From assembly GCA_008632985.1 (NCBI GenBank), contig QPGO01000096.1, positions 62,001 through 126,000 of the forward strand: a stretch of DNA of 64,000 bases. The letters run 5' to 3'. A model generated the notes under the pieces. The model ran no database searches and was not told the DNA's origin. It saw only the letters and a program-made list of their open reading frames with translations. Each line of letters begins with the position of its first letter. Within the stretch, counting starts at the first letter, position 1. The position numbers were made by a program, and so were the translations under genes. This document shows positions 1 to 64,000 of the stretch, one piece after another. Source of the stretch: Psammoneis japonica. Its lineage: Eukaryota.

Positions 1-960
1 AACAATCCACCCGGCATTGGATGCTGGGCTTGGGCATGACTTTCTTGAGGGGAAGGTGTGAGCGATGCTGTGCATCATCACAGCAGCATGTTGGCCAGCC
101 ACCCTGCATGAGGCCAGCAATTGGGCGCCAGGACAGTCCACACCAAACAATGATGCCATCTGGAAGACAATGATGAAAATCACTGTCCAAGAGCAGCTTT
201 GCTCAAGGATGTTGCACAAGAGATGTTGCCAAACTGGATCCAGAGGGTGGCAACCAAGCAATCCTCACTGGCAATGTCAACAAGGAGTGTGTTTGCTCTG
301 AAGAAACCACCAAGGCATTTGAAGGAGCAGTGCAGCCAAAATTTTTTTGTCAGAGAGATGCAGCAAAGACACACTCCTTGCCATGTGAGCTGCAGGATCA
401 GAGCCCATCAATGAAGTGTGGCCACAAGAGGCATTGCCGTCAAACAAGGCAGCTTTCTCCCAATCATCAATGGAGTCAGAGGGTCAGAAAACTGTGCAGC
501 CTGCTGGATTGACATTTCTTGCCAGACTGCTTTTGGCACTCTGCCACCTGAAGTGGAAAGTGACCCAGCCCCGTGCACAAAACTCAACAATCTGAAAGTT
601 GTGGACAGATTGCCTTCAACAAGCTTCACAAGGAACGTGCACTGGAGCACAATCTCTCCACAGCATCAGGGACAAAAAACAAGTGTGACCTGTCCTCCAA
701 CCAAGCCACAGACCAACAAGTGGGAAGCACTCAACTGTTGTCAAGCAGACAGTGTGTGGAAAGCCATTGGCAAATCCAGAAAATTGTGAATGGGTGGAAG
801 GCCATGGTCTCCCAAACTCAAACATGCACCCAAGAGAATTGATCTGCATCTGCCTCTTGCCAGGAAGAAGCCAGCATCAGCTCCAGCAGAGCATGCACAT
901 TTTGTTGGGGTGGTTCTGGTGTGTTTGACTGTGCAAGGGGGGGTGGAGACAGTGACAATT
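1..960 (+). mobile_element. Decayed non-LTR retrotransposon, APE-endonuclease region (copy 1)
   Basis: Degenerate diatom-LINE motifs in order: G.G(R)WAW, AA(Y)(R)P read as AACWP at 83-97, GSEPI..WATRGI, WIDIS(Y)QTAFG..PP, KL...KVVDR and RKL(R)MGGRPWSP. Broken by frameshifts and stops. Confidence 0.7.
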
Positions 961-2749
961 TTTTTGCCACAGATGGATGGCTGGCTGCTGCAATTGTTCA
1001 CAAGCTGAATCATGCTGCAGCACTTCATCATTCTTTCATGTGCACGAGACTTCAAAGGTGCCAACAGAGACAGAGGCTCCCAAAATGACATTTGTGGCAA
1101 GCATCTGTCAGATGGTCTCACCCCATTGGGCATCATGTGCATCAACATGGGATGGCTCAGGAGCATGTCCAAAAGGTTGGAGATTGCCATGACCAGCTCA
1201 GCAATGTCAAATTCATCCATGATGCACATGTCAAACCCAAAATGCCACAAGCCCAATTGTCTTGTGTTGCAGCACAATTTGGAGTGTGCAAGACTGCAGA
1301 GACATCAAAAGAGACAGCCCCCCCAAGATGGCAGCATTTCCTGCAAGCATCTGTTGGATGGTCTCAGGTGAGCATGACATTGCCAAAACCAGCACACCAA
1401 CAACATGGGATGATCCAGTGTGTCCAAACAAAGGTGCAAGATTGCCATGACCAGTGGCGAGGCGGGCAACTCAAAATCCATTTGGTTGTCATGCCATTGT
1501 GCATCGTGTGTTGCGCCATTGTTTGTGATGGCATGTTTTTGTGGAGAGCATGAAAAAGAACCAACCAATGGTGGCATGTGTGCCTTCATGAACCAAGGAC
1601 AAGTGCCAGCCCAAAAACCAAAAACATGGTGAAGGCAGAGAGCACCTGCATTTTAGAAACCTTGATTGTGACAAGAGATGCGCCAAAGTGCTTGCCCCAT
1701 GTGGAGCCACCTGGTGTGAACCTTTGATTGATGAAACATGAGGTGGATGCACAGATGGCTGGTGTCAACAGGGCAACAGTTGGAGGAACAGGCCACTGCC
1801 ACTGACGCAGGAGATGGCTTTGAGGAGGAGAGAGCAGTTTTGGTGGGGTCTGTTTGACAAGCACTGTTGCTGACAGCCAACACATCTCCAGCAAAAGTGT
1901 TTGCATCATCATTCAGTGATGGGACAGAGTGATGGAATTGTGCTGCAGGCATGACTGATCAAGAGGAGCTGTGGGAGAAGCTGTTGCTGCAGAAGGAGAA
2001 AAGTGGGATGAAAGATTGTGACACAAAACACACCCAACACATGTTCAACATGGCCGTCAACTTGATTCATCTTGCAGCCCCTGCTCAATCCTGTCATGTG
2101 CATCAATTGACACACTTGATGCCAACTTAAAAGACAAGTTTGAGAACTCAGATTGGCAGCTCATTTGTTCTTCAGCTGAAGAAGCATTTGGCATCACACA
2201 GCCAGGTGATTCTTCACCTCAGAAAGAGGACAAACAGAGCTTGCATGGTGCCATCAGAGAAACAAACTCATGAAGTTCAAATCTTTTGTTTTGCAGCATG
2301 CATCCATGATGCTGGCCAACATGGTGAGCCTGTTCACTGGCCTCTGCTGGTGTGTGGCAGCACAGTGCTGTTCATGCTCACCTGGGAAGCATGATCCAAG
2401 GAGGACGTGGCTCTTTGACTTGGGCAAGTTCAGAGGAACAATGCCCAGAGCATCCATGCATGCAGCACTTGCCCCGATTGTCTGCCCCCCAATGGCAGTG
2501 CAGCCTGTTGCAATGACATCACTCATGGCAGATGTTGCATGACAGCCTGATTTGCATGGATGATCCATGATGTGTGCAGTGAAAGTTTTGATGCAATGCA
2601 AAATGCATCCAAAGGAGTTGAGATTTGACCAGATTCTGCATTTGCACAGCTCCATTTTTTCTGGAGCAAACTGGCTCACAATTTTCACAACAGCACTTTT
2701 GGAGTGCATCTGCACTTTCATTGTGTCTGTTGGGTGTGCAGGTCAGTTT

Positions 2750-4450
2750 TTTCTAAAGGGCATTGCAGTCAGCCACTTTAGAATTGTGAGACAGCTTGGG
2801 CAAACCCCCATGAAGGCTTTGTTGGCAGCGTTCTTCTGTGAGCACTCCACCATTTTTGCAGAACACTGAGACAGGAGAGTGCTTCCAATGGGAAACTTTT
2901 TGGCAGGGACAGCAACTGTTTTCTTGATGGTCAAATGAACAACATTGTCATGATTGGGATGCAAACTCACAATGGCTGACAGTGCCTTGCATGCCTTGGC
3001 AGCAATGTGTGCTTCCGAGTGTTCTGACATGGCAAACAAAAAGGAAATCAAAGCAGCTTCATCAAATTCTGCAGAGCAAAATGTTCCATTGTCAGCACTT
3101 GCCATCTTGCAATTGGCACCAAACAATGATGGCATGCCTTGAGTGCAATGAAGGTGTTGAGGATGGCACATTGCTTGGCTCAGCTGGCGCAGACTGGTTG
3201 ATGGGATGCCAGTGGGTGCAGAACTTGGGACAGCTGATGGGACTGTTGAAGGCACCACAAATGGTTGTGCAAATGGACTGTTTGAAAGAGCTTTGCTGGG
3301 TGCCAAACTTGGGTGACCCAAAAGGATGGGCTTGGCTCTCAACCTTTTTGAATGAAACAAAGCAAAACAGAGATTTCCATGGGTCTTTGTGACTTGTCTG
3401 ATTTGCAACCCATTGTTTGTTCTCTCACATGTTGTGCCCACTGCAAACAATGGATTCTAGAATGCATCTGTGAAAGCACCCTCCAATGCTCCAGCATGAG
3501 GACCAACATGGGCACTGATGCCTCAAGGTTGCTGACAGAGCAGTTGAAGGAAGAGTGGGAGTGCTTGGCAGAGCATGGAGCTGTGCTTGAGCCATGGCTG
3601 GTGAAGCACTGCACTGCCACTCAGAGTTGCACTGGGTGGCATCACTTGGTGCAGGAATGTGACTTGATGGTTGTGTCACTTGAGCTGGGAGGATTGGAGC
3701 CAGTGTTTGAGTCAGCAGGCAGGTGTGTCATTGGATTTAGCACAGGAGGAGAATTTGGCAATGGACTCAGGTCTTGAGCAGAAGAAGGCAATGAAGGTGA
3801 AGAAACCAGCCAGTCTGATTTAGAACGGGCAAAGGCATTGGGTCTGGTGCAAGATGTGACAATGGCAACAAGTGAGAAACAGCAGGCATCAACATGTGCA
3901 AAACTCTGCTTTCTCATGCTGCAGCAATTTTGAACATGTGCACATCAAGTTTGCAGACAATTGGCAGCAATGGAGCCAAACATGGACTAAAGTCTGGCAG
4001 TGCTGGACTGCCATTTGGAGTTGCACTCAACATGCCACCTTGGCAGCACAAGAGTGTGACTCGGTGGTTGTGCAGTGTGATGGTTGGTGGTTGTGGTGCT
4101 TGGAGCCAGACTTGCACTCAGTGACTGCCAAGGTGTTTGTTTTGGATGCTTCAGTGGCTTGTGGGGATGATGCTGGGGCAGGACCAGGCACAAGATTGGT
4201 GATCACCAGATTTGGCATGGCCAATGTCATCATTGGTGGAGTTGGTTTGGACATGGAATTTTGTGCACAGGATGCACCAGGACAAGGATTTGGCTGCAGA
4301 CTCAGACTCAAGTTGGCGGCAGTTGGTGGGAGGCAATGGAGGAGGAGCAGGTGTCCCAGCCCAATGTGGAGCAAGCAAAGGTGTTGGGCTTGATGTGAGT
4401 CTGAGCATGGGCAGCCCTGTGTGCATTTCAACCTTCAAAAATGACAATGA
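2750..4450 (-). pseudogene. Decayed Pro/Ser-rich host-like ORF (PSxxPS stalk typical of diatom secreted or cell-surface proteins); partial second copy at ~9380-10690
   Basis: Minus-strand translations PSTVPSAVPSSAPTGIPSTS, SSPSLPSSAQDLSPLPNSPP and PGPAPASSPQATEAS are spread over several frames. Confidence 0.4.
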
Positions 4451-4899
4451 ACAAGAAATGCACATCAGCCTTTTTTTCAAAACCTCATTCAAAACCTCAC
4501 TTTTTTATGCTGTCAAACTTGCAATGGGCTGCCACCGCTCAGAAACACATTGGGCATGTCACCAAATGCAGAACTGCAACTCAATGGTCATGTCATTTGA
4601 TTGGCGCATCACTCAGAGCAGGGCTTGCACTCAGTGCATTCTGCCTTGGTGATCTGTTGGATGAGGACACTGCTTGATGGGTTGTCTGCTCACACCATTG
4701 TTGCAAACAATGATTCCAGCTCTCCAAAATCCAAAATTTGTTTGGCAGAGCTAGAGATGAATAAAAAATGGCAAGAACCAGGCAAGCCCTGCTGCAATGT
4801 TTGCACCAATTGTGCAAGAATGGAACTCAATTTATTGTCATTTCCCCATTTTTACAAATTTGAACTGCTCTGCCCCAGACAAGCACCATCCAGCCAGCA

Positions 4900-5800
4900 A
4901 TTTGCCAAGAAACCTCCAAGGAAGTTAAGCCAACCATTCTGGAGAGTGCAAAGATGTCTCAAACAAACAAAATGTTTGGGCCATCCTTGATGCTCTTCCA
5001 GACAAGAAAGCAAGAGCCACAGCCATGAAAAAGCACCCAAATGGGTCCGTGGCTCTCTGTCCATCCTTCCATCATGAACAGCACAGAACCACCATCCAGC
5101 AAATAATTTTGCAATGCCCTTTGCATGCACCATGCTGCAAGCCACCCCACCACAGGAGTGTGATGGATGTGGGAGCAATTTTCCATGCAGCGCATGCACT
5201 GGAATGTAGGAAAGGTGGCTCAGTCATCTCTTGACATGACAAGGTGGTCCAATGCAAGTGGCTGGCTCTGACCTTTTCAACAAATCCACCAAGCCCTCTT
5301 CAGCACATCATGACAAAGCTTCAATCAACCCCAGTCACAACTCAAGGAGCTCAGTGGATGATGCCAAGAAGAGCAGGCAAGCCCAAGTCACTGAGAACCT
5401 CTGCAAGTCCAAAGACGGTGACAGAGGCAATGTTCTGGTGTGCATGGCTGTTTTTAAAGATTGACAGATGCTGCATTGTTTGGTGTTTAAGTTGTGGACA
5501 CAGATGCAAAATTGTGTGGCTTGAAGGATCCAGTCCCGGGAGCCCACAAAAAGGAGAAAGAGTGCAAGCACCTCAAACAAGGCATGCCTTGAACAACACC
5601 ATCTCACTTTGCCCTTTTGTGGCATGCTGCAATGGGCCCATCCAGTCAGATGAGTTGATGCCATCCCATGTGGGAACATGATGGTGCCAGCTCATCACTT
5701 CAAATCCATCAAATCAAATGCAGCCATCAACAAGCAGCTGCTGGATGGCAATGATGAGCATGAAAGCATTGCCAACAAGTCTGCCAAAACAACATTCAAG
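4900..5800 (+). mobile_element. Decayed CRE-like non-LTR retrotransposon 3' end (zinc knuckle plus restriction-like endonuclease), copy 1
   Basis: CDGCG..FS..HALECRKGGSVI.(R)HD (5160-5245), DRGNVLV (~5420), then KK..KHL..C..HF.PFVA across frameshifts. Confidence 0.7.
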
Positions 5801-6049
5801 TCAATGCCACGGTGCACCATGAGGTCTCTTGAACACACAAGCTCAAACATTTAACAGAAGAAGACAAGAAAGGAGGAGCAACTCAAGGAAGTGCACATCT
5901 GTGGAGCAACTCTTCTGTCCTCACCAACATGAAATCTGGTGAAAACTGCGGTGATCTGTGCACCACCAACAAACATGAGACAACATTGCACGGCCTTTCA
6001 AAACATCAATGGATTTGCCAACTTTGAAAAAGACCACATGAAGAAGGAG

Positions 6050-7260
6050 AGAGCATTTTCAGAGGAAGTGTTCAAGAAAAGAGCATCAATGTGATGTGTT
6101 TTGCATGAACAAAACTGGCTGGTTCTGGAGAGCCACACCACTTGAGACCAATGACCACTGGCTCAATTCTGTGGGTTCTGGGAACTGCCACCCAACACCT
6201 CTGCTGCCTGCAACATGCATGACAAGCACTCCAGGAGGCGCGGTGATCATCAGAGGTGTGCACAAATCATCTGTTGTCACTCGCACATGGGCATTTGCAC
6301 ACTCAGCACGCACATGCAATCATGGCTGCTGAGCAAGCTGGCCACCAAGTCATCTCCGAAGGCAACAGTCCATCTGGTCCAGGGTGCTGCTGAATGGACT
6401 TGGACGTGAGATTTCAAGGAAAGGTGTGAGAGCCGCACTGTGCATGGTGATGGCATGTTGACCCTCCTGCATGGGTGCAAGTTGGGCATGCCAGGGCAGT
6501 CCACATGCAATGCTGGTGCCATCTGCAAGATGAGAACAATGGTCATTGTCTGAGAGCAGCTTGGCTTGAGGACCTTGCACCAGATGTTGCAAGCTGGATC
6601 CAGGGTGACAACACAAAGAAATTCTTGCTGGCAATGTCAACAGGTGTGTTCACTCTTAAAAAAACAACACCAAGGCTTTTGAAGAGTGCAAGGAGCAGCA
6701 CAACCAAGAAATCTTTTGTTTGAGAGACATGGCAAAGACACACTCCCTGCCATGTGCTTTCCAGGATCAGAGCCATTCAAACTGTGGGCCACAAGAGGCA
6801 CTGCCTTGTGACAAGGTGGCTTCTTTTCCCCAGCTGTTGATGGAGAGTCAAAGGGTTGGACAACCACATGGCCTGCTGGATTGACATTTTTTTCTGGGCC
6901 ACTTTTGGCAAGTCTGCCACCTGAAATGGAATGTCGCCCAGCCCGATGCACAAAACTCAATTGTGATCCAAAAACCACATGGACAGATTTGACAAGCTTT
7001 GCAAGAGGAGCGCAATTGGAGCAGCCACAATCTCCCCACTGCAGCATGATCAACAAAAAACAAGCAACCCCTGTCCTCCAACCAAGCCACAGACCAATGA
7101 GTGGAGCGCCACCAACTCTCTTTGAGCAGAGGCAGTGATGTGTGGAGAGCCAGCTGCAAATGCAGGAAATTGTGATTGGCTGAAGGCCATGTTCTCATCC
7201 CAAACTCAAACATGCATCCAAGAGAATCAATCTGCTTCTCTCACTGGGAAGTTGGCATCA
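6050..7260 (+). mobile_element. Decayed non-LTR retrotransposon, APE-endonuclease region (copy 2)
   Basis: WTWT(R)FQGK, MA(Y)(R)P read as gca tgt tga ccc at 6453-6464, GSEP...WATRG, CWIDI, LPPE..RPAR.TKL.CDPK; aligns with 1-960. Confidence 0.7.
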
Positions 7261-10200
7261 GCTCCAGAGCACACACATTCTGTTGGGCTGAGAGGCTCTG
7301 GTGTGCATGACTGAACAAGGGGTGGAGGCAGCGATGCCATTTTTTTGCCACAGGTGGTGGATGGCTGGCTGCTGTGATTGCATGCAAGCCAAATCACTCC
7401 ACACTGCATTTTGCACATGCAAGACTCCAGAGGTGCCAACAGAGACAGGCCCCAAAAATGACATTCACACTGCAAGCATCTGTCAAAGGGTTCCACCCTG
7501 TTGGGCATGTGCATCAACATGGGGGATGGCCCAGCATGTCCAAAAGGTGTGAAGATTGCCATGACCAGCTTGGCAATGTGCAAATTGACTGGTTCTTGCC
7601 AGGTGTCCAAATTGGTGTCCATGATGTGCATGTCAAACCCAAAGTGCCATGAGCCAAGTGTTGCATTTGGCATGTGCAAGACTGCAGAGACTTCAACAGA
7701 GACAGCCCCCCAAGATGGCATTTGCTGCAAGCATCCATTGGATGGTCTCACCCCCACTCCCCCCCAAGCAGCCCAACATTGCCAAAACCAGTGTGTTGAT
7801 GCAATCATTGATGCATCAGAAGTGTTTGTTGTTGTTCAGTGATGTGACAGTGAATGGAGCTGTGCTGTGGACATGGCCAATCAAGAGGGGCTGCAGGAAG
7901 TTGTTGCTGCAGAAGGAGAAAAGTGGGACAAAACATGCTCAACATGATCACCAGCTTGGTTTGTCTCACAGCCTCTGCTCTCAACCCTGATGTGTGCATT
8001 GATCAACACGCTCATCAACACCACAACTTCAAAGACAAGTTCAAGAACTCTGATTGGTGAAAACTTTGTTCTTCAGCTGAAAAAGCATTCAGAATCATGA
8101 TGTGGCCAGGTGGCTCTTAACCTCAAAAAGAGAACAAACAGAGCTTGGTGCCATCAAAGAAACAAACTCACAATTTTCAAATCTTTTGTTTCTTTCCAGA
8201 GGGCGTTGCACCAGCCAGCTGCTTCACAATTGAGAGAGCTCAGACAAACCCCCATGGAGGCTTTTGGCAGAACACTTGAAGCTCCCTGACAACAAGCCAA
8301 CATGACAAATCCATGACAATGTGCAGGCAATCAGTGCTGAGCCAGTTCAGCACACATCAATGACAAGCCTTGGGGCATGCTCCAATGATGAATGCCCCAG
8401 TGTGGACCCACCCCCCATCTGAAAGAAAGAGAGTGAAGCAGCAGTGCAAAAACTGAAACGATGGCATCAAAGCACGTGGCAACATTGCAAGCACTGTGAC
8501 TGTCATTGCAGTCCACTGACACACACACAGAATGTCTTGTGAGCAGTCAAAGATTGCTTTCTTGTGATGTTGGTCTTTCCACTTCTGTTGAAAATTTTGC
8601 AAAGAGTGTTTCAAAAATTTGAAGCACATCAGCATCGAAAGTTGACAGAAATCAAGAGTGCCATCAAAAGATGGGGCTCAAGCTTTCACAAGCTTTTGGA
8701 GTGAAGTGTCACTCAAAACATGGAAAAGGGGGTGGAGTTGATGCACCCTCCCTTTTTGCAGCCTCCACCAATGTCTGAGAAAGAGGGTGTCTGCCAGAAG
8801 GAGCCTCCATCAATTCAAAAAAATTTTCCAGTGTCAGAAGCGAGATTCAAAAAGAAGATGAAATGCATTGCTCACACACACACACCAACAATGAAAGAAA
8901 GAAACTCAAATTTGCTCCCACACATGGCTGTTGCCAGCTTTGTCCAGCTGAGCCACTTGAGTTGTGTCACATCAGTGTTGATGCTTCCAGCACCTGGCAT
9001 GATCACCACATCATTGGCAGCAATCACACCTCCTCTCAATTGGAGCCCATGACACACTGCACACAACAATCCAGCAATGTGCCATCTCCTTCAGTGCCAA
9101 TGAGACCAATGGCCAGTGGCTTCCTTGTGACTCCAGTCTTTTTTGTGCTCCACTCATTGAGCAAGGGAAGAGCCTCTGGAGCATGCCATTGTGAAGAAAC
9201 AATTGATGGTTGGCCCCGCAAGGCTTCACCCACCAGGGAACTTCATTGACTGTTGAGGCTCCCTCCACCCCACAACATTGGCACTGATCTTGCCCCACTC
9301 ATGTGTGCTGACAGAGTGCTTCCCATGGCAACCTTGTTGTTGGTGGGGACAGCAGCTGTTTGCTTGGTGGTCAGATGAATGACATTGCCGTGATTGGCTG
9401 TGCAAACTCACAATGGCCAACAGTCAAGCAAAACAGAGCTTTCCTCCTTGGCCCCACAAAAGGGCTGCAAAAACAACATGAGTCTCTGACGGGAACATGG
9501 GTCTTCATGTCTCTGACCTGCAACCATCATTTGTTCTCTCACATGCTGCATGCACCCACTGCAAAAAAAAAATGAACTCTAGAACACAACTGTGAAAGCA
9601 GTCACCCACACTCCAACATGAGGACCAACATTGGCGCCAATGCCTCAAGTGGGTTGTTGCTGATGGAGCAGTTTGGGGAGGAGTGGCAGGGCTTCTTCTT
9701 GACAGAGCATGGAGCTGTGCTTGAGCCATGGCTGACAGGGACTGTGCTGCCACTCAGTGGGAGATGCACTGGGCAGCATCACTCAGCTCAGGAGTGTGAC
9801 TTGCTGGTGGTTGTGTTTTTTGAGTTGGGGCTCCTGGAGCCAGTGTTGGAGAGTTGGGTGTGTCGTTGGTGGAATCAGCACAGGAGGAGAGCTTGGGGCT
9901 GCAGCCAGTGCTGGAGAGTTGGGTGTGTCATTGGTGGATTCAGCACAGGAGGAGAGCTTGGCAATGCTGGGCTCAGGTCTTGAACAGGAGAAGGCAGTCA
10001 AGGCAGAGAAATTGGCCGGTCTGACTCAGAACAGGCCAAAGCATCAGGTCTGGTGCAGAATGCAATGATGGCAACAAGTGAGAAAAACAGGTGTCATCAT
10101 GTGGTGTGCAAAACTTCACTTTCTCATGCTGATGATTTTTGAATGCACACACAAAAAGTTTGCAGACAATTAGAAGCAATGGAGCTGAACACAGACTGGA

Positions 10201-11369
10201 GTCTGGCACTGGACTGCACCACTTGCAATCCTGCTGGATGTGTCACTCAGCACAAGACTGTGGCTCAGCACTGGTTGTGCAGTGTGAGTTGGTGCAGTGC
10301 GCTTGGAGCCAGACTCATGCTTGGTGGCTGCCAAGGTGCTTGCCTCAGATGCTTCAGTGGGGTGTGCAGATCATGATGTTGGGACAGGACGAGGCACAAG
10401 ATTGGTCATCAGATTTGGCATTGCCAGCATCATTCAACATTGACAGAGTGGGTTCCAGCATCAGATTTTGTGCAGGATGCAGGACAAGGACAAGGATTTG
10501 ACTGTGGACTTGGCTCAGACTTGGGTCAGTGGCATTGGGAGGTGATGGAGAAGGAGCAGGTGTGCCAGTCCAATTCAGAGGAGCAGGCAAATGTGCTGGG
10601 CTTGATGCAAGTCTTGGGGTGGGCAGTCCTGTGGGCATTTCAACAACCATTGAAAATGACAAGCAAGAAACACATGACAGCCTCTTCTTCAAAACCTTGC
10701 TTTTTTGTGCTCAGTCAACTCACTGCTGTGGAGCTGCACTTGAGCCACAGCTCGGCACTGGGCTGTTGCTCAGAAGTGCATTGGGCATGTCACTAGATGC
10801 ATCACAGCAACTCAGTGGTCATGTCATTTGAATTGGTGAGTCACTCAGAGCAGGCCTTGCACTTGGTTGCTGCCAAGGCATTGGTGTTGGAGTGCCAGAC
10901 TCTAAGCTGGGAGCAGCAGAGGTGGCACTCAGTGTTCTGCTTTTGTGGTCAGCCCAACCAGGGCTGCTTGATGGGTTGTCCTGCTCATGCCATTGTCAAC
11001 AGAACAATGGCAGCACCAGTTCTCTGAAAATTTAAAATTTGTTTGGCAAAGCTTGAGACAAATGAAAAATGGAAAGAGCCAGGTGACAGAACATGACGAC
11101 ACTGCCCACAAACCCTGCTGTGATGTTTGTGACAATTGCACAATGACAATGGAGAGCTCTGCTGATCTTGCAGCCATCACAATTTAAAAAGCAAGATTTG
11201 GGTGTTGACAATGTTGTCATTGACTCAACTTGTTGTCATTTCCCCATTTTGACAAATCTGAGCTGCTCTGCCCCAGACAACTGTGAATTGAGCACCCTCA
11301 TGAAAACTCATGCAATTGACTTACTGTGCAGTGCCGTGTGCTGCAGTTTGAGTTGGTGGTTCACCGAGA

Positions 11370-12330
11370 AACCTCCAAGGAAGTCAAGTCAACCATTCTG
11401 GAGTGCAAGAATGTCACAAACAAACAAAAACTTTGTGCCATCCTTCATGCTCTGCAGGACGAGAAAGCCAGAGCCACATGAAGCACGCAAATGGGCACAT
11501 GGATGTGTGTCCATCCTTCCATTGTGAGTGGCACAGAGCCATCCAGCCAAGGATTCCATGATGCCCCTCATGTGCACTGCGCTGCAACACCTCCCAACCT
11601 GCCACATGAGTGTGATGAATGTGGGTGCAAATTTTCCATGCAGCATGCACTGGAATGTGAGAAAGGTGGCCCAACCATCTGTTGACATGAAGAGGTCAGA
11701 GACAAGCCGCCTGGAGAGTGCAAAACAACCTTTTTGGCAAATCCACCAAGCCCTTCTCAGCATGTGACAAACCTTTGGTCAACCTTGGTCACAACTGAAA
11801 GAGCTCAACAGATGATGCCAAAAAGCACAAGCAAGTCAGGGTCTCCAAGAACCTCCACAAGTCAAAAGAATGTGACAGAGGCAATGTTCTGGTGCGCGGC
11901 TGACACGGGCGCGCAAAATCACATCACCCAAGAGATCCAGAGAAAGTCCTCTGGAAGCCCACAAAAAGAAGAAAAAGTGCAAGCATCTCAAGGCATGCCT
12001 TGGACAATGCCACCACTTCACCCTTTTGTGGCATCCTGCAACAGACCAGTTGGAGAAGAGGCAAAGGCTGTTTTGCAGATGGCAACAGCCGCCAAGTTCT
12101 TGGAGAAATGGGGCAAAACAAGCCTTGTCTTCTGAGGTGCGTTGCTTCATCAGCACTCAAATGAGTGCTGCTGTCATGCTCACTGCTCACCTCTGCCTCC
12201 AAGGATTTCAAATTTTCAATGCTGTCCCATGTGTTGGGAAGGTGCCAGCTTGTCACTTCAAAACCATCAAATGTCATCAAATGCCCCCTCCCCATCACCA
12301 AGCAACTGCTGGACGTTGATGACATGAGTG
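11370..12330 (+). mobile_element. Decayed CRE-like non-LTR retrotransposon 3' end (zinc knuckle plus RLE), copy 2
   Basis: LPHECDECGCKFSMQHALECEKGG..I.(R)HEEVRD, DRGNVLVRG, PFVASCN.PVGEEAKAVLQ...KFLEKWGK and FIS.QMSAAV..TAHLCLQG, matching the RLE C-terminus (R.RMS.A.VR..HLCLRGSR). Confidence 0.8.
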
Positions 12331-13185
12331 TGTGTGCATCGCCAACAAGTCTGCCAAAACAACACTCAAATCATTGCCACAGCACACAAAGCACACAACA
12401 ACAACTGCCTTTTCTGCCTCAGGCAGCACAGCCCCAAGACCTGCACAAAATGCTGCCAACTCTGTCTGTGCTCTTCCTTGTGGCTGTCGTGTGCACACAA
12501 CATGCAAATTGGTTCCCTCAGTCTGTTCCTTTTTTGAGTGTGGCCAGTTGCCACTTTTTTTTTGCTTGAGTGCAGCTGAATGGCATGTGTTTTGCGTGAC
12601 TTTTCCCGAACTTCATTCACTGCGGTGCATGCTTCGCTGTGGTGAAAACAGCAAACCATGAGCAGTCTGTGACACAGGGGTGGTCCACATCCACCAACAC
12701 TCTCATTCATTTTATGTTCCTTGTGCATCAAAGCTCTTACATGCATGAAAAGTTTGTAGACGACAAGCTGCGTTTTTGAGAGAAATGTGCTTCGATCGCG
12801 GTGCCTGATGTTCTCGTTTTCGTGAGCGATCGGCGATCGGCGATCGGTTGTCGGTTGACTTTTTACTCCTGTTATTCAAATCCACAGTAATTTTAGGATG
12901 AACGCGGGGATGACCTCCCATAAATAGTTTTGATGTCCTACGACGAAATGCGTCCAATCTACAGGTTCTACGTAGCAACCGGAAAGTGCCTGGCCACCGT
13001 CCGGCATTTTCGCTCTCTTATGGCGCGCGCATAGTGGCAATCCTGAAATCTTTTTTTCTTTGCTCGTCCGCGATAGTTGTTCGTTGTTCATGCACTGTTG
13101 CAAACGAAAAGATCCTGTGCCGTCGGCTAACACAGTGCTTCACCGCGTCCATTCTAACAAGGAGAACCCTACAAACCAGCTAAGT

Positions 13186-14064
13186 ATGCCATTCACTCTG
13201 ATCCATAACACTGACAACTCGTTGCAAGAGCAGCTTGAGAGCCATGGTGCGGAGCTAGCGGCTCATCAGTACCGGTTGATGTCCTGGCGTTCAAGCATTG
13301 GTGGAGGACCCGACGACTGGCCATCCACTGAGGAGGAACTCAAAGCGGCGAACTTTGGAGCAGATGCCGGGAAGGAGCTGTCTGCCCTCAAGGAAATGGC
13401 TCAACTTACGGCAGTCGAGAAGCAGCTTATGGACTCCAATATTTCTGCCGGTCTCAAGGTTTTGGCGTCCCGCTTTCGCCACAATCTCGGCATTCCTGAG
13501 CTGCCCAACGACATTTATGAAAAGGCGATAGCATCGATCCCCGAAGAACTTAGCGGACCATACGGTTTTGAAGAGTTGGATTTGGAGTATTGGCTCGATT
13601 ATTACCCCGTCTTGGACAAGTACACCGCGACAGCAATCCTCAAGGAATCCGACACGGACCTTTTCCCAAACTTTTACATGTTTGCGGTTGGGGCACACTT
13701 TGTCTCACAGTCGTGGTCTGATGCAGAACTCAAGAAGTGGTACACGTATGAAGGATTTCTTTCCACCCATCGTCCCGTTTGGCCCACCAACAACAAATCG
13801 GACAAGTTGGCTCCTACGAAACGTGCGAAACTCATTGCGCGCTTGACCTTGGACGTGGTCGACTATTCTCAGGGGAACTGTGCGCACTACGGGCATTTGA
13901 AGCGCACGGCTGAACTCATCAAGAATTTGTCCCTACAAGACCTCAACGAGCAAGCCGAACAAGCTGGAATCAACATCTTGGATCGCGACGACAAGGCCGC
14001 TTTGGTTGTAGCTCTTGTGGAACACATCTACAGTGATGTCATCGAGCCGGCGGTGACTGCCTAA
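13186..14064 (+). CDS. Single-exon hypothetical protein (292 aa)
   Basis: Open frame from ATG 13186 (MPFTLIHNT...) to TAA, with normal CpG/TpA content and globular-protein composition. No domain recognised. Confidence 0.7.
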   Translation: MPFTLIHNTDNSLQEQLESHGAELAAHQYRLMSWRSSIGGGPDDWPSTEEELKAANFGADAGKELSALKEMAQLTAVEKQLMDSNISAGLKVLASRFRHNLGIPELPNDIYEKAIASIPEELSGPYGFEELDLEYWLDYYPVLDKYTATAILKESDTDLFPNFYMFAVGAHFVSQSWSDAELKKWYTYEGFLSTHRPVWPTNNKSDKLAPTKRAKLIARLTLDVVDYSQGNCAHYGHLKRTAELIKNLSLQDLNEQAEQAGINILDRDDKAALVVALVEHIYSDVIEPAVTA

Positions 14065-14629
14065 AAGAGATCTGGACTCTTTTTATGCCGCATGATAGAA
14101 ACCATAGAATACATTTACTACCTGTAATCTGATTTGGGCGGATCTATAAACGTGTATTTTATTCAGGCAGAAACAAATGCTAGGAGAAAACCCCGCCGTT
14201 ATCCTTCTGCGTGCCTTGGCCGCGAGACAACAGGTCCAACGAAATGCTACGATTTTGACTTACTATGCTAAGAATCGTGAACCTTGTGCATCGAAGGCAT
14301 TTGAGATCCAAGGAATTTGTGCATGTCGAGAACAACTGCCAGAGTGGCAAAGGTGACATTGGAACACATGCGTGAGTCTGCAACTGACAACAACGAGAGT
14401 CGTCATCGCTCGGCGCTGCATCTTTCTAAAGTCTGTCGCTTGACTCACGACCGACTACCTTTCTGTTTTTCGACATTTCAAACGAATGCAACAGGAGCGA
14501 AGTTTGGTTCATACTCACTTCTCAATGCCGCTGGCGCTTGCGGGTCCACCAATGACAGAAACTACAGTACGTACTTCTTACTGTACTTTACATGCCAAAC
14601 GAGCCTCTGAAGGAATCATCTGAAATCTC

Positions 14630-14745
14630 TCTACGCTAGCTAGCTAGAGTAGACTCTCTACTCTAGCTAGAGTAGAGAGTAGCTACTACTCTACTCTAGC
14701 TAGCTGTCTAGTAGAGCTAGCTCTACAGTAGAGAGTATAGTATGA
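14630..14745. repeat. Low-complexity TAG/CTA/AGAG tract upstream of the helicase gene
   Basis: ctctctacgctagctagctagagtagactctctactctagctagagtagagagtagctactact... Confidence 0.8.
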
Positions 14746-14881
14746 TAGAGTCCTCACTTGGGTCCTCATACTCTCAGAGTAGAGGGACCGGCGCGATTGA
14801 TGGTAGCGCGGCAAAGGAAGATGGGCCGCCCATCGCCATCGCGCCATCGCCCATCAGAGCAACAAGAAAACACAATGAGCC

Positions 14882-17800
14882 ATGAAGGCCGTCGCGACAA
14901 AGAGGAGCCGTCCCCAGAGCCAAGGCTCTTCCGCGACGGGGCCTTCTCGGTCGCTTGCTGCTGTCTCTTCCCCTCCTACGACTGTGGAATTATGCGGTGT
15001 TCCGGTTCACTTCCCGTTCAAGCCTTATAAATGTCAAGAATCGTACATGGCGATGGTGCTTCAGGCTTTGCATAGAAAGGAAAACGCGCTCTTAGAATCA
15101 CCGACTGGGACTGGCAAGACGTTATGTTTGCTTTGCGCTACTTTAGCGTGGCAGAGGGAACAAGCGAGACTCCTTCCAGAGCAAAACGGGGCTCAAGAAC
15201 CTCTCCTGAATCCTGCAAATGCTTCTGCTACCGGTATTTCTCCCAAAGCTGCAAAAGTGCCTACGATTATTTATGCGTCCAGAACTCACTCCCAACTGTC
15301 TCAAGTGGTTCGTGAACTACGTAATACACGATATCGTCCCAAGCATGCAGTTCTAGGGTCACGTGACCAAATGTGTGTCCACCCCAAGGTGAAAACAGCT
15401 ACATCTACGGCTGCCGATGTGAATTTCGAGTGTGCCAAACTGGCCAAAGAACGAACTTGTAGGTATAGAAATCGTGTTGAAGGCTTTGTTCCACCCACCA
15501 ACGATGGCTCTTGTGCTAATCCTGAAACAACACAGCCCGTTATGGATATGGAAGATCTAGTTGCAATGGGGAAAGAGCATAAGGTGTGTCCGTTTTACCA
15601 CACAAGAGCTCAGGTGTCGGATGCAGAACTGATTCTAGTGCCATACAATTACTTGTTTGAAAAGGACGCACGACAAGGAACTCTCGCCGAAGTTCAATGG
15701 GACTCTTCTGTTGTTATTTTCGACGAAGCGCATAATCTCGAGTCCTTTGCCTCTGAATCGGCGTCCTTTGATATTACCGCTGTTGACATTGCCGGGTGTA
15801 TTGGAGAAGTCAACCGCGCCATGTCCTACGTTCAAGCTCATTCAGAACTCGCTGACCGTGTCCGTCCCGACAACTTATCCAAGCTCAAAGCCATGTTTCT
15901 GGGTTTGGAAGAATACATCATTCGGCAGGTTCCTACCACTCAATCGGCATTCGCCGGCGAGTACATTTTCGAGATATTTAACAAGGCTTGTGCCATTACC
16001 CATGCCAACCACCATTTCTTTCTACTAGAAGTGCAGAAGATCTCCGATATGATTATGGACATGAGCAGTGGTAGTAAAAGTAGAGGAACACCCAAGCTGG
16101 ATCATTTCTCGGGCTGTATCAAACGAGTCTTTGGGGAATCGACTCATGGTAGATGTTTGGCCAAGGCACGAGCTTATCGAGTTCACGTCACGCCGAGTCA
16201 AGCAAATAACAAGAATTCCATCCGAACCTTGTCGTATTGGTGTTTTGCGCCATCCTTGGCCATGCAGGAATTGGCTGATTTGGGAATTGGATCCATTCTC
16301 GTCACTTCAGGGACACTCTCGCCTTTGCCGAGCTACAGTTTAGAGTTGGGTCTGAACTTTCCCCACCAATTGGAGAATCCTCACATCATTCAAGATCACC
16401 AAGTCCATGTCCGAGTTATCGGAAAGGGCGTGAGTGGAAAACTCTTGACAAGCACTTACGAACGACGGGAGACTCTGAGTATGTTCTGGAATTGGGAAAT
16501 TCACTCGTAAGCCTTGCTCGCATCATTCCTGGAGGCATGCTTATTTTCTTTCCCAGCTATGGCGTCATGGAGAACTGTATAGGGCAGTGGGGTGGACCCA
16601 CGTCCTCGTACAAAGCCTCCAGGAATAAGGCTACCTTCTTTGCCAATCGACGAAAGCCATCCAATCAGAATCGATTCTCCTTTCCTCATGCTCCCAATTA
16701 CTACGCGTCTCATTCTAACGAACCACAAACTCCATGGAAACGACTCATGGCTCAAAAGGCCATTGTTGTTGAACCAAAGACAACGTCAGATCTCAGTGAG
16801 GCCATTAGTGAGTTTCACAAGTATTTGAACAAACCCAAGTCGAGCGGGTGTGTTCTCATGGGAGTCTGTCGAGGAAAAATCAGTGAGGGTATCGACTTTA
16901 CTGATGACATGTGTCGAGCCGTTGTTATCACTGGCTTGCCTTTCGCTCCATATTTAGACCCAAAGGTTAAACTCAAGCGAGAGTACCTGGACGGTGTCAA
17001 GGCGGAAAAAGGGATTCGTGCATCAGCTGATGGAGGGTTCGGCGCTAATTCGACTACCGACAACCCCAATACTTTCATATCAGGAGCAGAATGGTACTCT
17101 CAGCAAGCCCAGTAAGAAGTAGACCATTCAACTGACGTTTCTCAAAGCGAGTGCGCTCATCTGACACCCTTTCTGACATACTTTCACTTCCAACAGTCGA
17201 GCGGTCAACCAAGCGATCGGTCGAGTCATTCGAAACAAGTCGGATTACGGTGCTGTTCTCTTGTTAGATTCACGGTTTGGTGAACCACGAAATCAGATTG
17301 GTCTTAGCAAGTGGTTGAGACCACATATTCAAAGAGATGAAGGGTTTGGACGAGCCATTGGTGGCTTGGCGTCCTTCTACAAAAAGGCCAAGCGAGTTGA
17401 GACTGAGCTGAAGGCCCACCCCGTTCAGCCAATTGCGAATTCTGGAGGCGTTGTTCTAGAATACGAAGAAGAAGCCGCAGACACGTCAATGACCAACATC
17501 GCAATTATTCGATCTGTAGATGAAACAAATTCCGAAGCGGAGCAGGACCCTATGAGAAATGCTACTGGCAAGAATGAGAGTGACAATGGGTCTCTTTTTC
17601 GAGGCTACATACAACCGGGAAAAGTTCTTGCCCGATTCGACCTCAAGGACAAGGAAAACAAGGTACTTGGTCAACCTGGAGTCCAATGCGCTGATTCAAC
17701 CGCATCGGGTCCTGCCCCTTCCTCTCTGAAGGACGTGTACAACTCGTCTTCTAGCTCCGCTACAGGACGTCATGCGCAAAATAGAACCGACGGCAGAAAC

Positions 17801-19388
17801 CTTAAGAGTGCGTGGTCGTCCCTTGATGGCGCGAATCCTCCTCGAGAGGAGCGGAGCCACTCACAAGTACGGAACGAACGTCAGAAACAGAGTCATCGAG
17901 ATGGGACTTCCTCAGACAAACGTCCCAAGACATCTGCGGCCGATTTCTTTCACAAGGCAAGAACCGAATTAGGGTCGACAGACTTCTCCTCGGTCCGGAA
18001 GGTACTTGTCGCGATGAAAGCCTACGGCGACAAGAAGGACGTACGATCTTACATGCGCTCTGCTTGTGATTTGGTTAACGTACTCATTCGATATGACAGC
18101 TACGATTCTAGCAATCCAGACTTGTTGGGGTTGCTATCGCCTCTTTTGCCTGAAAAGCTCCGAAACAACATAATGACTTTCGCGTCGAAACGAAAGTTCG
18201 AGGAATCGCAGTTCCGTCGCATATGCCAAGATGCCCTTTCTAAGGAAGAACTCGCGACTGTGAGCGCCCTTATTCCTCAGCTTGCGAGTATTCAGACACC
18301 AGGGCTAACCCAATCTTTTACGAAGAAGCATGTGAAAGACGCTCAAGTGGTGTTAGAAGTACTTGGTGAGACTGACAAAAGACTTCTCAGAAGCACTAAC
18401 CAGAAAGGAAAACCGCAGCGTGCGTCACTTGTTGATAGTTTCCTAGGTATTATTCCAGCGCAAAATATCAACAGGTTTCAAGCGTTGGTTCATGAGCTTG
18501 CTGCATCGAAAGGAATCAAACGAATCAAGCAGGAAGAGGCGTACCGTACGGGCGAACGGAATGTCGAAGAGGCACGTTTCCGACGAACAGAATCGCCAAG
18601 AAAGACAGCAGTGAAGGACATTACGAAGGATACTTCGGAATCGAATCCAGAGAAACTCGAGGAGCGTCGAGAGATGGAGGCTGCCTTGATGCAAGCTGGT
18701 GAGGTCCAACGAGTGAAGCGCGAGCGAATCGAACAGCAGCGCAAGAATCCGATTGATCAAAATCGGCTTCTTGCCAATCCTTATAGGTCACAGAAAAAGC
18801 CGCGATTCGCGAGTGCAAGCTCAGGACCAACATCAACGTTGCTGAATGCGATAAAGCAGCGGGACGCTAAGAGTCGAACAACGAATGCCGAAGCTCCAAA
18901 CCGAGAAAAGCGAAGGAAAGACAGTGTCTCTCCGAAGAAGATTGACCCGGTTGACAGATGCCTTAAACAAGTTGAGTCAGATGCGTACATTGCATCTGCA
19001 TCGCATGGGGCTGCTGATATTGCAAGAAAGATAAAATCAAACGTTCCGAAAGGTGTCACTTGTACAGTCTGTGAAAAGTCCCCAAAAGAAGTGAGTAAGC
19101 GTCACACTACCTCAAAGTCTGTATAACTTCGCCTTCTCTTACCTTGCACTTTTTCGTTCGAAGCCCTATATGGCACCGTGTCACCACCATGCATGTCTGC
19201 ACTGCTGGCTGCAATGGCTCGGTAAGTCTAAGACATGCCCGGTATGTCGAGCGCCAGCTACCAAAGAGAGTCTTGCCAAAATGGTTTTTCAGACTGGCGG
19301 TGGCAGCGCACCATCATTGACGCAGCTTTGCGCATCTGTAGAAGACGAAGCTGATAGTTCTAGCGAAGAGGAACTAGAATTGATCTAG
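14882..19388 (+). CDS. RTEL1: RTEL1-like (Rad3/XPD-family) Fe-S DEAH DNA helicase with a probable harmonin-homology region and a C-terminal C3HC4 RING. Exons 14882-17111, 17197-19090 and 19164-19388; apparent 1-nt frameshift at ~16468
   Basis: FPFKPY, Walker A ESPTGTGKT, YASRTHSQL, Fe-S cysteines (C..CAKL..C..CPFY), DEAH, TSGTLSP, RGKISEGIDF, and motif VI QAHRAVNQAIGRVIR restored by removing GT-AG intron 17112-17196. RING CTVC..PYMAPCHHHACLHC..CPVC restored by removing intron 19091-19163. Confidence 0.85.
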
Positions 19389-19516
19389 CTGTTGAAAGAC
19401 GAAAGGAAGATAAATGCGGTAGGAGACTTGGGAGCACCTAAAATACTTTCCTGTGGAATGTAATGCCTCTTATAGAGATCCAATTATGCTGATTGATCAT
19501 GAAGGGGTCGACCTAC

Positions 19517-22500
19517 TTACTTCTTCTTTGAGCGGAACTTGCTTCGCAACCCACCGAAGCTCCTCATCGAACGAGAACTGCGGACACTCCCGACTTCACC
19601 TCCTGGAGTCGGCTTGGGAAGTCTACTACTAGCAGGCTTGGAGCGACCTGCCGACTGAACACCGTTCAACTGGTTTTCGTCATTTGTGCTGTCGCTGTGA
19701 CCACCTGAACTTGACGACTTGATGTTTAAAGCTGCGTCTCGCGGCGGACGAGAACTAGTACCATGGCGGAAGGAATCCCTCTCCTCAGAAAGCTTCTCCT
19801 CAAACGAAGGCTTATTCTCAATCTCCAACTTCCCACCAGTGAACAAAGGGTGTTCCAAGACTTCCCTCATCGACTGGACGCGTTGGTCAGGGTCATGATG
19901 CAAGAGTTTCCTCAACAAGTGACGGGCCACCTCATTCTCCTGGGGTACATGTTTGAGCGCCTTCCTCAGGCTGCTATCATCCCAAAGACCGACCTTACTA
20001 ACTTCCGAAGAACTCATGGCTCGCTTGCCTCGGCATGCATACGGGGAGAGTGGGAGACCAGCAATAGCCTCGTATACAACGACCCCATATGCCCAAATAT
20101 CGTACGTTGTGTGGGACGAGATCGAGACTACGCAGGCGGAGACATTCTTCTTACCAATCGCAGCGCGCTTGTTGTCAACTACGATAGCTTCTGGCGGGTG
20201 GTAAAATCCACGATTTGGATCTGTCGGTTCTCCAATCCTGACACTCCCACCGACTCCCAGCAACTTCCATCGGCTTCCAAACTTGCCAATATTGTGAGTT
20301 CCAAAGTCACCATGAATAAGTCCGTGCTCGTGCATGTGCAGCAGCGAAATACCAATCCTCTTTAGCGCCTTCTCGGGGAACTTTTTTCCGGACTTGCGAG
20401 TGTCCAGCATGAGATTCTCGGCGGTTGTATCGGCGCCTTCCATCGTGATGCAGTATCCAGGCTCCGCCATAGCCTCCGAGTACGCAGCATGCTGCACTGT
20501 GTGGTGGACACTAATAATGGCTGGCACATAGTGCCTCGACAGGTGGTAATCTTTTCGGACTTTCAGTTCACGTTCAACGACATCAGACCTTGAAGTCAAC
20601 TTCGCAATAACTTGTTGCCCCTTCTCTTTGCGAATTCGGCGCAGCTTGTCCTCGATACTCTGTTGGGACTTAGTGCTAAGCGTAGATCTCATGCTATTCC
20701 GAGATACCGCAGAGACCTGAGACGAATCGTCCCAATCTTCCACATAGTCATTGTCCCCGCCGTCGACTTTGTCATCGTGGAGCACCGTAAAGCCACTGCC
20801 TTGCTGCTTGGGTGGTTCGTAGCGCAGCGCATAAAAGATCTGCGTATCGCTCACTGGATTCGTGTACGCCGGTCGTTGATTCACGACTTCCAAAGTATTG
20901 AACAGACGGAGCATGACACGAAGCTCATGTTTGCAAACAGGCGAGGCGGCCGTAAGAGCAATCCTACCATCGGGACCCTCGACGTGCGCAAGGGCAAGCA
21001 CCTGGGGCTGCGTACAAGTTTGCAGGATTTTCGTTACAACCTGGTGATAGAGGTCGTCGGTGTTCGAGACAATGTGGTTCCACGAATAGTGGTGAGGGAG
21101 GAGCTGGGCCCGAACCTTTTCTTTAAGGTCGATCGGCATGTCACGCTTCAACAAATTGTGAACAATAAAGTGAGAATGCTCATTCTCAGTAGCGACCTGA
21201 ATGGGAAGCAAGCCAGTCTTCCGATCAACGGAAGTTGCAAGCTGTAGAAGGGGAACAAAGAGGCGGCTAGTGAGAATACGAAGAAGGAAACTCGATTTAC
21301 ATAGGCGACCGTTCCAACACGTACCTCTGGTGCATGATTGAGCAAGCCCATAATCGTCCTGTCGTCTGCATTGTGCTGGAACGCCAAAAAGAGCGGGCTG
21401 TGACCGTCTCCGTTTAGAACTCCAGCACCCTCTGGGAACTGCATGATAATCGTGTTGATCACTGCCGATCTGCATTGATTCTTGATTGAAATGTGCAGAG
21501 GCAGGTCTCCATTCATATCGGTTCGCGACACCGCCGAAGAAAAGCAAGTCAACAACGTCTTGACCACAACCTGATCAACGACTTCGCCACAACGAAGAAG
21601 TAGGTGTAGCGGAAGATCGCCGTTTTCGTCGGTCCTCTTGGCCGACGCAAAGTTCTCCGCAAGAAGAGCCGTGATGACACCGATAGAAGCATAATTGCGA
21701 CAAGCAATGTGAAGAGGAAGGCCTCCACCTGAGTTATTGGGAGGACGATACACCATCGTATAAGCACCTTCAGGAGACTTGGAGAGCAAGAACTTAACCG
21801 TATCTACGGCGTCAAACTCAGCGGCAACATGAATAGGAAGGCGTCCCTTTTTATCGGTGTCGTTGATTCCCTCCTTGTAGGCACTGTAGATAATCTCCAA
21901 GGCTGCCAAGTTGTCGTGGGCCGAAGCATGGTGGATGGGAAGAGCGCCCATATTATCTCTGTGGATAAGAGCTTTTGGATACAAAACGAGCACCATGTCG
22001 ATTAGAAGAGTCCAAGCCCCGTTGTGTCGCGCAATCATATGAAGCGGTAGTTCTCCGCTCTTGGGTTCAGGGGCCTCTGATAGCTCTGGATGCTTGTCCA
22101 GCACACTCTCAACCATCGCCCAGTTCTCCTCTTGAATGTGATGAAATAGCTCCTGTTGCATATCAGAAGAAACGGCAAGGGCGTCCGTAGGAGTAGGAGG
22201 GGGCAACGAAGGCGTGATTTCGCGCTGAATCGGTTCGGGCGATTGGAACATTACAACCGGCGATCTGACTTTCTGTTTGACTTCCTCTTCTTCCACGGCC
22301 TTAAGCAAAGCCTCACGTGTCCGACCACCCCGATAGATCGCTTGCATTGCAGTCACTGCCATCACAATATCTTGTTCTGTCATTGTGTTGGATTCTTGCG
22401 CAATGAGCTGCATTCTGTGGTTTCTGTAGGAGCGCTGGATCTTAGTTGCAGCATTCGAACGCGTACTGACAATGCTATCCACAGACTTTCGCGCGGAATG

Positions 22501-25500
22501 CCCTCTCCATAATTTCTGCACCGTAGTCGCGGCACCATCCGTTCTCATCCGGCTCGCCCGCATGGCGGAAAGCTTCATGCGGAGGATACTTTGAATCATA
22601 ATAGCTGCTCCCTTCATCGTGAGGAAGTACGTGCGAACAATCTTGCCTCGAACAATCTTCTGAATCGCACTCGCAGCAAAGAAGAATTTGTCAGACCTCA
22701 GCGCCTCGATTCTGTCAAACGCTTCACGTCGGAGAAACACCTTTGTGCGTCCTAGCTGTAGACCAGCGACCGCACAACGGGAAGCAAAGTCCAGGGACAT
22801 AAATTCCTCTTCGGAGGTAGGACGAGCGACATTGCGCCCCTCTGTTTTACCTCCTCTCGAAGTTCTGCCGTTGCTGTCCCTTTTCTTTCGTTGCTTATCT
22901 TCTGGCGTCTTTACTGAACTTTCGACAACCAAGGAAAAGGCAGGACCTCGTGGACCTGTCATTTGCTTCGTTTGCTGATCGGATTGCCGCTGTTTGAAGC
23001 GATAACGGAATGAAAATGTCAGCGACACGAATCGATTCAACCTTTAATTCGAATATTCAATAGTAACTTACATGAGCATATTTCGGAGACGACAAGAGAG
23101 TTTCTCTACGCTTCTCCTCCATCTCCAGAAGCGCAACAATGTGCTGATGGTCGGCTTCCCACAAATCAAATGCAATTTTCGAAATGAGACGCTTGAGCTC
23201 GGACACTTGTTCGGTGTTGGACCGAGGCGAAAACATGGGAGACACAGGGCTAGTATCTTCAAAGTCACCAAGGATGTAGTATCGAGCCATAAACACATCG
23301 TGGGCGTATCGTGTTGGGTAGCCTGCACGACTTACACGGACAGCTTCCAGTACACCTCCACAACGAAGCTGTTCGACAATGTTTTTGGGTTCAAAGTAGT
23401 CCGGAACTAACTCATCGTTCGGTTTGAGGCAGCGAATGTAGTGGGGTACGGTAGTGTCAATCCTCGCACGAAGCGTACGCAACTGCTCGGAGAATTGGGC
23501 ACCAACAGACTTGGTGGCAATTGTGCCGCGTCCCTCGCGATCTTCAGATCGGACATACTTTTGAATGTCCGAGATGAGGTGAAAGTCCGAAGACGTCAAC
23601 AGGTCAGCGGAGGCAGCAGGAAGCTGGTCCTTGTTCTTTTCGAGCCATGAATCCGTCGTGTACTCTACGTAACCGGCGTAGTGTTCAATGCTAAACTTGT
23701 AGTCCACGCGTTGCGACGAAGTTGCGTGAAATCTAGGATGAGAATCGCACCGACCGTAAATGTACCGAGTGAATTTCTGATCCGTACTCTTTGGAAGGAT
23801 ACATTGCTCATCAAGGAGAGCGAGAATACCCCTGTGCTTCTTGTCAATCAAATCAAGGACGTCCTGGTTGTCGGGGAACGAAATGAACTTCCACAGGATT
23901 CCCTCCTTCTCGTATTCCACTTGTTCAATCTTGAAGACAAACTTGTTGAACTGCTGCTGCAGAGCTTCGTTCGTGTAGTTAATACAGAGCTGCTCATAGT
24001 TATTTATGTCAAAGGTTTCAAAACCAAAAATATCAAGCACACCGATGGATGCTTCAGAACGCATGGACGGGTCCTCCTCGATACTATCGTTCACTCGTTC
24101 GACAATATAGTCAAACGCCGCGCCATAGACGGCCTTGATCAGGGCCTCGCATGCCTTGGTCGATTCGTCAATATGAAGCGGCTTATGCACAATCTCATTT
24201 CCAGCCAGAATAACTCGGGTGGTTAGAGAGGCAGCGAGCCCCTCAACGCTCACACCCAAGAGCGCCGCAGTCTTCAAAGCAGCTTCTGTCTCATCCAAGG
24301 TGCAGGACTCTCCATCCTTAGAGGCGGTGAACGTAATGTTACCAGCAAAGAGGACAGCCATGACAAGGCGCATAAGAGCCTGAACGGTTTCTGGTGAAAA
24401 GCCAATCGTAATCTGAACAAGTAAGAGAGTTTTAGAAAAACAAATTAGTCGAGAAACAAATGAAGAAAAGAAAAAACGCGACGACAAAATCCACTCACCA
24501 TTGCGTCAAGCATTTCTTGATGCGTCACTTCATCGCTCACACCGTCGCGGCGATCATACGTCCCACTCTGATTAAGCAATTTGAAATCTTCGAAGTGAAG
24601 GTTGTCAATGTAGAATTGCTCCCTCTCCGCCTTGGTAGCGCTGGAGAGAAACTGATAAAAGACGTGGTAGTTCCGTTCTCCTGCTGCTTGATGGATGAGT
24701 CGAACCTTTTCCAATAGATAAGTTTCAATTGAAGCGCCAGACAGCTTTCCAGACCTTGTGAAGCTAATGTCAATATATTTTCCAAAGCGGGAAGAGTTGT
24801 CGTTGCGGATCGTCCTTGCATTTCCAAAGGATTCAAGAATCGGGTTGCTCTGCAAAACTTCCTGTTCGATACTGACGTCTTCGACAGCCCCCTTGGGAGA
24901 CTTACGGGGCGAACTGCTTTGCATTTCAGCTCGCTTGCGTGAAAGCATGGCAAAGTAGTTCATGACAATCTTGGTCGTGACCGTCTTTCCCGCGCCACTC
25001 TCCCCAGAAACCAAAATACTCTGATTGGTCGGATTGTCTAGGAGGGCAACTCGACCCTTGCCTCTTGATACCTGACGTGACTGTCCCATCAGTGCAGAGT
25101 TCTCAAGTCCCCTTGTCATTGCACGGTATGCATCATCGGCAGTCTGGTATACGTGTGGTGGAAGCCTTTGATGAGACACATCTCTTCTACTGGGACGACG
25201 CTTAAAAGGCGTAACCATCCCGTCGACCCCTTTCTCGGTGTTTGCTCCGACCCCCTTCTCCCCCTGAATTCTATAGCGATCCATCATTTCAGACGAATAG
25301 AGACCCATTGGTTTGAACGGGTTGACCGCAATCAGGATGGGACCTGTGGCTGTGTAGATAATATCCGCATCGTACCTGAGTCGCAGGGCGTGCAGAATAG
25401 CAGGTTCGTGTAAATGCGTTAGCCCAATCAAATCGTCGACTCCTCCAACCACTGATTCGTCTACTTTGTTGGAAGGACTCGCAATAACTCCCGCTTCTGG

Positions 25501-25824
25501 GTCCTCTCCCGCCAGATGGAAGCTCGTAGGCAAATTTCTCAGCTTAATGTCGTCGTGATCTGCAGTTTTGAGCTGTTCTGGATCCACCGTCACCACCACT
25601 TCGAACTGGTCTCGCTCATCGTAGTAACTCGAGCGCTGTCGAGCAATACTCGGTCTAGAAGGAGTCATACCCATTGTCATCTCAATGTTTGGGTCGTCCC
25701 TGAGGGTCAGGTTAAACATATCAACTCCCTGCACCGCAACTGGTGTTTTATCCGTAATAACAGCCGGCACCCATCCCCAGTGAGATCCGTCAGAGCGGAG
25801 CCATACGTGCGCTCCTACCTCCAT
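19517..25824 (-). CDS. Myosin heavy chain: motor, IQ neck, ankyrin repeats and a C-terminal protein-kinase-like domain. Exons 25824-24499, 24412-23072, 22989-21325 and 21241-19517
   Basis: P-loop GESGAGKT, switch I NDNSSRFGK, switch II DIFGFE, QLRCGGVLEAVR, GLQLGRTKVF, IQ motifs (IQKIVRG, IQSILR, VQKLWRG, IQRSYR, MQAIYRG), ankyrin G.LPLH repeats, kinase-like IHGD..HN and DIWAYG. Three GT-AG introns preserve the frame. Confidence 0.92.
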
Positions 25825-27094
25825 GGTTGATACCTTAGTTTGCTATCTGGTCGTGTAGCAGAGCGAGTAAGCAAGAGACTAATGAGTACGGTGGGTTGAA
25901 TAATAATCAATGCAATCGGTCGACTTGAAGTCGCATCACATGCAACATGCAATCGATCGATCGCGACAAAAGAAAGCGGGGAAATCGGGGAAAGGAAAAA
26001 ATTCAGAGCGACAGTTGAACCACGCGACTCTCCAATCAGAATGCTCCAACCGTCGCGGGCACGAACGACCGCCGTACAAATCTACACAGGCAGTACGCAA
26101 TCTTGCTATATATCCAAAAGCTACAACAATGAATATAGAAAATAACCGTAAAGGCGTTGTCAAGTCCCACGGGATGGCTCGTACGGAATTCTACGTGCAT
26201 TGAGTCGGGAATGGCGAGGCGAAAAGTACCGCTCAACATGCCGTTTTGCTTCGCTCCAAATCGTTCCCTTCACGAAGCATCCTTTTCGTTTTTAACAATA
26301 CTCACCTCCTCTACCTCTCTTACAATTCAGTCAATCTCTTGCTTTATCGAACGTCCCTTGGTTGATGCGGTAAGGCGGTGTGTCACGTCAAGCGTGATTG
26401 TGATTATTTTGTGTGCATTTTTTGGATGGCGCGCCAAGGAAAATAACGTTTTTTGTGTCTCAACGGACGTTCGATACTCAACAGAAAAATATTTATTAGG
26501 CGTTAAATACGTTCATAGCATATTAGTTCTTTCAATAATGTATCAATATGTGACCTTTCAAAAATGAAATATGATTGATATATGAATGATCATTGACTCA
26601 GATACTGGAACACTAACAGAAAGGCAACGTCTTCTCTCTCCTCACATTTTGCTTGGAATGCGAAGATCATCTCGTTCGAGGCAATTCTTGTGTATTATTA
26701 GAGTTCATTAAGGAAAAGTGGTGGAAAGCACAAGGGATTATACACTGTGCTTTTTCATTATTTCTCTCTAGAGAGCACTCAAGACTCATTCTGTTCTTTG
26801 TTTTGTTGGCAACGTGTAACATATGCAGTTGTAATGAGACTTTTCCGTATTGCAATCGATACAACACTTTTAAAAGAAGAAGGCGTCGATAACTTAAACA
26901 ATAGTTCCATAAAGCGATTTGATGAGTATCCAAAAATATTGTCTAGCTAGTCATTTGCTGATACAAGTACTGTGAGGGACAGAAGAATCAGGCAAAAGCC
27001 TACATAATCAGTATCAAGCATTTTACGCAGCAAGCAGAGATTGATTTCTGCACTTCCACAAATGACGCCAACGAATATGGAATCAACGTCTTCT

Positions 27095-28037
27095 CTATGC
27101 ATTGACTTTCAGAAGTGAGGCCAGGGTTTCAAGAGTAACTCCGCCTTCTTTCTGGTTCCCTAGCTCATCCACAATCATGTCAGCTCCCGTAAAATCCTCG
27201 TTGCCGGTGTAGGAACTCTTGGTGACAAGACACGCAATTCCGGCCGCTTTTGCTGCGCCTAAACCAATATGGCTATCCTCGATAATACAGCATCGTGCCT
27301 TGTCGAGTTTCATCGTGTCAACAGCCATATTGTACACGTCAGGTGCGGGCTTCTTGGCCTTTACCATGTCACCTGCAAAGATTTGGAATTTTGCGGCACG
27401 CTCTGGCCCCATGAGAGTTTTGACAATATTGGATACCGCTTTTTCGTTGCTGGTGGAGCACACGGCAAGTTTGACACCAGCCTCGATAGCTTCATCCACA
27501 ATCCTCAACACCCCAGGACGCAATGGGATCGATCCAGCATCAATTAAATCCATAAAAATATCAGTCTTCCGCAAGTGTAACTCCTTCACTTTGTCTTGCC
27601 TGTTTTCTGGAGGAATCGATTCGGGCCAGCCCACTTCGTTCCAATGAGCAGTCATTCTCTCTTTGCCGCCTCCAACCTCCAAGAGAACGCCGTACCTATC
27701 AACTTCCCACACGTCGTCAATTCCATTCTCGCGAAACGCTTGATTAAACGAGACACGATGACCGTCACGCTCAGTATCAGCCAGCACACCATCACAGTCA
27801 AACAGAATGGCCTCTAGCGCAGCTTCCTCCTGTGCCTTGAGACATAGCGATGAGCTACTGCAGAGAGAGAAACAATCGACTTTAAATACTTCACGTAAAC
27901 AGCAAAGCTCGGCGATCTGCATGCAAGAGATCCGAATGATTTGTGCCTCACCTCTGCTGAGAATGTCTACGGCTTGTCGATGTGAAGGCATTGACACATG
28001 AGAAGGAGAGCGTCAAGAAAACAAGAAAGGATTTCAT
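27095..28037 (-). CDS. cbbY: Plastid-targeted CbbY-family HAD phosphatase (xylulose-1,5-bisphosphate phosphatase-like). Exons 28037-27952 and 27857-27095
   Basis: FDCDGVLADTERDGHR, GGGKERM, LRPGV, KKPAPDVY and IEDS.IG motifs. N-terminus MKSFLVFLTLSFSCVNA-FTST is a signal peptide plus ASAFAP-like Phe. Intron 27858-27951 joins the exons in frame. Confidence 0.9.
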
Positions 28038-28357
28038 CGTCTGATACACCCAGTTCACAGTAATATGAGAGTTGCTCGAAGAGACGGCCGAGAGATGTAT
28101 GGTCGATGCAATGAAATTTGATAAACTAGGGGCCCTACTCCAGTTTCGAAGCAAGACTTCAGCGAATGCAATGAAGGATGCAGATTTATGTTCATCCTTT
28201 CACGGCTCATCCGCTCCCACGATGTGGTGGCCATCATACGGTACATGCCATGGCATGTTGTTTCGGTGTGTGACGTCAGTGGAGAATCTGGAAATCATTC
28301 ACGTTTGCGCTCGTTTTCTTGCCCTCACGCACGCAATGATCAGCCCGAATGACGGAC

Positions 28358-28377
28358 GGGGGGGGGGGGGGGGGGGG
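28358..28377 (+). repeat. G20 homopolymer at the junction between the gene island and the hypermutated domain
   Basis: Run of 20 G directly before domain B. Confidence 0.9.
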
Positions 28378-28379
28378 TG

Positions 28380-31300
28380 ACTAAACATGTAGTTTGCATG
28401 CAAATGTGTCACTCTCGAATCGGTTTCTGTTAAAAAGATGCATGTCCAAGCATCACACAACAATTCTGTCCAAAGATTGGCAACTGCGTTCTGTGCCAAG
28501 TTGAGGACACTTGATCAAGTTTGCTCATGACACACACCAAAGAGCACCGCACCAGCCATGTGGCGCCGTGTGCAAAAAAAAGTTGTGGTGGAGGGTTTTT
28601 CCATCCCCCCATTCTGTGCATGGAATGCAGAGAAAAGGAAGCAGCAGATGAAGATCAAGGAATGCTGAAGAACCTGATGACTTGACAGGAGAGACAGCAA
28701 CACTCATCTCCTGTCAGAGAGGCAACCTTGAGCACTTTAGAAGCAGCCAAGCCAGTGCTGATGCATGGCGCCAAAATCTGAGAAACTGGCCTGCACTTTG
28801 CCACACTTTTGCTCCACAAAACTGGAGGCACCCCGCTGACACTTTAAAGCTCTTCAAGGCACTGCTGCTGAAGGCAAGGTGCAGGCTCCTCTTTCAAGAG
28901 AGCAGCTGAAGTTTTGCACCAGAGCACAGCCAAGTGTTGCTGCGCACACTCTCCTGCTGCTCTGCGCTGTGTTTGAGGAGTGGCGCAAGCCTTGGGATGG
29001 GACTGCAGCCCAATTTGAGCTTGCAGAGGAACAACAAGGAAGACTTTCTTGGTTTTTTGGGGTGGTGGTGGCATGAGAGGGTTGGCGGCTCTTCTTGGAT
29101 TGTGGTCCAATCCAACAAGGAGGTGATGTGCCTGTGCACTGACCCCCTTCTCAAAGCTGGCTGAGAAACAGCAAGTGGTCATGTTGGCAAAATGAGAAAA
29201 AAAATGATGTGGTGACAAGCATGTAAAAGCACACTGCTGCTTGCCCCAACTGCGTCATCGCAAAGAAGCAAAACCAAGCTCATGAGCAGACACAAACAAT
29301 TTGGAGGTGTGTCTGTCAGACATTGTGAAAGAGCAGCAAGTTGAGAGAGGTGCAGAAGAAAGTGCAAACAGCTGGAGCTGCAAAACAGATGTCAGGAGTG
29401 ACAAAATCCAAGGACAAGAAGAGAGACGCAGGGTCTTGAGAACCAATTTTTGGTGTTTTGGAGGCCACCCAGCTCAGATTTTGCAACACAGCACAATCAA
29501 GAGAACTTTGCAAGGAAAACATGATCACAAACAATGAGAAACACCAGGGGCTGGCCTTTGGCACTGGCTCTTGAAAGCTGGTTGAACAAGACAGAGCCCC
29601 GCCAATGCTGCAACAAGAAGGGGAAAATGCAAGCAAAGAATTGGCTCCCACCACACATCTGGCCAGCTCATGTCTGGCCTTGCATCTGAGGAGCAAACAC
29701 AGGTGCTGGCATTTTTGCACTTGGCATGGTGGCTGAGAAAGCTCATCGGAGTCCAAACTTGACTCATCTCCTGGCCTGCCATTTGTGTCTCAGAATGACG
29801 ATGATCTGCTCAGCAGCTTTTTACTCTCTCGAGCATCTGACAACTTTTGCAAGCTTGTGCCACTTTCACAAGGACTCATGTGCCCAGAGGGGTGCAAAGA
29901 AAAAGAACAACAAAGCAGTGGTGGGGTTTGTTTGGCAAGAAAACAAAAACAACAAAGCTGGGTTGCTGTCAGAGACAGTGACTGTGAATCTGATGTTTGC
30001 AATGAGTTCCCAACTCTTCAGGAAGTTGGAAGCCACTGCCCTCCTGTGCATGCTTTGGCATTTGAGGACAGTGAAGAAGTCTGCAGACAGTGTGTTGCTT
30101 TTTTAAAGACGTTGCAGAAGGCTGTTGTTGTCAGACAAATGGTGCTGTTTGTGGGTCCATCCAAGTGCACAATGCATCTTGTGCTTTCTGTTGGAGAGTG
30201 AGTGTTGTGTGTGCTCAACATGGCTGCACACACTCACAGAAATGAGACAAACAACCTCTTTTTTGGTGCAACCATGTGTGGATCTTGCAAAGATTGTCTT
30301 TCCTCATTGGGCATGAAGTGCAGAAGTGCAAGCAGAGCTGCTTTCTGCACATTTGAGAAAGGCAGCTGCAAGAAAAACAACTCTCCAAAAGTTTTTTGGG
30401 CCACCAACATTTGCAGGAGTGTGCAGAGTTTGCCTCACATCCCACAGCAAAAGGCCACAACCAAAGCTTTTCTTTGTCGATGACATGCAAAACAAAGCCA
30501 AAAGGTGCTTGTGCCACTCTCAAAGACAAGTGCCACAAGACAAGTCAGTTTGAAATGCCAGTGCTGAGCCAGTGCACAAAATGAGCAAGCAGCAGGCTTG
30601 ACAGCTTGAGTCTCTTTTGTGCACAACTTGGGTTTGCCAAGCATGTCTCTAGAGTGAGAGCTTCACAGCAGTGCTTTGATGCTGAGCTGTGAAGCTTGAG
30701 CTCCTCTTGGCAATGGTGCTGCTGCAAATGGCTTCCTGACCCCAGCATCTGAAGGATGATCACAGCAACATCTGGGAGATGCCAGCAGTCTGGGTTTTTC
30801 TGCAACAGCCAAGAAACCACAAATTTGGAGCACCAGGTTGTCCCTCAATGTTGTCACATCCATTGCAGTGAGATTTTGCCACAGTTTTTTTCTTCAAAAT
30901 TTTGCATTCTGATGCTGCAACATGATCCCACCAACTCTTCCTTTTCTCCATCATTTCTGTTGGATGTCAGTGTCGTCCATTTCTTCATGCAGCACTGCCT
31001 TTTTGCTCAGTGTTTTCCCACCCAACATGGTGCACTTTTTGTCAAAAATGACATGCCCCCCAATGGGTGGCATTTTTCATCACATCCACATGCTTCATGT
31101 TGGCAATGAAAAATGAGTGTTCATGTCAGAACATGCTCCATGTGGGCACTCTTCCAGCAGAAACAAAAGAGTGCATGTCAGCAGCAGAGGCACCACAAAG
31201 GTCCACAGCTCACAGCATCCTTCTGCAAAAGTGCTTTGGCAATGGATGAACTGTGAGCACCAAACTGATGTCAAGAGACAGGACAAGCAGAGTGACTGGC

Positions 31301-34150
31301 AACACACTGCTGGCACTCAATGAAAAAGCATTTTGTTTGTCAGAACAAGCAGCACATGTTTCTTGGGCTAAACAGCTGACACAAGGCATTTGACCTGCGG
31401 GCAATTCTGGTCGCTGTTGACCTTCATCATTGAGTTTTCTTTTTTTTGCATGCTTGTCATTCTGGACCAAAGGATCCCTTGCCAAAAGTGGTTGCAAAGA
31501 ATGCTTTCCACGAAAGATTGCTCACAAGAGCACCTTCCTTTTCAACCCAAACCATGTGCTCCTCACGCAGGCACCACTGATGTCCCACGTTGATTGAAGG
31601 GTTGCCTTTGGCCTGAGACATGAGAGTTTGCCATGAGATCTGTTTGAAAAACAGGATCATTCAACCCCCCTTGTCACAAGATCAACTTTGGAATGCTCAA
31701 CAACAGCTCTGGAAGCATTGCCCTGGGTGTCCACCAGAGTGCCATGATGAGATGAGCCAACAGGCTTGACAGCTTGAGCCTCTTTGCGCACAACTTGGGC
31801 TCACCAAGCATTTCTCTGGGGTGCTGAAAGCTTCGCAATGGTTTGGTGCTGTGTTGCAAAACTTGAGCTCCTCTTGGCAATGGTGCTGTGCAAATGGCTT
31901 CCCAATCTCAGCATCTGCCAACTGTCTGGGTCTTGTCCCCACAGGCAAGAAACAACAAATTCAAAGCAGGTTGTCCCTGATGTTGTTTTATTTTCTGCAG
32001 TGAGATTTTGCCACAGTTTTCTCTTCTTCAAAATTTTGCATTCTGATGTTGCCCCCCAACTCTCCTTTTTCTCCAGCATTTCTGTTGGATGTCATGCATT
32101 TCATGTTGTCTGTTCTTTCTCCATGCATTGCTGCCTTGTCCAGTGTTTTCCCAACAACATGGTGCATTTTTTGTCCAAAACAAGATGCCCAATGGACTGC
32201 ACTTTGCATCATCCAAAGACTGCCACACTTCACAGTGATCATGCAAATGAGCAATGGTGTCAAAACATGCTCCTTGCAGGCACTTTTCCAGAAACAATGA
32301 GTGCAAGCCAGTGGAGGCACAACAAAGGTCCACAGCCATCACAGCATCCTTCTACAAAGGGGCTTTGCCAATGAACAAAACCTGAACACAAAACCCCAAT
32401 GTCAACAAGAGACTGGACAAGCAGAGTGACTGGCAATGCACTGCTGACACTCAACGAAGCATTTTTGTTGGCCAAAACAAACAGCACATGTTTGGGCCAA
32501 ACAGCTGAAACATGCACTGAAATCTCAAGTTGATTGAAAGGTTGCCTTTGGCCCAAGACATGAGAGTTCATCAGGAGGAAGTCCACCATGTCTGGTCTGC
32601 TCCAATTTTCTTGATTGCTTTGGCAACAAAATTGTGCACCAACATTTGGTTCATCTGGGCCATCTGGATTGATTTTGCATGGCTTAACTTGAGCCAAGAA
32701 CCAAGTTGAGTTTAGCACATTTGGAAGGTGATGGATCCCCCTGAAGAGAGAGAGAGAAAGGCCAGCTCTTGGATCAATCTCAAGGGGGTGTCTCTTGACA
32801 ACAACAGGGCCGTCAAAGAGAGAGGCTGTCATCATGATGAGGAAGGCAGCAACATCTACAACATTGATTTGCACACCATTCACCATGACAGCAAGGGGTC
32901 AGAGAATCTGTTCTAAACTTCTTGCTGCTTGACAGCTTCAAAAGCAAGAGTCATTTTGTTTGAGTGGAGAGCTGTCCAGTGGGAAGCAAAAACTCCTGGT
33001 TGAGAACCATGCAAGCTTCTCGAGACTTTGCTGCCATTGACAAAAAGGACAACACTGGCTTGAGCCCTTGCACGGCATGCATTGGATTTAAGAACTTTTG
33101 AGCAAGGGGGCATCTTTGACTTCTTCTTCTCCCATCCCCTGAAGTTGAGTCTGCAGCAATGCTGTGCCCCCCAGAATCCTTGACAGGCTCTCTTGCTGTG
33201 TCTCTCCACACATTTTTGACCACTTCAGTTGGATCTTCCCTTGTGGCTCAAGTGGAACTCAAACAATTCATTGTTGTGCACAAGGCCTGTGGTGTGAATG
33301 CCAGGCTTGACAAAGGAGACAGCATTGAATCAAGGCTGCTTCAGTGTTGGCACAACAGCACAAAAGAGGCCACCAATTCAGTGGGTCCTCTTGTTGCGAT
33401 CACTCTTGCACTCATCAAGTTTTTGCAGAAACAAGCAGCTCTCATGCCATCCAGTGTGTCAATGTTGAGCACAAATGACCAAGTGGTCTTTGTTGCTTGT
33501 CTGCTGGCTTTGAAACACAAGAAGAGAGCCAACCTGTTCCAGCTCCAGGCAATCTGTGATCCATCATGTGAGATGCCAGCTGAAAATCACATTTGGCACA
33601 ATGAACACCTTGTCACATTTGGCACAATGAACACTTTCAACTTTGTGCGACCACTCTTCATTTCGAAAATGGAAAGGTGAGTGCACATAAAAAACTGAAT
33701 TTTTTATGCACACTCACCCTTCAATTTTGGAAAAATTGAAATTGAAGGAGTTTGTTTTGCCAAGTGCAAAAAATGGATCAGTGGTGGATCGGGGCACCTG
33801 GTGTGCGCGACATCTGGAGCTGCGCGGGGCACTGCCAAGGGTGCATGCTCTCATGGGTGCCGTGGCTCTTGTTGTTGCATTTTACAAGAGCCAACCAGTC
33901 AATTGAAGGCATCTTTTGATGGATCTGAAGAGTGCACAGGTGTGGTCATCCTCACTCTCTGCTTTCTCGAGCACAAAGCAGTGGGGGGCCGAGGAAGAAC
34001 AGGAGGAAAATGTGCTGCAGCTCAAGCTGTGGAAACGACAATGCATCCCGTCATCAATCACCAGTTAAAATTGAAATCATCTCCAGCTGAAAACCAACAT
34101 ACAAACATCATGGTTCTCCCTTCGTGTCATTTCAGAGCAGTGCGGAGTGC
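28380..34150. other. Hypermutated repeat domain B (unidentified decayed element)
   Basis: CpG and TpA are rare. Tyr-free, protein-like remnants are present (e.g. 32260-32886 minus, 33159-33680 plus), but the family is not recognised. Confidence 0.85.
30590..32570 (+). repeat. Diverged tandem duplication, unit ~0.95-1.17 kb (30590-31630 vs 31760-32570)
   Basis: caggcttgacagcttgag...cttgagctcctcttggcaatggtgctg occurs at ~30593 and ~31761; tgattgaa.ggttgcctttggcc..agacatgagagtt occurs at ~31591 and ~32531. Confidence 0.85.
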
Positions 34151-34539
34151 AGAACAAAAAGTGCGTGGCGGCAGTTCGTTGCGTTGAAAATGTGAGCCGC
34201 GCAACCGGCTTCGTTATATGTGTCTCTGACTATGAGGATATTTTAACAACGAATCGTGGCCATCGTTAGCCCACTTCTTCAGTTTGACTATGATTCAATC
34301 ATTAATATTTATGTTAGGTAAGCATATTTGAATAATATATACCGTATTGACTATGACGATACTGAACCAAAAAATGGCGCGCTTATTTATCATAGGTCTA
34401 TTCTCACTCACAGCTAACACGAACACCCTCTCGATCTCTCACATTCCATCCGCCATGGCGCATCCATGAATGCTCCTCAGATCGAAACCTCATACACCAT
34501 CACTCATTGCTTGCCGTAAGTAAGCCCACATTAATATCA

Positions 34540-37500
34540 ATGACAATATCCACGAATGAGCAGAATCAGATTGTGCGTCCTACTGAAGCACAATTGCGTT
34601 GGGCGCAGTTTCATCGTCGGCAGCGTGTTGCACAGGTTCAACAACGTGTGACTAGACTATGGCAAACCCCCGCCAATGTATCCGATGTGGAAGGCGCTCT
34701 ATCGGAGGATGGGAATACCACGGTGTCAAGCACTACAGATTCGAATGTATCGTCGCAGCAGCAACGAGAAGAAGCTCGTAAGAAACGACGCGAGAATAAG
34801 CCGAAAATCTCCCGTGGGCGTCGCGCTATGCTTCGTGTCTCCAGAAGAGCGTACGAGAAACGACGTCTTGTCATTGCCACGGACGGATATGCTAACTGGA
34901 GTCACGATAAGAACCATGAAGAAGAAGAGGATGACGAGTTGGCTGCCATGTTTCAAGAACACGTTGTGACTCGAAGAGGTCGATCACGAAAGAGTCGAGT
35001 GCATCGCCAGTCGGAGGACGAAGAACGCGTAAGAAGGTTTGAATCAGCGTATCGTGCCATGATGAGTAATCTAGTACAGCCAGAAGCTGCGCCTATTGCT
35101 GATACTGACAAGCGATGGAAACGAAAAGGTGATTCGAGACCGTCGCTGAGCATTGACGGACGACAGTATGATGATTTGAAGTGGGGCTTTACCTCTCGCA
35201 GAAACAACACGAGCACGGGACTTATTGCGTCTCCATCGACTCCCGTGGATCGAAGAGCGTCTTGGTTGGTGCACATGCCTTTGAGACAGCCGTCATCCTC
35301 TACGCTTTTGTTGAAACAACGCTATTCTGTATCGCCACGAGCCGCGCTGTCTGTCGATGTTTCGAGTATGCAAGTAGCACCACCTCCTATTCTATCACCG
35401 GGACAGGCCAAATTCGACGAGTTGGTTGCTCGGATACAGAATCGCAAGTCGTTTGAGCCGCTCACGAACGCTCATGATTTGCACGGCTTGGAAGAAAATG
35501 AATTGGCAGCGACCCCTACGAGCACGGCTGGCAGAATCAAGAGACTCTCACAAGCGATGCGAGAGCCCTTTATGGAGAAGCAGCCCAACGAGTCGCAACA
35601 AGAATTTGAAGCCAGGCTCAACTATTTTGAGAAACTTCATGTCAAGCAACGTCGAAAAAGCACTGAGTCACAACAAGAGTTTGATGCAAGGAGGAACTTT
35701 TTCGAAGACCGTAACAATCGGCGGCTGTCGGAGAGCAAGAGACAGCACTTTTTGCAAGCCCTTCAAGCACCATACGAGAATGCAGCCAAATTGCACCGAC
35801 GAAAACGACCAATCCCGGGGAAACATGCAAAGCGAAAGCAACGACTGTCTCAAGATCGCACTCACATGTTTACAACGGATTCCAAAGAGCCACCACTATT
35901 TGATGCATCCAAGGTACCGACACTGCATCGGATACCAAGGCGTACTACTTCTTCTTTTGCGAAAAATACAGACGATACTACTGGCCCTAGCCTGCACGGG
36001 CGTGCAGCTACGAAACAGTCCATGGGTAATCAAATCGGAAGACTACCGTCGCCAAAGCAGACGACCTTTCAGCGGTTCTCGGAGGCATTGTTTTCGTCGG
36101 AGGGACATGTACAAGCTGGCGGCTCAACGGCGTTTAGATCAAACAGGTTCGTTAGGGGAAGTGATGTGAAAGTGTCCGTTCCCAGCCTTTCAGACGAGTA
36201 CGACGCAGAAGCTGTAGAGGACTCCTTTAACGCACTGGCGAATTTTGCGGCGGGAGATGAAATGACAGAGTCACAACACACACGTGCCATTGCGGCTTTT
36301 GAAATGATGGTTGAAGATAAGAACTTGACCTCGGAACAATCGCGGTGCCTCCAAAAGTTTGTGTCTGGTACAGAATCGTTGAGTCAGGACGAAGCCAATG
36401 AGGCTGCCGCTGCCTATCGCAAGGTTGTCGCTGGGGCAGACACGACGGTCACACAGGAAGCTGCTATGAGAAAAATGGTTTCCGGCGAAGAGCTCTCTCA
36501 GTCTGATGAAATGCATGCCTTGGAGGCGTATCGAAAGGTTGTTGCCAGAAAACATACAAGACCGTCGATCGAAAGCGAGCCTCGACCTCGAGCGTCCTAC
36601 CGGCCGAAAACGGCGAGCGACACAAGGAAAAGCTTTGACGCACTGATTCAGTTTACCAAGGCTGCCAGCATGACCCATCAAGAGACAAAGCAATCTCGAG
36701 TCGCTATTCTTGATATGGTGTCTAGCGCAGACTTGGATGCAGACCAGTCCGACGCGTACATCAAGCTGTTGTCGGGGGAGGATCTCACGCCTCGAGAAAA
36801 GGAGTTGTCGTCACTGGCTTTTCAGCACATTGTTTCGGACAGCGGCTTGGAGAAGTCGGAAGAAGTGGCATTTTGGAAAGTGTCCGAGGGACAAGATCTC
36901 ACTAACAAAGAGTCCAAGAAAGCGTTTGAAGCATATGAACGGGTGATCCAGTCCAAACCGGCTGTTCAACAGAGCGAGGATGACGCCAGCAGCGAGTTCT
37001 TTTTTGATGCTCTTCGAAAGTTTGCTGCAGGGTCAGAGACGACTCCTTCGGAAAAGGTGTACGCGCAGGTTGCTGTGCATCGTATAACGCATCGAACTGG
37101 AATGTCATTCGACAAGCGGGAAGCATACATCAAACTGATACAGGGAAAGAAGCTAAGTGCGAGAGAGACAGAGCTAGCTTTGATTGCGCATCGCCAGGTA
37201 GAATTATGTGGGTCGATAGAGGAAGAGGAGAAGGAAGCATTCCAGAAAGTGGTTTGGGGTGAGCAAGTCTCTCATGATGAAGCGATGGATGCCCTGAGGT
37301 CATATCGGAAGGTGGTGTCGCGCATGGCGCCGCACCCGCACAAAAAGCGCATTAAAGTCAGGCGGGCCGAGGCGACGAGCGACTATTTGGACGAGGAAAG
37401 CGATTACGATGATGACGGGGATGATTTCTTTGATGCACTTCGAAAGTTGGCGGCTGGGCAAGACATGACGCTAGATGAAGAAAAATACGCACAGGTGGCT

Positions 37501-40500
37501 CTGCATAAAATAGTATCCAAAGCTGATGACTTGGAACTCAACAGCAAGGAAGCTTATGTCAAATCGGTGTCTGGTCAGGTTCTTGCGCCCGAAGAGGAGG
37601 CTCTTGCTAAGTCAGCAAGCCGACAAATTTCATTGAGTAAAGCCTTGGCTCCCGAGGAAGAAGCTGCGATGCAGAAGTTGGTGTTGGGGGATACTGTTTC
37701 TGACGATGAAGTCAAGCTGGCTTTGCGAGCATACCGGAAAATAACCGAATCTAGTCAAAACGAGCTTGACAAGTCTCATGACGAAGACGAGAGTGACGAC
37801 GAAGACGATTTTTTTGACTCTCTTAGAAAGCTTGCCTGCGGGATGAAAATGACGTCGACAGACGAAAAGCACGCCCATGTTGCTTTGTGCAATATGCTCT
37901 CTGGAAATAATTTGCCCTCGGCTGATGAGGAAGCATACGTCAAGTTCGTATCTGGGCAAGAGGTAACAGACGACGAGATAGAGGTCGCTATGTCGACGCA
38001 CCAGAGAATTCTGGCAGGAAAATCGATAACAGCGAGGGAGGAGGCTTCCATGCAGAAACTCGTTTGCGGCGAAGAGCTCTCAATAGAAGACGCTGTAGAC
38101 GCGCGCAGTGCATACCACAAACTCTCCAACGCAGACGCGTCCACGAACGAAATGAAATTTGCGACAGAGTCGAGCTTCAGTCGCTATTCTGACGAGGATG
38201 AGAGCGAAGAAGAAGAAGACTTCTTCGACGCTCTGCGAAAGCTCACTGCCGGTATGGCTATCACTTCAGATGAAGAGAAGAATGCTCATGTCGCTATTCA
38301 TAAAATCACTTGTGATTCGCATTTATCGTCTAAAGGAAAGGACTCATTGATAAAGGTGGTATCCGGACAAGAGATTACTGAATATGACGAGCGCCACGCT
38401 GCGGCAGCCTTTGATCAACTGGTGGCTGGAAAAGATGTGACAGAAACTGCCAAAGAAGCGATACGAAGACTGATTTGGAGAGAAAAACTGGTCGACAACG
38501 ACATCCCATTGGCACTAAATGCGTTTCGCAAGCTTGTGAACTCTAGAACAATGAAGCCTATGAAAGCAAGGCAATACAATGAGTTCAGTCACATCGAAGA
38601 GGCCAACGAAGACGACTTTTTTGACGCACTGCGTAAAATGGCAATGGACATGGACCTGGCACCTGTCGAGGAGAAGAACGCTCACGTTGCCTTCAATAGA
38701 ATGGTCTCCGGTAAAGGTATGGCACCTCATGAAGAGGATGCTTTCTTGAAGTTGGTTTCTGGCGAGGAGTTGACTGCCGAAGAAGAGGACCTTGCAGTCC
38801 AGGCTTATCCGAAACTAGTCTCAAACACCGATCTCACGAACGAAGAGGAACTTGCCTACGGGCGACTTTTGTCCGGAGAACCCTTAAGCAAACGACAAGA
38901 AATTCACGCATTGGCAGCATACAGAAAACTCACCGCTCCGAACGTACCGGGCTTGGAAGAAGAGGCAGCGTTGTTCTCTGCGTTCCGTAGGCTGGCTGCT
39001 GGATCAGAAATGACTCTTCAGGACGACGTTTGTGCTGCTGCAGCGTACAAAAGGATCGTTACAGGCAAGGCATTAGACAGACAGCAAGAGTCGGCATTCA
39101 GAATGCTCGTCTCTGGCGAGGTTCTTGAAACGTCGGGCTCGGATCTAGCGACGGATGCCTACAGGACTTTGATATCCCGCGCTCGAATCACCGTCGAGCA
39201 AGAAGCCGCATTTCGCAAAGTCGTCGTCGGAGATCGGCTCACAGAGATGGAAGAAATGAAATCTATGGAGGCATTCAAGGCTCTTGTCGGCACGGAGGTC
39301 GACAAAGAGGATCCTGAGAACGAATACTCTGCGACCTCGAGTTATGATGAAGAGGAAGAAGACTTTTTTGACGCTTTAAGGAAGCAAGCTGCTGGAATCA
39401 GTTTAAGTCAGCAAGAGGAAATCAAGGCGGCTGCTGCTTGCCAGATTCTCGTCTCAAATAAGCAGCTGACGAACCGGGAAGATGTTACTCTCCGAAAGCG
39501 ATTATCCGGAGTAGAACTTGCCTCTGATGACGAGGATTTTGCCGCGACAGCCTACGGAAAGATGATCTTTGGCAAGCCGCTAAGTGATGCGGAAGAAAAG
39601 GCGTACAGGAAAATGATCTCAGGCGGGACTCTATCGGATAGGGAAGAGGCTGCTGCACGGTCTGCGTTCAAGGCGTTATCGTCGACACAAGACGGCGAAG
39701 TTGATAGGTTTGACGACGACGACGACGAGGATTTCTTTGAAGCACTTAGAAAGCATGCTTTCGGCGAAAAAATGCCTCTTAGTGAAGATATCAGAGCTGC
39801 TTCAGCGTACCGCAAGATGGTTTTCCTCAAGTCGTTGACCAACAAAGAGGATATTGCGTTTAGAAAGCTTGTCTCTGGCGAAGAGCTGATGGAGGATGAT
39901 GAGCGAAACGCTATGACTGCATATCGAAAGATCATGTCTGGGACGCGCATGACCGAGCCAGAAGAGAAGGCGTACGGCAAGTTGGTGGCCGGCGAAGCTC
40001 TTGCGACTCCTGAAAGAGATTGTGCTCTTGCAGCGTATCGAAAACTCGCTTCCAGCAGCTCGGCGCCTGAATATTGTCGCGAGGATACTGAAAGTGACGG
40101 GGATGATGACGATTTTTTCGACGCACTCAGAAAAATGGCGGCCGGCATGGATATCACAGCGGAAGAAGAAGCCAATGCTGCAATTGCTTATAGACAAATG
40201 GTCGATGGGAAAGGCATGACCGACCAAGAAAACAATGCATATGGAAAGCTGGTCTCTGGGGTGAAGCTTACGTCTGACGAAGAAGATCTCGCTGTCACCG
40301 CCTACAGGAAGCTCGTTTTTGACAAAGGCCTTGATACCGTAGAAGAAAATGCGTACGGAAAACTTGTGTCCGGCGAGGAACTAAATGGCGACGAGGAAAT
40401 TCAAGCTCGAAGTGCTTATGAAAAGTTGCGTGCCCCAATAGAGATACCAGGTGAATCGGCTCTGGATGTAAGTGCTCTTCACAAACTTGCGTCGGGACAG

Positions 40501-43500
40501 GAACTTGGCGATGCTGAAGCGCTAAGGGCAGTTTCTGCATACCAGGACATGGTTTCTGGGAAAGGTTTGACACCTGAAGAAGAAGCTTGCTATCGCAAGC
40601 TGGTCTGCGGCACTGAACTCAACCCCGAAGAGCAAGACCTAGCCACTGCTGCGTATCACAAAGTTCTTATGGACAACACGTTGACTCCCACAGAAGAAAT
40701 GGCGTATCGCAAACTCGTCTCCGGTCAGGCGTTCAACGAAGAGGAAAAATCGGTGGTTCTAGCAACATACGATAAGGTGATCTCAGGCCGCGACATACAA
40801 AATGACGGAGCATTCTCTAGCTGCCATTTGACAGTCGAGAGCTTACCTGGAACGGGGGGGACAGCCAGAAATGATGAAGAGCTCGAAGCAGTTGCTGCGT
40901 TTAAAAGATTACAGGAGGAAAGAGGAGTTATTGGTGACACCACATCAACTGCCTCGTTTCGAGTGCTACCAGAAGGCATCCGGCGCGTAGTTCAAAGCTT
41001 TTCTTCCCCCGAGCACGGTCAATATAGCGAGGACAATCACGATGACGCCGAATCATTGACGGAAGGGGTGTTGTCAGCGTCGTCACCTGAGCGAACTGGG
41101 TTCAGTCATTCACATGCTAATGAGCTGTCACCAGAACAAGTTCAAGCATTTCACCAAAAAGTGCTGGAAAATTCTGCGTTGATGGGCGAAGGGGAAACGT
41201 ATCAAACTATAATTGACACGGATGGCACGACAAGCGATGCCAGTGATGCCAGGATGAACTCCAGAATGGCCGTAAATCTCTTGCTTTCCCCGACCATTCT
41301 TACGAAGCGACACCAGCAAGCAATTCGAGCAATCGAGAAACGCAAGTGGGACCAAGTGTCTTACATTTTGAACGCAAATCCATGGCTGGCAGAGATGTCA
41401 GATTTGCAGACGGACCAGTACCTACTTCATAAGCTGTCATTCTACGGCGCAAGCGTTGCCGACGTGGATCCTCAAACCGGCGAAACGACACTAGTGGATG
41501 CTCCGGCATCTCCTGATCTTTTGAACAGTTCTTTAATTCGAATGTGTCCGTCGAGTGTCCACAAGTTTGACCAAGACGGGAACTTGCCACTGCACATGGC
41601 AGCTGCATCGGGGAACCTTGCGATGATCAAGCTTCTTGGAGATCGTTTTTCAAGCGGCGCGTCTGTCCGAAACAACGACGGCCTTTTAGCTCTGCATTTG
41701 GCCATAATGTCGTGTTCGCTGCTAGTATCCGAGGCGAGCAATTCGACAGAAAACGCACTTGAAAGTGTCAAGCAACTACTAAAGCTGTTCCCCGGGGCGA
41801 TTGCCGTGACTGATAACGAAGGAAATCTCCCTCTCCACATTGCTGCAAGCTCCTTACAGGGAGATGTCGGCGTCGACGTTATATACATGCTTCTCGATGA
41901 AGCCAATCGTCAGGCCAACATGGTATCAGGGGTTCGGTTTTCGGACTACAAGCTAAAACCGACTGATGAGTCGGTGGCCACAGACGTTACGTCTGTTGCT
42001 ACGGATTCGGAGATTTTGGATGCGGAAACCATTCATTGCACAATGGTGCGCAACTTACAGGGCCACAATCCTCTCGTGTCTGCCATTCGATCCTTGGCAG
42101 GATGGGAAATAGTCGAAGCCATCGTCGCTGGAAGTGGAGGGCAACGAGCGGCGCTCGCTGTAGATGCAAATATGTGCAATGCGTTGCACCTTCTTTTGAG
42201 CGGCGAATTTGCGGACCCCGCGTCGGTCTTGTCTATTCTTAAAGCAGTACCGAAGTCCGCAACCGTACGTAACAAGGAAGGGCTATTGCCGATCGAGGTA
42301 GGTTGATTTGTTTAGTGTTGTAGAGGCTGCTTATTTTCAGATAGGGACGATCGCTCATTTTCGTCTGCTTCATCAACAAGATGGCATGTATGCAGGGGAT
42401 GCCACGCGATGTCATTCTTGCTCTAGTGTTGGTTGATTTACCTATAGATCTGGACAATAAGGAGAGTGTCAAGGTCCGTGAAGTTCACGGTGAAAGCTGG
42501 TGGTTTCTAACATGTGAATGCGATGATCACCACGTGGACATTGTGGAGGAAGTTATTTCCATATGCGTTTATAACCAAATTCGTGAGCTTTGTTTCATGG
42601 AAGGAGGACCGAATGGCAGCAGCGGAACCGTGATTTCTCGCGCAACTCCTAGATGCAAACGCCAATTGCGGAAAGCACTTCGCTTTGTTGGTCGCTTTGA
42701 ATTTCTTGGTAGCTCCGCTCTTCACACTGATCCGTCGCTTCATCTGAAAGTGTTTGAGGCGCTCGATTTTGGCACGCAAGAAATGGCGACCGAGATTGGA
42801 AGACAAGTGTTCCTTTACAGCTATGGCAATGAAGAGTCTTTCACAAACGAGGTAAGTTGTCAATAATATGAAAGTTGTCACGTTTTGGTACCAGCCCTCA
42901 CATGGTCTCTGCGTCATGAGCATAGACGACATTGCTTCGCGAGCACAATTTTGATCAAGTCTATGTCGAGGAAATAGTCCCGTTTGTTGTGCACGAGACG
43001 AATGAGTTCCAGAAAGGATTTCCACGTCAGTTCTGTGTGGCTATTGAAAGACCGGCCCTTACACTGGACCAAGTAATCGAGTCCATGTCAAGTACGAAGG
43101 GTTATCAACTAGATTCTGAAATGCGTGGACGCTACTTGAACAAGGTGGCCGGCATACTCCACTCAGTAGCGAAAGCTCTTCGACATATACACTCTGTCGG
43201 TGTGGTTCATGGTGACTTGTGCACGCGGAATTGTGGAAAGTTTGAAGACAAATGGAAGCTTCTTGGTATTATGGGTGGCCACAAGATTGGCGCTCTCGTT
43301 TTTCCATCGTCACAATCTTCACCACCAGAATCATGCGAAGTCGTTGATGCTGCTTCTGCAGAAGAGACTGATGCTCTTTCCCCCTCGTGCACTGTCACGT
43401 TGAAAACACAGATTGTAGCTGAAGTGTCATTGGATATTTGGGCGTTTGGGAAACTTGCGTACGAGGCGCTGATGGGAGATATTTTAATTGATTTTGAGAC

Positions 43501-43729
43501 GGACCAAGCCGCACGAAACGACGAGCGAGCGTTGCGGATGCTGATGCAGTGGAATAATTCAAACCTCCACCAAGTGATGGTTAACCTTGAGAGTGCCGGG
43601 GTGACTCGTTCCGGGATCGACATCATTTGTTGCTGCCTCCTCCCCAATGCCGCGGACCGACCAGCGAGTATGGTTGAGATACTAGAGCATTCGTTTTGGA
43701 GCGACGCATTTCAGAGAGGTCTTGAATGA
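34540..43729 (+). CDS. Giant (~3000 aa) protein: disordered N-terminus, 12 helical ~130-aa repeats, ankyrin repeats and a C-terminal kinase-like domain. Exons 34540-42297, 42381-42851 and 42926-43729
   Basis: 2599-codon ORF. GT-AG introns 42298-42380 and 42852-42925 join the next two ORFs in frame. Ankyrin GNLPLHMAA/GNLPLHIAA motifs; kinase-like VVHGDLCTRN and DIWAFGKL..E. Start codon uncertain. Confidence 0.85.
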
Positions 43730-44955
43730 ACCCGGTCAGGACACAGGCGAAAACTATGAAAAAGGCACGATGTTATTGCTTGATGCTGGTCAGTGATGGC
43801 TACTATTATAGAGAACCAACATTGCAGACAATGCACATCTGTTTTTTTTCTCAACCACCAAGGCAACTATACAAGGCATAACTGAGCATGGGGCATGGCG
43901 AAGATTCCGCTTCCGAGGTATTCCTTACCGGTAGCATATGACAATCGCGAACAAAACCAGTTCTATCATCGCCAAAGCCGTGTTTCTTGCTGTTGTCAAT
44001 CGAAGCCACTTGGACCAGGAAAAGGCAAGCCGGAGCATAGCCGCAAGTCACTCATCTCTCTTGCAGAGTAAACAATGAGATCCCAAAAGTCCTGGTACAC
44101 CGCCGAAACTAGGTGCCGCAGCACAACAGTCGCAGCCAGAAAACTTCGATAACAGATACTTGTAGCATTTTCAAGCTATTGGTCAATAACGTTGTTGTGA
44201 TTGTTCATACGCTCTCCATGTTCATACTAAGTTTGCGCGCCTTTCGACAACATTTCTTATTCTTCTCTGCTCCACGAAGAAAGAATGACGAAGATAAGAC
44301 GTCTAGTAGAAGCAATAGAGCGGTACGAAAACAGCAACGACGGCATCAGAGTACGCGAGAGCTACGACCGCCAACGTAGTCCAATGACGTACGTACGGAA
44401 TAAACTAAACGCAAATAAAGATTGCTATGACATACTCTTAGTCTTTCTACTTCTATTGTGAAGGTTTCAAAGGGTGTTTCAAAAATTTGAGACACACCAA
44501 TGTCAAAAGTTGATATAGAAATCGGTAGCGCAGGGTAACGTTGCCTCAAGAGCGCCATCAAAAGATGGAGCTCAAGCTTTTTCCTATTTTCGGGGTGGAT
44601 CACCATCCCAAAAAAAGAAAAAGGGGGGACGTACTACGGAGACGACAAGTAAACTTGCGAGTCAACCGCGTTCTAAATCAACACTCCCTACGAGTGAAGA
44701 CTTACCGTATCATGTCACTGATACGACGGAACCCCAAACCCGTGTTCCGTCAACGGTATGATCTGCTTGGCGAGCTTTTGCTGCTTCGCAGACGAACGCT
44801 GCTGTCTGTTTCAACAGCCGTGACCTGACTGGGTCAAGCGAACAGGCAACTTCCTACGCTCAAAGACACGAGAGTGACATGGACTCAAGGCCGGAGAGAC
44901 GCATTCGATTTGCCCTGACCTCTGGACTTAACTGGCAACACCTACGCTACCATTT

Positions 44956-45249
44956 GAGACAACACGCCATCAAGCAAAATGAGTTGTGGAACACCAAACA
45001 AGAGCAGGCAATTAGAACCAGAGGAAGGGCGAGCCATCCTTGGGTATCGCGGCATTCCGGCTTGGCGAACAACAACACCTCGTGCGAGACGACGAGTTGA
45101 AAAAGAGAGACAACACACCATCAAGCAAAATGAGTTGTGGAATACCAAACAAATGCAAGGTCTCAATCCAGAGGAAGGGCGAGCCATCCTTTGGCGATAA
45201 CGGCATTCAGGCTTGGCAAACAACAAACACATCGTGCGAGACGACGAGT
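44956..45249 (+). repeat. Two-copy tandem repeat, 151-bp period, CpG retained
   Basis: gagacaacac.ccatcaagcaaaatgagttgtggaa...ccagaggaagggcgagccatcctt...cgtgcgagacgacgagt at 44956 and 45107. Confidence 0.9.
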
Positions 45250-45489
45250 GTGGGATCGAGATCGAAACGAGCGCAGATTTTGAGATTGGCTGTTTGTGTC
45301 GTGACCGTTGCTAAATTTCTCAATCACTATTACTTTTGTGTACAATGGTAGAATTAATGCTATGATTTCGTATGTAGAAGATTCGTGGGAGTTCAGTACT
45401 TTCAAAAATATTACTAATTCCTACGTACAGTTTACGCTAACCGTCGAAAACGCAAAAGACTGACGAGCGACTGACTGATGAAAAAACTC

Positions 45490-48350
45490 AGAGAAGTCGA
45501 CAGAGAGGCAGGGCTCTTGGTGTGGTTTGTTCCAACACATCACCCAAGTCAGTGACCAAGCCCGACAGAGCCATCTGTTCTCTTGTCCAAAGCTCTTTCA
45601 CAGGGGCAGGGTCTTTGCAGGAGCAGCAGTGCCATTTGTCCTCATCGTTGGGCAGCGGTGGCACACTGGAAAACTGTGCCAGCCAAAACATTCAGAAAAG
45701 GTGCCAGAATCTGAGAAATGTTTGTGAAACACCACTCAAGACTCAAGCAGAGTTGAGCCAAAGTGACAGCTGGATTGTGCGAAGTGGTTTCAGAGTTGTT
45801 GCAGCTCATTTTGCCCCAAGACGCATTTTTTTCAGCCCCAGGCGCATGTGACATTGGGCCTGCAGAATTCTAAGTGCGAGCTCCATGGTGCAAGAATTCA
45901 ACCAATGGATGTTTCTGTCTTCAAAATAAATGACCAAGTTTGTGGCACAATTGTGCCTCTTGCCTCTTGAAGTTTTTGCAAATGTGCCTGCCCTTCTCAC
46001 GACTCTGAAGACATTTGAGAATCGTGCTGAAAAAATTTCAAAAGTTGTTGGATGGATCGCTCAATGAGTGCAAGGGCCAAGTCAAGTGTGTGGCTCAATG
46101 AAGAGGTCAGTCCAGACAGATCATGACCCAACACTTTCCCACAGTGAAAATTGCGGCAGGAGTCTGACAATGACAAAACACCAGATGTCAGATGACTTCC
46201 ACCACCACCACCACAACAACATCTGCTGCATGCAGTGTGCACTCCTTGTTCTTTCACACATGAATTGACAACTTCAAGCATTGCATGCACCAGTGCACCA
46301 AGCACTGCGTTGCGCACAAAGCCATGGCACACTGTGATGGGCAACATGCCATGGTGCTTTTGAGCCCTTTTTGTGACAACCATTGTCAGCCAAACATGAC
46401 ACGGTTCAATGAATTCAACAATGTCAATTGAGCGGGGCCTGCAGCACAAAACAGAAGATGAAATGTGATGGCTCATGTGCAGAATGCCAGTGTGCAATTG
46501 ATTGTGTTCTTTGCCGTGTGTGCCATCACCAATGCAAGCTACAAGGCATGTGGCAAAAGCTGGTGCAAAAGCAGAACTGCACACAGCCAATGACAACAAT
46601 GTGGCAGATTGAACAGTCACCCTCATTCTTCCAATTGATGCATCTTGGGTGCAGAGTGTGAAGTGGATCATTTTTAAATCAGACTTGTGTCATGCAGCCA
46701 CAAATGCAAGCCATGAGACATCTGGAGCAAAGGACAAGACAAAAGCAGAACCTCACATGGCTGACAAAAATGTGGTGGATTGACTGGCAACATTTGTTTT
46801 TCCCTTTGACCCATCTCATGGGCAGAATGCAGTGGAACATTTGTTCCTTCTTGTGTCATGTGGTCACAAATGCAAACCACAAGGGCTCTGAAGCAAAGGC
46901 TGAGGCAAAAACAGAGCCATCCACAAGCAATGTCAATGCAGATGATTTCATGGCAAAGTTTGTTCTTTCCTCGCTCTGCTGCATGGGGCCGCTTTGTGTT
47001 GACATGCTGATGCATGAGTCATGGTCATCGCCCACAGCAGTGGATGGTCACAGGGCTAAAAGCACATCTGCCTGACTGTGTTTGCTGCAACGCACTCCAC
47101 TTGTTTTTGTTTCCCTCCCCTGAGCCCTTTCAGGCATTCCTTCCTGCAAAATTGCCCTCATTTCCTGGGTGTTCCTGAAAAGAGCAAGGCAAATTCCCCT
47201 TTGCCCTGGCCATTTTGGAGAAAATCCAAAGTGAGGCACCACTTGCTGCTTTGCACCTGCCCAAGAAGCTGGAAATGAAGTGTGTTGTCACACATGCCAG
47301 TGACAGAACTCCAGCAGCAGGAGCACTGCTGACTTTTTGCTGAGCCAGCCAGGATTTGCAGCCTGCCCCCATCATCCAAGTCACAGTTGAACAATGACAG
47401 CTGCAGCACGGCCATTGACTGAGTTGCTTCTGATGGCAACAATGACAAACAAACAGCAACAGACTTTGTTTTCCAGCACATCCTCAGCTCAAAGTTCATT
47501 GATGCCAACAGCTGCCCCTCCAACACAGTCTCTGGCCACATTGCAAACCCCCCCAATGAGGCCGAGGGCATGTTGCCAGACATCAGCAGCGCTCGTGTCG
47601 GAGAGGGGAGAGCAGCAACCTCAGAACCCACTGTGGGAATCTCCATCACGATCCACCACAAACAATGTGTCAGATTCTTTGTTGTCAGTGAGAAAGAAGC
47701 TGCAGTGCACAGGGCCAAAATGGGCAGTCATCTCGTGTGTTTTGCAGGGGGCAAGAAGACCAAAAACAACATTTGCCTCAGAAGAAGCTTCTTTCCACAG
47801 AAAACCACCTCCTGAAACCAAGAAGTCTCATCAACTCACATGACAAATGGGAGGGAAATCTCAAGGAAAAGCTTTGAAAGTCAGAAATCTGTCAGTGTGC
47901 TGGGGTTGTGCATCTTGAAGCATGCCAGTGATGGGGTGCCCACCCAGACTCTCGCCCCAACGAGGCCCCAGCGCACAGCGTGCCTGGCCTGTCTGGGGTG
48001 GGAGCTCTTTTGTGAGTGCAAGAAGTCTGCAGACAAGCATCCAAGGTGTGCCAACCAGATGAGCAATGTGTTGCTGTTGTCAAAGAAGGAAGTGGTGGGA
48101 GGTGCTGTTTGCACCATGGCTTGAGCGAGGAGCATCTCTGCAACTTCTTCCCCCACTCTCTTGCAACAAAAACTCGCTGATGATGTGGGAATCGCATTCA
48201 TTGTTTAATTTCTGTGACATTGTTTTGGTGTGACTTGCTTTCATCATGTAAACCGCACGCCATTTGCAACAATGCATGGTGATGTCGTTTTGCTTTCAAC
48301 AACAAACGATCACCAATCACCAGCCCAAAAATCTGGCCAGTGCGTGACCA
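45490..48350. other. Hypermutated repeat domain C (probable TE relics)
   Basis: Near absence of TpA, low CpG, Cys/His-rich spurious ORFs and sharp edges. Confidence 0.85.
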
Positions 48351-48694
48351 TTTTTGGACTCCTTCGACTAAAGGGTGTGCTCTCGAATAATCTGACATCT
48401 ATGCAGTAAATTCATTCTACTCCTACTCTACTACTTTGCATTTCTGTAGTGCTTCATTGGAACTTCTGCAATGGCCTCGCCAGACTTGCCTTCTAGAGTA
48501 AACATTTACAGAGTGACATCTGGCTACAAAGCATGAGGATGCGGGTCACCACAACAACAAACTCCAGCCCCAGCAATAAAAGGGGAAAAAGTAAACCACA
48601 AATGCCACACTAATGATACATATTTCAAATCCCGTTCGCATGAATAATATAATGCTCTGCCGTCACACCGTCGCAGCACGCTGTCCTTTTCATG

Positions 48695-49825
48695 TCAGGG
48701 GAACAGATACTCGCGAAGCAAAACTAGCGCAGGAGCTGCAAAAGACTCAGTCTCTTCCGCGGCCAACATGATTTCATTGAGTTGAATTTCTGTAACGAAA
48801 ACCGTCTGCAATGGAGGCTTTTCTCCAAAGACCTGAAAGCACCACATCGTGTGATAAAGGCGTGAGAACATGCTGCAAATCCAAAACATCCATCACCTTT
48901 GCGGGTCCTGTGTACTTACTTCTCGCATGTTCAGATTATTCACGAGATTCTTCGCCCCAAGAGGAGATTCATTTGCAAGTTCCGATATATCCCTCCCCCG
49001 AGTCAATAGTGGGTCAATGACTGCAGACACAAAGTCTTGGTCCCCAGGAAGACGTTTACGCGTTGCCATCCAAATCTCGCGGCAGCCCCTCTGGCTCTCA
49101 TCCGGTCTTTCGGTGGTTCGAATACCACGTGCATTGGGATGAAGGCAACCAATTGCAACGTCTTGGACGGCTTCGCCCGTACTAGAATCTCTAACCACCA
49201 CATGCAACAAAAGCCGGCCTGGTGAACTGCGGCTCGGAACAAAATTGCCAAAGGTGGGATTGTCGTATAGTCTATGTCTAGCAATGTAACGATAGCGTCG
49301 CGGCGAGCGAGAATGACGATCTGGAACTAGTCCCATTGGAGGCGTCCGGGCACCATTCCACCAATGGCTGGGGAACCTGACATGTTGCCCCACCAAGGTT
49401 TGCCACAGCGTCCCAGCATTTTGTGCGTGTCGGTATGCCTTTTCTTTGCGAAGGGCAGAGTACTGGCTGAAGAAGGAACTGTAACTGGGATTCTCAGAAG
49501 GATTACGGTGTGATTTTTCCCTCCGTCTCGTAACAATTGGAGAGTGAGCCAATCTCCAGTCATCTTCAAAATGCCTGCTGGGCGGAGATACCGGAGAACT
49601 TCGATTTACCCTGGAGGACTGCTCCTCGCGTCTTACTTTTCCTGCATTCTGCGACGGTCCCATGTAATACCCATAATGATCATCCTCATCGTCGTCATCG
49701 TCGCTGTCGAACAGACTGTGATCTCGACTCGACCTTTTCTCGCTCTCTGAAAACAGGTTCTCGTATCTGCGTCCTTGATGATGATCATCGTACCAACTAT
49801 TAGACGTCATGGTGTGTGGAGCCAT
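48695..49825 (-). CDS. Hypothetical protein, two exons (49825-48920 and 48832-48695)
   Basis: 310-aa ORF with a disordered N-terminus and an ordered C-terminal half (HAQNAGTLWQTLVGQHVRFP...WW). Intron 48833-48919 (gtaagt...ttcag) joins NMRE to VFGEKPPLQTVF in frame. Confidence 0.75.
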
Positions 49826-50242
49826 TTCCCCTTTATCAAGTCTTACTGCAATTTGTGACGATTGAAATTACAAGCTATGAGCGTTGAGTTCAGTTGTAAT
49901 GAGTTCGTGGGAATGAGTTTTGAGATGTGGGACCGCTTTCAGTCGCTCATTTTCATGTGCTGTTGCATTGCAGAATAAGCGAAGCGTTTGTGCGGTGGGG
50001 GGCGGGTTGCTGTTGCTGATCCAATGCCAAATCTGACTCGTGCGTGACTCATTCGAAATTTTCGTATAAGTATTCATAAACAAATATGGGATACAAAAGT
50101 CATACGTACCGAATATTGTATGTAATGTAAATAGCTATGAGTATGTTTACAAAAGTCATTCAGACAAAAACACGACCATGAGACAAATTCATGATGCCCT
50201 CAACTCACAAACCTCGAGGTTTTTAGGTTACTGTAAGAGACT

Positions 50243-52577
50243 CTAACTTGGTGTTCGAATGCTGCCCTTGGCCATTCCAAGTAGTTTTGCAAATATGCTG
50301 GCACCATTATCACGTAAGCCCGAGTGCTGAAATTCGTTTGTGACAAAAACTTTACATTTTTCAAGCGGGCCACCGCGTGTCGCTACTTTCATGGAGGCAT
50401 CAAAATCAACATATAAATCTTCAAGGTAAACTGACGCTGCTGCCTTGGATCTCGTCGCGAGAACTTGTTGCATGTGCTCTCCGTCATAAAGCGGCGTCCA
50501 ATCATCTTTTGCGGCCAAGGCCTGCGCTAACGACTTCATGCCTACTCCACTCACTTCGGAATAGTCACCATCCGCCATCCAAGGAAACACCATCTCCCCA
50601 AAGAAAAGAGTCGGAAGCGAGTCATCATTACTCTGGCTGGTCACTGTATAGTCAAACTCAGATGAAGGTTTGTTTACTCGATTTTCATACGCTCGATGAG
50701 CCGCCCAATTGGTAGGACAGCAATCGGAACCATCACCATAGATGCTTTCGTGCAGCAAGAAGTAAATGGGGTGATCATCAAAGCTCTGTTCGGAATCGAT
50801 TCGTTTCAGAAAAGCCTTTGAAAATTCTACGCTCTCCTCATCAAGAAAGGCCGACGCAAAAAGGGCATGAAGTGATGCAAACGCAGACGGAGATCCTCCT
50901 AAGCCTAGCCCCAGCTGCAAAAATCGTCGAGCAGTGAGTTTGCCCCCCGAAGGTAGGGTAGCGGGTTGGTTTGACAGTACGTTCACAATCTTTTTGACTA
51001 CGGCGACATCGCCTGGATACATGTCATAATATTTCAAGCTACGCTCCTTGACTCTTTCCCATAAAAGGTTGTATACATCGTATACGGGTGTCAACATTGG
51101 AGCAACTACGCACGTCGGCAAGACACAGAGTACACGAGAGACATCGACGGTGAGAAATCGTAGCAACATAGAAAGTGCACCAGTCTCATCGCCGTGACTT
51201 TACTTACTCCCCCCTGTCAACAGGCATATCCTAGGTGGATAGTCAACTTGCGACAAGTACGTCATCATGCAAAAGCCTCCAAAGGATTGTCCTAATGCCG
51301 CTCCGTAGGGGCGAGGTACTTCGTCCTCCTACAACGATAATGCCCATCCACGCATCGGAGTGAGAGGCATTACTATACTAGAGGGAACCACAGCAAGAAC
51401 TAAATCAAACTCACCTCCTTTTCTACGGGAAGTAAAAGAGCATCCTTGATCTCTTCTGCGTCTTGAACAATATTGTCGGCACGCAAACTCGCCATGTAGT
51501 TGGTAGCATCTCGCAACGCATCTCGTGCTTTTTCAATCTTGTCAGAATACGATTCATCAAAGTCGTCCAAGGTCATTACCTCATCCACCTCATCATCCAT
51601 GATAAAGAGATCAGGAAACCTCTTTTGTAAAGTCTGTTTCGTCACTGGAGTGGATCTGCGAAACAGAGTTAGTGAAAGATGAGGATGAGAACTAAAGGAA
51701 AAGGCACCAACGCTCCAACCGCCAATACGAACCTGCCAGTACCACGTTGATCCATGAGTACAATGCGAGAATAGTGGTCAAGAGCCGCAGCCGCCCAAGA
51801 ACTGTCTTTCGACAAGCCTAAAGAAACACAAGGTGTAGGACTACCAAAGCCAGGTCCGCCCTGAAGGTACAATATCATGCCACTTGCATCTTTTATCGAA
51901 GCATGATTTACGTACGATTCCGCACGTTTCGCAGGCGTCATTGTAACAAGAGATTCCCACCACAGCTCGTCTTCCTCCTTGGCGATTTCAATCAACGAGA
52001 AAAAGACATCGATTCTCTGAGAAGTCTCGCCGGTTCGGCTAAGAGGCAGAGAAATGACATGTTCTGTAACAACTGCACGCTTATTGTTTCCAATCGCATG
52101 GTAAGCGGGTGGAGAGATCATGCGATGATTTCGCTGCTGTTGCTTCATGGCTTGCTGCAATCGTCGTCGAGCAGCCGATGCCCCTCCCGATGTCGATTGC
52201 TGCTCAGACTTGGAGGATTCGTCTTTTTTTCTTGCAGTATTATGCAACCAACCCGTACGAGGAGTTTCTTCTGACGTATCTTCTTGTTTCCCTGCTTCTC
52301 CTCCCTGCTTATTGGAAGATTCAGACGCCCAAAATGTTGATGAGTCACTGGGTTGGTTGTGGTTCCACCCGGTCGCTGGAATACCAGGCGAAGATGTTGT
52401 TTCTTCACTATTTTCTGAAGAAGCTGAGAACAAAGCTACCGGTGTTTTATGGCTTCTACACTTTGCGTTCTTGACAAGTGACCTAGAACGGAGACAGTGT
52501 TCCAAGCATAAGCTGTGAGGCGTAACCGCGTCAAGATTGGTGCTATTAACATGAACCAACGGACCATCGTCGACCAT
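50243..52577 (-). CDS. Proline iminopeptidase (S33 alpha/beta hydrolase) with a long N-terminal extension. Introns 51656-51732, 51329-51414 and 51106-51207
   Basis: YLQGGPGFGSP, MDQRGTGRS (across an intron), nucleophile GQSFGGFC, LTGGIAP, DLYVD and TNEFQHSGLR. The start is uncertain (52577, or 52567 with a frameshift). Confidence 0.85.
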
Positions 52578-52779
52578 CCATCATCCTGGTGCGATTGTGC
52601 GAAACTGTTTGTGCCGTGTTGGAGGGTTGGAGCGAGTGTTGGAGTGTGGCGGATCGCATCGCGGATCGTCCGACTGCCGACGCGCGCTGCTGAGCAACAG
52701 TAGACCACCGGCATCATCATCATCTGCAATGGAATCTCCCGCGGAAGTGCATGACCTTGTTGTACATAGACTGCCGGTG

Positions 52780-55700
52780 TGGTGCACAAACATGTGATGA
52801 TCTTCGTGTTTGAAGAGTGTGAAGAAACAAATTGTTAGTGCATGCTTGATGCTTGTTGGCATGTTCGCACCAGCAGTCGCACCGCCCCTGCAGGGATGGT
52901 GAGGGAGTCCAGCGAGAAAGTTTGCACCCCCCAGGAACGCAAGGGAAATGAGCTTGCATGCCAGCAGAACCACAGCAAAAAAGTTTGCAGCCCCCCAGGA
53001 ACCCCCAGTTTGCATTCCCCCACGAATGCAGTCGCGGAGGAATGAATCAACCACCGCGAAAAAGTTTGCACCCCGAGTGGAGCCCCCCGCGAAAGAAGTT
53101 TGCAGCAGACCCCCAGGAGCGCAGCCCCGAGAAGTTTTTGTCACATTGACATGGTCAGGAGCCACAATGGAAAACTTTGCAACCCCCCAGGAACCCCGTG
53201 CAGAACTTTGCATCCCACGAGGAACCCCAATGAAAAAGATTGCAACCTTGCCCCCCCCCCAGGAATGCAGCCACGAGAAGTTTCTGTTCAGCATCAGAAC
53301 TTTGCATCCCCCAGAACCCCCACGAAAAAGTTGGTGTCCCACAAATGGCACCACAGGAACTGAGTGTTGCATGTGGGATTCAACAGATGTGGCACAAGTG
53401 CACACACACATGCATGCTCAAAGTTTGTGCAAAATGAACAACCAAACAATTTGGATCTGAAAACCTTGTGCAAAAACAAAAACGACCCCAACCAAATTTT
53501 TGACATGAAAAAATGACACGGCCATGGCAAAAAAAACTGCTCATGTTGCTCTCACACTTTGACACGCTGCAAAACTGAGGCATGCATCAGCGCATCTCAT
53601 TGACCAGATGTTGTGTTGCAACAATGCATGCGGTCGTCAGTGGCAACCTTGGCACTCAAATCGAAGGCATGCTCTTGACACCAAAAATGATGCCCCGCAG
53701 AAAACCACACAAACTCCACACAAAAATGAAGTCGCCAATCAACAACCCTGTCACACACGGTGACTGGCAACACTGCACACACCACATCTGCAACCAACCA
53801 ACACATCACGAGGTTTGTCAGACAATGAAGGATGCGACCACACCAACAAAAGCGCCATGCCAAACAAACGGTGATGACAGTGAGTGGGTCATTGTTGGTG
53901 CAGTGCATTTTTGCAATTCCAGCTGCTGCGGATTGAAGTTTCATGCTGTGGGGGCAAAAGCAAAGACACACAGGCAGACAAAAAAGCACGACCATTGGTC
54001 ATGCATCTGTGACATGATGAACACACCAAATGGCAAAAAGGTGTTGACTGAGGTCCCGGAGCTGGGAGTGTGCAGCACAAGTGTCAAAAATTTTGACCTT
54101 GACAAGAACATCAATGTGACAAAATCAAACTTTTTGGGTGCATGTGACATTGACAACTGAGTGATTCATTGAGGCAATTTCAAATCATTCAAACCATTGT
54201 GTTGTGATGAAATCATTGATTTCAAAACAAAGTCATTGCCAAAAAAGATGTGCTGACAGGAGCCAACTGACAGTCAGCTCACATTTTGGCCAAAAACATG
54301 AATTGTTGCTCCCTCACAAGACACAAAAATGCAAACTCAAGTCACACCCACTGTCTGGCACTGTGTGATGACTGCATCACAATGGCTGTGGCTGTGAAAA
54401 CCCTGTCCTCACTCACAGTGCCTGCCCATGCAAGGAAGCACAGCACCAGAAAAGTGCTGATGCATGCTCTCACTGTCAAGACAGCAGGACCACGCAATTC
54501 TCAACCACTTTGAGAACGGATCACGAGCATCAAAAGTCCCTTTCGCACAGCAAATTGAGACCCTTGGGCAGTGGCTTGACACACTTGCTCTCATCAGAGC
54601 AAAATTTGCTCCTGCGGCTGACAAGCTGAGAAGTGGCTCCTCCACAAAAACTGTGTGTTGACTGAGGCAAAAGCAGTCATCCTGCAGAAAATGCTGCAAG
54701 AGAGCAGTGCCAGAAAATGATGGTCACACATGCCCCTTGGGGGGGCAACTCACACAGAATCAGCACACCAAGACTTTGCAGAGCTGGCAGACCACCTGGC
54801 AGTTTGGGAGGACAAGTGTGAGTGCATGTGCACAGGGTTTGCACCTGAGGCACAAAAATGCCAAGGCTGGCAAGATGCTGAAGAAAGGTGGTGCAACAGC
54901 TTCTCTCTTGCTCTGCAGCAATGGCATCAGCTGACAATCATTGCCTCAAAGAAGCTCCAGGGCAAAGTGTGCATCATGCCAATCAGACATCTTTGCACCA
55001 ACCAAAAGATGACAAATTTCTGTGAACATTTTCACTTGGCACAAAACTCCTCTTGCATTTCCCAAGAAGTGATGCCCACATCTCACTGCCAAAGCTCCCA
55101 AGAAGTGATGCCCACATTGGACATTGTTCATGAGCATGTGTCACCCCACAATCATGCTTTCAATCTGTCTGACAGACTGGCAACAAGGGTTGCAAGAATG
55201 TTGGACGGAGGGCAATCATTGGGGGGCGTGGTCATTGAGCTGAAACAATTGGCGCGACTGTGAAGACAACAGTTGGCTGAGGAATCAATGCATTGCAAAT
55301 GTGTGAGGGCCAGCACACTGTGCACTGCTCTGGCACAAATGCATGTTCACATGATCAAGTGCCCACATTGGTGATTTGTTTTCTCAGCTCTTCTTTGTTG
55401 TTGCTGTTTTGCGGCATGCACTGATGCTGGTGCATGTCTTCTGTCCCATGCTGCTGGGGCAAGATGAATTTTGCACTCACAAAAAGGAGTCCAAACCCAC
55501 CTGCATTTTCTGACGAGAAGAGCTGTGCAAGCTTCAACAGTCTGAGTTTGCAGACAAGCTTCAGCTTTTTGATGCTCCTGCCATGGCTGGCTTCGTTGGG
55601 GAAAGAGTGCCAAAGGAAACTTGGCACTCTGGGGACACTTGGAGATGTCCAGGGATGGCAGGGGGCGGGCATCCAGGGACAGTCAGACCTGGCAGTGGGA

Positions 55701-55850
55701 CATTTTGGTGTCTCCAGGAAGATGTGGCTTGTCAGGGAGAGAGGGCAACCCCCCACCACCGCCAGAGTGGAAGCAGCAAGAGATGGTGACATTCTTCATC
55801 TGCTGCACAATGTCTTGTTCATTGTTGCTCCCACATCAAGTGCGATGTCT
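52780..55850. other. Hypermutated repeat domain D (unidentified element)
   Basis: TpA essentially absent and CpG reduced. Begins with a repeat array; internal duplication cccaagaagtgatgcccaca at ~55061 and ~55097. Confidence 0.85.
52915..53335 (+). repeat. Degenerate minisatellite (aagtttgca.cccccaggaaccccc units), possibly subterminal repeats of a DNA transposon
   Basis: About 8-10 imperfect copies of tttgca(c/g/a)ccccc.aggaa between 52918 and 53325. Confidence 0.65.
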
Positions 55851-56172
55851 TGTTCCGGAGCATTGCAGAATAGCGATTAGCAGATAATGTTCATTACGAA
55901 TGAAAGCCAACTTCCGTCTCGGCCACTGATTGTTCCTACCAAGGAGCCTACGACTAACCGAATGCAAACGTGCCCACATCCCGCGAAATCGAAAATCGCG
56001 AGCGGGACTCCGTCGGATTTTCTACGGGCTCTTCCAGTACATGTTCTACGCATTCACGAATGGGCCAACCGCAACAACGAGCGACCGTCACGCTCACCAC
56101 ACAATTTCAAGTTTTGCTTGCATTGAAACACTCTGATACCAATCTATCTTTATTGATACTACTACCCCCATT

Positions 56173-57771
56173 ATGATTGCATACATTGCACTACTCATTC
56201 AATTTATCAACCTCCTGCTACGCGTATTTCACGGTAAGCAGAACCACGGCCGAATCGTTGGCGGTTTCCTTTCGGAAGCGTGGGACAAGATTCGCTACAC
56301 GATTCACGCTGTCGTGTCCTTTGTCGTTGCGATCTGGCAAGTTCTCCTCGCCTTGTATGCTGGAATATTCATACACTCCTCGTTGAAGTTGATTGGTGAT
56401 AAGGTCTATTTCTTGTACTACCGGATTATGGAAATCGACGACCTTACCACTCTTCTTTGGGATCGAGCGTGCGTTGCTGTTGCGGCTACTCTCGCGGTTG
56501 CGTTGATTGTATGGACCGTGTATTGGTTCTCCTACTTCATCTACGTTCCCTTGCGGTTTCTGTTCCCGTGGCTACTGCTCTTGAAGTGCAAGCTAGTTGG
56601 TCGTGGGCGCATCAGATGGAAACCGGACCGAATGATGCTGAAGAACCGTTACGTTGGTGACACTCCTCCCGTTCCAACCGGCGTGGCCGCTCCACGAAGT
56701 CTTCGGATACCTCGATACACCCGTGTCATTCCCCTCTTGAATGATCAGCAATTGGCTGCTGCGCTGCTTGAGTTCGGCTGGAAACAAGACCGATACATTC
56801 GTGAATATGAATCGGATCCAAGGTATGATCACTGGCATAGATGGGCGAGGACTCCAGCGGCAATTGAAGCGGCCAAGGTTGTTGCAGCGGTTGAGGAACC
56901 CATTGCTGATGCTCCTCCAGTCCCTACCGGCGTGGCCGCTTCACGATGTCTTCGGATCCCTCGATACACCCGTGTCATTCCCGTCCTGAATGATCAACAA
57001 TTGGCTGCTGCGCTGCTTGAGTTTGAATGGAAGCAAGACCGATACATTCGTGAATATGAATCGGATCCAAGGTATGATCACTGGCATAGATGGGCGAGGA
57101 CTCCAGCGGCAATTGAAACGCGCGAGGCTGTTGTTGCTCCGGCAGATGCGGTGGTTGAGGAACCCCTTGCTGATCCTGTTATTGCCATTGACAATGATCC
57201 TGTCACCGAGGAGGAAGTGGTTCCTGAGGATGTAGTCGTTGAAGTGCATGATGAGGAGCCTGACGATCCCTTGAAAGATCCACCAAACGTGGAAGCACCG
57301 ACGGACGATTCGGAGGATCCTGTGGACAACGGGTTATTGCATCACGACATTGTTCTAGAAGGAGAGGGCGAAGAGGAACCCTTGGCTGATCCTGCTGTTG
57401 TTGATGATGACAATTCTGTCGCCGAGGAGGAAATCGTTCCGGAAGCAGACGAGGAGCCTGACGGTGCCTTGAAGGATCCACCTGACGCGGAAGAACTGAT
57501 GGACGATTCGGAGGAACCTGTGGATGATGGAGTCGTGCAACATGACATTATTCCAGACGGAGAGGATCAGGATTTGGAGAACTCGGAGTTGCCATCCGAG
57601 AACGTCGATCCGGTGGGTATTGTTGTTGTTGCACACGGCGAGAAGAAAGTAGCCCATCCTGTCCCGTTGAGACGCTCGCCTAGGCTCCGTCAACCCACTG
57701 GCAGTGTCTTTCTTTCGTCTAATACTGGGTGTGTCGTGCGTAGATCCGCAAGGATCATGAGTCGCCGCTAG
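56173..57771 (+). CDS. Orphan 532-aa protein: hydrophobic (transmembrane-like) N-terminus, 83-aa tandem duplication, acidic repeats and a basic RRSxR tail
   Basis: Intact ORF with normal dinucleotides. 249-nt near-identical duplication (56663 vs 56912); acidic duplication at ~57160 vs ~57376; ends in LRRSPRL...VRRSARI. Confidence 0.65.
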   Translation: MIAYIALLIQFINLLLRVFHGKQNHGRIVGGFLSEAWDKIRYTIHAVVSFVVAIWQVLLALYAGIFIHSSLKLIGDKVYFLYYRIMEIDDLTTLLWDRACVAVAATLAVALIVWTVYWFSYFIYVPLRFLFPWLLLLKCKLVGRGRIRWKPDRMMLKNRYVGDTPPVPTGVAAPRSLRIPRYTRVIPLLNDQQLAAALLEFGWKQDRYIREYESDPRYDHWHRWARTPAAIEAAKVVAAVEEPIADAPPVPTGVAASRCLRIPRYTRVIPVLNDQQLAAALLEFEWKQDRYIREYESDPRYDHWHRWARTPAAIETREAVVAPADAVVEEPLADPVIAIDNDPVTEEEVVPEDVVVEVHDEEPDDPLKDPPNVEAPTDDSEDPVDNGLLHHDIVLEGEGEEEPLADPAVVDDDNSVAEEEIVPEADEEPDGALKDPPDAEELMDDSEEPVDDGVVQHDIIPDGEDQDLENSELPSENVDPVGIVVVAHGEKKVAHPVPLRRSPRLRQPTGSVFLSSNTGCVVRRSARIMSRR

Positions 57772-58547
57772 ACTCATTAATTGCTTCTTTTGTACCATTG
57801 GAACTCGAGCATGCATGGGGGCATCTCTCGATTCCATTTCACTGTACAATACAGCTTTTATGCGCATCAAAGACTCGCCAACATTGCACGATTTTGTCGT
57901 GCAATTCATAATACCATGGGGTGCACTCGTTGTGTCGCGATACATTCGAATGCACCCCCAATGTAAGTCGATTTCGTGCCTTCTTTCCATTTCCATCGAG
58001 ACTTGTTTACTGACCTTGCTTTTCATTTTCCTTTCACAACATAGAAATATACCCTTTACCCGGTTCGACCACCCGACTTGAAACGATACGACAGACAGTC
58101 CTTGTTGAAATACTAAGGTTCAAGTAACCGTGGGTCCCGCCCCGCAACTTACGTTTTTTCAAACAAAATGTGTACCAGGCATGATTGGTCTTTCAACATC
58201 AAGAATACTCTGATCGTATCTGCTCGAGACCCGTGGAGGTCAATGGACCAAACCCTATAACTTTGAATGTCGGATGCGGAGAAATACGAATTAAAATACG
58301 GTAGTAGTGACAAAACGGAATCGGACGCCAAAGGATAGTTGTCGTTACGTATTCCGTGGCGTCTAGTAATAATTAGTAGGGCCTGGGTTTAACTGTGTAG
58401 TGGTACTTTAATTTTGTATTCCCGTCCTGTGTCGTGAGATATTGTGTAAAGCTTGCGTACGAAGCATTTCTATTTAGTTGCCATGAGGAATTACTACACG
58501 AAGGAAATCAGACGTCTTTCCGCGTTCTCATAGGTCCAACACGGTAG

Positions 58548-60479
58548 CTACAAGCCTTTTCGAATCATGGCCAGAGCCATGTCTTTTTACGCCTTGATGT
58601 CAATGCTGCCACGAGCATCCTTGTCATCACTACTTGATGACGAGGACGATTCTGAATCGCTCTCTTCGTCGCTGCGGCTGCTGCTACTACTAGAATATAC
58701 CTCGTCGTCACTATGTCCACCAAGTCACCATCATGCCAGTATCCTGCTGCTGCTCATCCAATGCACCCTTTGCTTTGATTCGTTCCCCTTTGTGCATTTA
58801 CCGTACTCGCTTCTTTTCCTGTTCACGATCCTGCTTCATGCCATCCTCCAACCGCTGACGCACCTTGTCGACATAGGATTGATTTGCATCCGCCAACGAG
58901 TCTCGTTCCTCATGCATCGTGTCGGTATTTGTCAATGAAAGCTTGGTAGGATCCTGTTCCTGCCTTCGCCATCAAAGATGATTCGTTTATTCTTGGCATC
59001 TAAGCCTCCTTCGACCTTGATTCTCTTTGCCTTTCGAGATATGGTAACTTCATGAATGCCACCCTCGGTTGCGTCTACATCCTCCTGGCTCCACTCGTGC
59101 CGTTGCTTTACAACCAACAAGTCGTCCTCTTCTTTCTCCTCTACGTTTGTACTTTCTAGCGAACGCTTCTTGTTGTCGAGTTCAGCAATCTTTTTCGTCA
59201 ACTTTTCCGCCTTGATTTGCTCCTTAAGCTTTTGTAGCTTGTGATTGACGTTTTTTGGATTTGCGCACCTGCGTTCGATCCTTGATTATTTGTAGAAAGC
59301 GAAGGTTGGGAGTGAAGGGCAGTCCCAGAGAAGTGGCGAACTCGTCCACGGCCAAGTAATCCAACTTGAAGATGTCCTTGTTTGGCATTAAATGAATCGA
59401 TCGTAGATAGGATTGAAACGCCTTTTTAGCGAGCGATTGTATTTTTGGATTTGACGCGACACGCGAGGCGGCACGTTGGGTAACAAGAACCGTCTTGGTT
59501 GGGTTCATGGCCATCTTTTTCAACGGCACGCGAGACTTGCTCAGCAATTCCAACATACCGGCTTCTTCCTGTGGCGTGACACATATTAACGACTTTCCAC
59601 TACGATTGTACCGTGCCGTTCATCCCACACGATGGATATACATATCTTGGTCTTCGGGCGCACCCACTTGAACGACCCAATCGACACTTGCAAAGTCCAA
59701 CCCACGCGCCACAACGTCTGTCGCAAACAAGACGGCGTTGGGTCGATGGACAAAGTCAAAATAAATAGAGGTTCGTTTGGTTTGTACCAGCTTGCCGTGA
59801 AATGCCATGACGGGAATTCCGGGTAGGTTGAAGCGCACAAGAGAGCTGCCACGCAAAGCGTACTTGGGAACATGACGCCGTCCAAAACTCGTATATGCAA
59901 GTTCGAAACGTCAAAGTTTGGTGTCTGTTCCAAGTGCTGCAACAAACGTCCCGGTGTAGCCACTAGGATATTGGTGGATCCGACATGCTGTTGTTCGACA
60001 TGATACTCTTTTTTGCCGCCCACTACTAGTCCAGCCGACAATGAACGATGTTGTCACACCTTTTTCAAAACTTGAAAGATATTCATATGAACCGCAAACT
60101 CACGAGTCGGACTTAAAACAAGAGCTCCGGGCCCTTCGCATGGAGTGTATCTCGAGCAAACGGCACCAGAAACGCAAGATTTTTTCCAGAGCCCGTTCGT
60201 GCCGCACCCAAAATGTCTCTTCCACATAGAGCATGAGGGATACAAGCGTTTTGTATTTCAGTCATGGTGACAGAGTTAGCTCCATCCAATCCACGCAACG
60301 TTGCTTCTGACAAGGGCAAAGCTCGAAACGAAACCTGCTGACCAAGCGTAGGAGTATCCTCGACCAGGAGCTTCTGCAGCAACCCGCTGTTAAAGACTCT
60401 CAATCTCCTGCTCTCATTTTACAACATGTCTCTCATCGCCCTGCTTCTTTTGGGGATAGCGGCGCTTGTACTTGGCCAT
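58548..60479 (-). pseudogene. DBP4: DEAD-box RNA helicase DBP4/DDX10 pseudogene
   Basis: Q motif and GAARTGSGK, LVLSPTRE, ATPGRLLQHLEQT, ATDVVARGLDF, YIHRVG and AKKAFQSYLRS are spread across several frames. The DEAD motif is truncated (RVLD then jumps to the RecA2 region), and there is an in-frame TAA at 58587-58589. Confidence 0.85.
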
Positions 60480-60639
60480 GGCGTTTGTTTCTTCGACAGA
60501 ATAAAAGAAGATAGCGATCGCGAGAAAAAAAGTGAGAACACTTGAAGAAAAACGAAAAAATGAGTGGGTTCTGCGAACAGCTGAGCACAAATTGCTCAGC
60601 ACCTGTTTGACTCCATCGACAAAATGTCTACAGCACAAC

Positions 60640-63030
60640 TTCGTCGTTGAATCTGCTCATCTTTGATGGACTAGACCTTTCATGCTGGAACCAAAAACTT
60701 CATTGTTTCCTTTCTTAGCACTTTACTGGAGGCAGTCAATCTGGTGAAGCAAGATGATGACATGCTGGATGTGGGTGGAGATGGTGAAAACTCACTCTCT
60801 TGCGGATGTCTGCACAGCGCAACATCATGAATGAAAAATCAAAAGATGAACTTTCAGCTTGAACTTGTGTCATTCCAGATCACCCCTCTGGCTCCTGGCA
60901 TCATGGAAAGGCCCACACAATCAGAGGGAGAAAGATGGCCAAAGATTGTCTTTCTGACATGGCAAAATTGCAGACGTGTTGATTGTTGCATGGCTCATCA
61001 TCCAACACTTTCACAGCTGTTAAAATTCAACGGATGCATTCACAACAGTTGTTTTGCAAGAGACTGATGAGACACATCCAAGAGCTGAGTCCACCTGAAA
61101 CAAGACTGTTGTGTGGGACTTGTTTCTCTGTGCAACTGTGCAACACTTTTTTTGTTCTTGTCTTGGAGTTGGTTTCACATGGAACACTTCTTGTTGCAAG
61201 CATTTGTGACAGAAAGAGCCAGCAAAGGTGCAGTGCAAGATGTTCCAAATGCATCTGGAACAAGCAGTCACAGCTTTCACTGAGCAGTCATTTGACCCAC
61301 CAAACTGTCTCTCTGTGGCCCCAATTGTCTTGAATTGGTCGGGCCAGCTGACAGAACCAAAAAACACAAGCACACACAAACACACAGATCTGTGTCATTT
61401 TGATGCAGTCACTTCAGCTGTCCACCTGGGCTGCCAATCTCAATCTTTGTCAGAACTCAAAAGGACAAATCAAATCACATGTTTTTTGTCCCATGCCATG
61501 TGCCACCATGACTTTCAGCACCCACAACACCTCAATTGCTGTCACCTTGTGGCACTTGGAGAACCCTTGTGTGTTTGCAGAGCAGCAGCAATGTGCGCTG
61601 TGACCACAAGGGTGTTGTCTTGGCATTGTGGAGCACTTGTGGTCAAGAACTTGTGCTCAGTTTTGAACGCAGCAAAAGCACACAGCAGATTTTTCCAAAC
61701 ACCAGCAAAGGTGCCCCCCTTGTCATGAGAAAAGGGAAAAACAAACTTTGCAGCTGAGTCTGCTGCCACACACTTGTTTTGGCCATGCACAGCTCCATCA
61801 TGGCATTGTCATCAACTCCACGTTGAGTGGCGTAATGAGCATTTGACAGAAGTTGCTGCAAAAGGAACCCCAAATTGCCATTGTGTCATGCCCATTCACT
61901 CTTGTTGTTGAGATTCCTTCTTGTTTGTGTCATGAGACATGAGCTCATGTGCTCATGACCCAACAGTGCATTGTTGACACAGATTTGTTTTTTTGGAGTG
62001 ACCCATTTGCCGCTGCGTGGCATTGACTGTGTTTTGATGCACCTTCCTCTTTTTGCATGACTGACAGACCTCTCAGACAATGCACACATGCACGCGCACA
62101 TGGCATGTGTGGAGTCCAACCCGTTGGCAATTGTGGCGGTGTGAGCAGGTGGAAGAGCTGCCAAACAGCCAAAGCAACCTGATCTTGGCATGCCAGACAA
62201 CCAGATGTTTGCTTGGCATTTGCACACAACAAGAAAGAGCTGTCCAAGGGTTGCTTGTGCTGGGGGAATGGCAGCAAAACTGACTCCCAGATGTGCTCAC
62301 CACCCATGCAACAAGACAGATGAGAAAATGTTCATGATCCAATGCATTGTGTGCAAAAGTGCACCAAAAACTCATGGGACTTGGCAAAGAAAGGCGCACA
62401 CACATGACTTCCTTCGATTCACACCAAACAAGGCCCCACACATGACAGCTCACTTTGTGAGAAGAGACACTTGCTGGGCTGGATTGTCAAGCCCTGGATG
62501 GCCCTTCTGCAGGGCACAGCAAGGTGTTGTCTCTCCTGGACAAAAGAAAAAAGGAGGTTGGTTGAGGTGCTGATTTTGCTCTGTGCTTTTGATGCTCATT
62601 TGTGGCTCACTTGTCTGGCAGTTGTTTTGCACTGTTGCTCAGTTGGTGTTTTTTGTCTCTGTGGTGTGTTCCCAGCTGTTTTGCACCTGTGCAGTTTCTG
62701 ATCATCTTTGTTTGCTGCCAGTGCTGTTTCACATTGTGAGCTTGCTGTCATCTTGTTCTTGATCTGTGGCCCTGATGTTTCAACCTGATTGTGCCAGCCA
62801 AGATGCTCCAACTCGTCCTCAAGAGATGTGGCTTCTGCAGCCCATGACTGTGGACATTCTTCTCGCACACAAGCTCCTCTGGCACACCCCTGATCCCCCC
62901 CTCAAGACCTGGTTCTTGCTCACATTCAAGCAAAGAAAGATCAGGATACTCTGGCTCTTCTTTGACATCCTTCAGTGCCTCCAATGTCCCCTCAAGACCC
63001 CGCTTGAAGATGTCGAAAAAATTCATCAGC
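60640..63030. other. Hypermutated repeat domain E
   Basis: TpA and CpG depleted; protein-like remnant at the right edge with apparent Tyr to Cys/His changes. Confidence 0.85.
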
Positions 63031-63384
63031 ATCATCACGCGTGACCAGTGCGGTGCCGGAATGCCGCGCAGCGGCTCTGTCGCAACGTAGCTGTAAGGCC
63101 CTACCGCAGTGTAGAGGCGATGTACCATCAGCCGTTGCATTAGATCTCTAGCTAGAGATTCTCTTTTAAGAAAGAGGACCAAGAGGTTTTGAATAATTGG
63201 TGGATGTTTCGATTTCTTGCAGAAAGATGCGCCACCTCTGCTGCGTCCAATGCCACTGAGGACGCAATATGCTTTGAAAATAAATAGAAACATTACACAT
63301 GCAGCAAACTTTAGCCTCTACTCGTACCATGGACAGCGTAATAGAGAACTCCATCTGCGTTACTTCCCCCCATTCATCTTGACG

Positions 63385-64000
63385 TTAACATTCGTTTGCG
63401 TTCTCCCCTACACTCACGGGTAACGATTTGCGCTTACCATTCGGTCCAAGCCAGCTTAACCCTTCTTGTTCAAGTCTCGCGATCCGTTCATCAGTTAGTT
63501 GTGACTTTTTGCCCCTCAGTTTCAGAGAATATTCTTGCCTCTGTTTGCTTACCCATTTTCCCAGAGGCGGGTTTGCGGCATGCGCCTGCGGCACGTTGCA
63601 ATGTCCAAACTCCGCTTTAAATTCCCGCAACTGCTCAAAACGAGCCTCCCAGCCAACACTAGGGGGCTTGAGGCGCCACTGAAAGCCTATTGCATCGAGA
63701 CGCCTTCTTTGCTCTGCGGTGAGGGGTGCAACGCGAAACTTTGTATTCAGGTTTCCTCCCGAAGCCGCAATCATTTCCGAGTGCCTTTTCTTCTCACGTT
63801 GCCACCTGACCCACTCTCCGAGAGAGCTATTACGCTGCGTGGCATTGCAATGCCCGTTAATCTTCTTGAATTTATCAATTCATTGAACTTGTTGTCCCAT
63901 GCCTTGTTCCCTGAATTCCACGAAAAGCCAATCGTGTCCAGAGCCTTGATGCGTTCCTCTGTCATTACATTGTGCTTGTCTGAATCACGATTCGCGTAAT
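63385..64000 (-). CDS. Helicase-associated (HA, PF03457-like) repeat protein, 5' end outside the window; apparent 1-nt frameshift at ~63872; probable intron after ~63417
   Basis: LDTIGFSW..WDNKFNEL, WEARFEQLREFKAEFGHCNVP..LGKWVSKQR and LTDERIARLE.EGLSW are HA-domain repeats. Confidence 0.8.

Follow-up and report, generated by a model that had tools for sequence, protein, structure and literature searches.

Five discrete blocks in a 64-kb stretch of the genome of the diatom Psammoneis japonica have lost almost all of their TpA and most of their CpG dinucleotides, and carry an excess of TpG and CpA instead. The loss is mutational and occurred in place; it is confined to the blocks, proceeded site by site, affected both strands alike and depended on sequence context. 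We consider it probable that silent, gene-free diatom DNA was hit here by two site-specific transition processes, namely CpG decay of the 5-methylcytosine (5mC) type and a TpA hypermutation of the type described in Bigelowiella natans, the one unrelated alga from which TA-specific DNA editing has been reported so far.

Depletion of TpA and CpG in five blocks

We analysed a single 64-kb window (assembly GCA_008632985.1, contig QPGO01000096.1, positions 62,001 to 126,000, forward strand). The whole window contains 1506 TA (observed/expected, o/e, 0.36) and 2530 CG (0.67), with o/e values of 1.45 for TG and 1.40 for CA. Segmentation by TA+CG density yielded five blocks totalling 23,888 bp (Table 1), inside which there are 49 TA (0.03) and 168 CG (0.12), with TG at 1.90 and CA at 1.83. 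In the remaining 40,112 bp the corresponding o/e values are 0.55 for TA, 0.99 for CG, 1.18 for TG and 1.13 for CA. Were the blocks as rich in these dinucleotides as the normal regions, which are mostly coding DNA, they would hold ~971 TA compared with the 49 observed, and ~1532 CG compared with 200 when block 4 is taken in its TpA-defined extent; chance is therefore excluded. GC content is 0.47–0.49 in the blocks and 0.49 outside, there is no loss of ApA (o/e 1.17 versus 1.14) and ApT is nearly the same (0.83 versus 0.93).

The block borders are abrupt, with composition switching over 200–400 bp. Moreover, composition is normal in the non-ORF spacers (9 segments, 7404 bp) that lie within the gene islands, with o/e values of 0.70 for TA and 1.04 for CG. 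Taken together, the sharp borders and the normal non-coding spacers show that the process is confined to the blocks and is not a genome-wide drift. The first-pass annotation of this DNA had described five blocks depleted of both TpA and CpG among gene islands of normal composition, and both observations hold, the spacers between the blocks being normal as well. Its detail that nt 1–600 contain no TpA and 5 CpG was reproduced on recounting (CG at 12, 63, 126, 438 and 572, with the earliest TA at 1654). Its total of about 26 kb comes down to about 24–25 kb, the figure of ~25 kb applying once block 4 is extended by the TpA criterion.

Block 1 is built from a diverged tandem pair (copies at about 25–5810 and 6395–12380) with 70–75% identity. 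Block 2 contains an internal duplication (30581–31383 and 31752–32512), and low TpA continues past the block to ~34200, whilst block 3 holds an internal tandem repeat (46519–46822 and 46691–46987). Block 4 is wholly without TA and is larger on TpA alone than by TA+CG segmentation alone, which places it at 53986–55721; the longest TA-free run, of 3034 bp, starts at 52837, and CpG is incompletely lost across 52.9–54.0 kb. The duplications sit in blocks 1–3, and the repeats left undepleted are short or diverged.

Table 1. Depleted blocks and other features of the window
Feature	Position	Strand	Details
Block 1	1..12563	none	left edge beyond window; TA 28 vs ~487 expected, CG 75 vs ~769
Block 2	28572..33656	none	TA 14 vs ~197 expected, CG 29 vs ~311
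Block 3	45615..48025	none	TA 5 vs ~93 expected, CG 30 vs ~148
Block 4	52837..55780	none	TA 0 vs ~112 expected, CG 47 vs ~176
Block 5	60796..62888	none	TA 2 vs ~81 expected, CG 19 vs ~128
Heavy-metal (Cd/Zn/Cu type, P1B) ATPase gene relic, block 1 copy A	2851..3123	-	phmmer, tblastn, profile
Weak second piece of ATPase relic (P-domain), copy B	8730..8822	-	profile positions 667-696, 5.9 bits, E 7e-4
Depleted copy of short non-coding element	8429..8732	+	transition-tolerant alignment to 44308-44627
Normal-composition homolog, used for polarising	44308..44627	+	alignment of 331 columns

Read support

Neither assembly nor base-calling errors account for the sequence. In the public run X1, Logan contigs contain 0.94 of the sampled 31-mers from 26001–36000, and X1 contigs with a word depth of ~61 match parts of blocks 3 and 5 (47118–52912, 46245–46628, 60686–61207, 61180–61639 and 61903–64000) with 0–3 letter differences. 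Accurate X1 reads thus reproduce the sequence; X1 is possibly the same sample as the assembly, and vouches for read accuracy and not for an independent isolate. Parts of blocks 3 and 5 are at single-copy word depth in this run.

The loss is mutational and in place

Across the blocks, 2254 CG and TA were lost and 2344 TG and CA gained. Between diverged in-block copies we counted 127 CA/TG double differences in 4624 aligned columns, most of them stemming from the block 1 tandem pair, compared with 0–13 for each of the other seven double-transition classes. In control paralogs of normal composition (2572 columns) there were 7 CA/TG doubles against 0–12 in the other classes. The excess between block copies indicates that these were hit independently, after duplication.

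A direct polarisation, spanning 331 alignment columns only, was obtained from a short non-coding element that is present as a depleted copy and as a homolog of normal composition (purine/pyrimidine-coded identity 85–91%). Here, the 17 TA of the homolog pair with TG (7), CA (7) or other dinucleotides (3) in the depleted copy, and its 14 CG with TG (6), CA (6), CG (1) or other (1). By comparison, 8/11 TG and 16/22 CA of the homolog are retained. With 14 of the 17 TA now reading TG or CA, the polarised comparison proposed at first pass came out in favour of its central claim, a second process that turns TpA into TpG or CpA (A:T to G:C) in discrete blocks; the mass balance, the copy doubles and the context dependence described below likewise support it.

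Background divergence of the block copies is ~13% which, together with the preponderance of ordinary mismatches in the gene relic described below, indicates that the blocks are old. By our own estimate, the rate would exceed that of background transitions at least about 30-fold.

Sequence context, strands and uncoupling of the two losses

Survival of TA varies with its flanking bases: none of ~302 expected remain in RTAY, 15 of ~508 in the mixed classes and 34 of ~161 in YTAR (Fisher p = 1.8e-15). The fitted k × t for T-A-N was 3.1 where N is T, 2.8 for C, 1.2 for G and 0.4 for A. For N-C-G it was 1.45 (T), 1.08 (A), 1.02 (C) and 0.59 (G), TCG being the fastest. Moreover, the product excess lies in the direction that the context rule predicts, at +747 for YTGY+RCAR versus +393 for YCAY+RTGR. 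Neither TG nor CA predominates and runs tests are at expectation, revealing no strand-coherent edit clusters in the blocks. The lack of strand bias and of like-outcome runs points to independent events that used both strands. We also looked for an excess of TpC to TpT changes, which is absent.

TpA loss is partly uncoupled from CpG loss. The surviving fractions of TA and CG are 0 and 0.27 in block 4 and 0.057 and 0.098 in block 1, and TpA depletion reaches further than CpG depletion at 33.8–34.2 kb and 52.8–54.0 kb. The proposal of one dual system is therefore not borne out, since TpA and CpG survival vary independently across the blocks.

Contents of the blocks

A Pfam search in six frames of blocks 1–4 returned no credible domain, transposon domains included, and block 1 is a tandem duplication in which the remains of a heavy-metal ATPase gene of host type were identified; the description of the process as targeted to repeats and transposable elements thus found no support. 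A phmmer search of the relic against 1.84 billion representatives gave 65 matches at E ≤ 1e-3 (best 6.6e-16), and of the top matches scanned 7/7 contained E1-E2_ATPase and 5/7 HMA. Identity by tblastn was 44–49% across 91 aa, and a profile of 34 homologs matched with 66.8 bits (E 2.9e-22). The named relatives are diatom proteins. Three of four conserved Arg columns are now His or Cys (CGY to CAY/TGY), and 16 of the 21 mismatches are ordinary changes. The second, P-domain piece in copy B matched P0126 weakly by tblastn (54.5% identity, 33 aa, E 6e-4).

Comparison with known systems

Hypermutation of TpA to TpG/CpA has been described in integrated NCLDV and virophage DNA of B. natans (Mettrop et al., bioRxiv 10.64898/2026.01.13.699255, 2026 preprint). 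According to the accessible text of that preprint, two silent viral insertions had acquired 231 mutations in mutation-accumulation lines, 230 of them A to G or T to C, these changes all falling at TpA, the measured de novo rate was orders of magnitude above background, and 124 TpA-poor, CpA+TpG-rich clusters exist. Common to both cases, as far as that text goes, are a strict TpA target with a strand-dependent TpG or CpA product, restriction to discrete silent regions with the rest of the genome normal, and a long-term footprint of TpA-poor, CpA+TpG-rich clusters; a DNA adenine deaminase is the proposed cause there, as it is here. However, B. natans is a rhizarian and not a diatom, and its NCLDV region has lost only part of its TpA (Rho TpA 0.45), whereas the loss here is near total (0.03). 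The accessible text reports no CpG arm and states no flanking preference, in contrast to the CpG arm and T-A-Y preference seen here, and describes viral, single-copy targets as opposed to repeats and the relic of a duplicated gene of host type. As to viral or foreign content in our blocks, the Pfam search of blocks 1–4 gave no credible domain, and the sole identifiable relic is a diatom-type ATPase gene. The rate was measured in B. natans and is derived indirectly here. Given the CpG arm and context preference missing from the B. natans text, a shared mechanism is something we infer.

The CpG arm resembles 5mC decay in converting CpG to TpG/CpA on both strands of silent DNA with modest context dependence: 12 of the 14 polarised CG became TG or CA, three of four conserved Arg became His or Cys, and CpG o/e is 0.12. 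Transposons of T. rotula are 84% CpG-methylated and methylation in C. cryptica is mainly at CpG, according to the available text of these studies (PMC11842555, PMC5124317), and the present blocks are presumably methylated too. Unlike the process in the blocks, 5mC deamination leaves TpA alone.

Fungal RIP converts CpA to TpA, and the DNA becomes AT-rich. Like the process in the blocks it is a transition hypermutation that disables duplicated or silent DNA, and it can strike duplicated host genes; one block here is a tandem duplication with a dead gene. Unlike in RIP, TpA is destroyed (o/e 0.03), CpA/TpG is the end product (CpA 1.83) and GC stays at 0.48. RIP therefore does not fit a process that takes TpA away and leaves GC content as it was, in agreement with the first-pass view that it cannot account for TpA loss. 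ADAR makes A to G changes with a 5′ U/T preference, and Pol eta prefers WA. The blocks differ from both: they show neither strand-coherent clusters nor ApA loss, nor any indication that A underwent transversion. ADAR or APOBEC editing of a retroelement intermediate was rejected on the balance of TG and CA and on the independent, post-duplication outcomes between copies. The WA signature of Pol eta in somatic hypermutation does not fit, since AA stands at 1.17 versus 1.14 and the gains in TG/CA make up for the lost TA.

Proposed explanation and alternatives

In the explanation that we favour, the blocks would be silent, gene-free DNA made up of repeats, decayed duplications and a single defunct heavy-metal ATPase gene, on which both transition processes acted after the sequences were in place and on both DNA strands. 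CpG would most likely have been lost to TpG/CpA by 5mC deamination in heavily CpG-methylated silent chromatin, and TpA by an A:T to G:C hypermutation, most likely caused by an enzyme that deaminates DNA adenine and prefers T-A-pyrimidine. Neither process would act further on TpG/CpA, and the blocks would thus drift to a TA-free, CG-poor state with GC unchanged. Postulated components are the methylation of the blocks, a deaminase acting on adenine and a signal, be it silent chromatin or duplication, by which the blocks are chosen. In diatom-like metagenome contigs (479 kb) the dual signature was found in 0/874 1-kb windows; these contigs are gene-rich, and the result is therefore weak evidence against. 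More tentatively, we propose that diatoms may possess a block-directed adenine-editing defence, specific for T-A-pyrimidine, that removes TpA at a rate at least double that of methylated CpG decay. The two losses combined would drive silent or duplicated DNA, duplicated host genes included, to a TA- and CG-free state at unchanged GC, invisible to GC-based RIP scans; with the same TpA signature in a rhizarian, the editing may be an old defence across stramenopile-alveolate-rhizarian lineages.

A single bifunctional ADAT2/TadA-like deaminase, making C to U changes at CpG and A to I changes at TpA in targeted blocks with no need of methylation, is an unlikely alternative. It would account for the two depletions sharing blocks, and it has a precedent in amphioxus BjADAT2, in the available account the only ADAT2 with demonstrated deaminase activity on DNA adenine; this enzyme acts on both A and C in DNA, and its preferred TCG is the fastest CpG context here (PMC10354150). 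However, the adenine preference of BjADAT2 is for GAA and not TA, and the TpC to TpT excess is absent although TadA-derived editors favour TC (PMC10354150). Moreover, the ratio of TA to CG survival is not fixed (0/0.27 in one block, 0.057/0.098 in another), the footprints differ at two edges, and only the TpA arm appears in the B. natans text. Known CpG methylation of diatom repeats, as described in the sources cited above, suffices for the CpG arm.

It is rather improbable that TpA carried a modified base, either symmetric N6-methyladenine yielding hypoxanthine or an oxidised thymine (5hmU/5fU), which mispairs with G. The loss of self-complementary YpR steps only (CpG, TpA) would fit marks copied on palindromic sites, as would strand-symmetric outcomes that are independent between sites, but symmetric eukaryotic 6mA is known at ApT and not TpA, and ApT is barely changed (0.83 versus 0.93). 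That there was no targeting, and that a genome-wide neutral spectrum favouring CpG/TpA to TpG/CpA acted on old, unconstrained blocks whilst selection preserved the genes, seems very unlikely. The copy divergence of ~13% and the heavily decayed ATPase relic do speak for old blocks, and TpA is mildly low outside them too (0.55); against this stand the nine non-ORF spacers (7404 bp; TA 0.70, CG 1.04), the sharp block edges and the TA and CG retained in a non-coding homolog that lies 1 kb away from block 3. We give hardly any credence to Pol-eta-like patch repair of T:G mismatches (WA to WG), a candidate of the first-pass annotation that would erase TpA near deaminated CpGs and so explain their loss from the same blocks. 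Pol eta also makes A to T and A to C changes, for which there is little room when lost TA returns almost wholly as the transition products TG and CA; ApA is intact, and block 4 lacks any TA yet has kept 27% of its CpG. Equally slight is the chance that the blocks show the native composition of foreign DNA, which sharply bounded compositional islands often mark, or an artefact of the kind that arises when modified bases mislead certain base-callers. The CA/TG copy doubles, the polarised alignment and the diatom-type relic speak for decay in place, and the accurate-read contigs, with 0–3 differences at a word depth of ~61, speak against an artefact.

Significance

We found no report in the literature of TpA hypermutation in diatoms, in line with the first-pass supposition, although the process is not new overall given the TpA to TpG/CpA changes in the accessible text of the B. 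natans preprint. If our explanation is true, diatoms would be the second eukaryotic lineage with TpA-directed hypermutation, P. japonica being the first diatom, and the blocks would display the end state of the process, complete TpA loss. Beyond what that text contains, the present data would add a flanking-base rule (T-A-Y fast, TTAA slow), a CpG decay that runs alongside and is partly independent, and a hit on a duplicated host-type gene. Blocks of this kind keep their GC content and so go unnoticed in the usual RIP and isochore scans, and the process could therefore be widespread and overlooked. These data would also suggest that a deaminase acting on DNA adenine in a defined sequence context exists in nature, of relevance to genome-defence and base-editing work. 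Lastly, TpA erasure leaves no TAA/TAG stop, no Tyr codon and no TATA-like motif, and would thus bear on gene prediction and repeat dating in diatom genomes.

Extent of the depletion

Among its 1-kb windows, the 64-kb window shows two compositional states, and segmentation yields five depleted blocks with a summed length of 23,888 bp (see table). Within the blocks the observed/expected ratio (o/e) is 0.03 for TpA (49 sites) and 0.12 for CpG (168 sites), with TpG at 1.90 and CpA at 1.83; the remaining 40,112 bp give 0.55 for TpA, 0.99 for CpG and 1.13–1.18 for TpG/CpA. Judged on TpA only, block 4 begins at 52837 and contains no TA over 3034 bp, which brings the depleted total to ~25 kb. The edges are sharp, with composition shifting inside 200–400 bp. 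The non-ORF spacers of the gene islands, 9 segments with 7404 bp in all, have normal composition (TpA o/e 0.70, CpG 1.04); what matters is therefore whether a sequence lies in a block, and not whether it is coding. The dual depletion described in the first-pass annotation is thus confirmed, and its count of 0 TpA and 5 CpG in nt 1–600 is exact on recount.

Features of the window (survival is given as TA/CG)
Feature	Position	Strand	Remarks
Block 1	1-12563		survival 0.057/0.098
Copy A	~25-5810		block 1
Copy B	~6395-12380		block 1
ATPase relic, main piece	2851-3123	-	block 1; 91 residues, 44-49% identity
ATPase relic, second piece	8730-8822	-	copy B; weak profile match
Myosin frames	21148-25824	-	three neighbouring ORFs that carry, in turn, a myosin head, another myosin head, and IQ plus ankyrin; resemble a single class-V-like myosin gene broken by introns or frame changes
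Block 2	28572-33656		survival 0.071/0.093
Ankyrin frame	34507-42306	+	one 2599-aa open frame, ankyrin region at C-terminus; long internal repeats at ~36-41 kb, units 55-66% identical (nucleotide), TpA and CpG normal nonetheless
Spacer	43727-45500		non-coding, normal composition; 151-bp tandem repeat at 44956-45249; summed contig depth very high; holds undepleted homolog of a block 1 piece; directly adjoins block 3
Block 3	45615-48025		survival 0.053/0.20
CG/TA<->TG/CA differences from other X1 contigs	46000, 46540, 47252, 53774, 54445, 54517		single-copy word depth
Segments left out by X2 contigs	48831-48917, 51106-51732	-	as in spliced RNA; probably introns of two unannotated genes with no Pfam match
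Block 4	52837-55780 (53986-55721 by TA+CG segmentation)		survival 0/0.27
Left part of block 4	52889-53330		degenerate short tandem repeat; TpA all gone, about half of CpG kept
SPB4-like DEAD-box helicase gene	59224-60403	-	in pieces, split by introns; many run contigs, probably because the gene is conserved
Block 5	60796-62888		survival 0.025/0.15

Identity and accuracy of the sequence

The window is eukaryotic and diatom-like, with ORFs for an RTEL1-type helicase, myosin, kinases, ankyrin proteins and a HAD hydrolase. The myosin fragment is nearest to diatom proteins (Ditylum brightwellii, 75% identity; Thalassiosira pseudonana, 59%). Scans of the window for tRNAs and Rfam families gave no matches.

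Two public sequencing runs were compared with the window through assembled contigs. The first, X1, contains 0.94 of sampled 31-mers from 26001–36000. Contigs of X1 with word depth ~61 cover portions of blocks 3 and 5 together with the genes next to them, at 0–3 differing letters; a contig of 5797 bases over 47118–52912, for example, differs by one letter. Such word depths need accurate reads, and therefore it is very unlikely that modified bases produced a base-calling artefact. Since the assembly may derive from the X1 sample, X1 does not count as an independent isolate. The summed contig depth of blocks 3 and 4 is high, partly from very short high-copy words, and does not measure copy number. 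Of 495 letter differences, 40 were listed; nine of the 40 lie inside blocks at single-copy depth, and six of these nine exchange CG or TA with TG or CA, a weak hint of allelic variation or of recent or ongoing change of the same kind. The second run, X2, resembles RNA in that its contigs skip intron-like gaps; it gives no cover in the blocks, which says nothing on expression.

Composition altered by mutation in place

Four independent lines of evidence, namely mass balance, diverged copies, a normal homolog and polarisation at the protein level, say that the block composition arose by mutation, in place. Compared with the density of normal regions, the blocks are short of 2254 CG+TA and carry 2344 extra TG+CA; CpG loss alone (~1330) is too small to supply this gain. 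Block 1 consists of two tandem copies of ~6.3 kb each, 70–75% identical, and block 2 contains an internal duplication. Over the 4624 aligned columns of these duplicates, TG in one copy faces CA in the other 127 times, against 0–13 for each of the seven other double-transition kinds, while control paralogs of normal composition (2572 columns) have 7 in the TG/CA class and 0–12 in the others. The excess is the pattern expected if ancestral CG and TA sites were resolved independently in each copy, on either strand, after duplication.

Direction is given by an alignment of 331 columns between depleted sequence at 8429–8732 and a homolog of normal composition at 44308–44627. Here, the 17 TA of the homolog correspond to 7 TG and 7 CA in the depleted copy and its 14 CG to 6 TG and 6 CA; TG was retained at 8 of 11 sites and CA at 16 of 22. 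A purine/pyrimidine-coded self-comparison for further pairs of this kind found only this one above noise.

For the protein level, blocks 1–4 were translated in six frames through stops (as X) and contained no credible Pfam family, the sole match being DUF4798 at 21.3 bits, under its cut-off of 27; the earlier label of transposable elements is therefore not established. An ATPase relic, missed by Pfam on six-frame translation, came to light only when one open frame from block 1 was used as the query in a full HMMER search. This search returned 65 relatives (best E 6.6e-16), and all seven top relatives scanned were P1B heavy-metal ATPases. Those with names are diatom Cd/Zn-type ATPases (Seminavis, Fragilariopsis, Pseudo-nitzschia, Nitzschia, Fistulifera, Thalassiosira and Chaetoceros), and a profile built from 34 homologs scores the main piece of the relic at 66.8 bits. 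The relic departs from the family consensus at 21 of 51 conserved columns. Its polarisation rests on the conserved Arg columns, read directly from the table of columns, of which three of four are now His or Cys through CGY to CAY or TGY. Block 1 therefore represents a decayed tandem duplication with a dead host-type gene inside it.

Specificity and strand behaviour of TpA loss

Mass balance, the CA/TG doubles and the polarised change of TA to TG or CA support the second, TpA-specific A:T to G:C process that the first-pass annotation had put forward. The process is strictly dinucleotide-specific, ApA having an o/e of 1.17 in the blocks and 1.14 elsewhere, and a search for excess TpC to TpT among single transitions found none. 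Against expectations derived from the window's normal regions by scaling (R, purine; Y, pyrimidine), RTAY survives at 0 of ~302 sites, the mixed YTAY and RTAR at 15 of ~508 and YTAR at 34 of ~161 (YTAR enrichment among survivors, Fisher p = 1.8e-15); TTAA survives best, at 15 of ~36. A two-strand survival model gives an exponent k*t for the adenine of T-A-N of 3.1 for T, 2.8 for C, 1.2 for G and 0.4 for A. Survivors re-arisen from CA or TG would spread almost evenly, the class counts of CA and TG being nearly even, and so the context skew reflects removal. Where one strand only offers T-A-Y, the product of that strand dominates (YTGY+RCAR +747 versus YCAY+RTGR +393), a contrast to which a weaker CpG context effect also contributes.

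Outcomes are balanced between strands (1439 TG and 1530 CA in block 1, for example), and runs tests detected no clustering of outcomes, with 65 runs of copy-pair states versus 64.0 expected and all five blocks at expectation. Therefore the events are single-site, independent and on both strands. Processive single-strand deamination is rejected by the runs tests, strand coherence being absent. The independent, both-strand events also speak against the editing of a single strand in an RNA or cDNA intermediate, and ADAR- or APOBEC-type editing of retroelement intermediates is contradicted by the strand symmetry and by the copies having changed independently. Background transitions since the copies split amount to ~0.034 per site per lineage; against this, doubling the 127 discordant sites gives ~254 at which both copies changed since they separated, from which we roughly infer site-specific rates at least ~30 times background.

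Coupling with CpG loss and choice of target

CpG loss follows a milder context rule, with k*t for N-C-G of 1.45 for T, 1.08 for A, 1.02 for C and 0.59 for G, and GCGC survives best (32 of ~79). TpA depletion reaches past CpG depletion at 33.8–34.2 kb and 52.8–54.0 kb. Because the blocks are shared but TA and CG survival are not locked together and the footprints differ, we read two processes with one target, the TpA process being the faster. The earlier notion of one dual system is thus not established, as the survival ratio varies by block and the footprints part at two edges. A single ADAT2-like enzyme making both the C and the A changes is a less likely alternative to two processes: in a study of amphioxus (PMC10354150), ADAT2 acts in DNA as a deaminase of cytosine, preferably in TCG, and also of adenine, preferably in GAA, although the latter preference does not match the TpA rule.

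Two models fit the choice of target. A RIP-like trigger by duplication agrees with the duplications in blocks 1–3 and with the short or diverged state of the undepleted repeats in the window. Targeting of silent chromatin agrees with the single-copy word depth of parts of blocks 3 and 5, with a short family member left untouched 1 kb outside block 3, and with the single-copy target described for Bigelowiella in the accessible text of a preprint (bioRxiv 10.64898/2026.01.13.699255). Targeting of repeats as such, as first proposed, goes beyond the evidence.

Comparison with known systems and other DNA

Fungal RIP makes TpA and AT-rich DNA and has the wrong chemistry for blocks that lose TpA, as the first-pass annotation rightly held. 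The WA signature of Pol-eta, one of its candidates, is disfavoured, failing on ApA, which is undepleted, and on transversions, which are lacking. A close match to the TpA process is found in the 2026 preprint on Bigelowiella natans (bioRxiv 10.64898/2026.01.13.699255). According to its accessible text, 231 of 302 nuclear mutations in mutation-accumulation lines fell within two silent viral insertions, 230 of these 231 were A to G or T to C, all stated to be on TpA, and the genome holds 124 clusters poor in TpA and rich in CpA and TpG; its authors propose an ADAT2-like DNA adenine deaminase. Diatoms, CpG and flanking context go unmentioned in the main text as accessible. In a literature search, with most subscription journals outside its scope, neither TpA-directed hypermutation nor a combined erosion of TpA and CpG turned up for diatoms.

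With the blocks as queries, blastn and tblastx found no match in 59 diatom-like metagenome loci. These loci comprise 874 1-kb windows, not one of which was dually depleted; the contigs are gene-rich, and therefore this is no evidence of absence. The 11 low-TpA windows all came from one locus, L053, and are high in GC with normal CpG. At 10001–19000 this locus carries a distant myosin (42% identity), with GC of 55–68%, TpA o/e of 0.09–0.20 and normal CpG. L053 is from a different, GC-rich organism without the dual signature.

The TpA process of the blocks, as seen in one 64-kb window, is a variant of a very recently described process. What is new relative to the Bigelowiella case is the lineage, the near-total erasure and a defined T-A-Y context rule. 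Moreover, TpA loss is here coupled with, yet separable from, CpG decay, and a duplicated host gene is among its targets.

Follow-up and report, generated by a model that had tools for sequence, protein, structure and literature searches.

Composition and content of the islands

The window, by which we mean the whole 64,000-nucleotide stretch of the Psammoneis japonica contig QPGO01000096.1 (assembly GCA_008632985.1, positions 62,001 to 126,000), consists of normal genes with five sharply bounded non-coding islands between them, which total 26.1 kb (26104 nt):

1-12650, no strand: island 1 (units A and B), with 28 TA and 79 CG in 12650 nt; TG o/e 1.93, CA o/e 1.86
28500-34100, no strand: island 2, with 18 TA and 43 CG in 5601 nt and an internal tandem duplication (30581-31383 and 31752-32512)
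45500-48200, no strand: island 3, with 5 TA and 34 CG in 2701 nt
52900-55800, no strand: island 4, with 0 TA and 47 CG in 2901 nt, the loss of CG being partial
60750-63000, no strand: island 5, with 3 TA and 19 CG in 2251 nt

The GC fraction is 0.484 in the islands and 0.486 in the remaining 37896 nt, and the four pyrimidine-purine steps together make up 24.2% and 24.0% of the two compartments, respectively. Their partition is different: the islands hold 54 TA, 222 CG, 2913 TG and 3119 CA, as against 1451 TA, 2308 CG, 2640 TG and 2682 CA in the remainder. Expressed as observed over expected (o/e), the five islands range from 0.00 to 0.05 for TA, from 0.11 to 0.27 for CG and from 1.67 to 2.07 for TG and CA, with TA at 0.58 outside them. 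Across positions 1-12000 the values are 0.03 for TA and 0.09-0.11 for CG, compared with 0.54-0.63 and 0.86-1.12 in fully normal 4-kb segments, a depletion far beyond chance. The borders are sharp, within 100-200 nt, that of island 1 lying near 12700. In each of the five islands the o/e of TA is below that of CG, and island 4 combines 0 TA with 47 CG, which argues that TpA was lost faster than CpG.

Little else was recognized in the islands. Pfam searches with the 105 island open reading frames (ORFs) of at least 70 residues outside island 1 returned noise only (E 0.0075-0.09), Rfam gave 0 matches, and Tandem Repeats Finder reported nothing that bears on the two codon strings discussed below. 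The period-3 Fourier signal of the islands is 0.2-3.8 (5.6 in one sampled segment), while the larger ORFs peak at 5-13 (29 in a repeat). With no protein domain in any island and no 3-base periodicity, an origin of the islands from foreign DNA or transposable elements is conjectural.

A tandem unit in island 1 and its two codon strings

Island 1 drew attention through two short codon strings, which the preliminary description of this DNA had read as the equivalent position of two LINE endonuclease relics. Both strings are present, and hand alignment places them at equivalent positions, MAFFT setting a 7-base gap immediately upstream. They are listed here with the two segments that distinguish the copies:

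86-97, + strand: copy A string GCA TGT TGG CCA (A C W P)
6453-6464, + strand: copy B string GCA TGT TGA CCC (A C stop P), the same site as 86-97
2292-2746, no strand: segment private to A and missing in B, with 0 TA and 2 CG; pieces of it are found elsewhere in the genome
8271-9312, no strand: segment private to B, a later insertion opposite an A gap at 2828-2876, with 0 TA and 5 CG; it contains a stretch homologous to the paralog N described below

The supposed relics are, however, not independent insertions but one site duplicated in tandem: 1-12400 consists of two copies of a unit of about 6.37 kb (A, 25-5817; B, 6395-12387), which are 72-77% identical by self-BLAST and MAFFT and colinear over at least 5.8 kb. 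Individual self-BLAST segments pair 6395-7750 with 25-1366 (71.7% identity), 9922-10863 with 3722-4631 (73.4%) and 11364-11902 with 4905-5450 (74.9%). Since the whole 6.4-kb unit was duplicated, the equivalence of the strings is no independent evidence on the ancestor of any family.

The B-private segment is flanked by shared sequence (A 2747-2828 corresponds to B 8190-8270, and A 2876-2983 to B 9313-9424). In the k-mer contigs of run X1, extra depth is seen at 8011-9078, overlapping this segment, and at 2137-3738, overlapping the A-private one; over 1-2136 and 6409-8010 the depth is that of a single copy at 80% likeness or more, a threshold below which older copies would escape detection. Because each private segment occurs in one copy only and both have 0 TA, mutation acted after these later insertions, as it also did after the tandem duplication.

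The direction of change

The clearest view of the direction of change comes from a dispersed sequence that has one copy inside and one outside the islands:

44300-44627, + strand: N, a normal-composition paralog outside the islands, with TA or CG where the island copy has TG or CA
8416-8732, + strand: the island copy aligned to N, inside the B-private segment

None of the 19 TA sites of N is kept in the island copy, 8 of them being TG and 7 CA there; one of the 15 CG sites is kept, with 6 as TG and 7 as CA. The other 14 dinucleotides of N are kept at 153 of 257 sites (Fisher 9e-8 against TA and 5e-5 against CG), and only 9 of 225 dinucleotides of N other than pyrimidine-purine steps correspond to TG or CA. 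The pair is weak in ordinary BLAST (164 nt at 68%); its extent of about 320 nt emerged through purine/pyrimidine recoding, its alignment score being 311-342 as against 112-161 for 15 null scores. When every island was searched against the normal regions of the window with tolerance for transitions, no other pair exceeded the null. The polarity evidence is this single normal-composition paralog of about 320 nt, and two sequences alone give no formal root. The direction, from TA and CG to TG and CA, rests on the genome-typical composition of N and on the fact that both TG and CA arise from the same dinucleotide of N.

Comparison of the tandem copies points the same way. Of the differences between A and B over 3782 aligned columns, 594 are transitions and 262 are transversions, and among 372 double differences 144 are CA in one copy and TG in the other, the next classes numbering 11, 11, 10 and 9. 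In the duplicates of island 2 this exchange accounts for 17 of 38 double differences, as against 1 of 4, 0 of 5 and 6 of 47 in repeats of normal composition. With transitions ignored, the identity of the duplicated copies rises from 72-75% to 85-88%. Neighbouring discordant sites share their direction in 72 of 143 cases, with 71.7 in shuffles; there is thus no strand clustering of the kind typical of a processive deaminase between them (n=143).

Among the 40 differences listed of the 203 that separate the window from the contigs of run X1, there are 6 adjacent CA/TG pairs, 6 exchanges of CG with TG or CA, and 2 changes of TA to TG or CA. Run X1 is possibly the source data of the window assembly, in which case it would not be independent, and the differences could be alleles or assembly differences; they are only indirect signs of recent mutational activity. 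Run X2, the kind of which is not on record, leaves the greater part of island 1 uncovered and covers 12283-16000.

Taken together, N, the CA/TG discordance of the copies and the contig differences bear out the preliminary proposal that TpA was lost by mutation and was not scarce from the outset. Both TA and CG were lost, TG and CA are their products, the two strands were used equally and the changes are not clustered. As a whole explanation, site-by-site transitions that turned nearly all TpA and CpG of the islands into TpG and CpA are, in our judgement, highly probable.

The same pair bears on the codon strings. Both A and B read TGT TG at 86-97 and 6453-6464, with no CA/TG discordance there, so that the ancestral TAT CGR that had been proposed is not checkable at this site; TGT TG(G/A) is the product expected from TAT CGR and equally an original TG. 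In the comparison of N and B, 8 of 29 island TGs derive from TA, 6 derive from CG and 8 were already TG, from which we would estimate, leaving the motif argument aside, a chance of about 6% that the adjacent TGs of this site are one TA-derived and one CG-derived.

A possible LINE endonuclease ancestry

APE domains of non-LTR elements have a conserved motif of the (S/A)AYRP type, and the strings lie within longer runs that can be read as such a domain by motif resemblance of the translation. In copy A the counterpart at 62-570 yields AACWP, ILTGNVN, WIDIS and SDPAP; that in copy B is:

6138-6950, + strand: putative endonuclease-like run of strings

Frame 3 of 6138-6482 in copy B gives PLET, GGAVII, SIWSRV and VMAC(stop)P, with 2 stops in 115 codons, and ILAGNVN and WIDI come after these in other frames within 6138-6950. 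The strings resemble the consensus motifs QET, GGVAI, YRPP, GDFN, RIDY and SDH and follow their canonical order within about 800 nt, the patterns having been set post hoc. An ordered combination of four motifs is met once, at 86/270/505/559, and none of 200 Markov simulations produced it, with patterns and spacings chosen after the sequence had been seen. The pattern G[DN][FLVIM]N has only two sites among 51780 island codons, those of ILTGNVN and ILAGNVN. Furthermore, tyrosine to cysteine and arginine to tryptophan or stop are the fates expected from the demonstrated loss of TA and CG.

Against this stands the outcome of the searches, in none of which was the resemblance to endonuclease motifs significant. 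Pfam returned 0 families at E<=1, RVT included, when 1-12000 was translated in all six frames and its stops were replaced by X, and 0 families at E<=10 for five short pieces; phmmer against the PDB gave 0 hits in one search and 5 noise hits (NOS, HDAC) in another; word-indexed searches with the minus-strand ORF 2746-3456 and with 6093-6482 read through gave no match, and the ESM Atlas no usable one for the stop-free ORF 6042-6329. Regular expressions for reverse transcriptase (RT) motifs (KAFD, RQG and YADD types) found none at the expected distance downstream on either strand. Indels separate A from B at a density of 23 per kb, 66 of the 97 not being multiples of 3, and simulated decay keeps 57-68% amino-acid identity, so the silence of Pfam counts as weak evidence.

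Two further candidates were discarded. For ORF 177-509, phmmer against 1.84 billion representatives found a single PAN-repeat protein, a cysteine-driven and spurious match. The minus-strand ORFs 744-1304 and 7230-7835, considered as genes, are 48% identical in their amino acids where the DNA is about 75% identical, which is the mark of neutral decay and hence of chance ORFs in DNA from which TAA and TAG have gone.

The second site on which the preliminary description had relied fares no better: WIDISCQTAFG is indeed read at 505-537 in frame 1 of copy A, but copy B has WIDIFFW, with TTC opposite the TGC of A, so that ISYQ and an ancestral TAC are unsupported. What the runs have in common with APE-type LINEs is motif-like strings, which A and B both carry on the + strand in canonical order; they are unlike them in lacking a significant domain, an RT and evidence of dispersed copies of the endonuclease-like part, A and B being instead tandem copies of a 6.4-kb block.

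On balance we regard a LINE endonuclease origin of 62-570 and 6138-6950 as possible, though somewhat less likely than its opposite, and the 6.4-kb unit may have a transposable element as its ancestor. The fuller reading, that ACWP and AC(stop)P of such relics arose from A-Y-R-P by TA to TG and CG to TG in adjacent codons, is more doubtful. The empty or noisy Pfam, PDB and large protein searches, the missing downstream RT and 3-base periodicity, the single-copy contig depth of 1-2136 (at 80% likeness or more), the post hoc patterns, the identical TGT TG of both copies and the mismatch at the second motif all count against it. The part of the preliminary interpretation that is supported is the loss of TpA, together with CpG, by transition to TG and CA; its endonuclease and two-relic premises are not.

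What made the islands?

One could suppose that a homology-triggered defence resembling repeat-induced point mutation, or RIP, for example one based on a diatom DNMT4 related to RID, mutates duplicated DNA and that the islands are its products. The tandem duplications in islands 1 and 2 and the pieces of island 1 found elsewhere in the genome would suit such a process, and diatoms carry a DNMT4 related to fungal RID (PMC9998398, as far as the accessible text of that source goes). Fungal RIP, as in Neurospora, is also alike in that transition hypermutation wrecks DNA outside genes, leaving behind stretches with a skewed dinucleotide composition. Its signature is nevertheless the opposite, since it converts CpA to TpA and raises TpA, which the diatom islands have lost; moreover it needs duplicates and hits all copies, whereas N outside the islands is unmutated and its island partner fully converted. 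In the window neither CpA mutation raising TpA nor mutation of all duplicated copies was found. Most of island 1 is at single-copy depth, islands 3-5 have no partner within the window, and the borders follow position and not the ends of repeats: conversion takes in the A/B unit, the flanks and each of the private insertions. We therefore hold a RIP-like origin to be unlikely.

Some long-read basecallers are known to miscall modified bases in a transition-like manner, and several differences between the window and the X1 contigs fall at CG, TG or CA sites. The islands might on that account be an artefact, in which modified CpG and TpA of silent chromatin were miscalled as TG and CA by sequencing or polishing. 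Yet the X1 contigs (records up to 315 kb) run at a depth of 53-60 across island and genes alike with about 0.4% differences, and reproduce the island at a gene-like rate: 46 differing letters in 11260 nt of island as against 12 in 3080 nt of neighbouring genes. The depth of exact 31-letter words in X1 suggests that its reads are accurate, and miscalls would not give 144 stable CA/TG discordances between tandem copies. An artefact is accordingly very improbable.

Least credible of all, and already contradicted by the present data, is the idea that the islands were always poor in TA and CG by original composition or selection, for instance as a foreign element: TA is under-represented outside the islands as well (o/e 0.58), and UpA and CpG avoidance occurs in some viruses, but the polarity of N and B, the CA/TG discordance of the copies, the conversion of later insertions and the unchanged pyrimidine-purine total oppose it, and nothing in the way of ORF domain, RNA family or periodicity suggests a function.

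Known mutational systems and a proposed mechanism

Returning to the site-by-site transition of TpA and CpG, we compared it with two systems besides fungal RIP. The first is the CpG decay of methylated transposons, which likewise turns CpG into TpG and CpA on both strands, site by site, and is confined to silenced DNA; its hallmarks, a CpG deficit, a TG and CA excess and CpG to TpG/CpA changes, are all seen here. Such decay leaves TpA alone, whereas in the diatom islands the loss of TpA is at least as complete as that of CpG. The second, and the closest known case, is the TpA hypermutation of the chlorarachniophyte Bigelowiella natans, described in a 2026 preprint, the accessible text of which reports, for the integrated viral DNA of mutation-accumulation lines, changes of TpA to TpG or CpA at about 6e-7 (Mettrop et al., bioRxiv 10.64898/2026.01.13.699255). 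As in the islands, only the transitions TpA to TpG and TpA to CpA are involved and they are restricted to particular genomic regions; T/A to C/G transitions at TpA are what the N/B pair displays. There are three differences: 1) the Rho of the NCLDV region is 0.45 in the same accessible text (10.64898/2026.01.13.699255), while the diatom island has a near-total depletion with a TA o/e of 0.03; 2) the diatom islands also lose CpG, a term with 0 occurrences in that text; and 3) the targets there are viral, while the islands have no recognisable viral or transposable-element domain. The literature accessible to us yielded no paper describing diatoms with TpA hypermutation or with decay of a RIP-like kind.

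A mechanism with two components might account for these features. CpG could be lost in silent, methylated DNA as its 5-methylcytosine is deaminated, and diatom transposable elements are methylated according to the accessible part of one source (PMC9998398). TpA would be lost by a second, quicker process of the B. natans kind, which might proceed either by adenine deamination at TpA or because a T or A that is modified at this palindromic step mispairs. The target of the process would be a chromatin domain and not repeats as such. More tentatively still, and with a good deal of room for doubt, one may imagine that diatoms have an active chromatin-domain system which marks palindromic TpA in silent DNA by a modified T or A maintained on both strands in the manner of CpG methylation, or else a TpA-specific adenine deaminase, and which erases TpA faster than methylation erases CpG. 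This would be a second, hitherto unrecognized epigenetic mark-plus-decay system common to SAR lineages (diatom and chlorarachniophyte), and any DNA entering the domain would be destroyed in no more time than alleles take to coalesce.

Implications

Homology searches on island DNA call for transition-blind methods. If the process proposed here is real, it would explain diatom repeats and 'unknown' intergenic blocks that annotation has missed; the absence of TA and CG together with doubled TG and CA would be a sequence-only signature for mapping silent chromatin; and the biochemical target to be sought would be a modification or a deaminase acting at TpA. If it operates genome-wide, then diatoms, which are major marine primary producers, would run a dinucleotide-specific mutational genome defence. 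As far as the accessible text of the 2026 preprint indicates, such a defence has so far been measured only in one chlorarachniophyte (10.64898/2026.01.13.699255), and to this the diatom case would add the decay of CpG and a near-complete loss of TpA.

Islands depleted of TA and CG

The window's long ORFs represent ordinary eukaryotic genes, namely a myosin, an RTEL1-type helicase and a HAD hydrolase, and between genes lie five sharp-edged islands (edges sharp to 100–200 nt).

Islands and the principal gene in the window
1–12650: island 1; between genes, TA and CG almost absent
19517–25842, minus strand: myosin motor, IQ motifs, ankyrin repeats and C-terminal protein kinase; one long gene in four overlapping ORFs
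28500–34100: island 2; between genes, TA and CG almost absent
45500–48200: island 3; between genes, TA and CG almost absent
52900–55800: island 4; between genes, 0 TA, 47 CG
60750–63000: island 5; between genes, TA and CG almost absent

Combined (26104 nt), the islands contain 54 TA, 222 CG, 2913 TG and 3119 CA, against 1451, 2308, 2640 and 2682 in the 37896 nt outside them. Taken together, the four pyrimidine-purine steps make up 24.2% of the islands and 24.0% of the rest; the TG and CA gained equal the TA and CG lost. The nearly equal GC content (0.484 versus 0.486) fits a joint loss of TA, which raises GC, and of CG, which lowers it. Assembly errors at modified bases are an unlikely cause of this pattern, since the islands are reproduced at depth 53–60 by k-mer contigs of the sequencing run X1 (possibly not independent of the assembly), with similar difference rates in islands (46 in 11260 nt) and genes (12 in 3080 nt).

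Within island 4, positions 52900–54000 have zero TA and about half the normal density of CG (15 per 500 nt), and look like a zone in which TpA loss is ahead of CpG loss. As the island starts ~300 nt upstream of the ORF at 51672–52580 (minus strand), the converted zone nears this gene without entering it. The end of this ORF reads GGPGFGS...DQRGTGR, which we take to be typical of prolyl aminopeptidase-type alpha/beta hydrolases.

Among the genes, the myosin motor has its best relatives in diatom proteins (identity up to 81%), and full-length relatives of ~2000 aa with the identical domain set are common in diatom transcriptomes. A single ORF of 2636 aa (34396–42306, plus strand) displays strong 3-base periodicity, internal repeats at ~37400–40400 and, as its sole recognised feature, ankyrin repeats near the end. 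The ORF at 56137–57771, with no Pfam family, includes a 249-nt tandem repeat (56652–57572, plus strand; 1.8 copies, 93% matches) with the highest period-3 signal of the window, 29. Directly upstream of the helicase gene, 14627–14733 holds a short palindromic TA-rich repeat of CTAGCTAG-type units; the ~three-fold rise in contig depth and many loose ends there point either to a dispersed element or to a repeat common in promoter regions.

Polarity and timing of the loss

Recoding into purines and pyrimidines lengthened a weak BLAST match between N, a normal-composition paralog outside the islands (44300–44627), and a stretch of island 1 (8416–8732); the alignment scores 311–342, against 112–161 in 15 nulls. 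None of the 19 TA of N is kept in the island (8 are TG, 7 CA) and only 1 of its 15 CG (6 TG, 7 CA), versus 153/257 of the remaining 14 dinucleotides (Fisher 9e-8 and 5e-5); just 9/225 non-YR dinucleotides of N became TG or CA. This polarity derives from one paralog of ~320 nt within one 64-kb window. TA and CG mutation appear side by side, verifiably, where N ACGTACGTACGG stands opposite ACACACACACAG, and GGTACG opposite AGTGCA; this is the juxtaposition that the preliminary description had sought in the motif.

A second, small case of relatives left unmutated is seen at 3192–3313, matched by several high-depth contigs of X1 and of a second run, X2; opposite TG of the window (3280, 3283), TA stands in one of these contigs and CG in two. 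Frame 2 of 3100–3330 (plus strand) reads LVDG MPVG AELG TADG TVEG TTNG CANG, a four-residue xxxG rhythm.

Positions 1–12400 comprise one ~6.37-kb unit twice in tandem (A, 25–5817; B, 6395–12387), colinear across at least 5.8 kb at 72–77% identity, with 594 transitions and 262 transversions. CA<->TG accounts for 144 of the 372 double differences between A and B (next classes 11, 11, 10 and 9) and for 17/38 between internal duplicates of island 2, against 1/4, 0/5 and 6/47 in normal-composition repeats. This excess implies that ancestral TA and CG were resolved independently in each copy after duplication. Two segments, B 8271–9312 (including the N-like stretch), missing from A, and A 2292–2746, missing from B, are later insertions; both nevertheless have 0 TA, so anything landing in the island is converted, the outside copy N being spared. 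Among 40 listed of the 203 differences between the window and X1 contigs are at least 6 adjacent CA<->TG pairs, at least 6 CG<->TG/CA and at least 2 TA>TG/CA. Such differences are expected if ordinary transitions keep making TA or CG that are quickly resolved either way. Though they may lie between alleles or between assemblies, they suggest that the process was at work while alleles or strains diverged.

A homology-triggered variant of RIP-like mutation is an unlikely source of the islands, because N was spared and island 1 is mostly single-copy. Islands poor in TA and CG by original composition are contradicted by the N/B polarity and the copy discordance; with the later insertions, these bear out the preliminary description's claim that TpA loss is mutational, independently of the motif on which it had built. 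Fungal-type RIP is excluded, as it raises TpA and strikes all copies, whereas the islands have lost TpA and N is spared.

Mechanism

Discordant sites show no clustering by direction (neighbours agree in 72/143 cases versus 71.7 in shuffles) and TG and CA products are nearly equal in number, which indicates single-site events on both strands. These resemble decay of a symmetric mark, unlike the runs of a processive single-strand deaminase. TA is removed more completely than CG in every island. Because TA should arise from TG and CA through ordinary G>A and C>T changes at least as fast as CG arises, we infer that TpA loss outpaces CpG loss. The simplest account of the CpG loss would be deamination of 5-methylcytosine, proposed because diatom transposons are reported to be methylated (PMC9998398); for TpA, a hypothetical alternative to a deaminase would be a modified base, thymine or adenine, at the palindromic step.

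The putative LINE endonuclease

The preliminary description had read ACWP and AC*P as decayed AYRP motifs at the equivalent position of two LINE endonuclease relics. Both strings exist (GCA TGT TGG CCA, 86–97; GCA TGT TGA CCC, 6453–6464) and their sites are homologous; they are not separate insertions, as A and B are tandem, colinear copies and the strings thus a single ancestral site copied once. With TGT TG in both copies, the site itself carries no sign that its TGs are derived, and gca TAT CGR may be regarded as a candidate ancestor. WIDISCQTAFG is likewise present (frame 1, 505–537); copy B reads WIDIFFW, with TTC opposite the TGC of A, and does not point to the proposed ancestral ISYQ (TAC).

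No search of Pfam, PDB or large protein sets recognised a LINE endonuclease. Pfam returned nothing for six frames of 1–12000 (stops as X) or for five shorter pieces at E<=10; PDB phmmer gave zero matches in one search and five noise matches in another; word-indexed protein searches and an Atlas look-up were empty. The lone phmmer match of ORF 177–509 among 1.84 billion representative proteins was a Cys-driven PAN-repeat protein, which we rejected. Neither strand has reverse-transcriptase motifs downstream of the endonuclease-like strings, contig depth over them is single-copy (at least 80% likeness), and 3-base periodicity is absent in the islands (0.2–3.8; 5.6 in one scanning window), compared with peaks of 5–13 within larger ORFs (29 in a repeat). 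The silence of profile searches weighs little, because the two copies are separated by 23 indels per kb, 66/97 not multiples of three, and simulated decay of a real gene of this window left just 57–68% amino-acid identity. Strings similar to what we take to be the canonical endonuclease motifs stand in the right order in A and B: PLET, GGAVII, SIWSRV and VMAC*P in frame 3 of B (6138–6482; two stops in 115 codons), then ILAGNVN and WIDI in other frames, plus SDPAP in A. A degenerate four-motif combination, its patterns picked after viewing the sequence, is unique to this place and arose in 0/200 Markov simulations. Descent of this stretch from a LINE endonuclease is possible, though we lean towards doubting it.

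Relationship to known hypermutation

The only precedent found for TpA loss is integrated viral DNA of Bigelowiella natans, where TpA>TpG/CpA is reported at ~6e-7 per site per generation and an ADAT2-like adenine deaminase is proposed; that preprint mentions neither diatoms nor CpG (10.64898/2026.01.13.699255). Judged from search listings, the literature yielded no diatom TpA hypermutation or RIP-like decay. Both systems share TpA-directed hypermutation; here, in contrast, the host is a diatom, the loss is near complete and CpG is erased too. In these diatom islands, hypermutation follows position, not repetition.

Follow-up and report, generated by a model that had tools for sequence, protein, structure and literature searches.

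Duplicated DNA in the diatom Psammoneis japonica carries CA at sites where the partner copy carries TG, which raises the question of what process writes these reciprocal doublets and whether it still operates. The window, the whole 64,000-nucleotide stretch analysed here, was singled out by a first-pass annotation that cited five CA/TG pairs. All ten motifs are present, 1–2 bases from the places given, and they lie opposite one another in aligned repeats. Motif location and repeat alignment place tcCAag at 186 against tcTGag at 6549 and ctCAagg at 202 against ctTGagg at 6565 (all +), with CA sides spanning 186–208 and TG sides 6549–6571. The third pair sets ggcTGac (2974–2980, +) against ggcCAac (9415–9421). 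The fourth, gtCAga at 1107 and gtTGga at 1353 (1107–1358, +), belongs to a short internal duplication (~1040–1124 versus 1285–1366), and the fifth sets gccTGag at 31611 against gccCAag at 32551. The best-supported answer, with a probability of roughly 0.6, is that two context-specific transition processes act on presumably silenced diatom repeats, one of them a TpA mutator that is most likely an adenine deaminase.

Depleted blocks and untouched genes

The cited pairs had been treated as one feature at 181–32,570; that span instead joins two depleted blocks (~1–12,650 and 28,550–34,000) with ~15 kb of untouched genes between them. Block 1 (1–12,650) begins ~400 bp upstream of the window, is gene-free and has 28 TA and 74 CG in 1–12,400. 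It holds a decayed ~6.4-kb tandem duplication, with unit A (25–5810, +) 70–91% identical in collinear blocks to unit B (5903–12,380, +), of which 5903–6225 has its counterpart immediately upstream of the window and 6395–12,380 matches unit A. At 7895–8732 (+) lies a dispersed-repeat copy that is fully converted, and a TA-rich copy of this 7.9–8.7 kb repeat lies at 44,300–45,480 (+). The untouched region (12,900–28,300) serves as an internal control and contains genes for an RTEL1-like helicase (14,879–19,126, +), a myosin (to 25,842, −) and a HAD/CbbY-like hydrolase (27,095–28,012, −). Block 2 (28,550–34,000) includes an internal duplication (30,581–32,568, +), pairing 30,581–31,383 with 31,752–32,512 and 31,575–31,628 with 32,515–32,568, which holds the fifth cited pair; an equally depleted third copy of 29,404–31,753 lies on contig C131. 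Block 3 (45,520–48,150) carries a converted member (46,337–47,230) of a ~1-kb repeat family that L013 represents in TA-rich form. In block 4 (52,600–55,800) TA is absent from 53,000–55,800 and CG loss is only partial at the left edge; block 5 spans 60,750–62,900. Run X2 contained two GT..AG skips and covered the genes, with block 1 almost uncovered, a pattern that says nothing on silencing.

Block edges are sharp, the blocks are gene-free, and TA and CG are depleted in the same blocks. Observed/expected TA is 0.03 in blocks versus 0.588 in genes, and CG is 0.137 versus 1.03; CA and TG reach 1.8 and 1.9 in blocks. GC content stays level (48.4% versus 48.8%) because TpA loss is joined with CpG loss. 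Each aligned block piece is a duplicate or a dispersed repeat, and wherever a target could be assigned a type it was a non-coding dispersed repeat. Tyrosine codons have nearly gone, at 0.03–0.05% of six-frame residues versus 2.05% in a gene. Pfam searches of six read-through frames of 28,400–34,000 and of the plus-strand frames of 1–1,400 and 6,300–7,800 returned nothing above cut-off.

Excess of CA/TG doublets

Alignment of 11 duplicate blocks (3,785 gap-free columns, 738 mismatches) gives 275 doublet differences between copies, of which 120 are CA/TG. Single-site transition rates predict 8.6, so the idea that these doublets are no commoner than such rates allow does not survive. The other six transition-transition doublets number 5–14 each in the same alignments, and CG/TA doublets 0. 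Tandem repeats outside the blocks also show 5 CA/TG among 17 doublets versus 0.46 expected and hence offer no clean control. A separate doublet count for L007 versus L008 was discarded, since to the left of ~44,750 L007 has no alignment. The two 6.4-kb units differ at 107 of 614 shared CA/TG sites, and the flips are reciprocal (61 CA>TG and 46 TG>CA).

Direction of change

TA-rich copies give the direction. Sites that are TA in the intact copy L013 have CA or TG in their place in 29 other copies, and at 39 of 72 of them CA and TG each occur in at least 20% of the others. Between the TA-rich copy L085 and the converted repeat at 7895–8732, TA sites became CA 15 times and TG 12 times, and CG sites became TG 12 times and CA nine times. 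At positions 45422, 45871 and 45927 the window copy has TA, one paralog TG and another CA. These three-state sites, together with TA sites resolved both ways, uphold the proposal that both strands are affected, that copies mutated independently and that the process continued after duplication.

TA and CG had been treated as one process, which the rates contradict: TA is lost earlier and much faster. Copies L029–L031 keep 0 of 70 TA sites and 25–29 of 40 CG sites at ~6% background transitions. Of the sites at 44,600–45,480, paralog L008 has 27 of 32 TA and 10 of 55 CG converted at 7/429 background transitions (1.6%), from which arithmetic gives a lower bound of ~115-fold over background for the TpA rate. 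In aligned copies, TA is converted to TG or CA in about equal shares, before CG loss. Among 7,058 pairwise doublets in the ~1-kb family, the only one with an intact reference copy (L013) by which doublet sites can be classed, 67.8% fall at TA sites, 9.6% at CG sites and 11.9% at sites where every TA-rich copy has CA or TG; the copies are related, so pairs are not independent events. The rate is far from uniform, since L013 keeps 74 TAs though it lies inside a depleted block and conversion has gone only halfway in several family copies.

An origin from a palindromic dinucleotide, CG or TA, was proposed for every pair; it holds for most family doublets and is not supported for the 11.9% class or for the 30.6–32.6 kb pair. 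In that pair the flip rate (13/118, 11.0%) equals background transitions (11.3%), which agrees with simulations starting from an already depleted ancestor and fits flips through short-lived TA or CG. Simulated flips without context hypermutation reach 0.2–1.3% versus 11–17% seen. Protein searches of the organism's own genome with 2–520 (+) and 3378–4631 (−) for an intact parent of the block 1 duplications returned the tandem units only. As the third copy of block 2 is equally depleted, the five cited sites are not polarisable singly.

Sequence context and strand

Per strand, A>G occurs at 0.416 after T versus 0.069–0.086 after A, C and G (0.069 after A; 0.078–0.086 after G and C, with 0.086 after C). 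Relative strand rates are 1 for TAA, 1.5 for TAG, 1.7 for TAT and 3.6 for TAC, and among 35 mixed sites the TAY strand is the mutated one in 27 (p=0.002). In blocks, 34 of 49 surviving TAs have TAY on neither strand versus 208 of 1,291 in genes. A>G at TAY and T>C at RTA are indistinguishable from sequence. Neighbouring sites change in the same direction in 508 of 1,095 cases (0.464; shuffled 0.488 ± 0.013), which shows no strand coordination and makes a processive single-strand deaminase a poor fit.

Recent activity

A second version of the locus comes from contigs of run X1, perhaps the source sample, which are >99% identical to the window and independently bear the same depleted sequence. 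Among the differences listed (40 of 115, at 1–11,709, all from block 1 and none from the gene region), 6 of 33 events are CA/TG flips versus 0.006–0.023 expected, at 217–218, 847–848, 1113–1114, 4459–4460, 10130–10131 and 10896–10897 (all within 217–10,897); the same 33 include 10 CG and two TA polymorphisms. Flips between versions this similar indicate that the process is recent and suggest that the mutator is active now. Paralog exchange was considered as their source and rejected: the X1 allele differs from that of the paralog at four of five alignable sites, matching it only at 4459, where X1 lacks the adjacent differences of the paralog (10896 is unalignable).

In a model of these flips, the CG route yields 0.02–0.25, and the TA route reaches 3–6 only near a 1000–3000-fold TpA rate with a 2–3-fold C>T bias. 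The rough model, built on 33 listed events and nine background transitions, would thus need TpA hypermutability of ~1000-fold.

Proposed mechanism and its rivals

Conversion of TpA, opposite resolution of copies and continued CA/TG interconversion after saturation can jointly be held with high confidence. The sequence of events begins with A>G on either strand of the palindromic TpA step, site by site and copy by copy, giving the TpG or CpA seen in converted copies. A slower CpG decay, likewise visible as TpG or CpA, would reflect deamination of 5-methylcytosine on repeats. With both steps draining into CA/TG, copies resolve the same site oppositely. Saturated DNA still mutates, judging by the rates, and the route could be C>T turning CA into TA, followed by conversion to TG or back to CA. 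Because a new TA is removed either way, CA and TG change into each other roughly as fast as single transitions occur, and do so even when the copies compared are versions of one locus. The TpA step would fall to a DNA adenine deaminase that silent chromatin directs to its targets, that favours TAC above TAT, TAG and TAA, and that works episodically; its membership of the TadA/ADAT family is favoured by a narrow margin over all other sources of the mutator. Deaminase-domain matches in the genome comprise nine to PF00383 and four to PF02137 (at two loci), are housekeeping-like by motif, and none of these matches is linked to the process. Candidate genes comprise an ADAT2-like one (G000:C26:119851), a TadA-like one (C38:7368) and two A_deamin genes (C40:112.7k and C79:344.6k).

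An unlikely rival dispenses with a direct editing enzyme and supposes that TpA in silent chromatin bears a modified base, T or A, which is mispaired or mis-repaired to give T>C as 5-methylcytosine gives C>T at CpG. Per-site, strand-uncoordinated changes do resemble a decaying symmetric mark, the same blocks lose TA and CG, and the genome is rich in methyltransferase-domain genes (27 PF00145 matches). The inferred TpA rate, however, exceeds that of CpG by one to two orders of magnitude, which is high for passive decay, and we know of no T or A mark that gives clean transitions at such a rate. A genome search for Tet/JBP had no match, a weak objection as the control was likewise silent.

Less probable again is targeting in the manner of repeat-induced point mutation (RIP), whereby homology pairing at a sexual stage sets off an A>G mutator that strikes both duplicates without a chromatin mark. 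The restriction of aligned block pieces to duplicates or dispersed repeats and the sharp edges suit this idea, half-converted copies suggest episodes, tandem units A and B are both converted, and diatom DNMT4 is reported as related to RID (PMC9998398). Against it, 44,300–45,480 keeps its TAs though its close paralog L008 lost most, so that one partner escaped; block 1 still flips though its best paralogs are only 66–77% identical over long stretches; and a hypermutable region reported in Bigelowiella natans is single-copy (10.64898/2026.01.13.699255).

Very little favours an error-prone polymerase of the pol-eta type that fills repair gaps at methylated or deaminated cytosines and erodes TA beside CG. 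Such a polymerase would tie CG loss to TA loss within blocks, but its signature is A>G at WA, with AA raised as well as TA. Here A>G after A is not elevated and AA is not reduced in blocks; TA is lost completely from copies that retain most CG, and strand-coordinated tracts are absent.

The absence of any TpA process, with CpG decay alone, GC-biased gene conversion, paralog exchange, selection or assembly error behind the pattern, can be dismissed with near certainty: CpG decay does yield CA/TG doublets, but only the share classed at CG sites, and GC content is unchanged, simulated flips fall short, X1 contigs are independently depleted with mostly non-paralog alleles, and the polarised TA counts refute it unless the TA-rich copies are derived, which the three-state sites make unparsimonious.

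Comparison with known systems

The closest relative of the proposed adenine-editing process is known from the chlorarachniophyte B. natans, where integrated NCLDV and virophage DNA undergoes TpA hypermutation, reported as ~1000-fold TpA>TpG/CpA, with an adenine deaminase proposed but unproven as the enzyme (Mettrop et al., bioRxiv 10.64898/2026.01.13.699255). Both systems confine A>G/T>C to TpA, act regionally while sparing genes, leave TpA-poor clusters rich in CpA and TpG (in B. natans including transposon domains) and are uneven in time. The preprint describes a rhizarian with two viral inserts and partial TpA loss (Rho 0.45), studied in mutation-accumulation lines; its mutations number 231. 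In contrast, the present case concerns non-coding repeats and decayed duplications of a diatom near saturation (0.03), with joint CpG loss at level GC, a bias towards certain 3′ flanks and CA<->TG flips that distinguish copies as well as haplotypes; the preprint's main text nowhere uses the terms diatom, stramenopile, CpG, trinucleotide or flank. Open-licence PMC and bioRxiv yielded that preprint but no account, for a diatom or other stramenopile, of repeats losing TpA, and excerpts of PMC7884421 and PMC11884799 do not describe it.

Ascomycete RIP, as generally described, shares confinement to repeats, transitions that hit particular dinucleotides on either strand, abrupt edges and destruction of coding capacity. 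It makes C:G>T:A mainly at CpA and creates TpA, whereas here TpA is destroyed and CpA/TpG created, as the block ratios for TA, CA and TG show. In the diatom P. tricornutum, CG methylation is reported to be directed at transposons (PMC9998398). Deamination of 5-methylcytosine on DNMT5-methylated diatom transposons (PMC9998398, PMC6604790) would account for the CG>TG/CA change found in the block repeats and for about one-tenth of the doublets; it is unable to remove TpA and here runs more slowly than TpA loss. TadA-derived adenine base editors (PMC7056309, PMC12703980) perform A>G in DNA, and early versions are reported to prefer YAC (PMC7056309); the best context here is TAC. Those editors are engineered and have the single-stranded DNA of an R-loop as their substrate, whereas CAC is spared here and an enzyme is only inferred.

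Implications

A TpA mutator that we found described in one rhizarian-alga preprint is here extended to a diatom, where it has saturated ordinary repeats. Since it is apparently active now, the organism could serve in a hunt for the responsible enzyme. A natural editor of adenine in DNA with TpA specificity, if real, would be relevant to genome-defence biology and base editing. More tentatively, and with somewhat less than an even chance of being right, the locus records a still-active adenine-editing defence that removes new TpA from silenced repeats at ~1000 times background with TAC preferred and, with CpG decay, holds a GC-neutral CA<->TG equilibrium that scrambles copies past saturation. 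Shared with a rhizarian, such a defence could be an old SAR-wide counterpart of RIP that employs a natural deaminase of adenine in double-stranded DNA. Owing to CA/TG doublets, repeat copies look more diverged than they otherwise would and transposon proteins are obscured, so that repeat ages and annotations are off in such genomes.

Depleted blocks and neighbouring genes

The window (G000:C98:62001-126000, from an assembly of 91.4 Mb in 597 contigs) comprises five gene-free blocks (1-12,650; 28,550-34,000; 45,520-48,150; 52,600-55,800; 60,750-62,900) interleaved with eukaryotic genes for an RTEL1-like helicase, a myosin, a HAD hydrolase and an HA-domain protein. Among the 120 matches listed for the HAD protein, those with a name come from diatoms (Ditylum 82%, Seminavis 79%, Thalassiosira 78% and Trieres 76%), and the organism is accordingly taken to be one. 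The blocks (24,934 bases) hold 49 TA steps (observed/expected, o/e, 0.03), with o/e values of 0.137 for CG, 1.8 for CA and 1.9 for TG, compared to 0.588 for TA and 1.03 for CG in gene regions (33,504 bases). GC content is 48.4% in blocks and 48.8% in gene regions, and the change at block edges is complete within 100-300 bp. CG is partly kept where TA is gone at 52,600-53,700, with an onset within ~100-400 bp of where a long open frame (51,669-52,580, reverse strand) ends; a Pro-rich repetitive open frame without a Pfam match lies at 52,903-53,460. The right edge of block 2 carries a short palindromic element (33,535-33,839) with at least 35 genome matches, many at block edges. A forward 2,636-aa open frame (34,396-42,306), labelled by eye, contains numerous acidic repeats of the 'DDFFDALRKL' kind; after them come ankyrin-like and kinase-like segments that resemble the myosin gene's tail at 19.5-23 kb.

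Mutation in repeats

Repeats undergo TpA>TpG/CpA change and slower CpG>TpG/CpA change; both strands are hit, each copy changes on its own, and the changes extend up to recent times. Block 1 consists of two tandem units of ~6.4 kb (25-5810 and 5903-12,380), a duplication now decayed, and block 2 contains a ~1-kb duplication (30,581-32,568). All five CA/TG pairs cited in the first-pass annotation are real and face each other in aligned repeats, and the doublet excess that it took as its test is found: CA/TG makes up 120 of 275 doublet differences in 3,785 gap-free columns of aligned duplicates, against 8.6 expected from single-site rates, while the remaining six transition-transition doublets number 5-14 each. 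Such flips go both ways in the 6.4-kb units (61 and 46). The doublets are a genuine, strong mark left by a TpA-directed mutator together with CpG decay. The span that the annotation assigned to them takes in intervening genes as well as blocks 1 and 2.

No intact parent of either duplication was found in the organism's own genome; two dispersed repeats of the window have TA-rich copies elsewhere in it. One copy (L013) of a ~1-kb family at 46,337-47,230 retains TA and CG steps, and its TA sites appear about equally as CA and TG in 29 other copies; both states occur in at least 20% of copies at 39/72 TA sites, versus 3/73 CA and 4/65 TG sites with L013 as reference. Copies L029-L031 keep 0/70 TA and 25-29/40 CG. 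In a second family, the block 1 copy at 8,069-8,732 has CA at 15 and TG at 12 TA sites of its counterpart L085, and TG at 12 and CA at 9 of its CG sites. Comparison of a TA-rich window copy (44,600-45,480) with L008 gives conversion of 27/32 TA and 10/55 CG, with background transitions at 7/429; by simple arithmetic, this is at least ~115-fold over background for TA and 6-12-fold for CG. Opposite resolution of one TA in separate copies, as the annotation had proposed, is seen directly at 45422, 45871 and 45927, where the window has TA, L007 has TG and L008 has CA.

Not all copies are targeted equally: L013 has many TAs although depleted sequence surrounds it, and in several copies conversion has gone halfway. 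The L013 copy (L013:1200-2420, G000:C36:352,950-354,170) forms a ~1.2-kb TA- and CG-rich stretch with both edges sharp within a fully depleted block, and its closest relatives among 40 scored are only 84-87% identical. It is either a very young insertion with a source absent from the assembly or a protected copy. Both non-coding families have internal sub-repeats of 150-170 bp (L013:1681-2401; window 44,956-45,249) and the L013 family ends in a hairpin with 23-bp arms, features that may point to non-autonomous Helitron-like elements.

Origin of the doublets

Doublets were traced in 24 depleted L013-family copies (276 pairs, 7,058 doublets; the copies are related and the events not independent): 67.8% fall at L013 TA sites, 9.6% at L013 CG sites, 9.0% at sites with TA or CG in another TA-rich copy, 11.9% at sites where every one of the six TA-rich copies has CA/TG, and the last 1.7% elsewhere. 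Given the 11.9%, the proposal that each pair derives from a palindromic CG or TA is not supported as stated; independent change on both strands, copy by copy and continuing after duplication, is supported. Simulation accounts for these doublets: an ordinary transition in CA or TG creates a short-lived TA or CG, and half of these end up as the opposite state. With 10-11% background transitions, simulated flips reach 9-11% from an already depleted ancestor; a gene-like ancestor gives 22-28%, and absence of context hypermutation ~1%. Flips in the 30.6-32.6 kb pair (13/118, 11.0%, at background 11.3%) do not need ancestral TA/CG. Those in the 6.4-kb units (107/614, 17.4%, at background 11.0%; p=8e-5) lie between the two simulated cases, so their ancestor is partly depleted. 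The process must have continued after duplication in both, and many doublets come from ongoing flipping rather than an old palindrome.

Recent activity

Contigs of the public sequencing run X1 cover block 1 at >99% identity, with depth about that of adjoining genes; since X1 may be the assembly's source sample, its version is probably a second haplotype rather than independent support. Forty of 115 differing places are listed, all at or before 11,709, and the range 1-11,709 was taken as nearly complete because per-contig counts agree (18/19 for four long contigs wholly inside). The 40 bases represent 33 events: 6 CA/TG flips, 10 CG<->CA/TG, 2 TA<->CA/TG, 9 other transitions, 5 transversions and 1 other doublet. 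Independent transitions would yield 0.006-0.023 flips, compared to the 6 among these block 1 events, and import from a paralog does not explain them. In a simple, rough steady-state model resting on 9 background events, a 20-fold CG route predicts 0.06 flips with 7.9 visible CG polymorphisms (10 seen), and a TA route reaches 3-6 flips, alongside 2-8 visible TAs, only at around 1000-3000-fold plus a 2-3-fold C>T bias.

Specificity and candidate mechanism

RIP (repeat-induced point mutation) is rejected as the identity of the process since it generates TpA, whereas the blocks lose it. A WA-type polymerase signature is excluded because A>G per strand is raised only after T (0.416, versus 0.069-0.086 after A, C or G). 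The strand hit varies with the next base (TAA 1, TAG 1.5, TAT 1.7, TAC 3.6; 62 sites), and the TAY strand is hit at 27/35 mixed sites. Among surviving block TAs, 34/49 lack TAY on either strand and 0 have it on both; 208/1,291 gene TAs lack it on either strand. Neighbouring sites lack strand coordination (0.464 versus 0.488 shuffled). Judged by sequence, the base targeted at TpA may be the A or the facing T.

CpG loss would reflect 5mC deamination, and TpA loss may be the work of a DNA adenine deaminase. Published work describes CG methylation targeting transposons in P. tricornutum (PMC9998398), CG as its most mutable dinucleotide (PMC6604790), and a YAC preference of early TadA editors (PMC7056309, PMC12703980). 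The genome has 27 PF00145 (C5-methyltransferase) matches, a large set for one genome (contigs of G000 include C43, C10, C59, C78, C27, C297 and C301); five span the whole domain, some with stops. Its TadA-like, ADAT2-like and two A_deamin-domain genes, presumptively labelled from motifs, are candidates, none tied to the process. The two A_deamin (ADAT1/ADAR-type) genes are separate (L120, C40:112.7k; L121/L122, C79:344.6k) and both have HAE and PCG motifs; the second copy is a candidate.

In Bigelowiella natans, 231/302 nuclear mutations fall in two viral inserts, nearly all of them TpA>TpG/CpA at ~1000-fold over background in a subset of lines (Mettrop et al., bioRxiv 10.64898/2026.01.13.699255). 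Compared by sequence, the window works alike and shares the two sequence-level features of that system. No diatom report of such TpA loss was found in the open-licence PMC and bioRxiv literature.

Further traces

Repeats outside the blocks, including those of a forward 544-aa open frame (56,137-57,771) that is internally duplicated and matches no Pfam family, have 5 CA/TG doublets versus 0.46 expected, so the region of this frame may be lightly hit by the same process. Within block 1, 3,149-3,259 is matched by contigs from both sequencing runs (X1 and X2) with CG- and TA-rich loose ends, which perhaps belong to a still-functioning gene akin to the decayed stretch.
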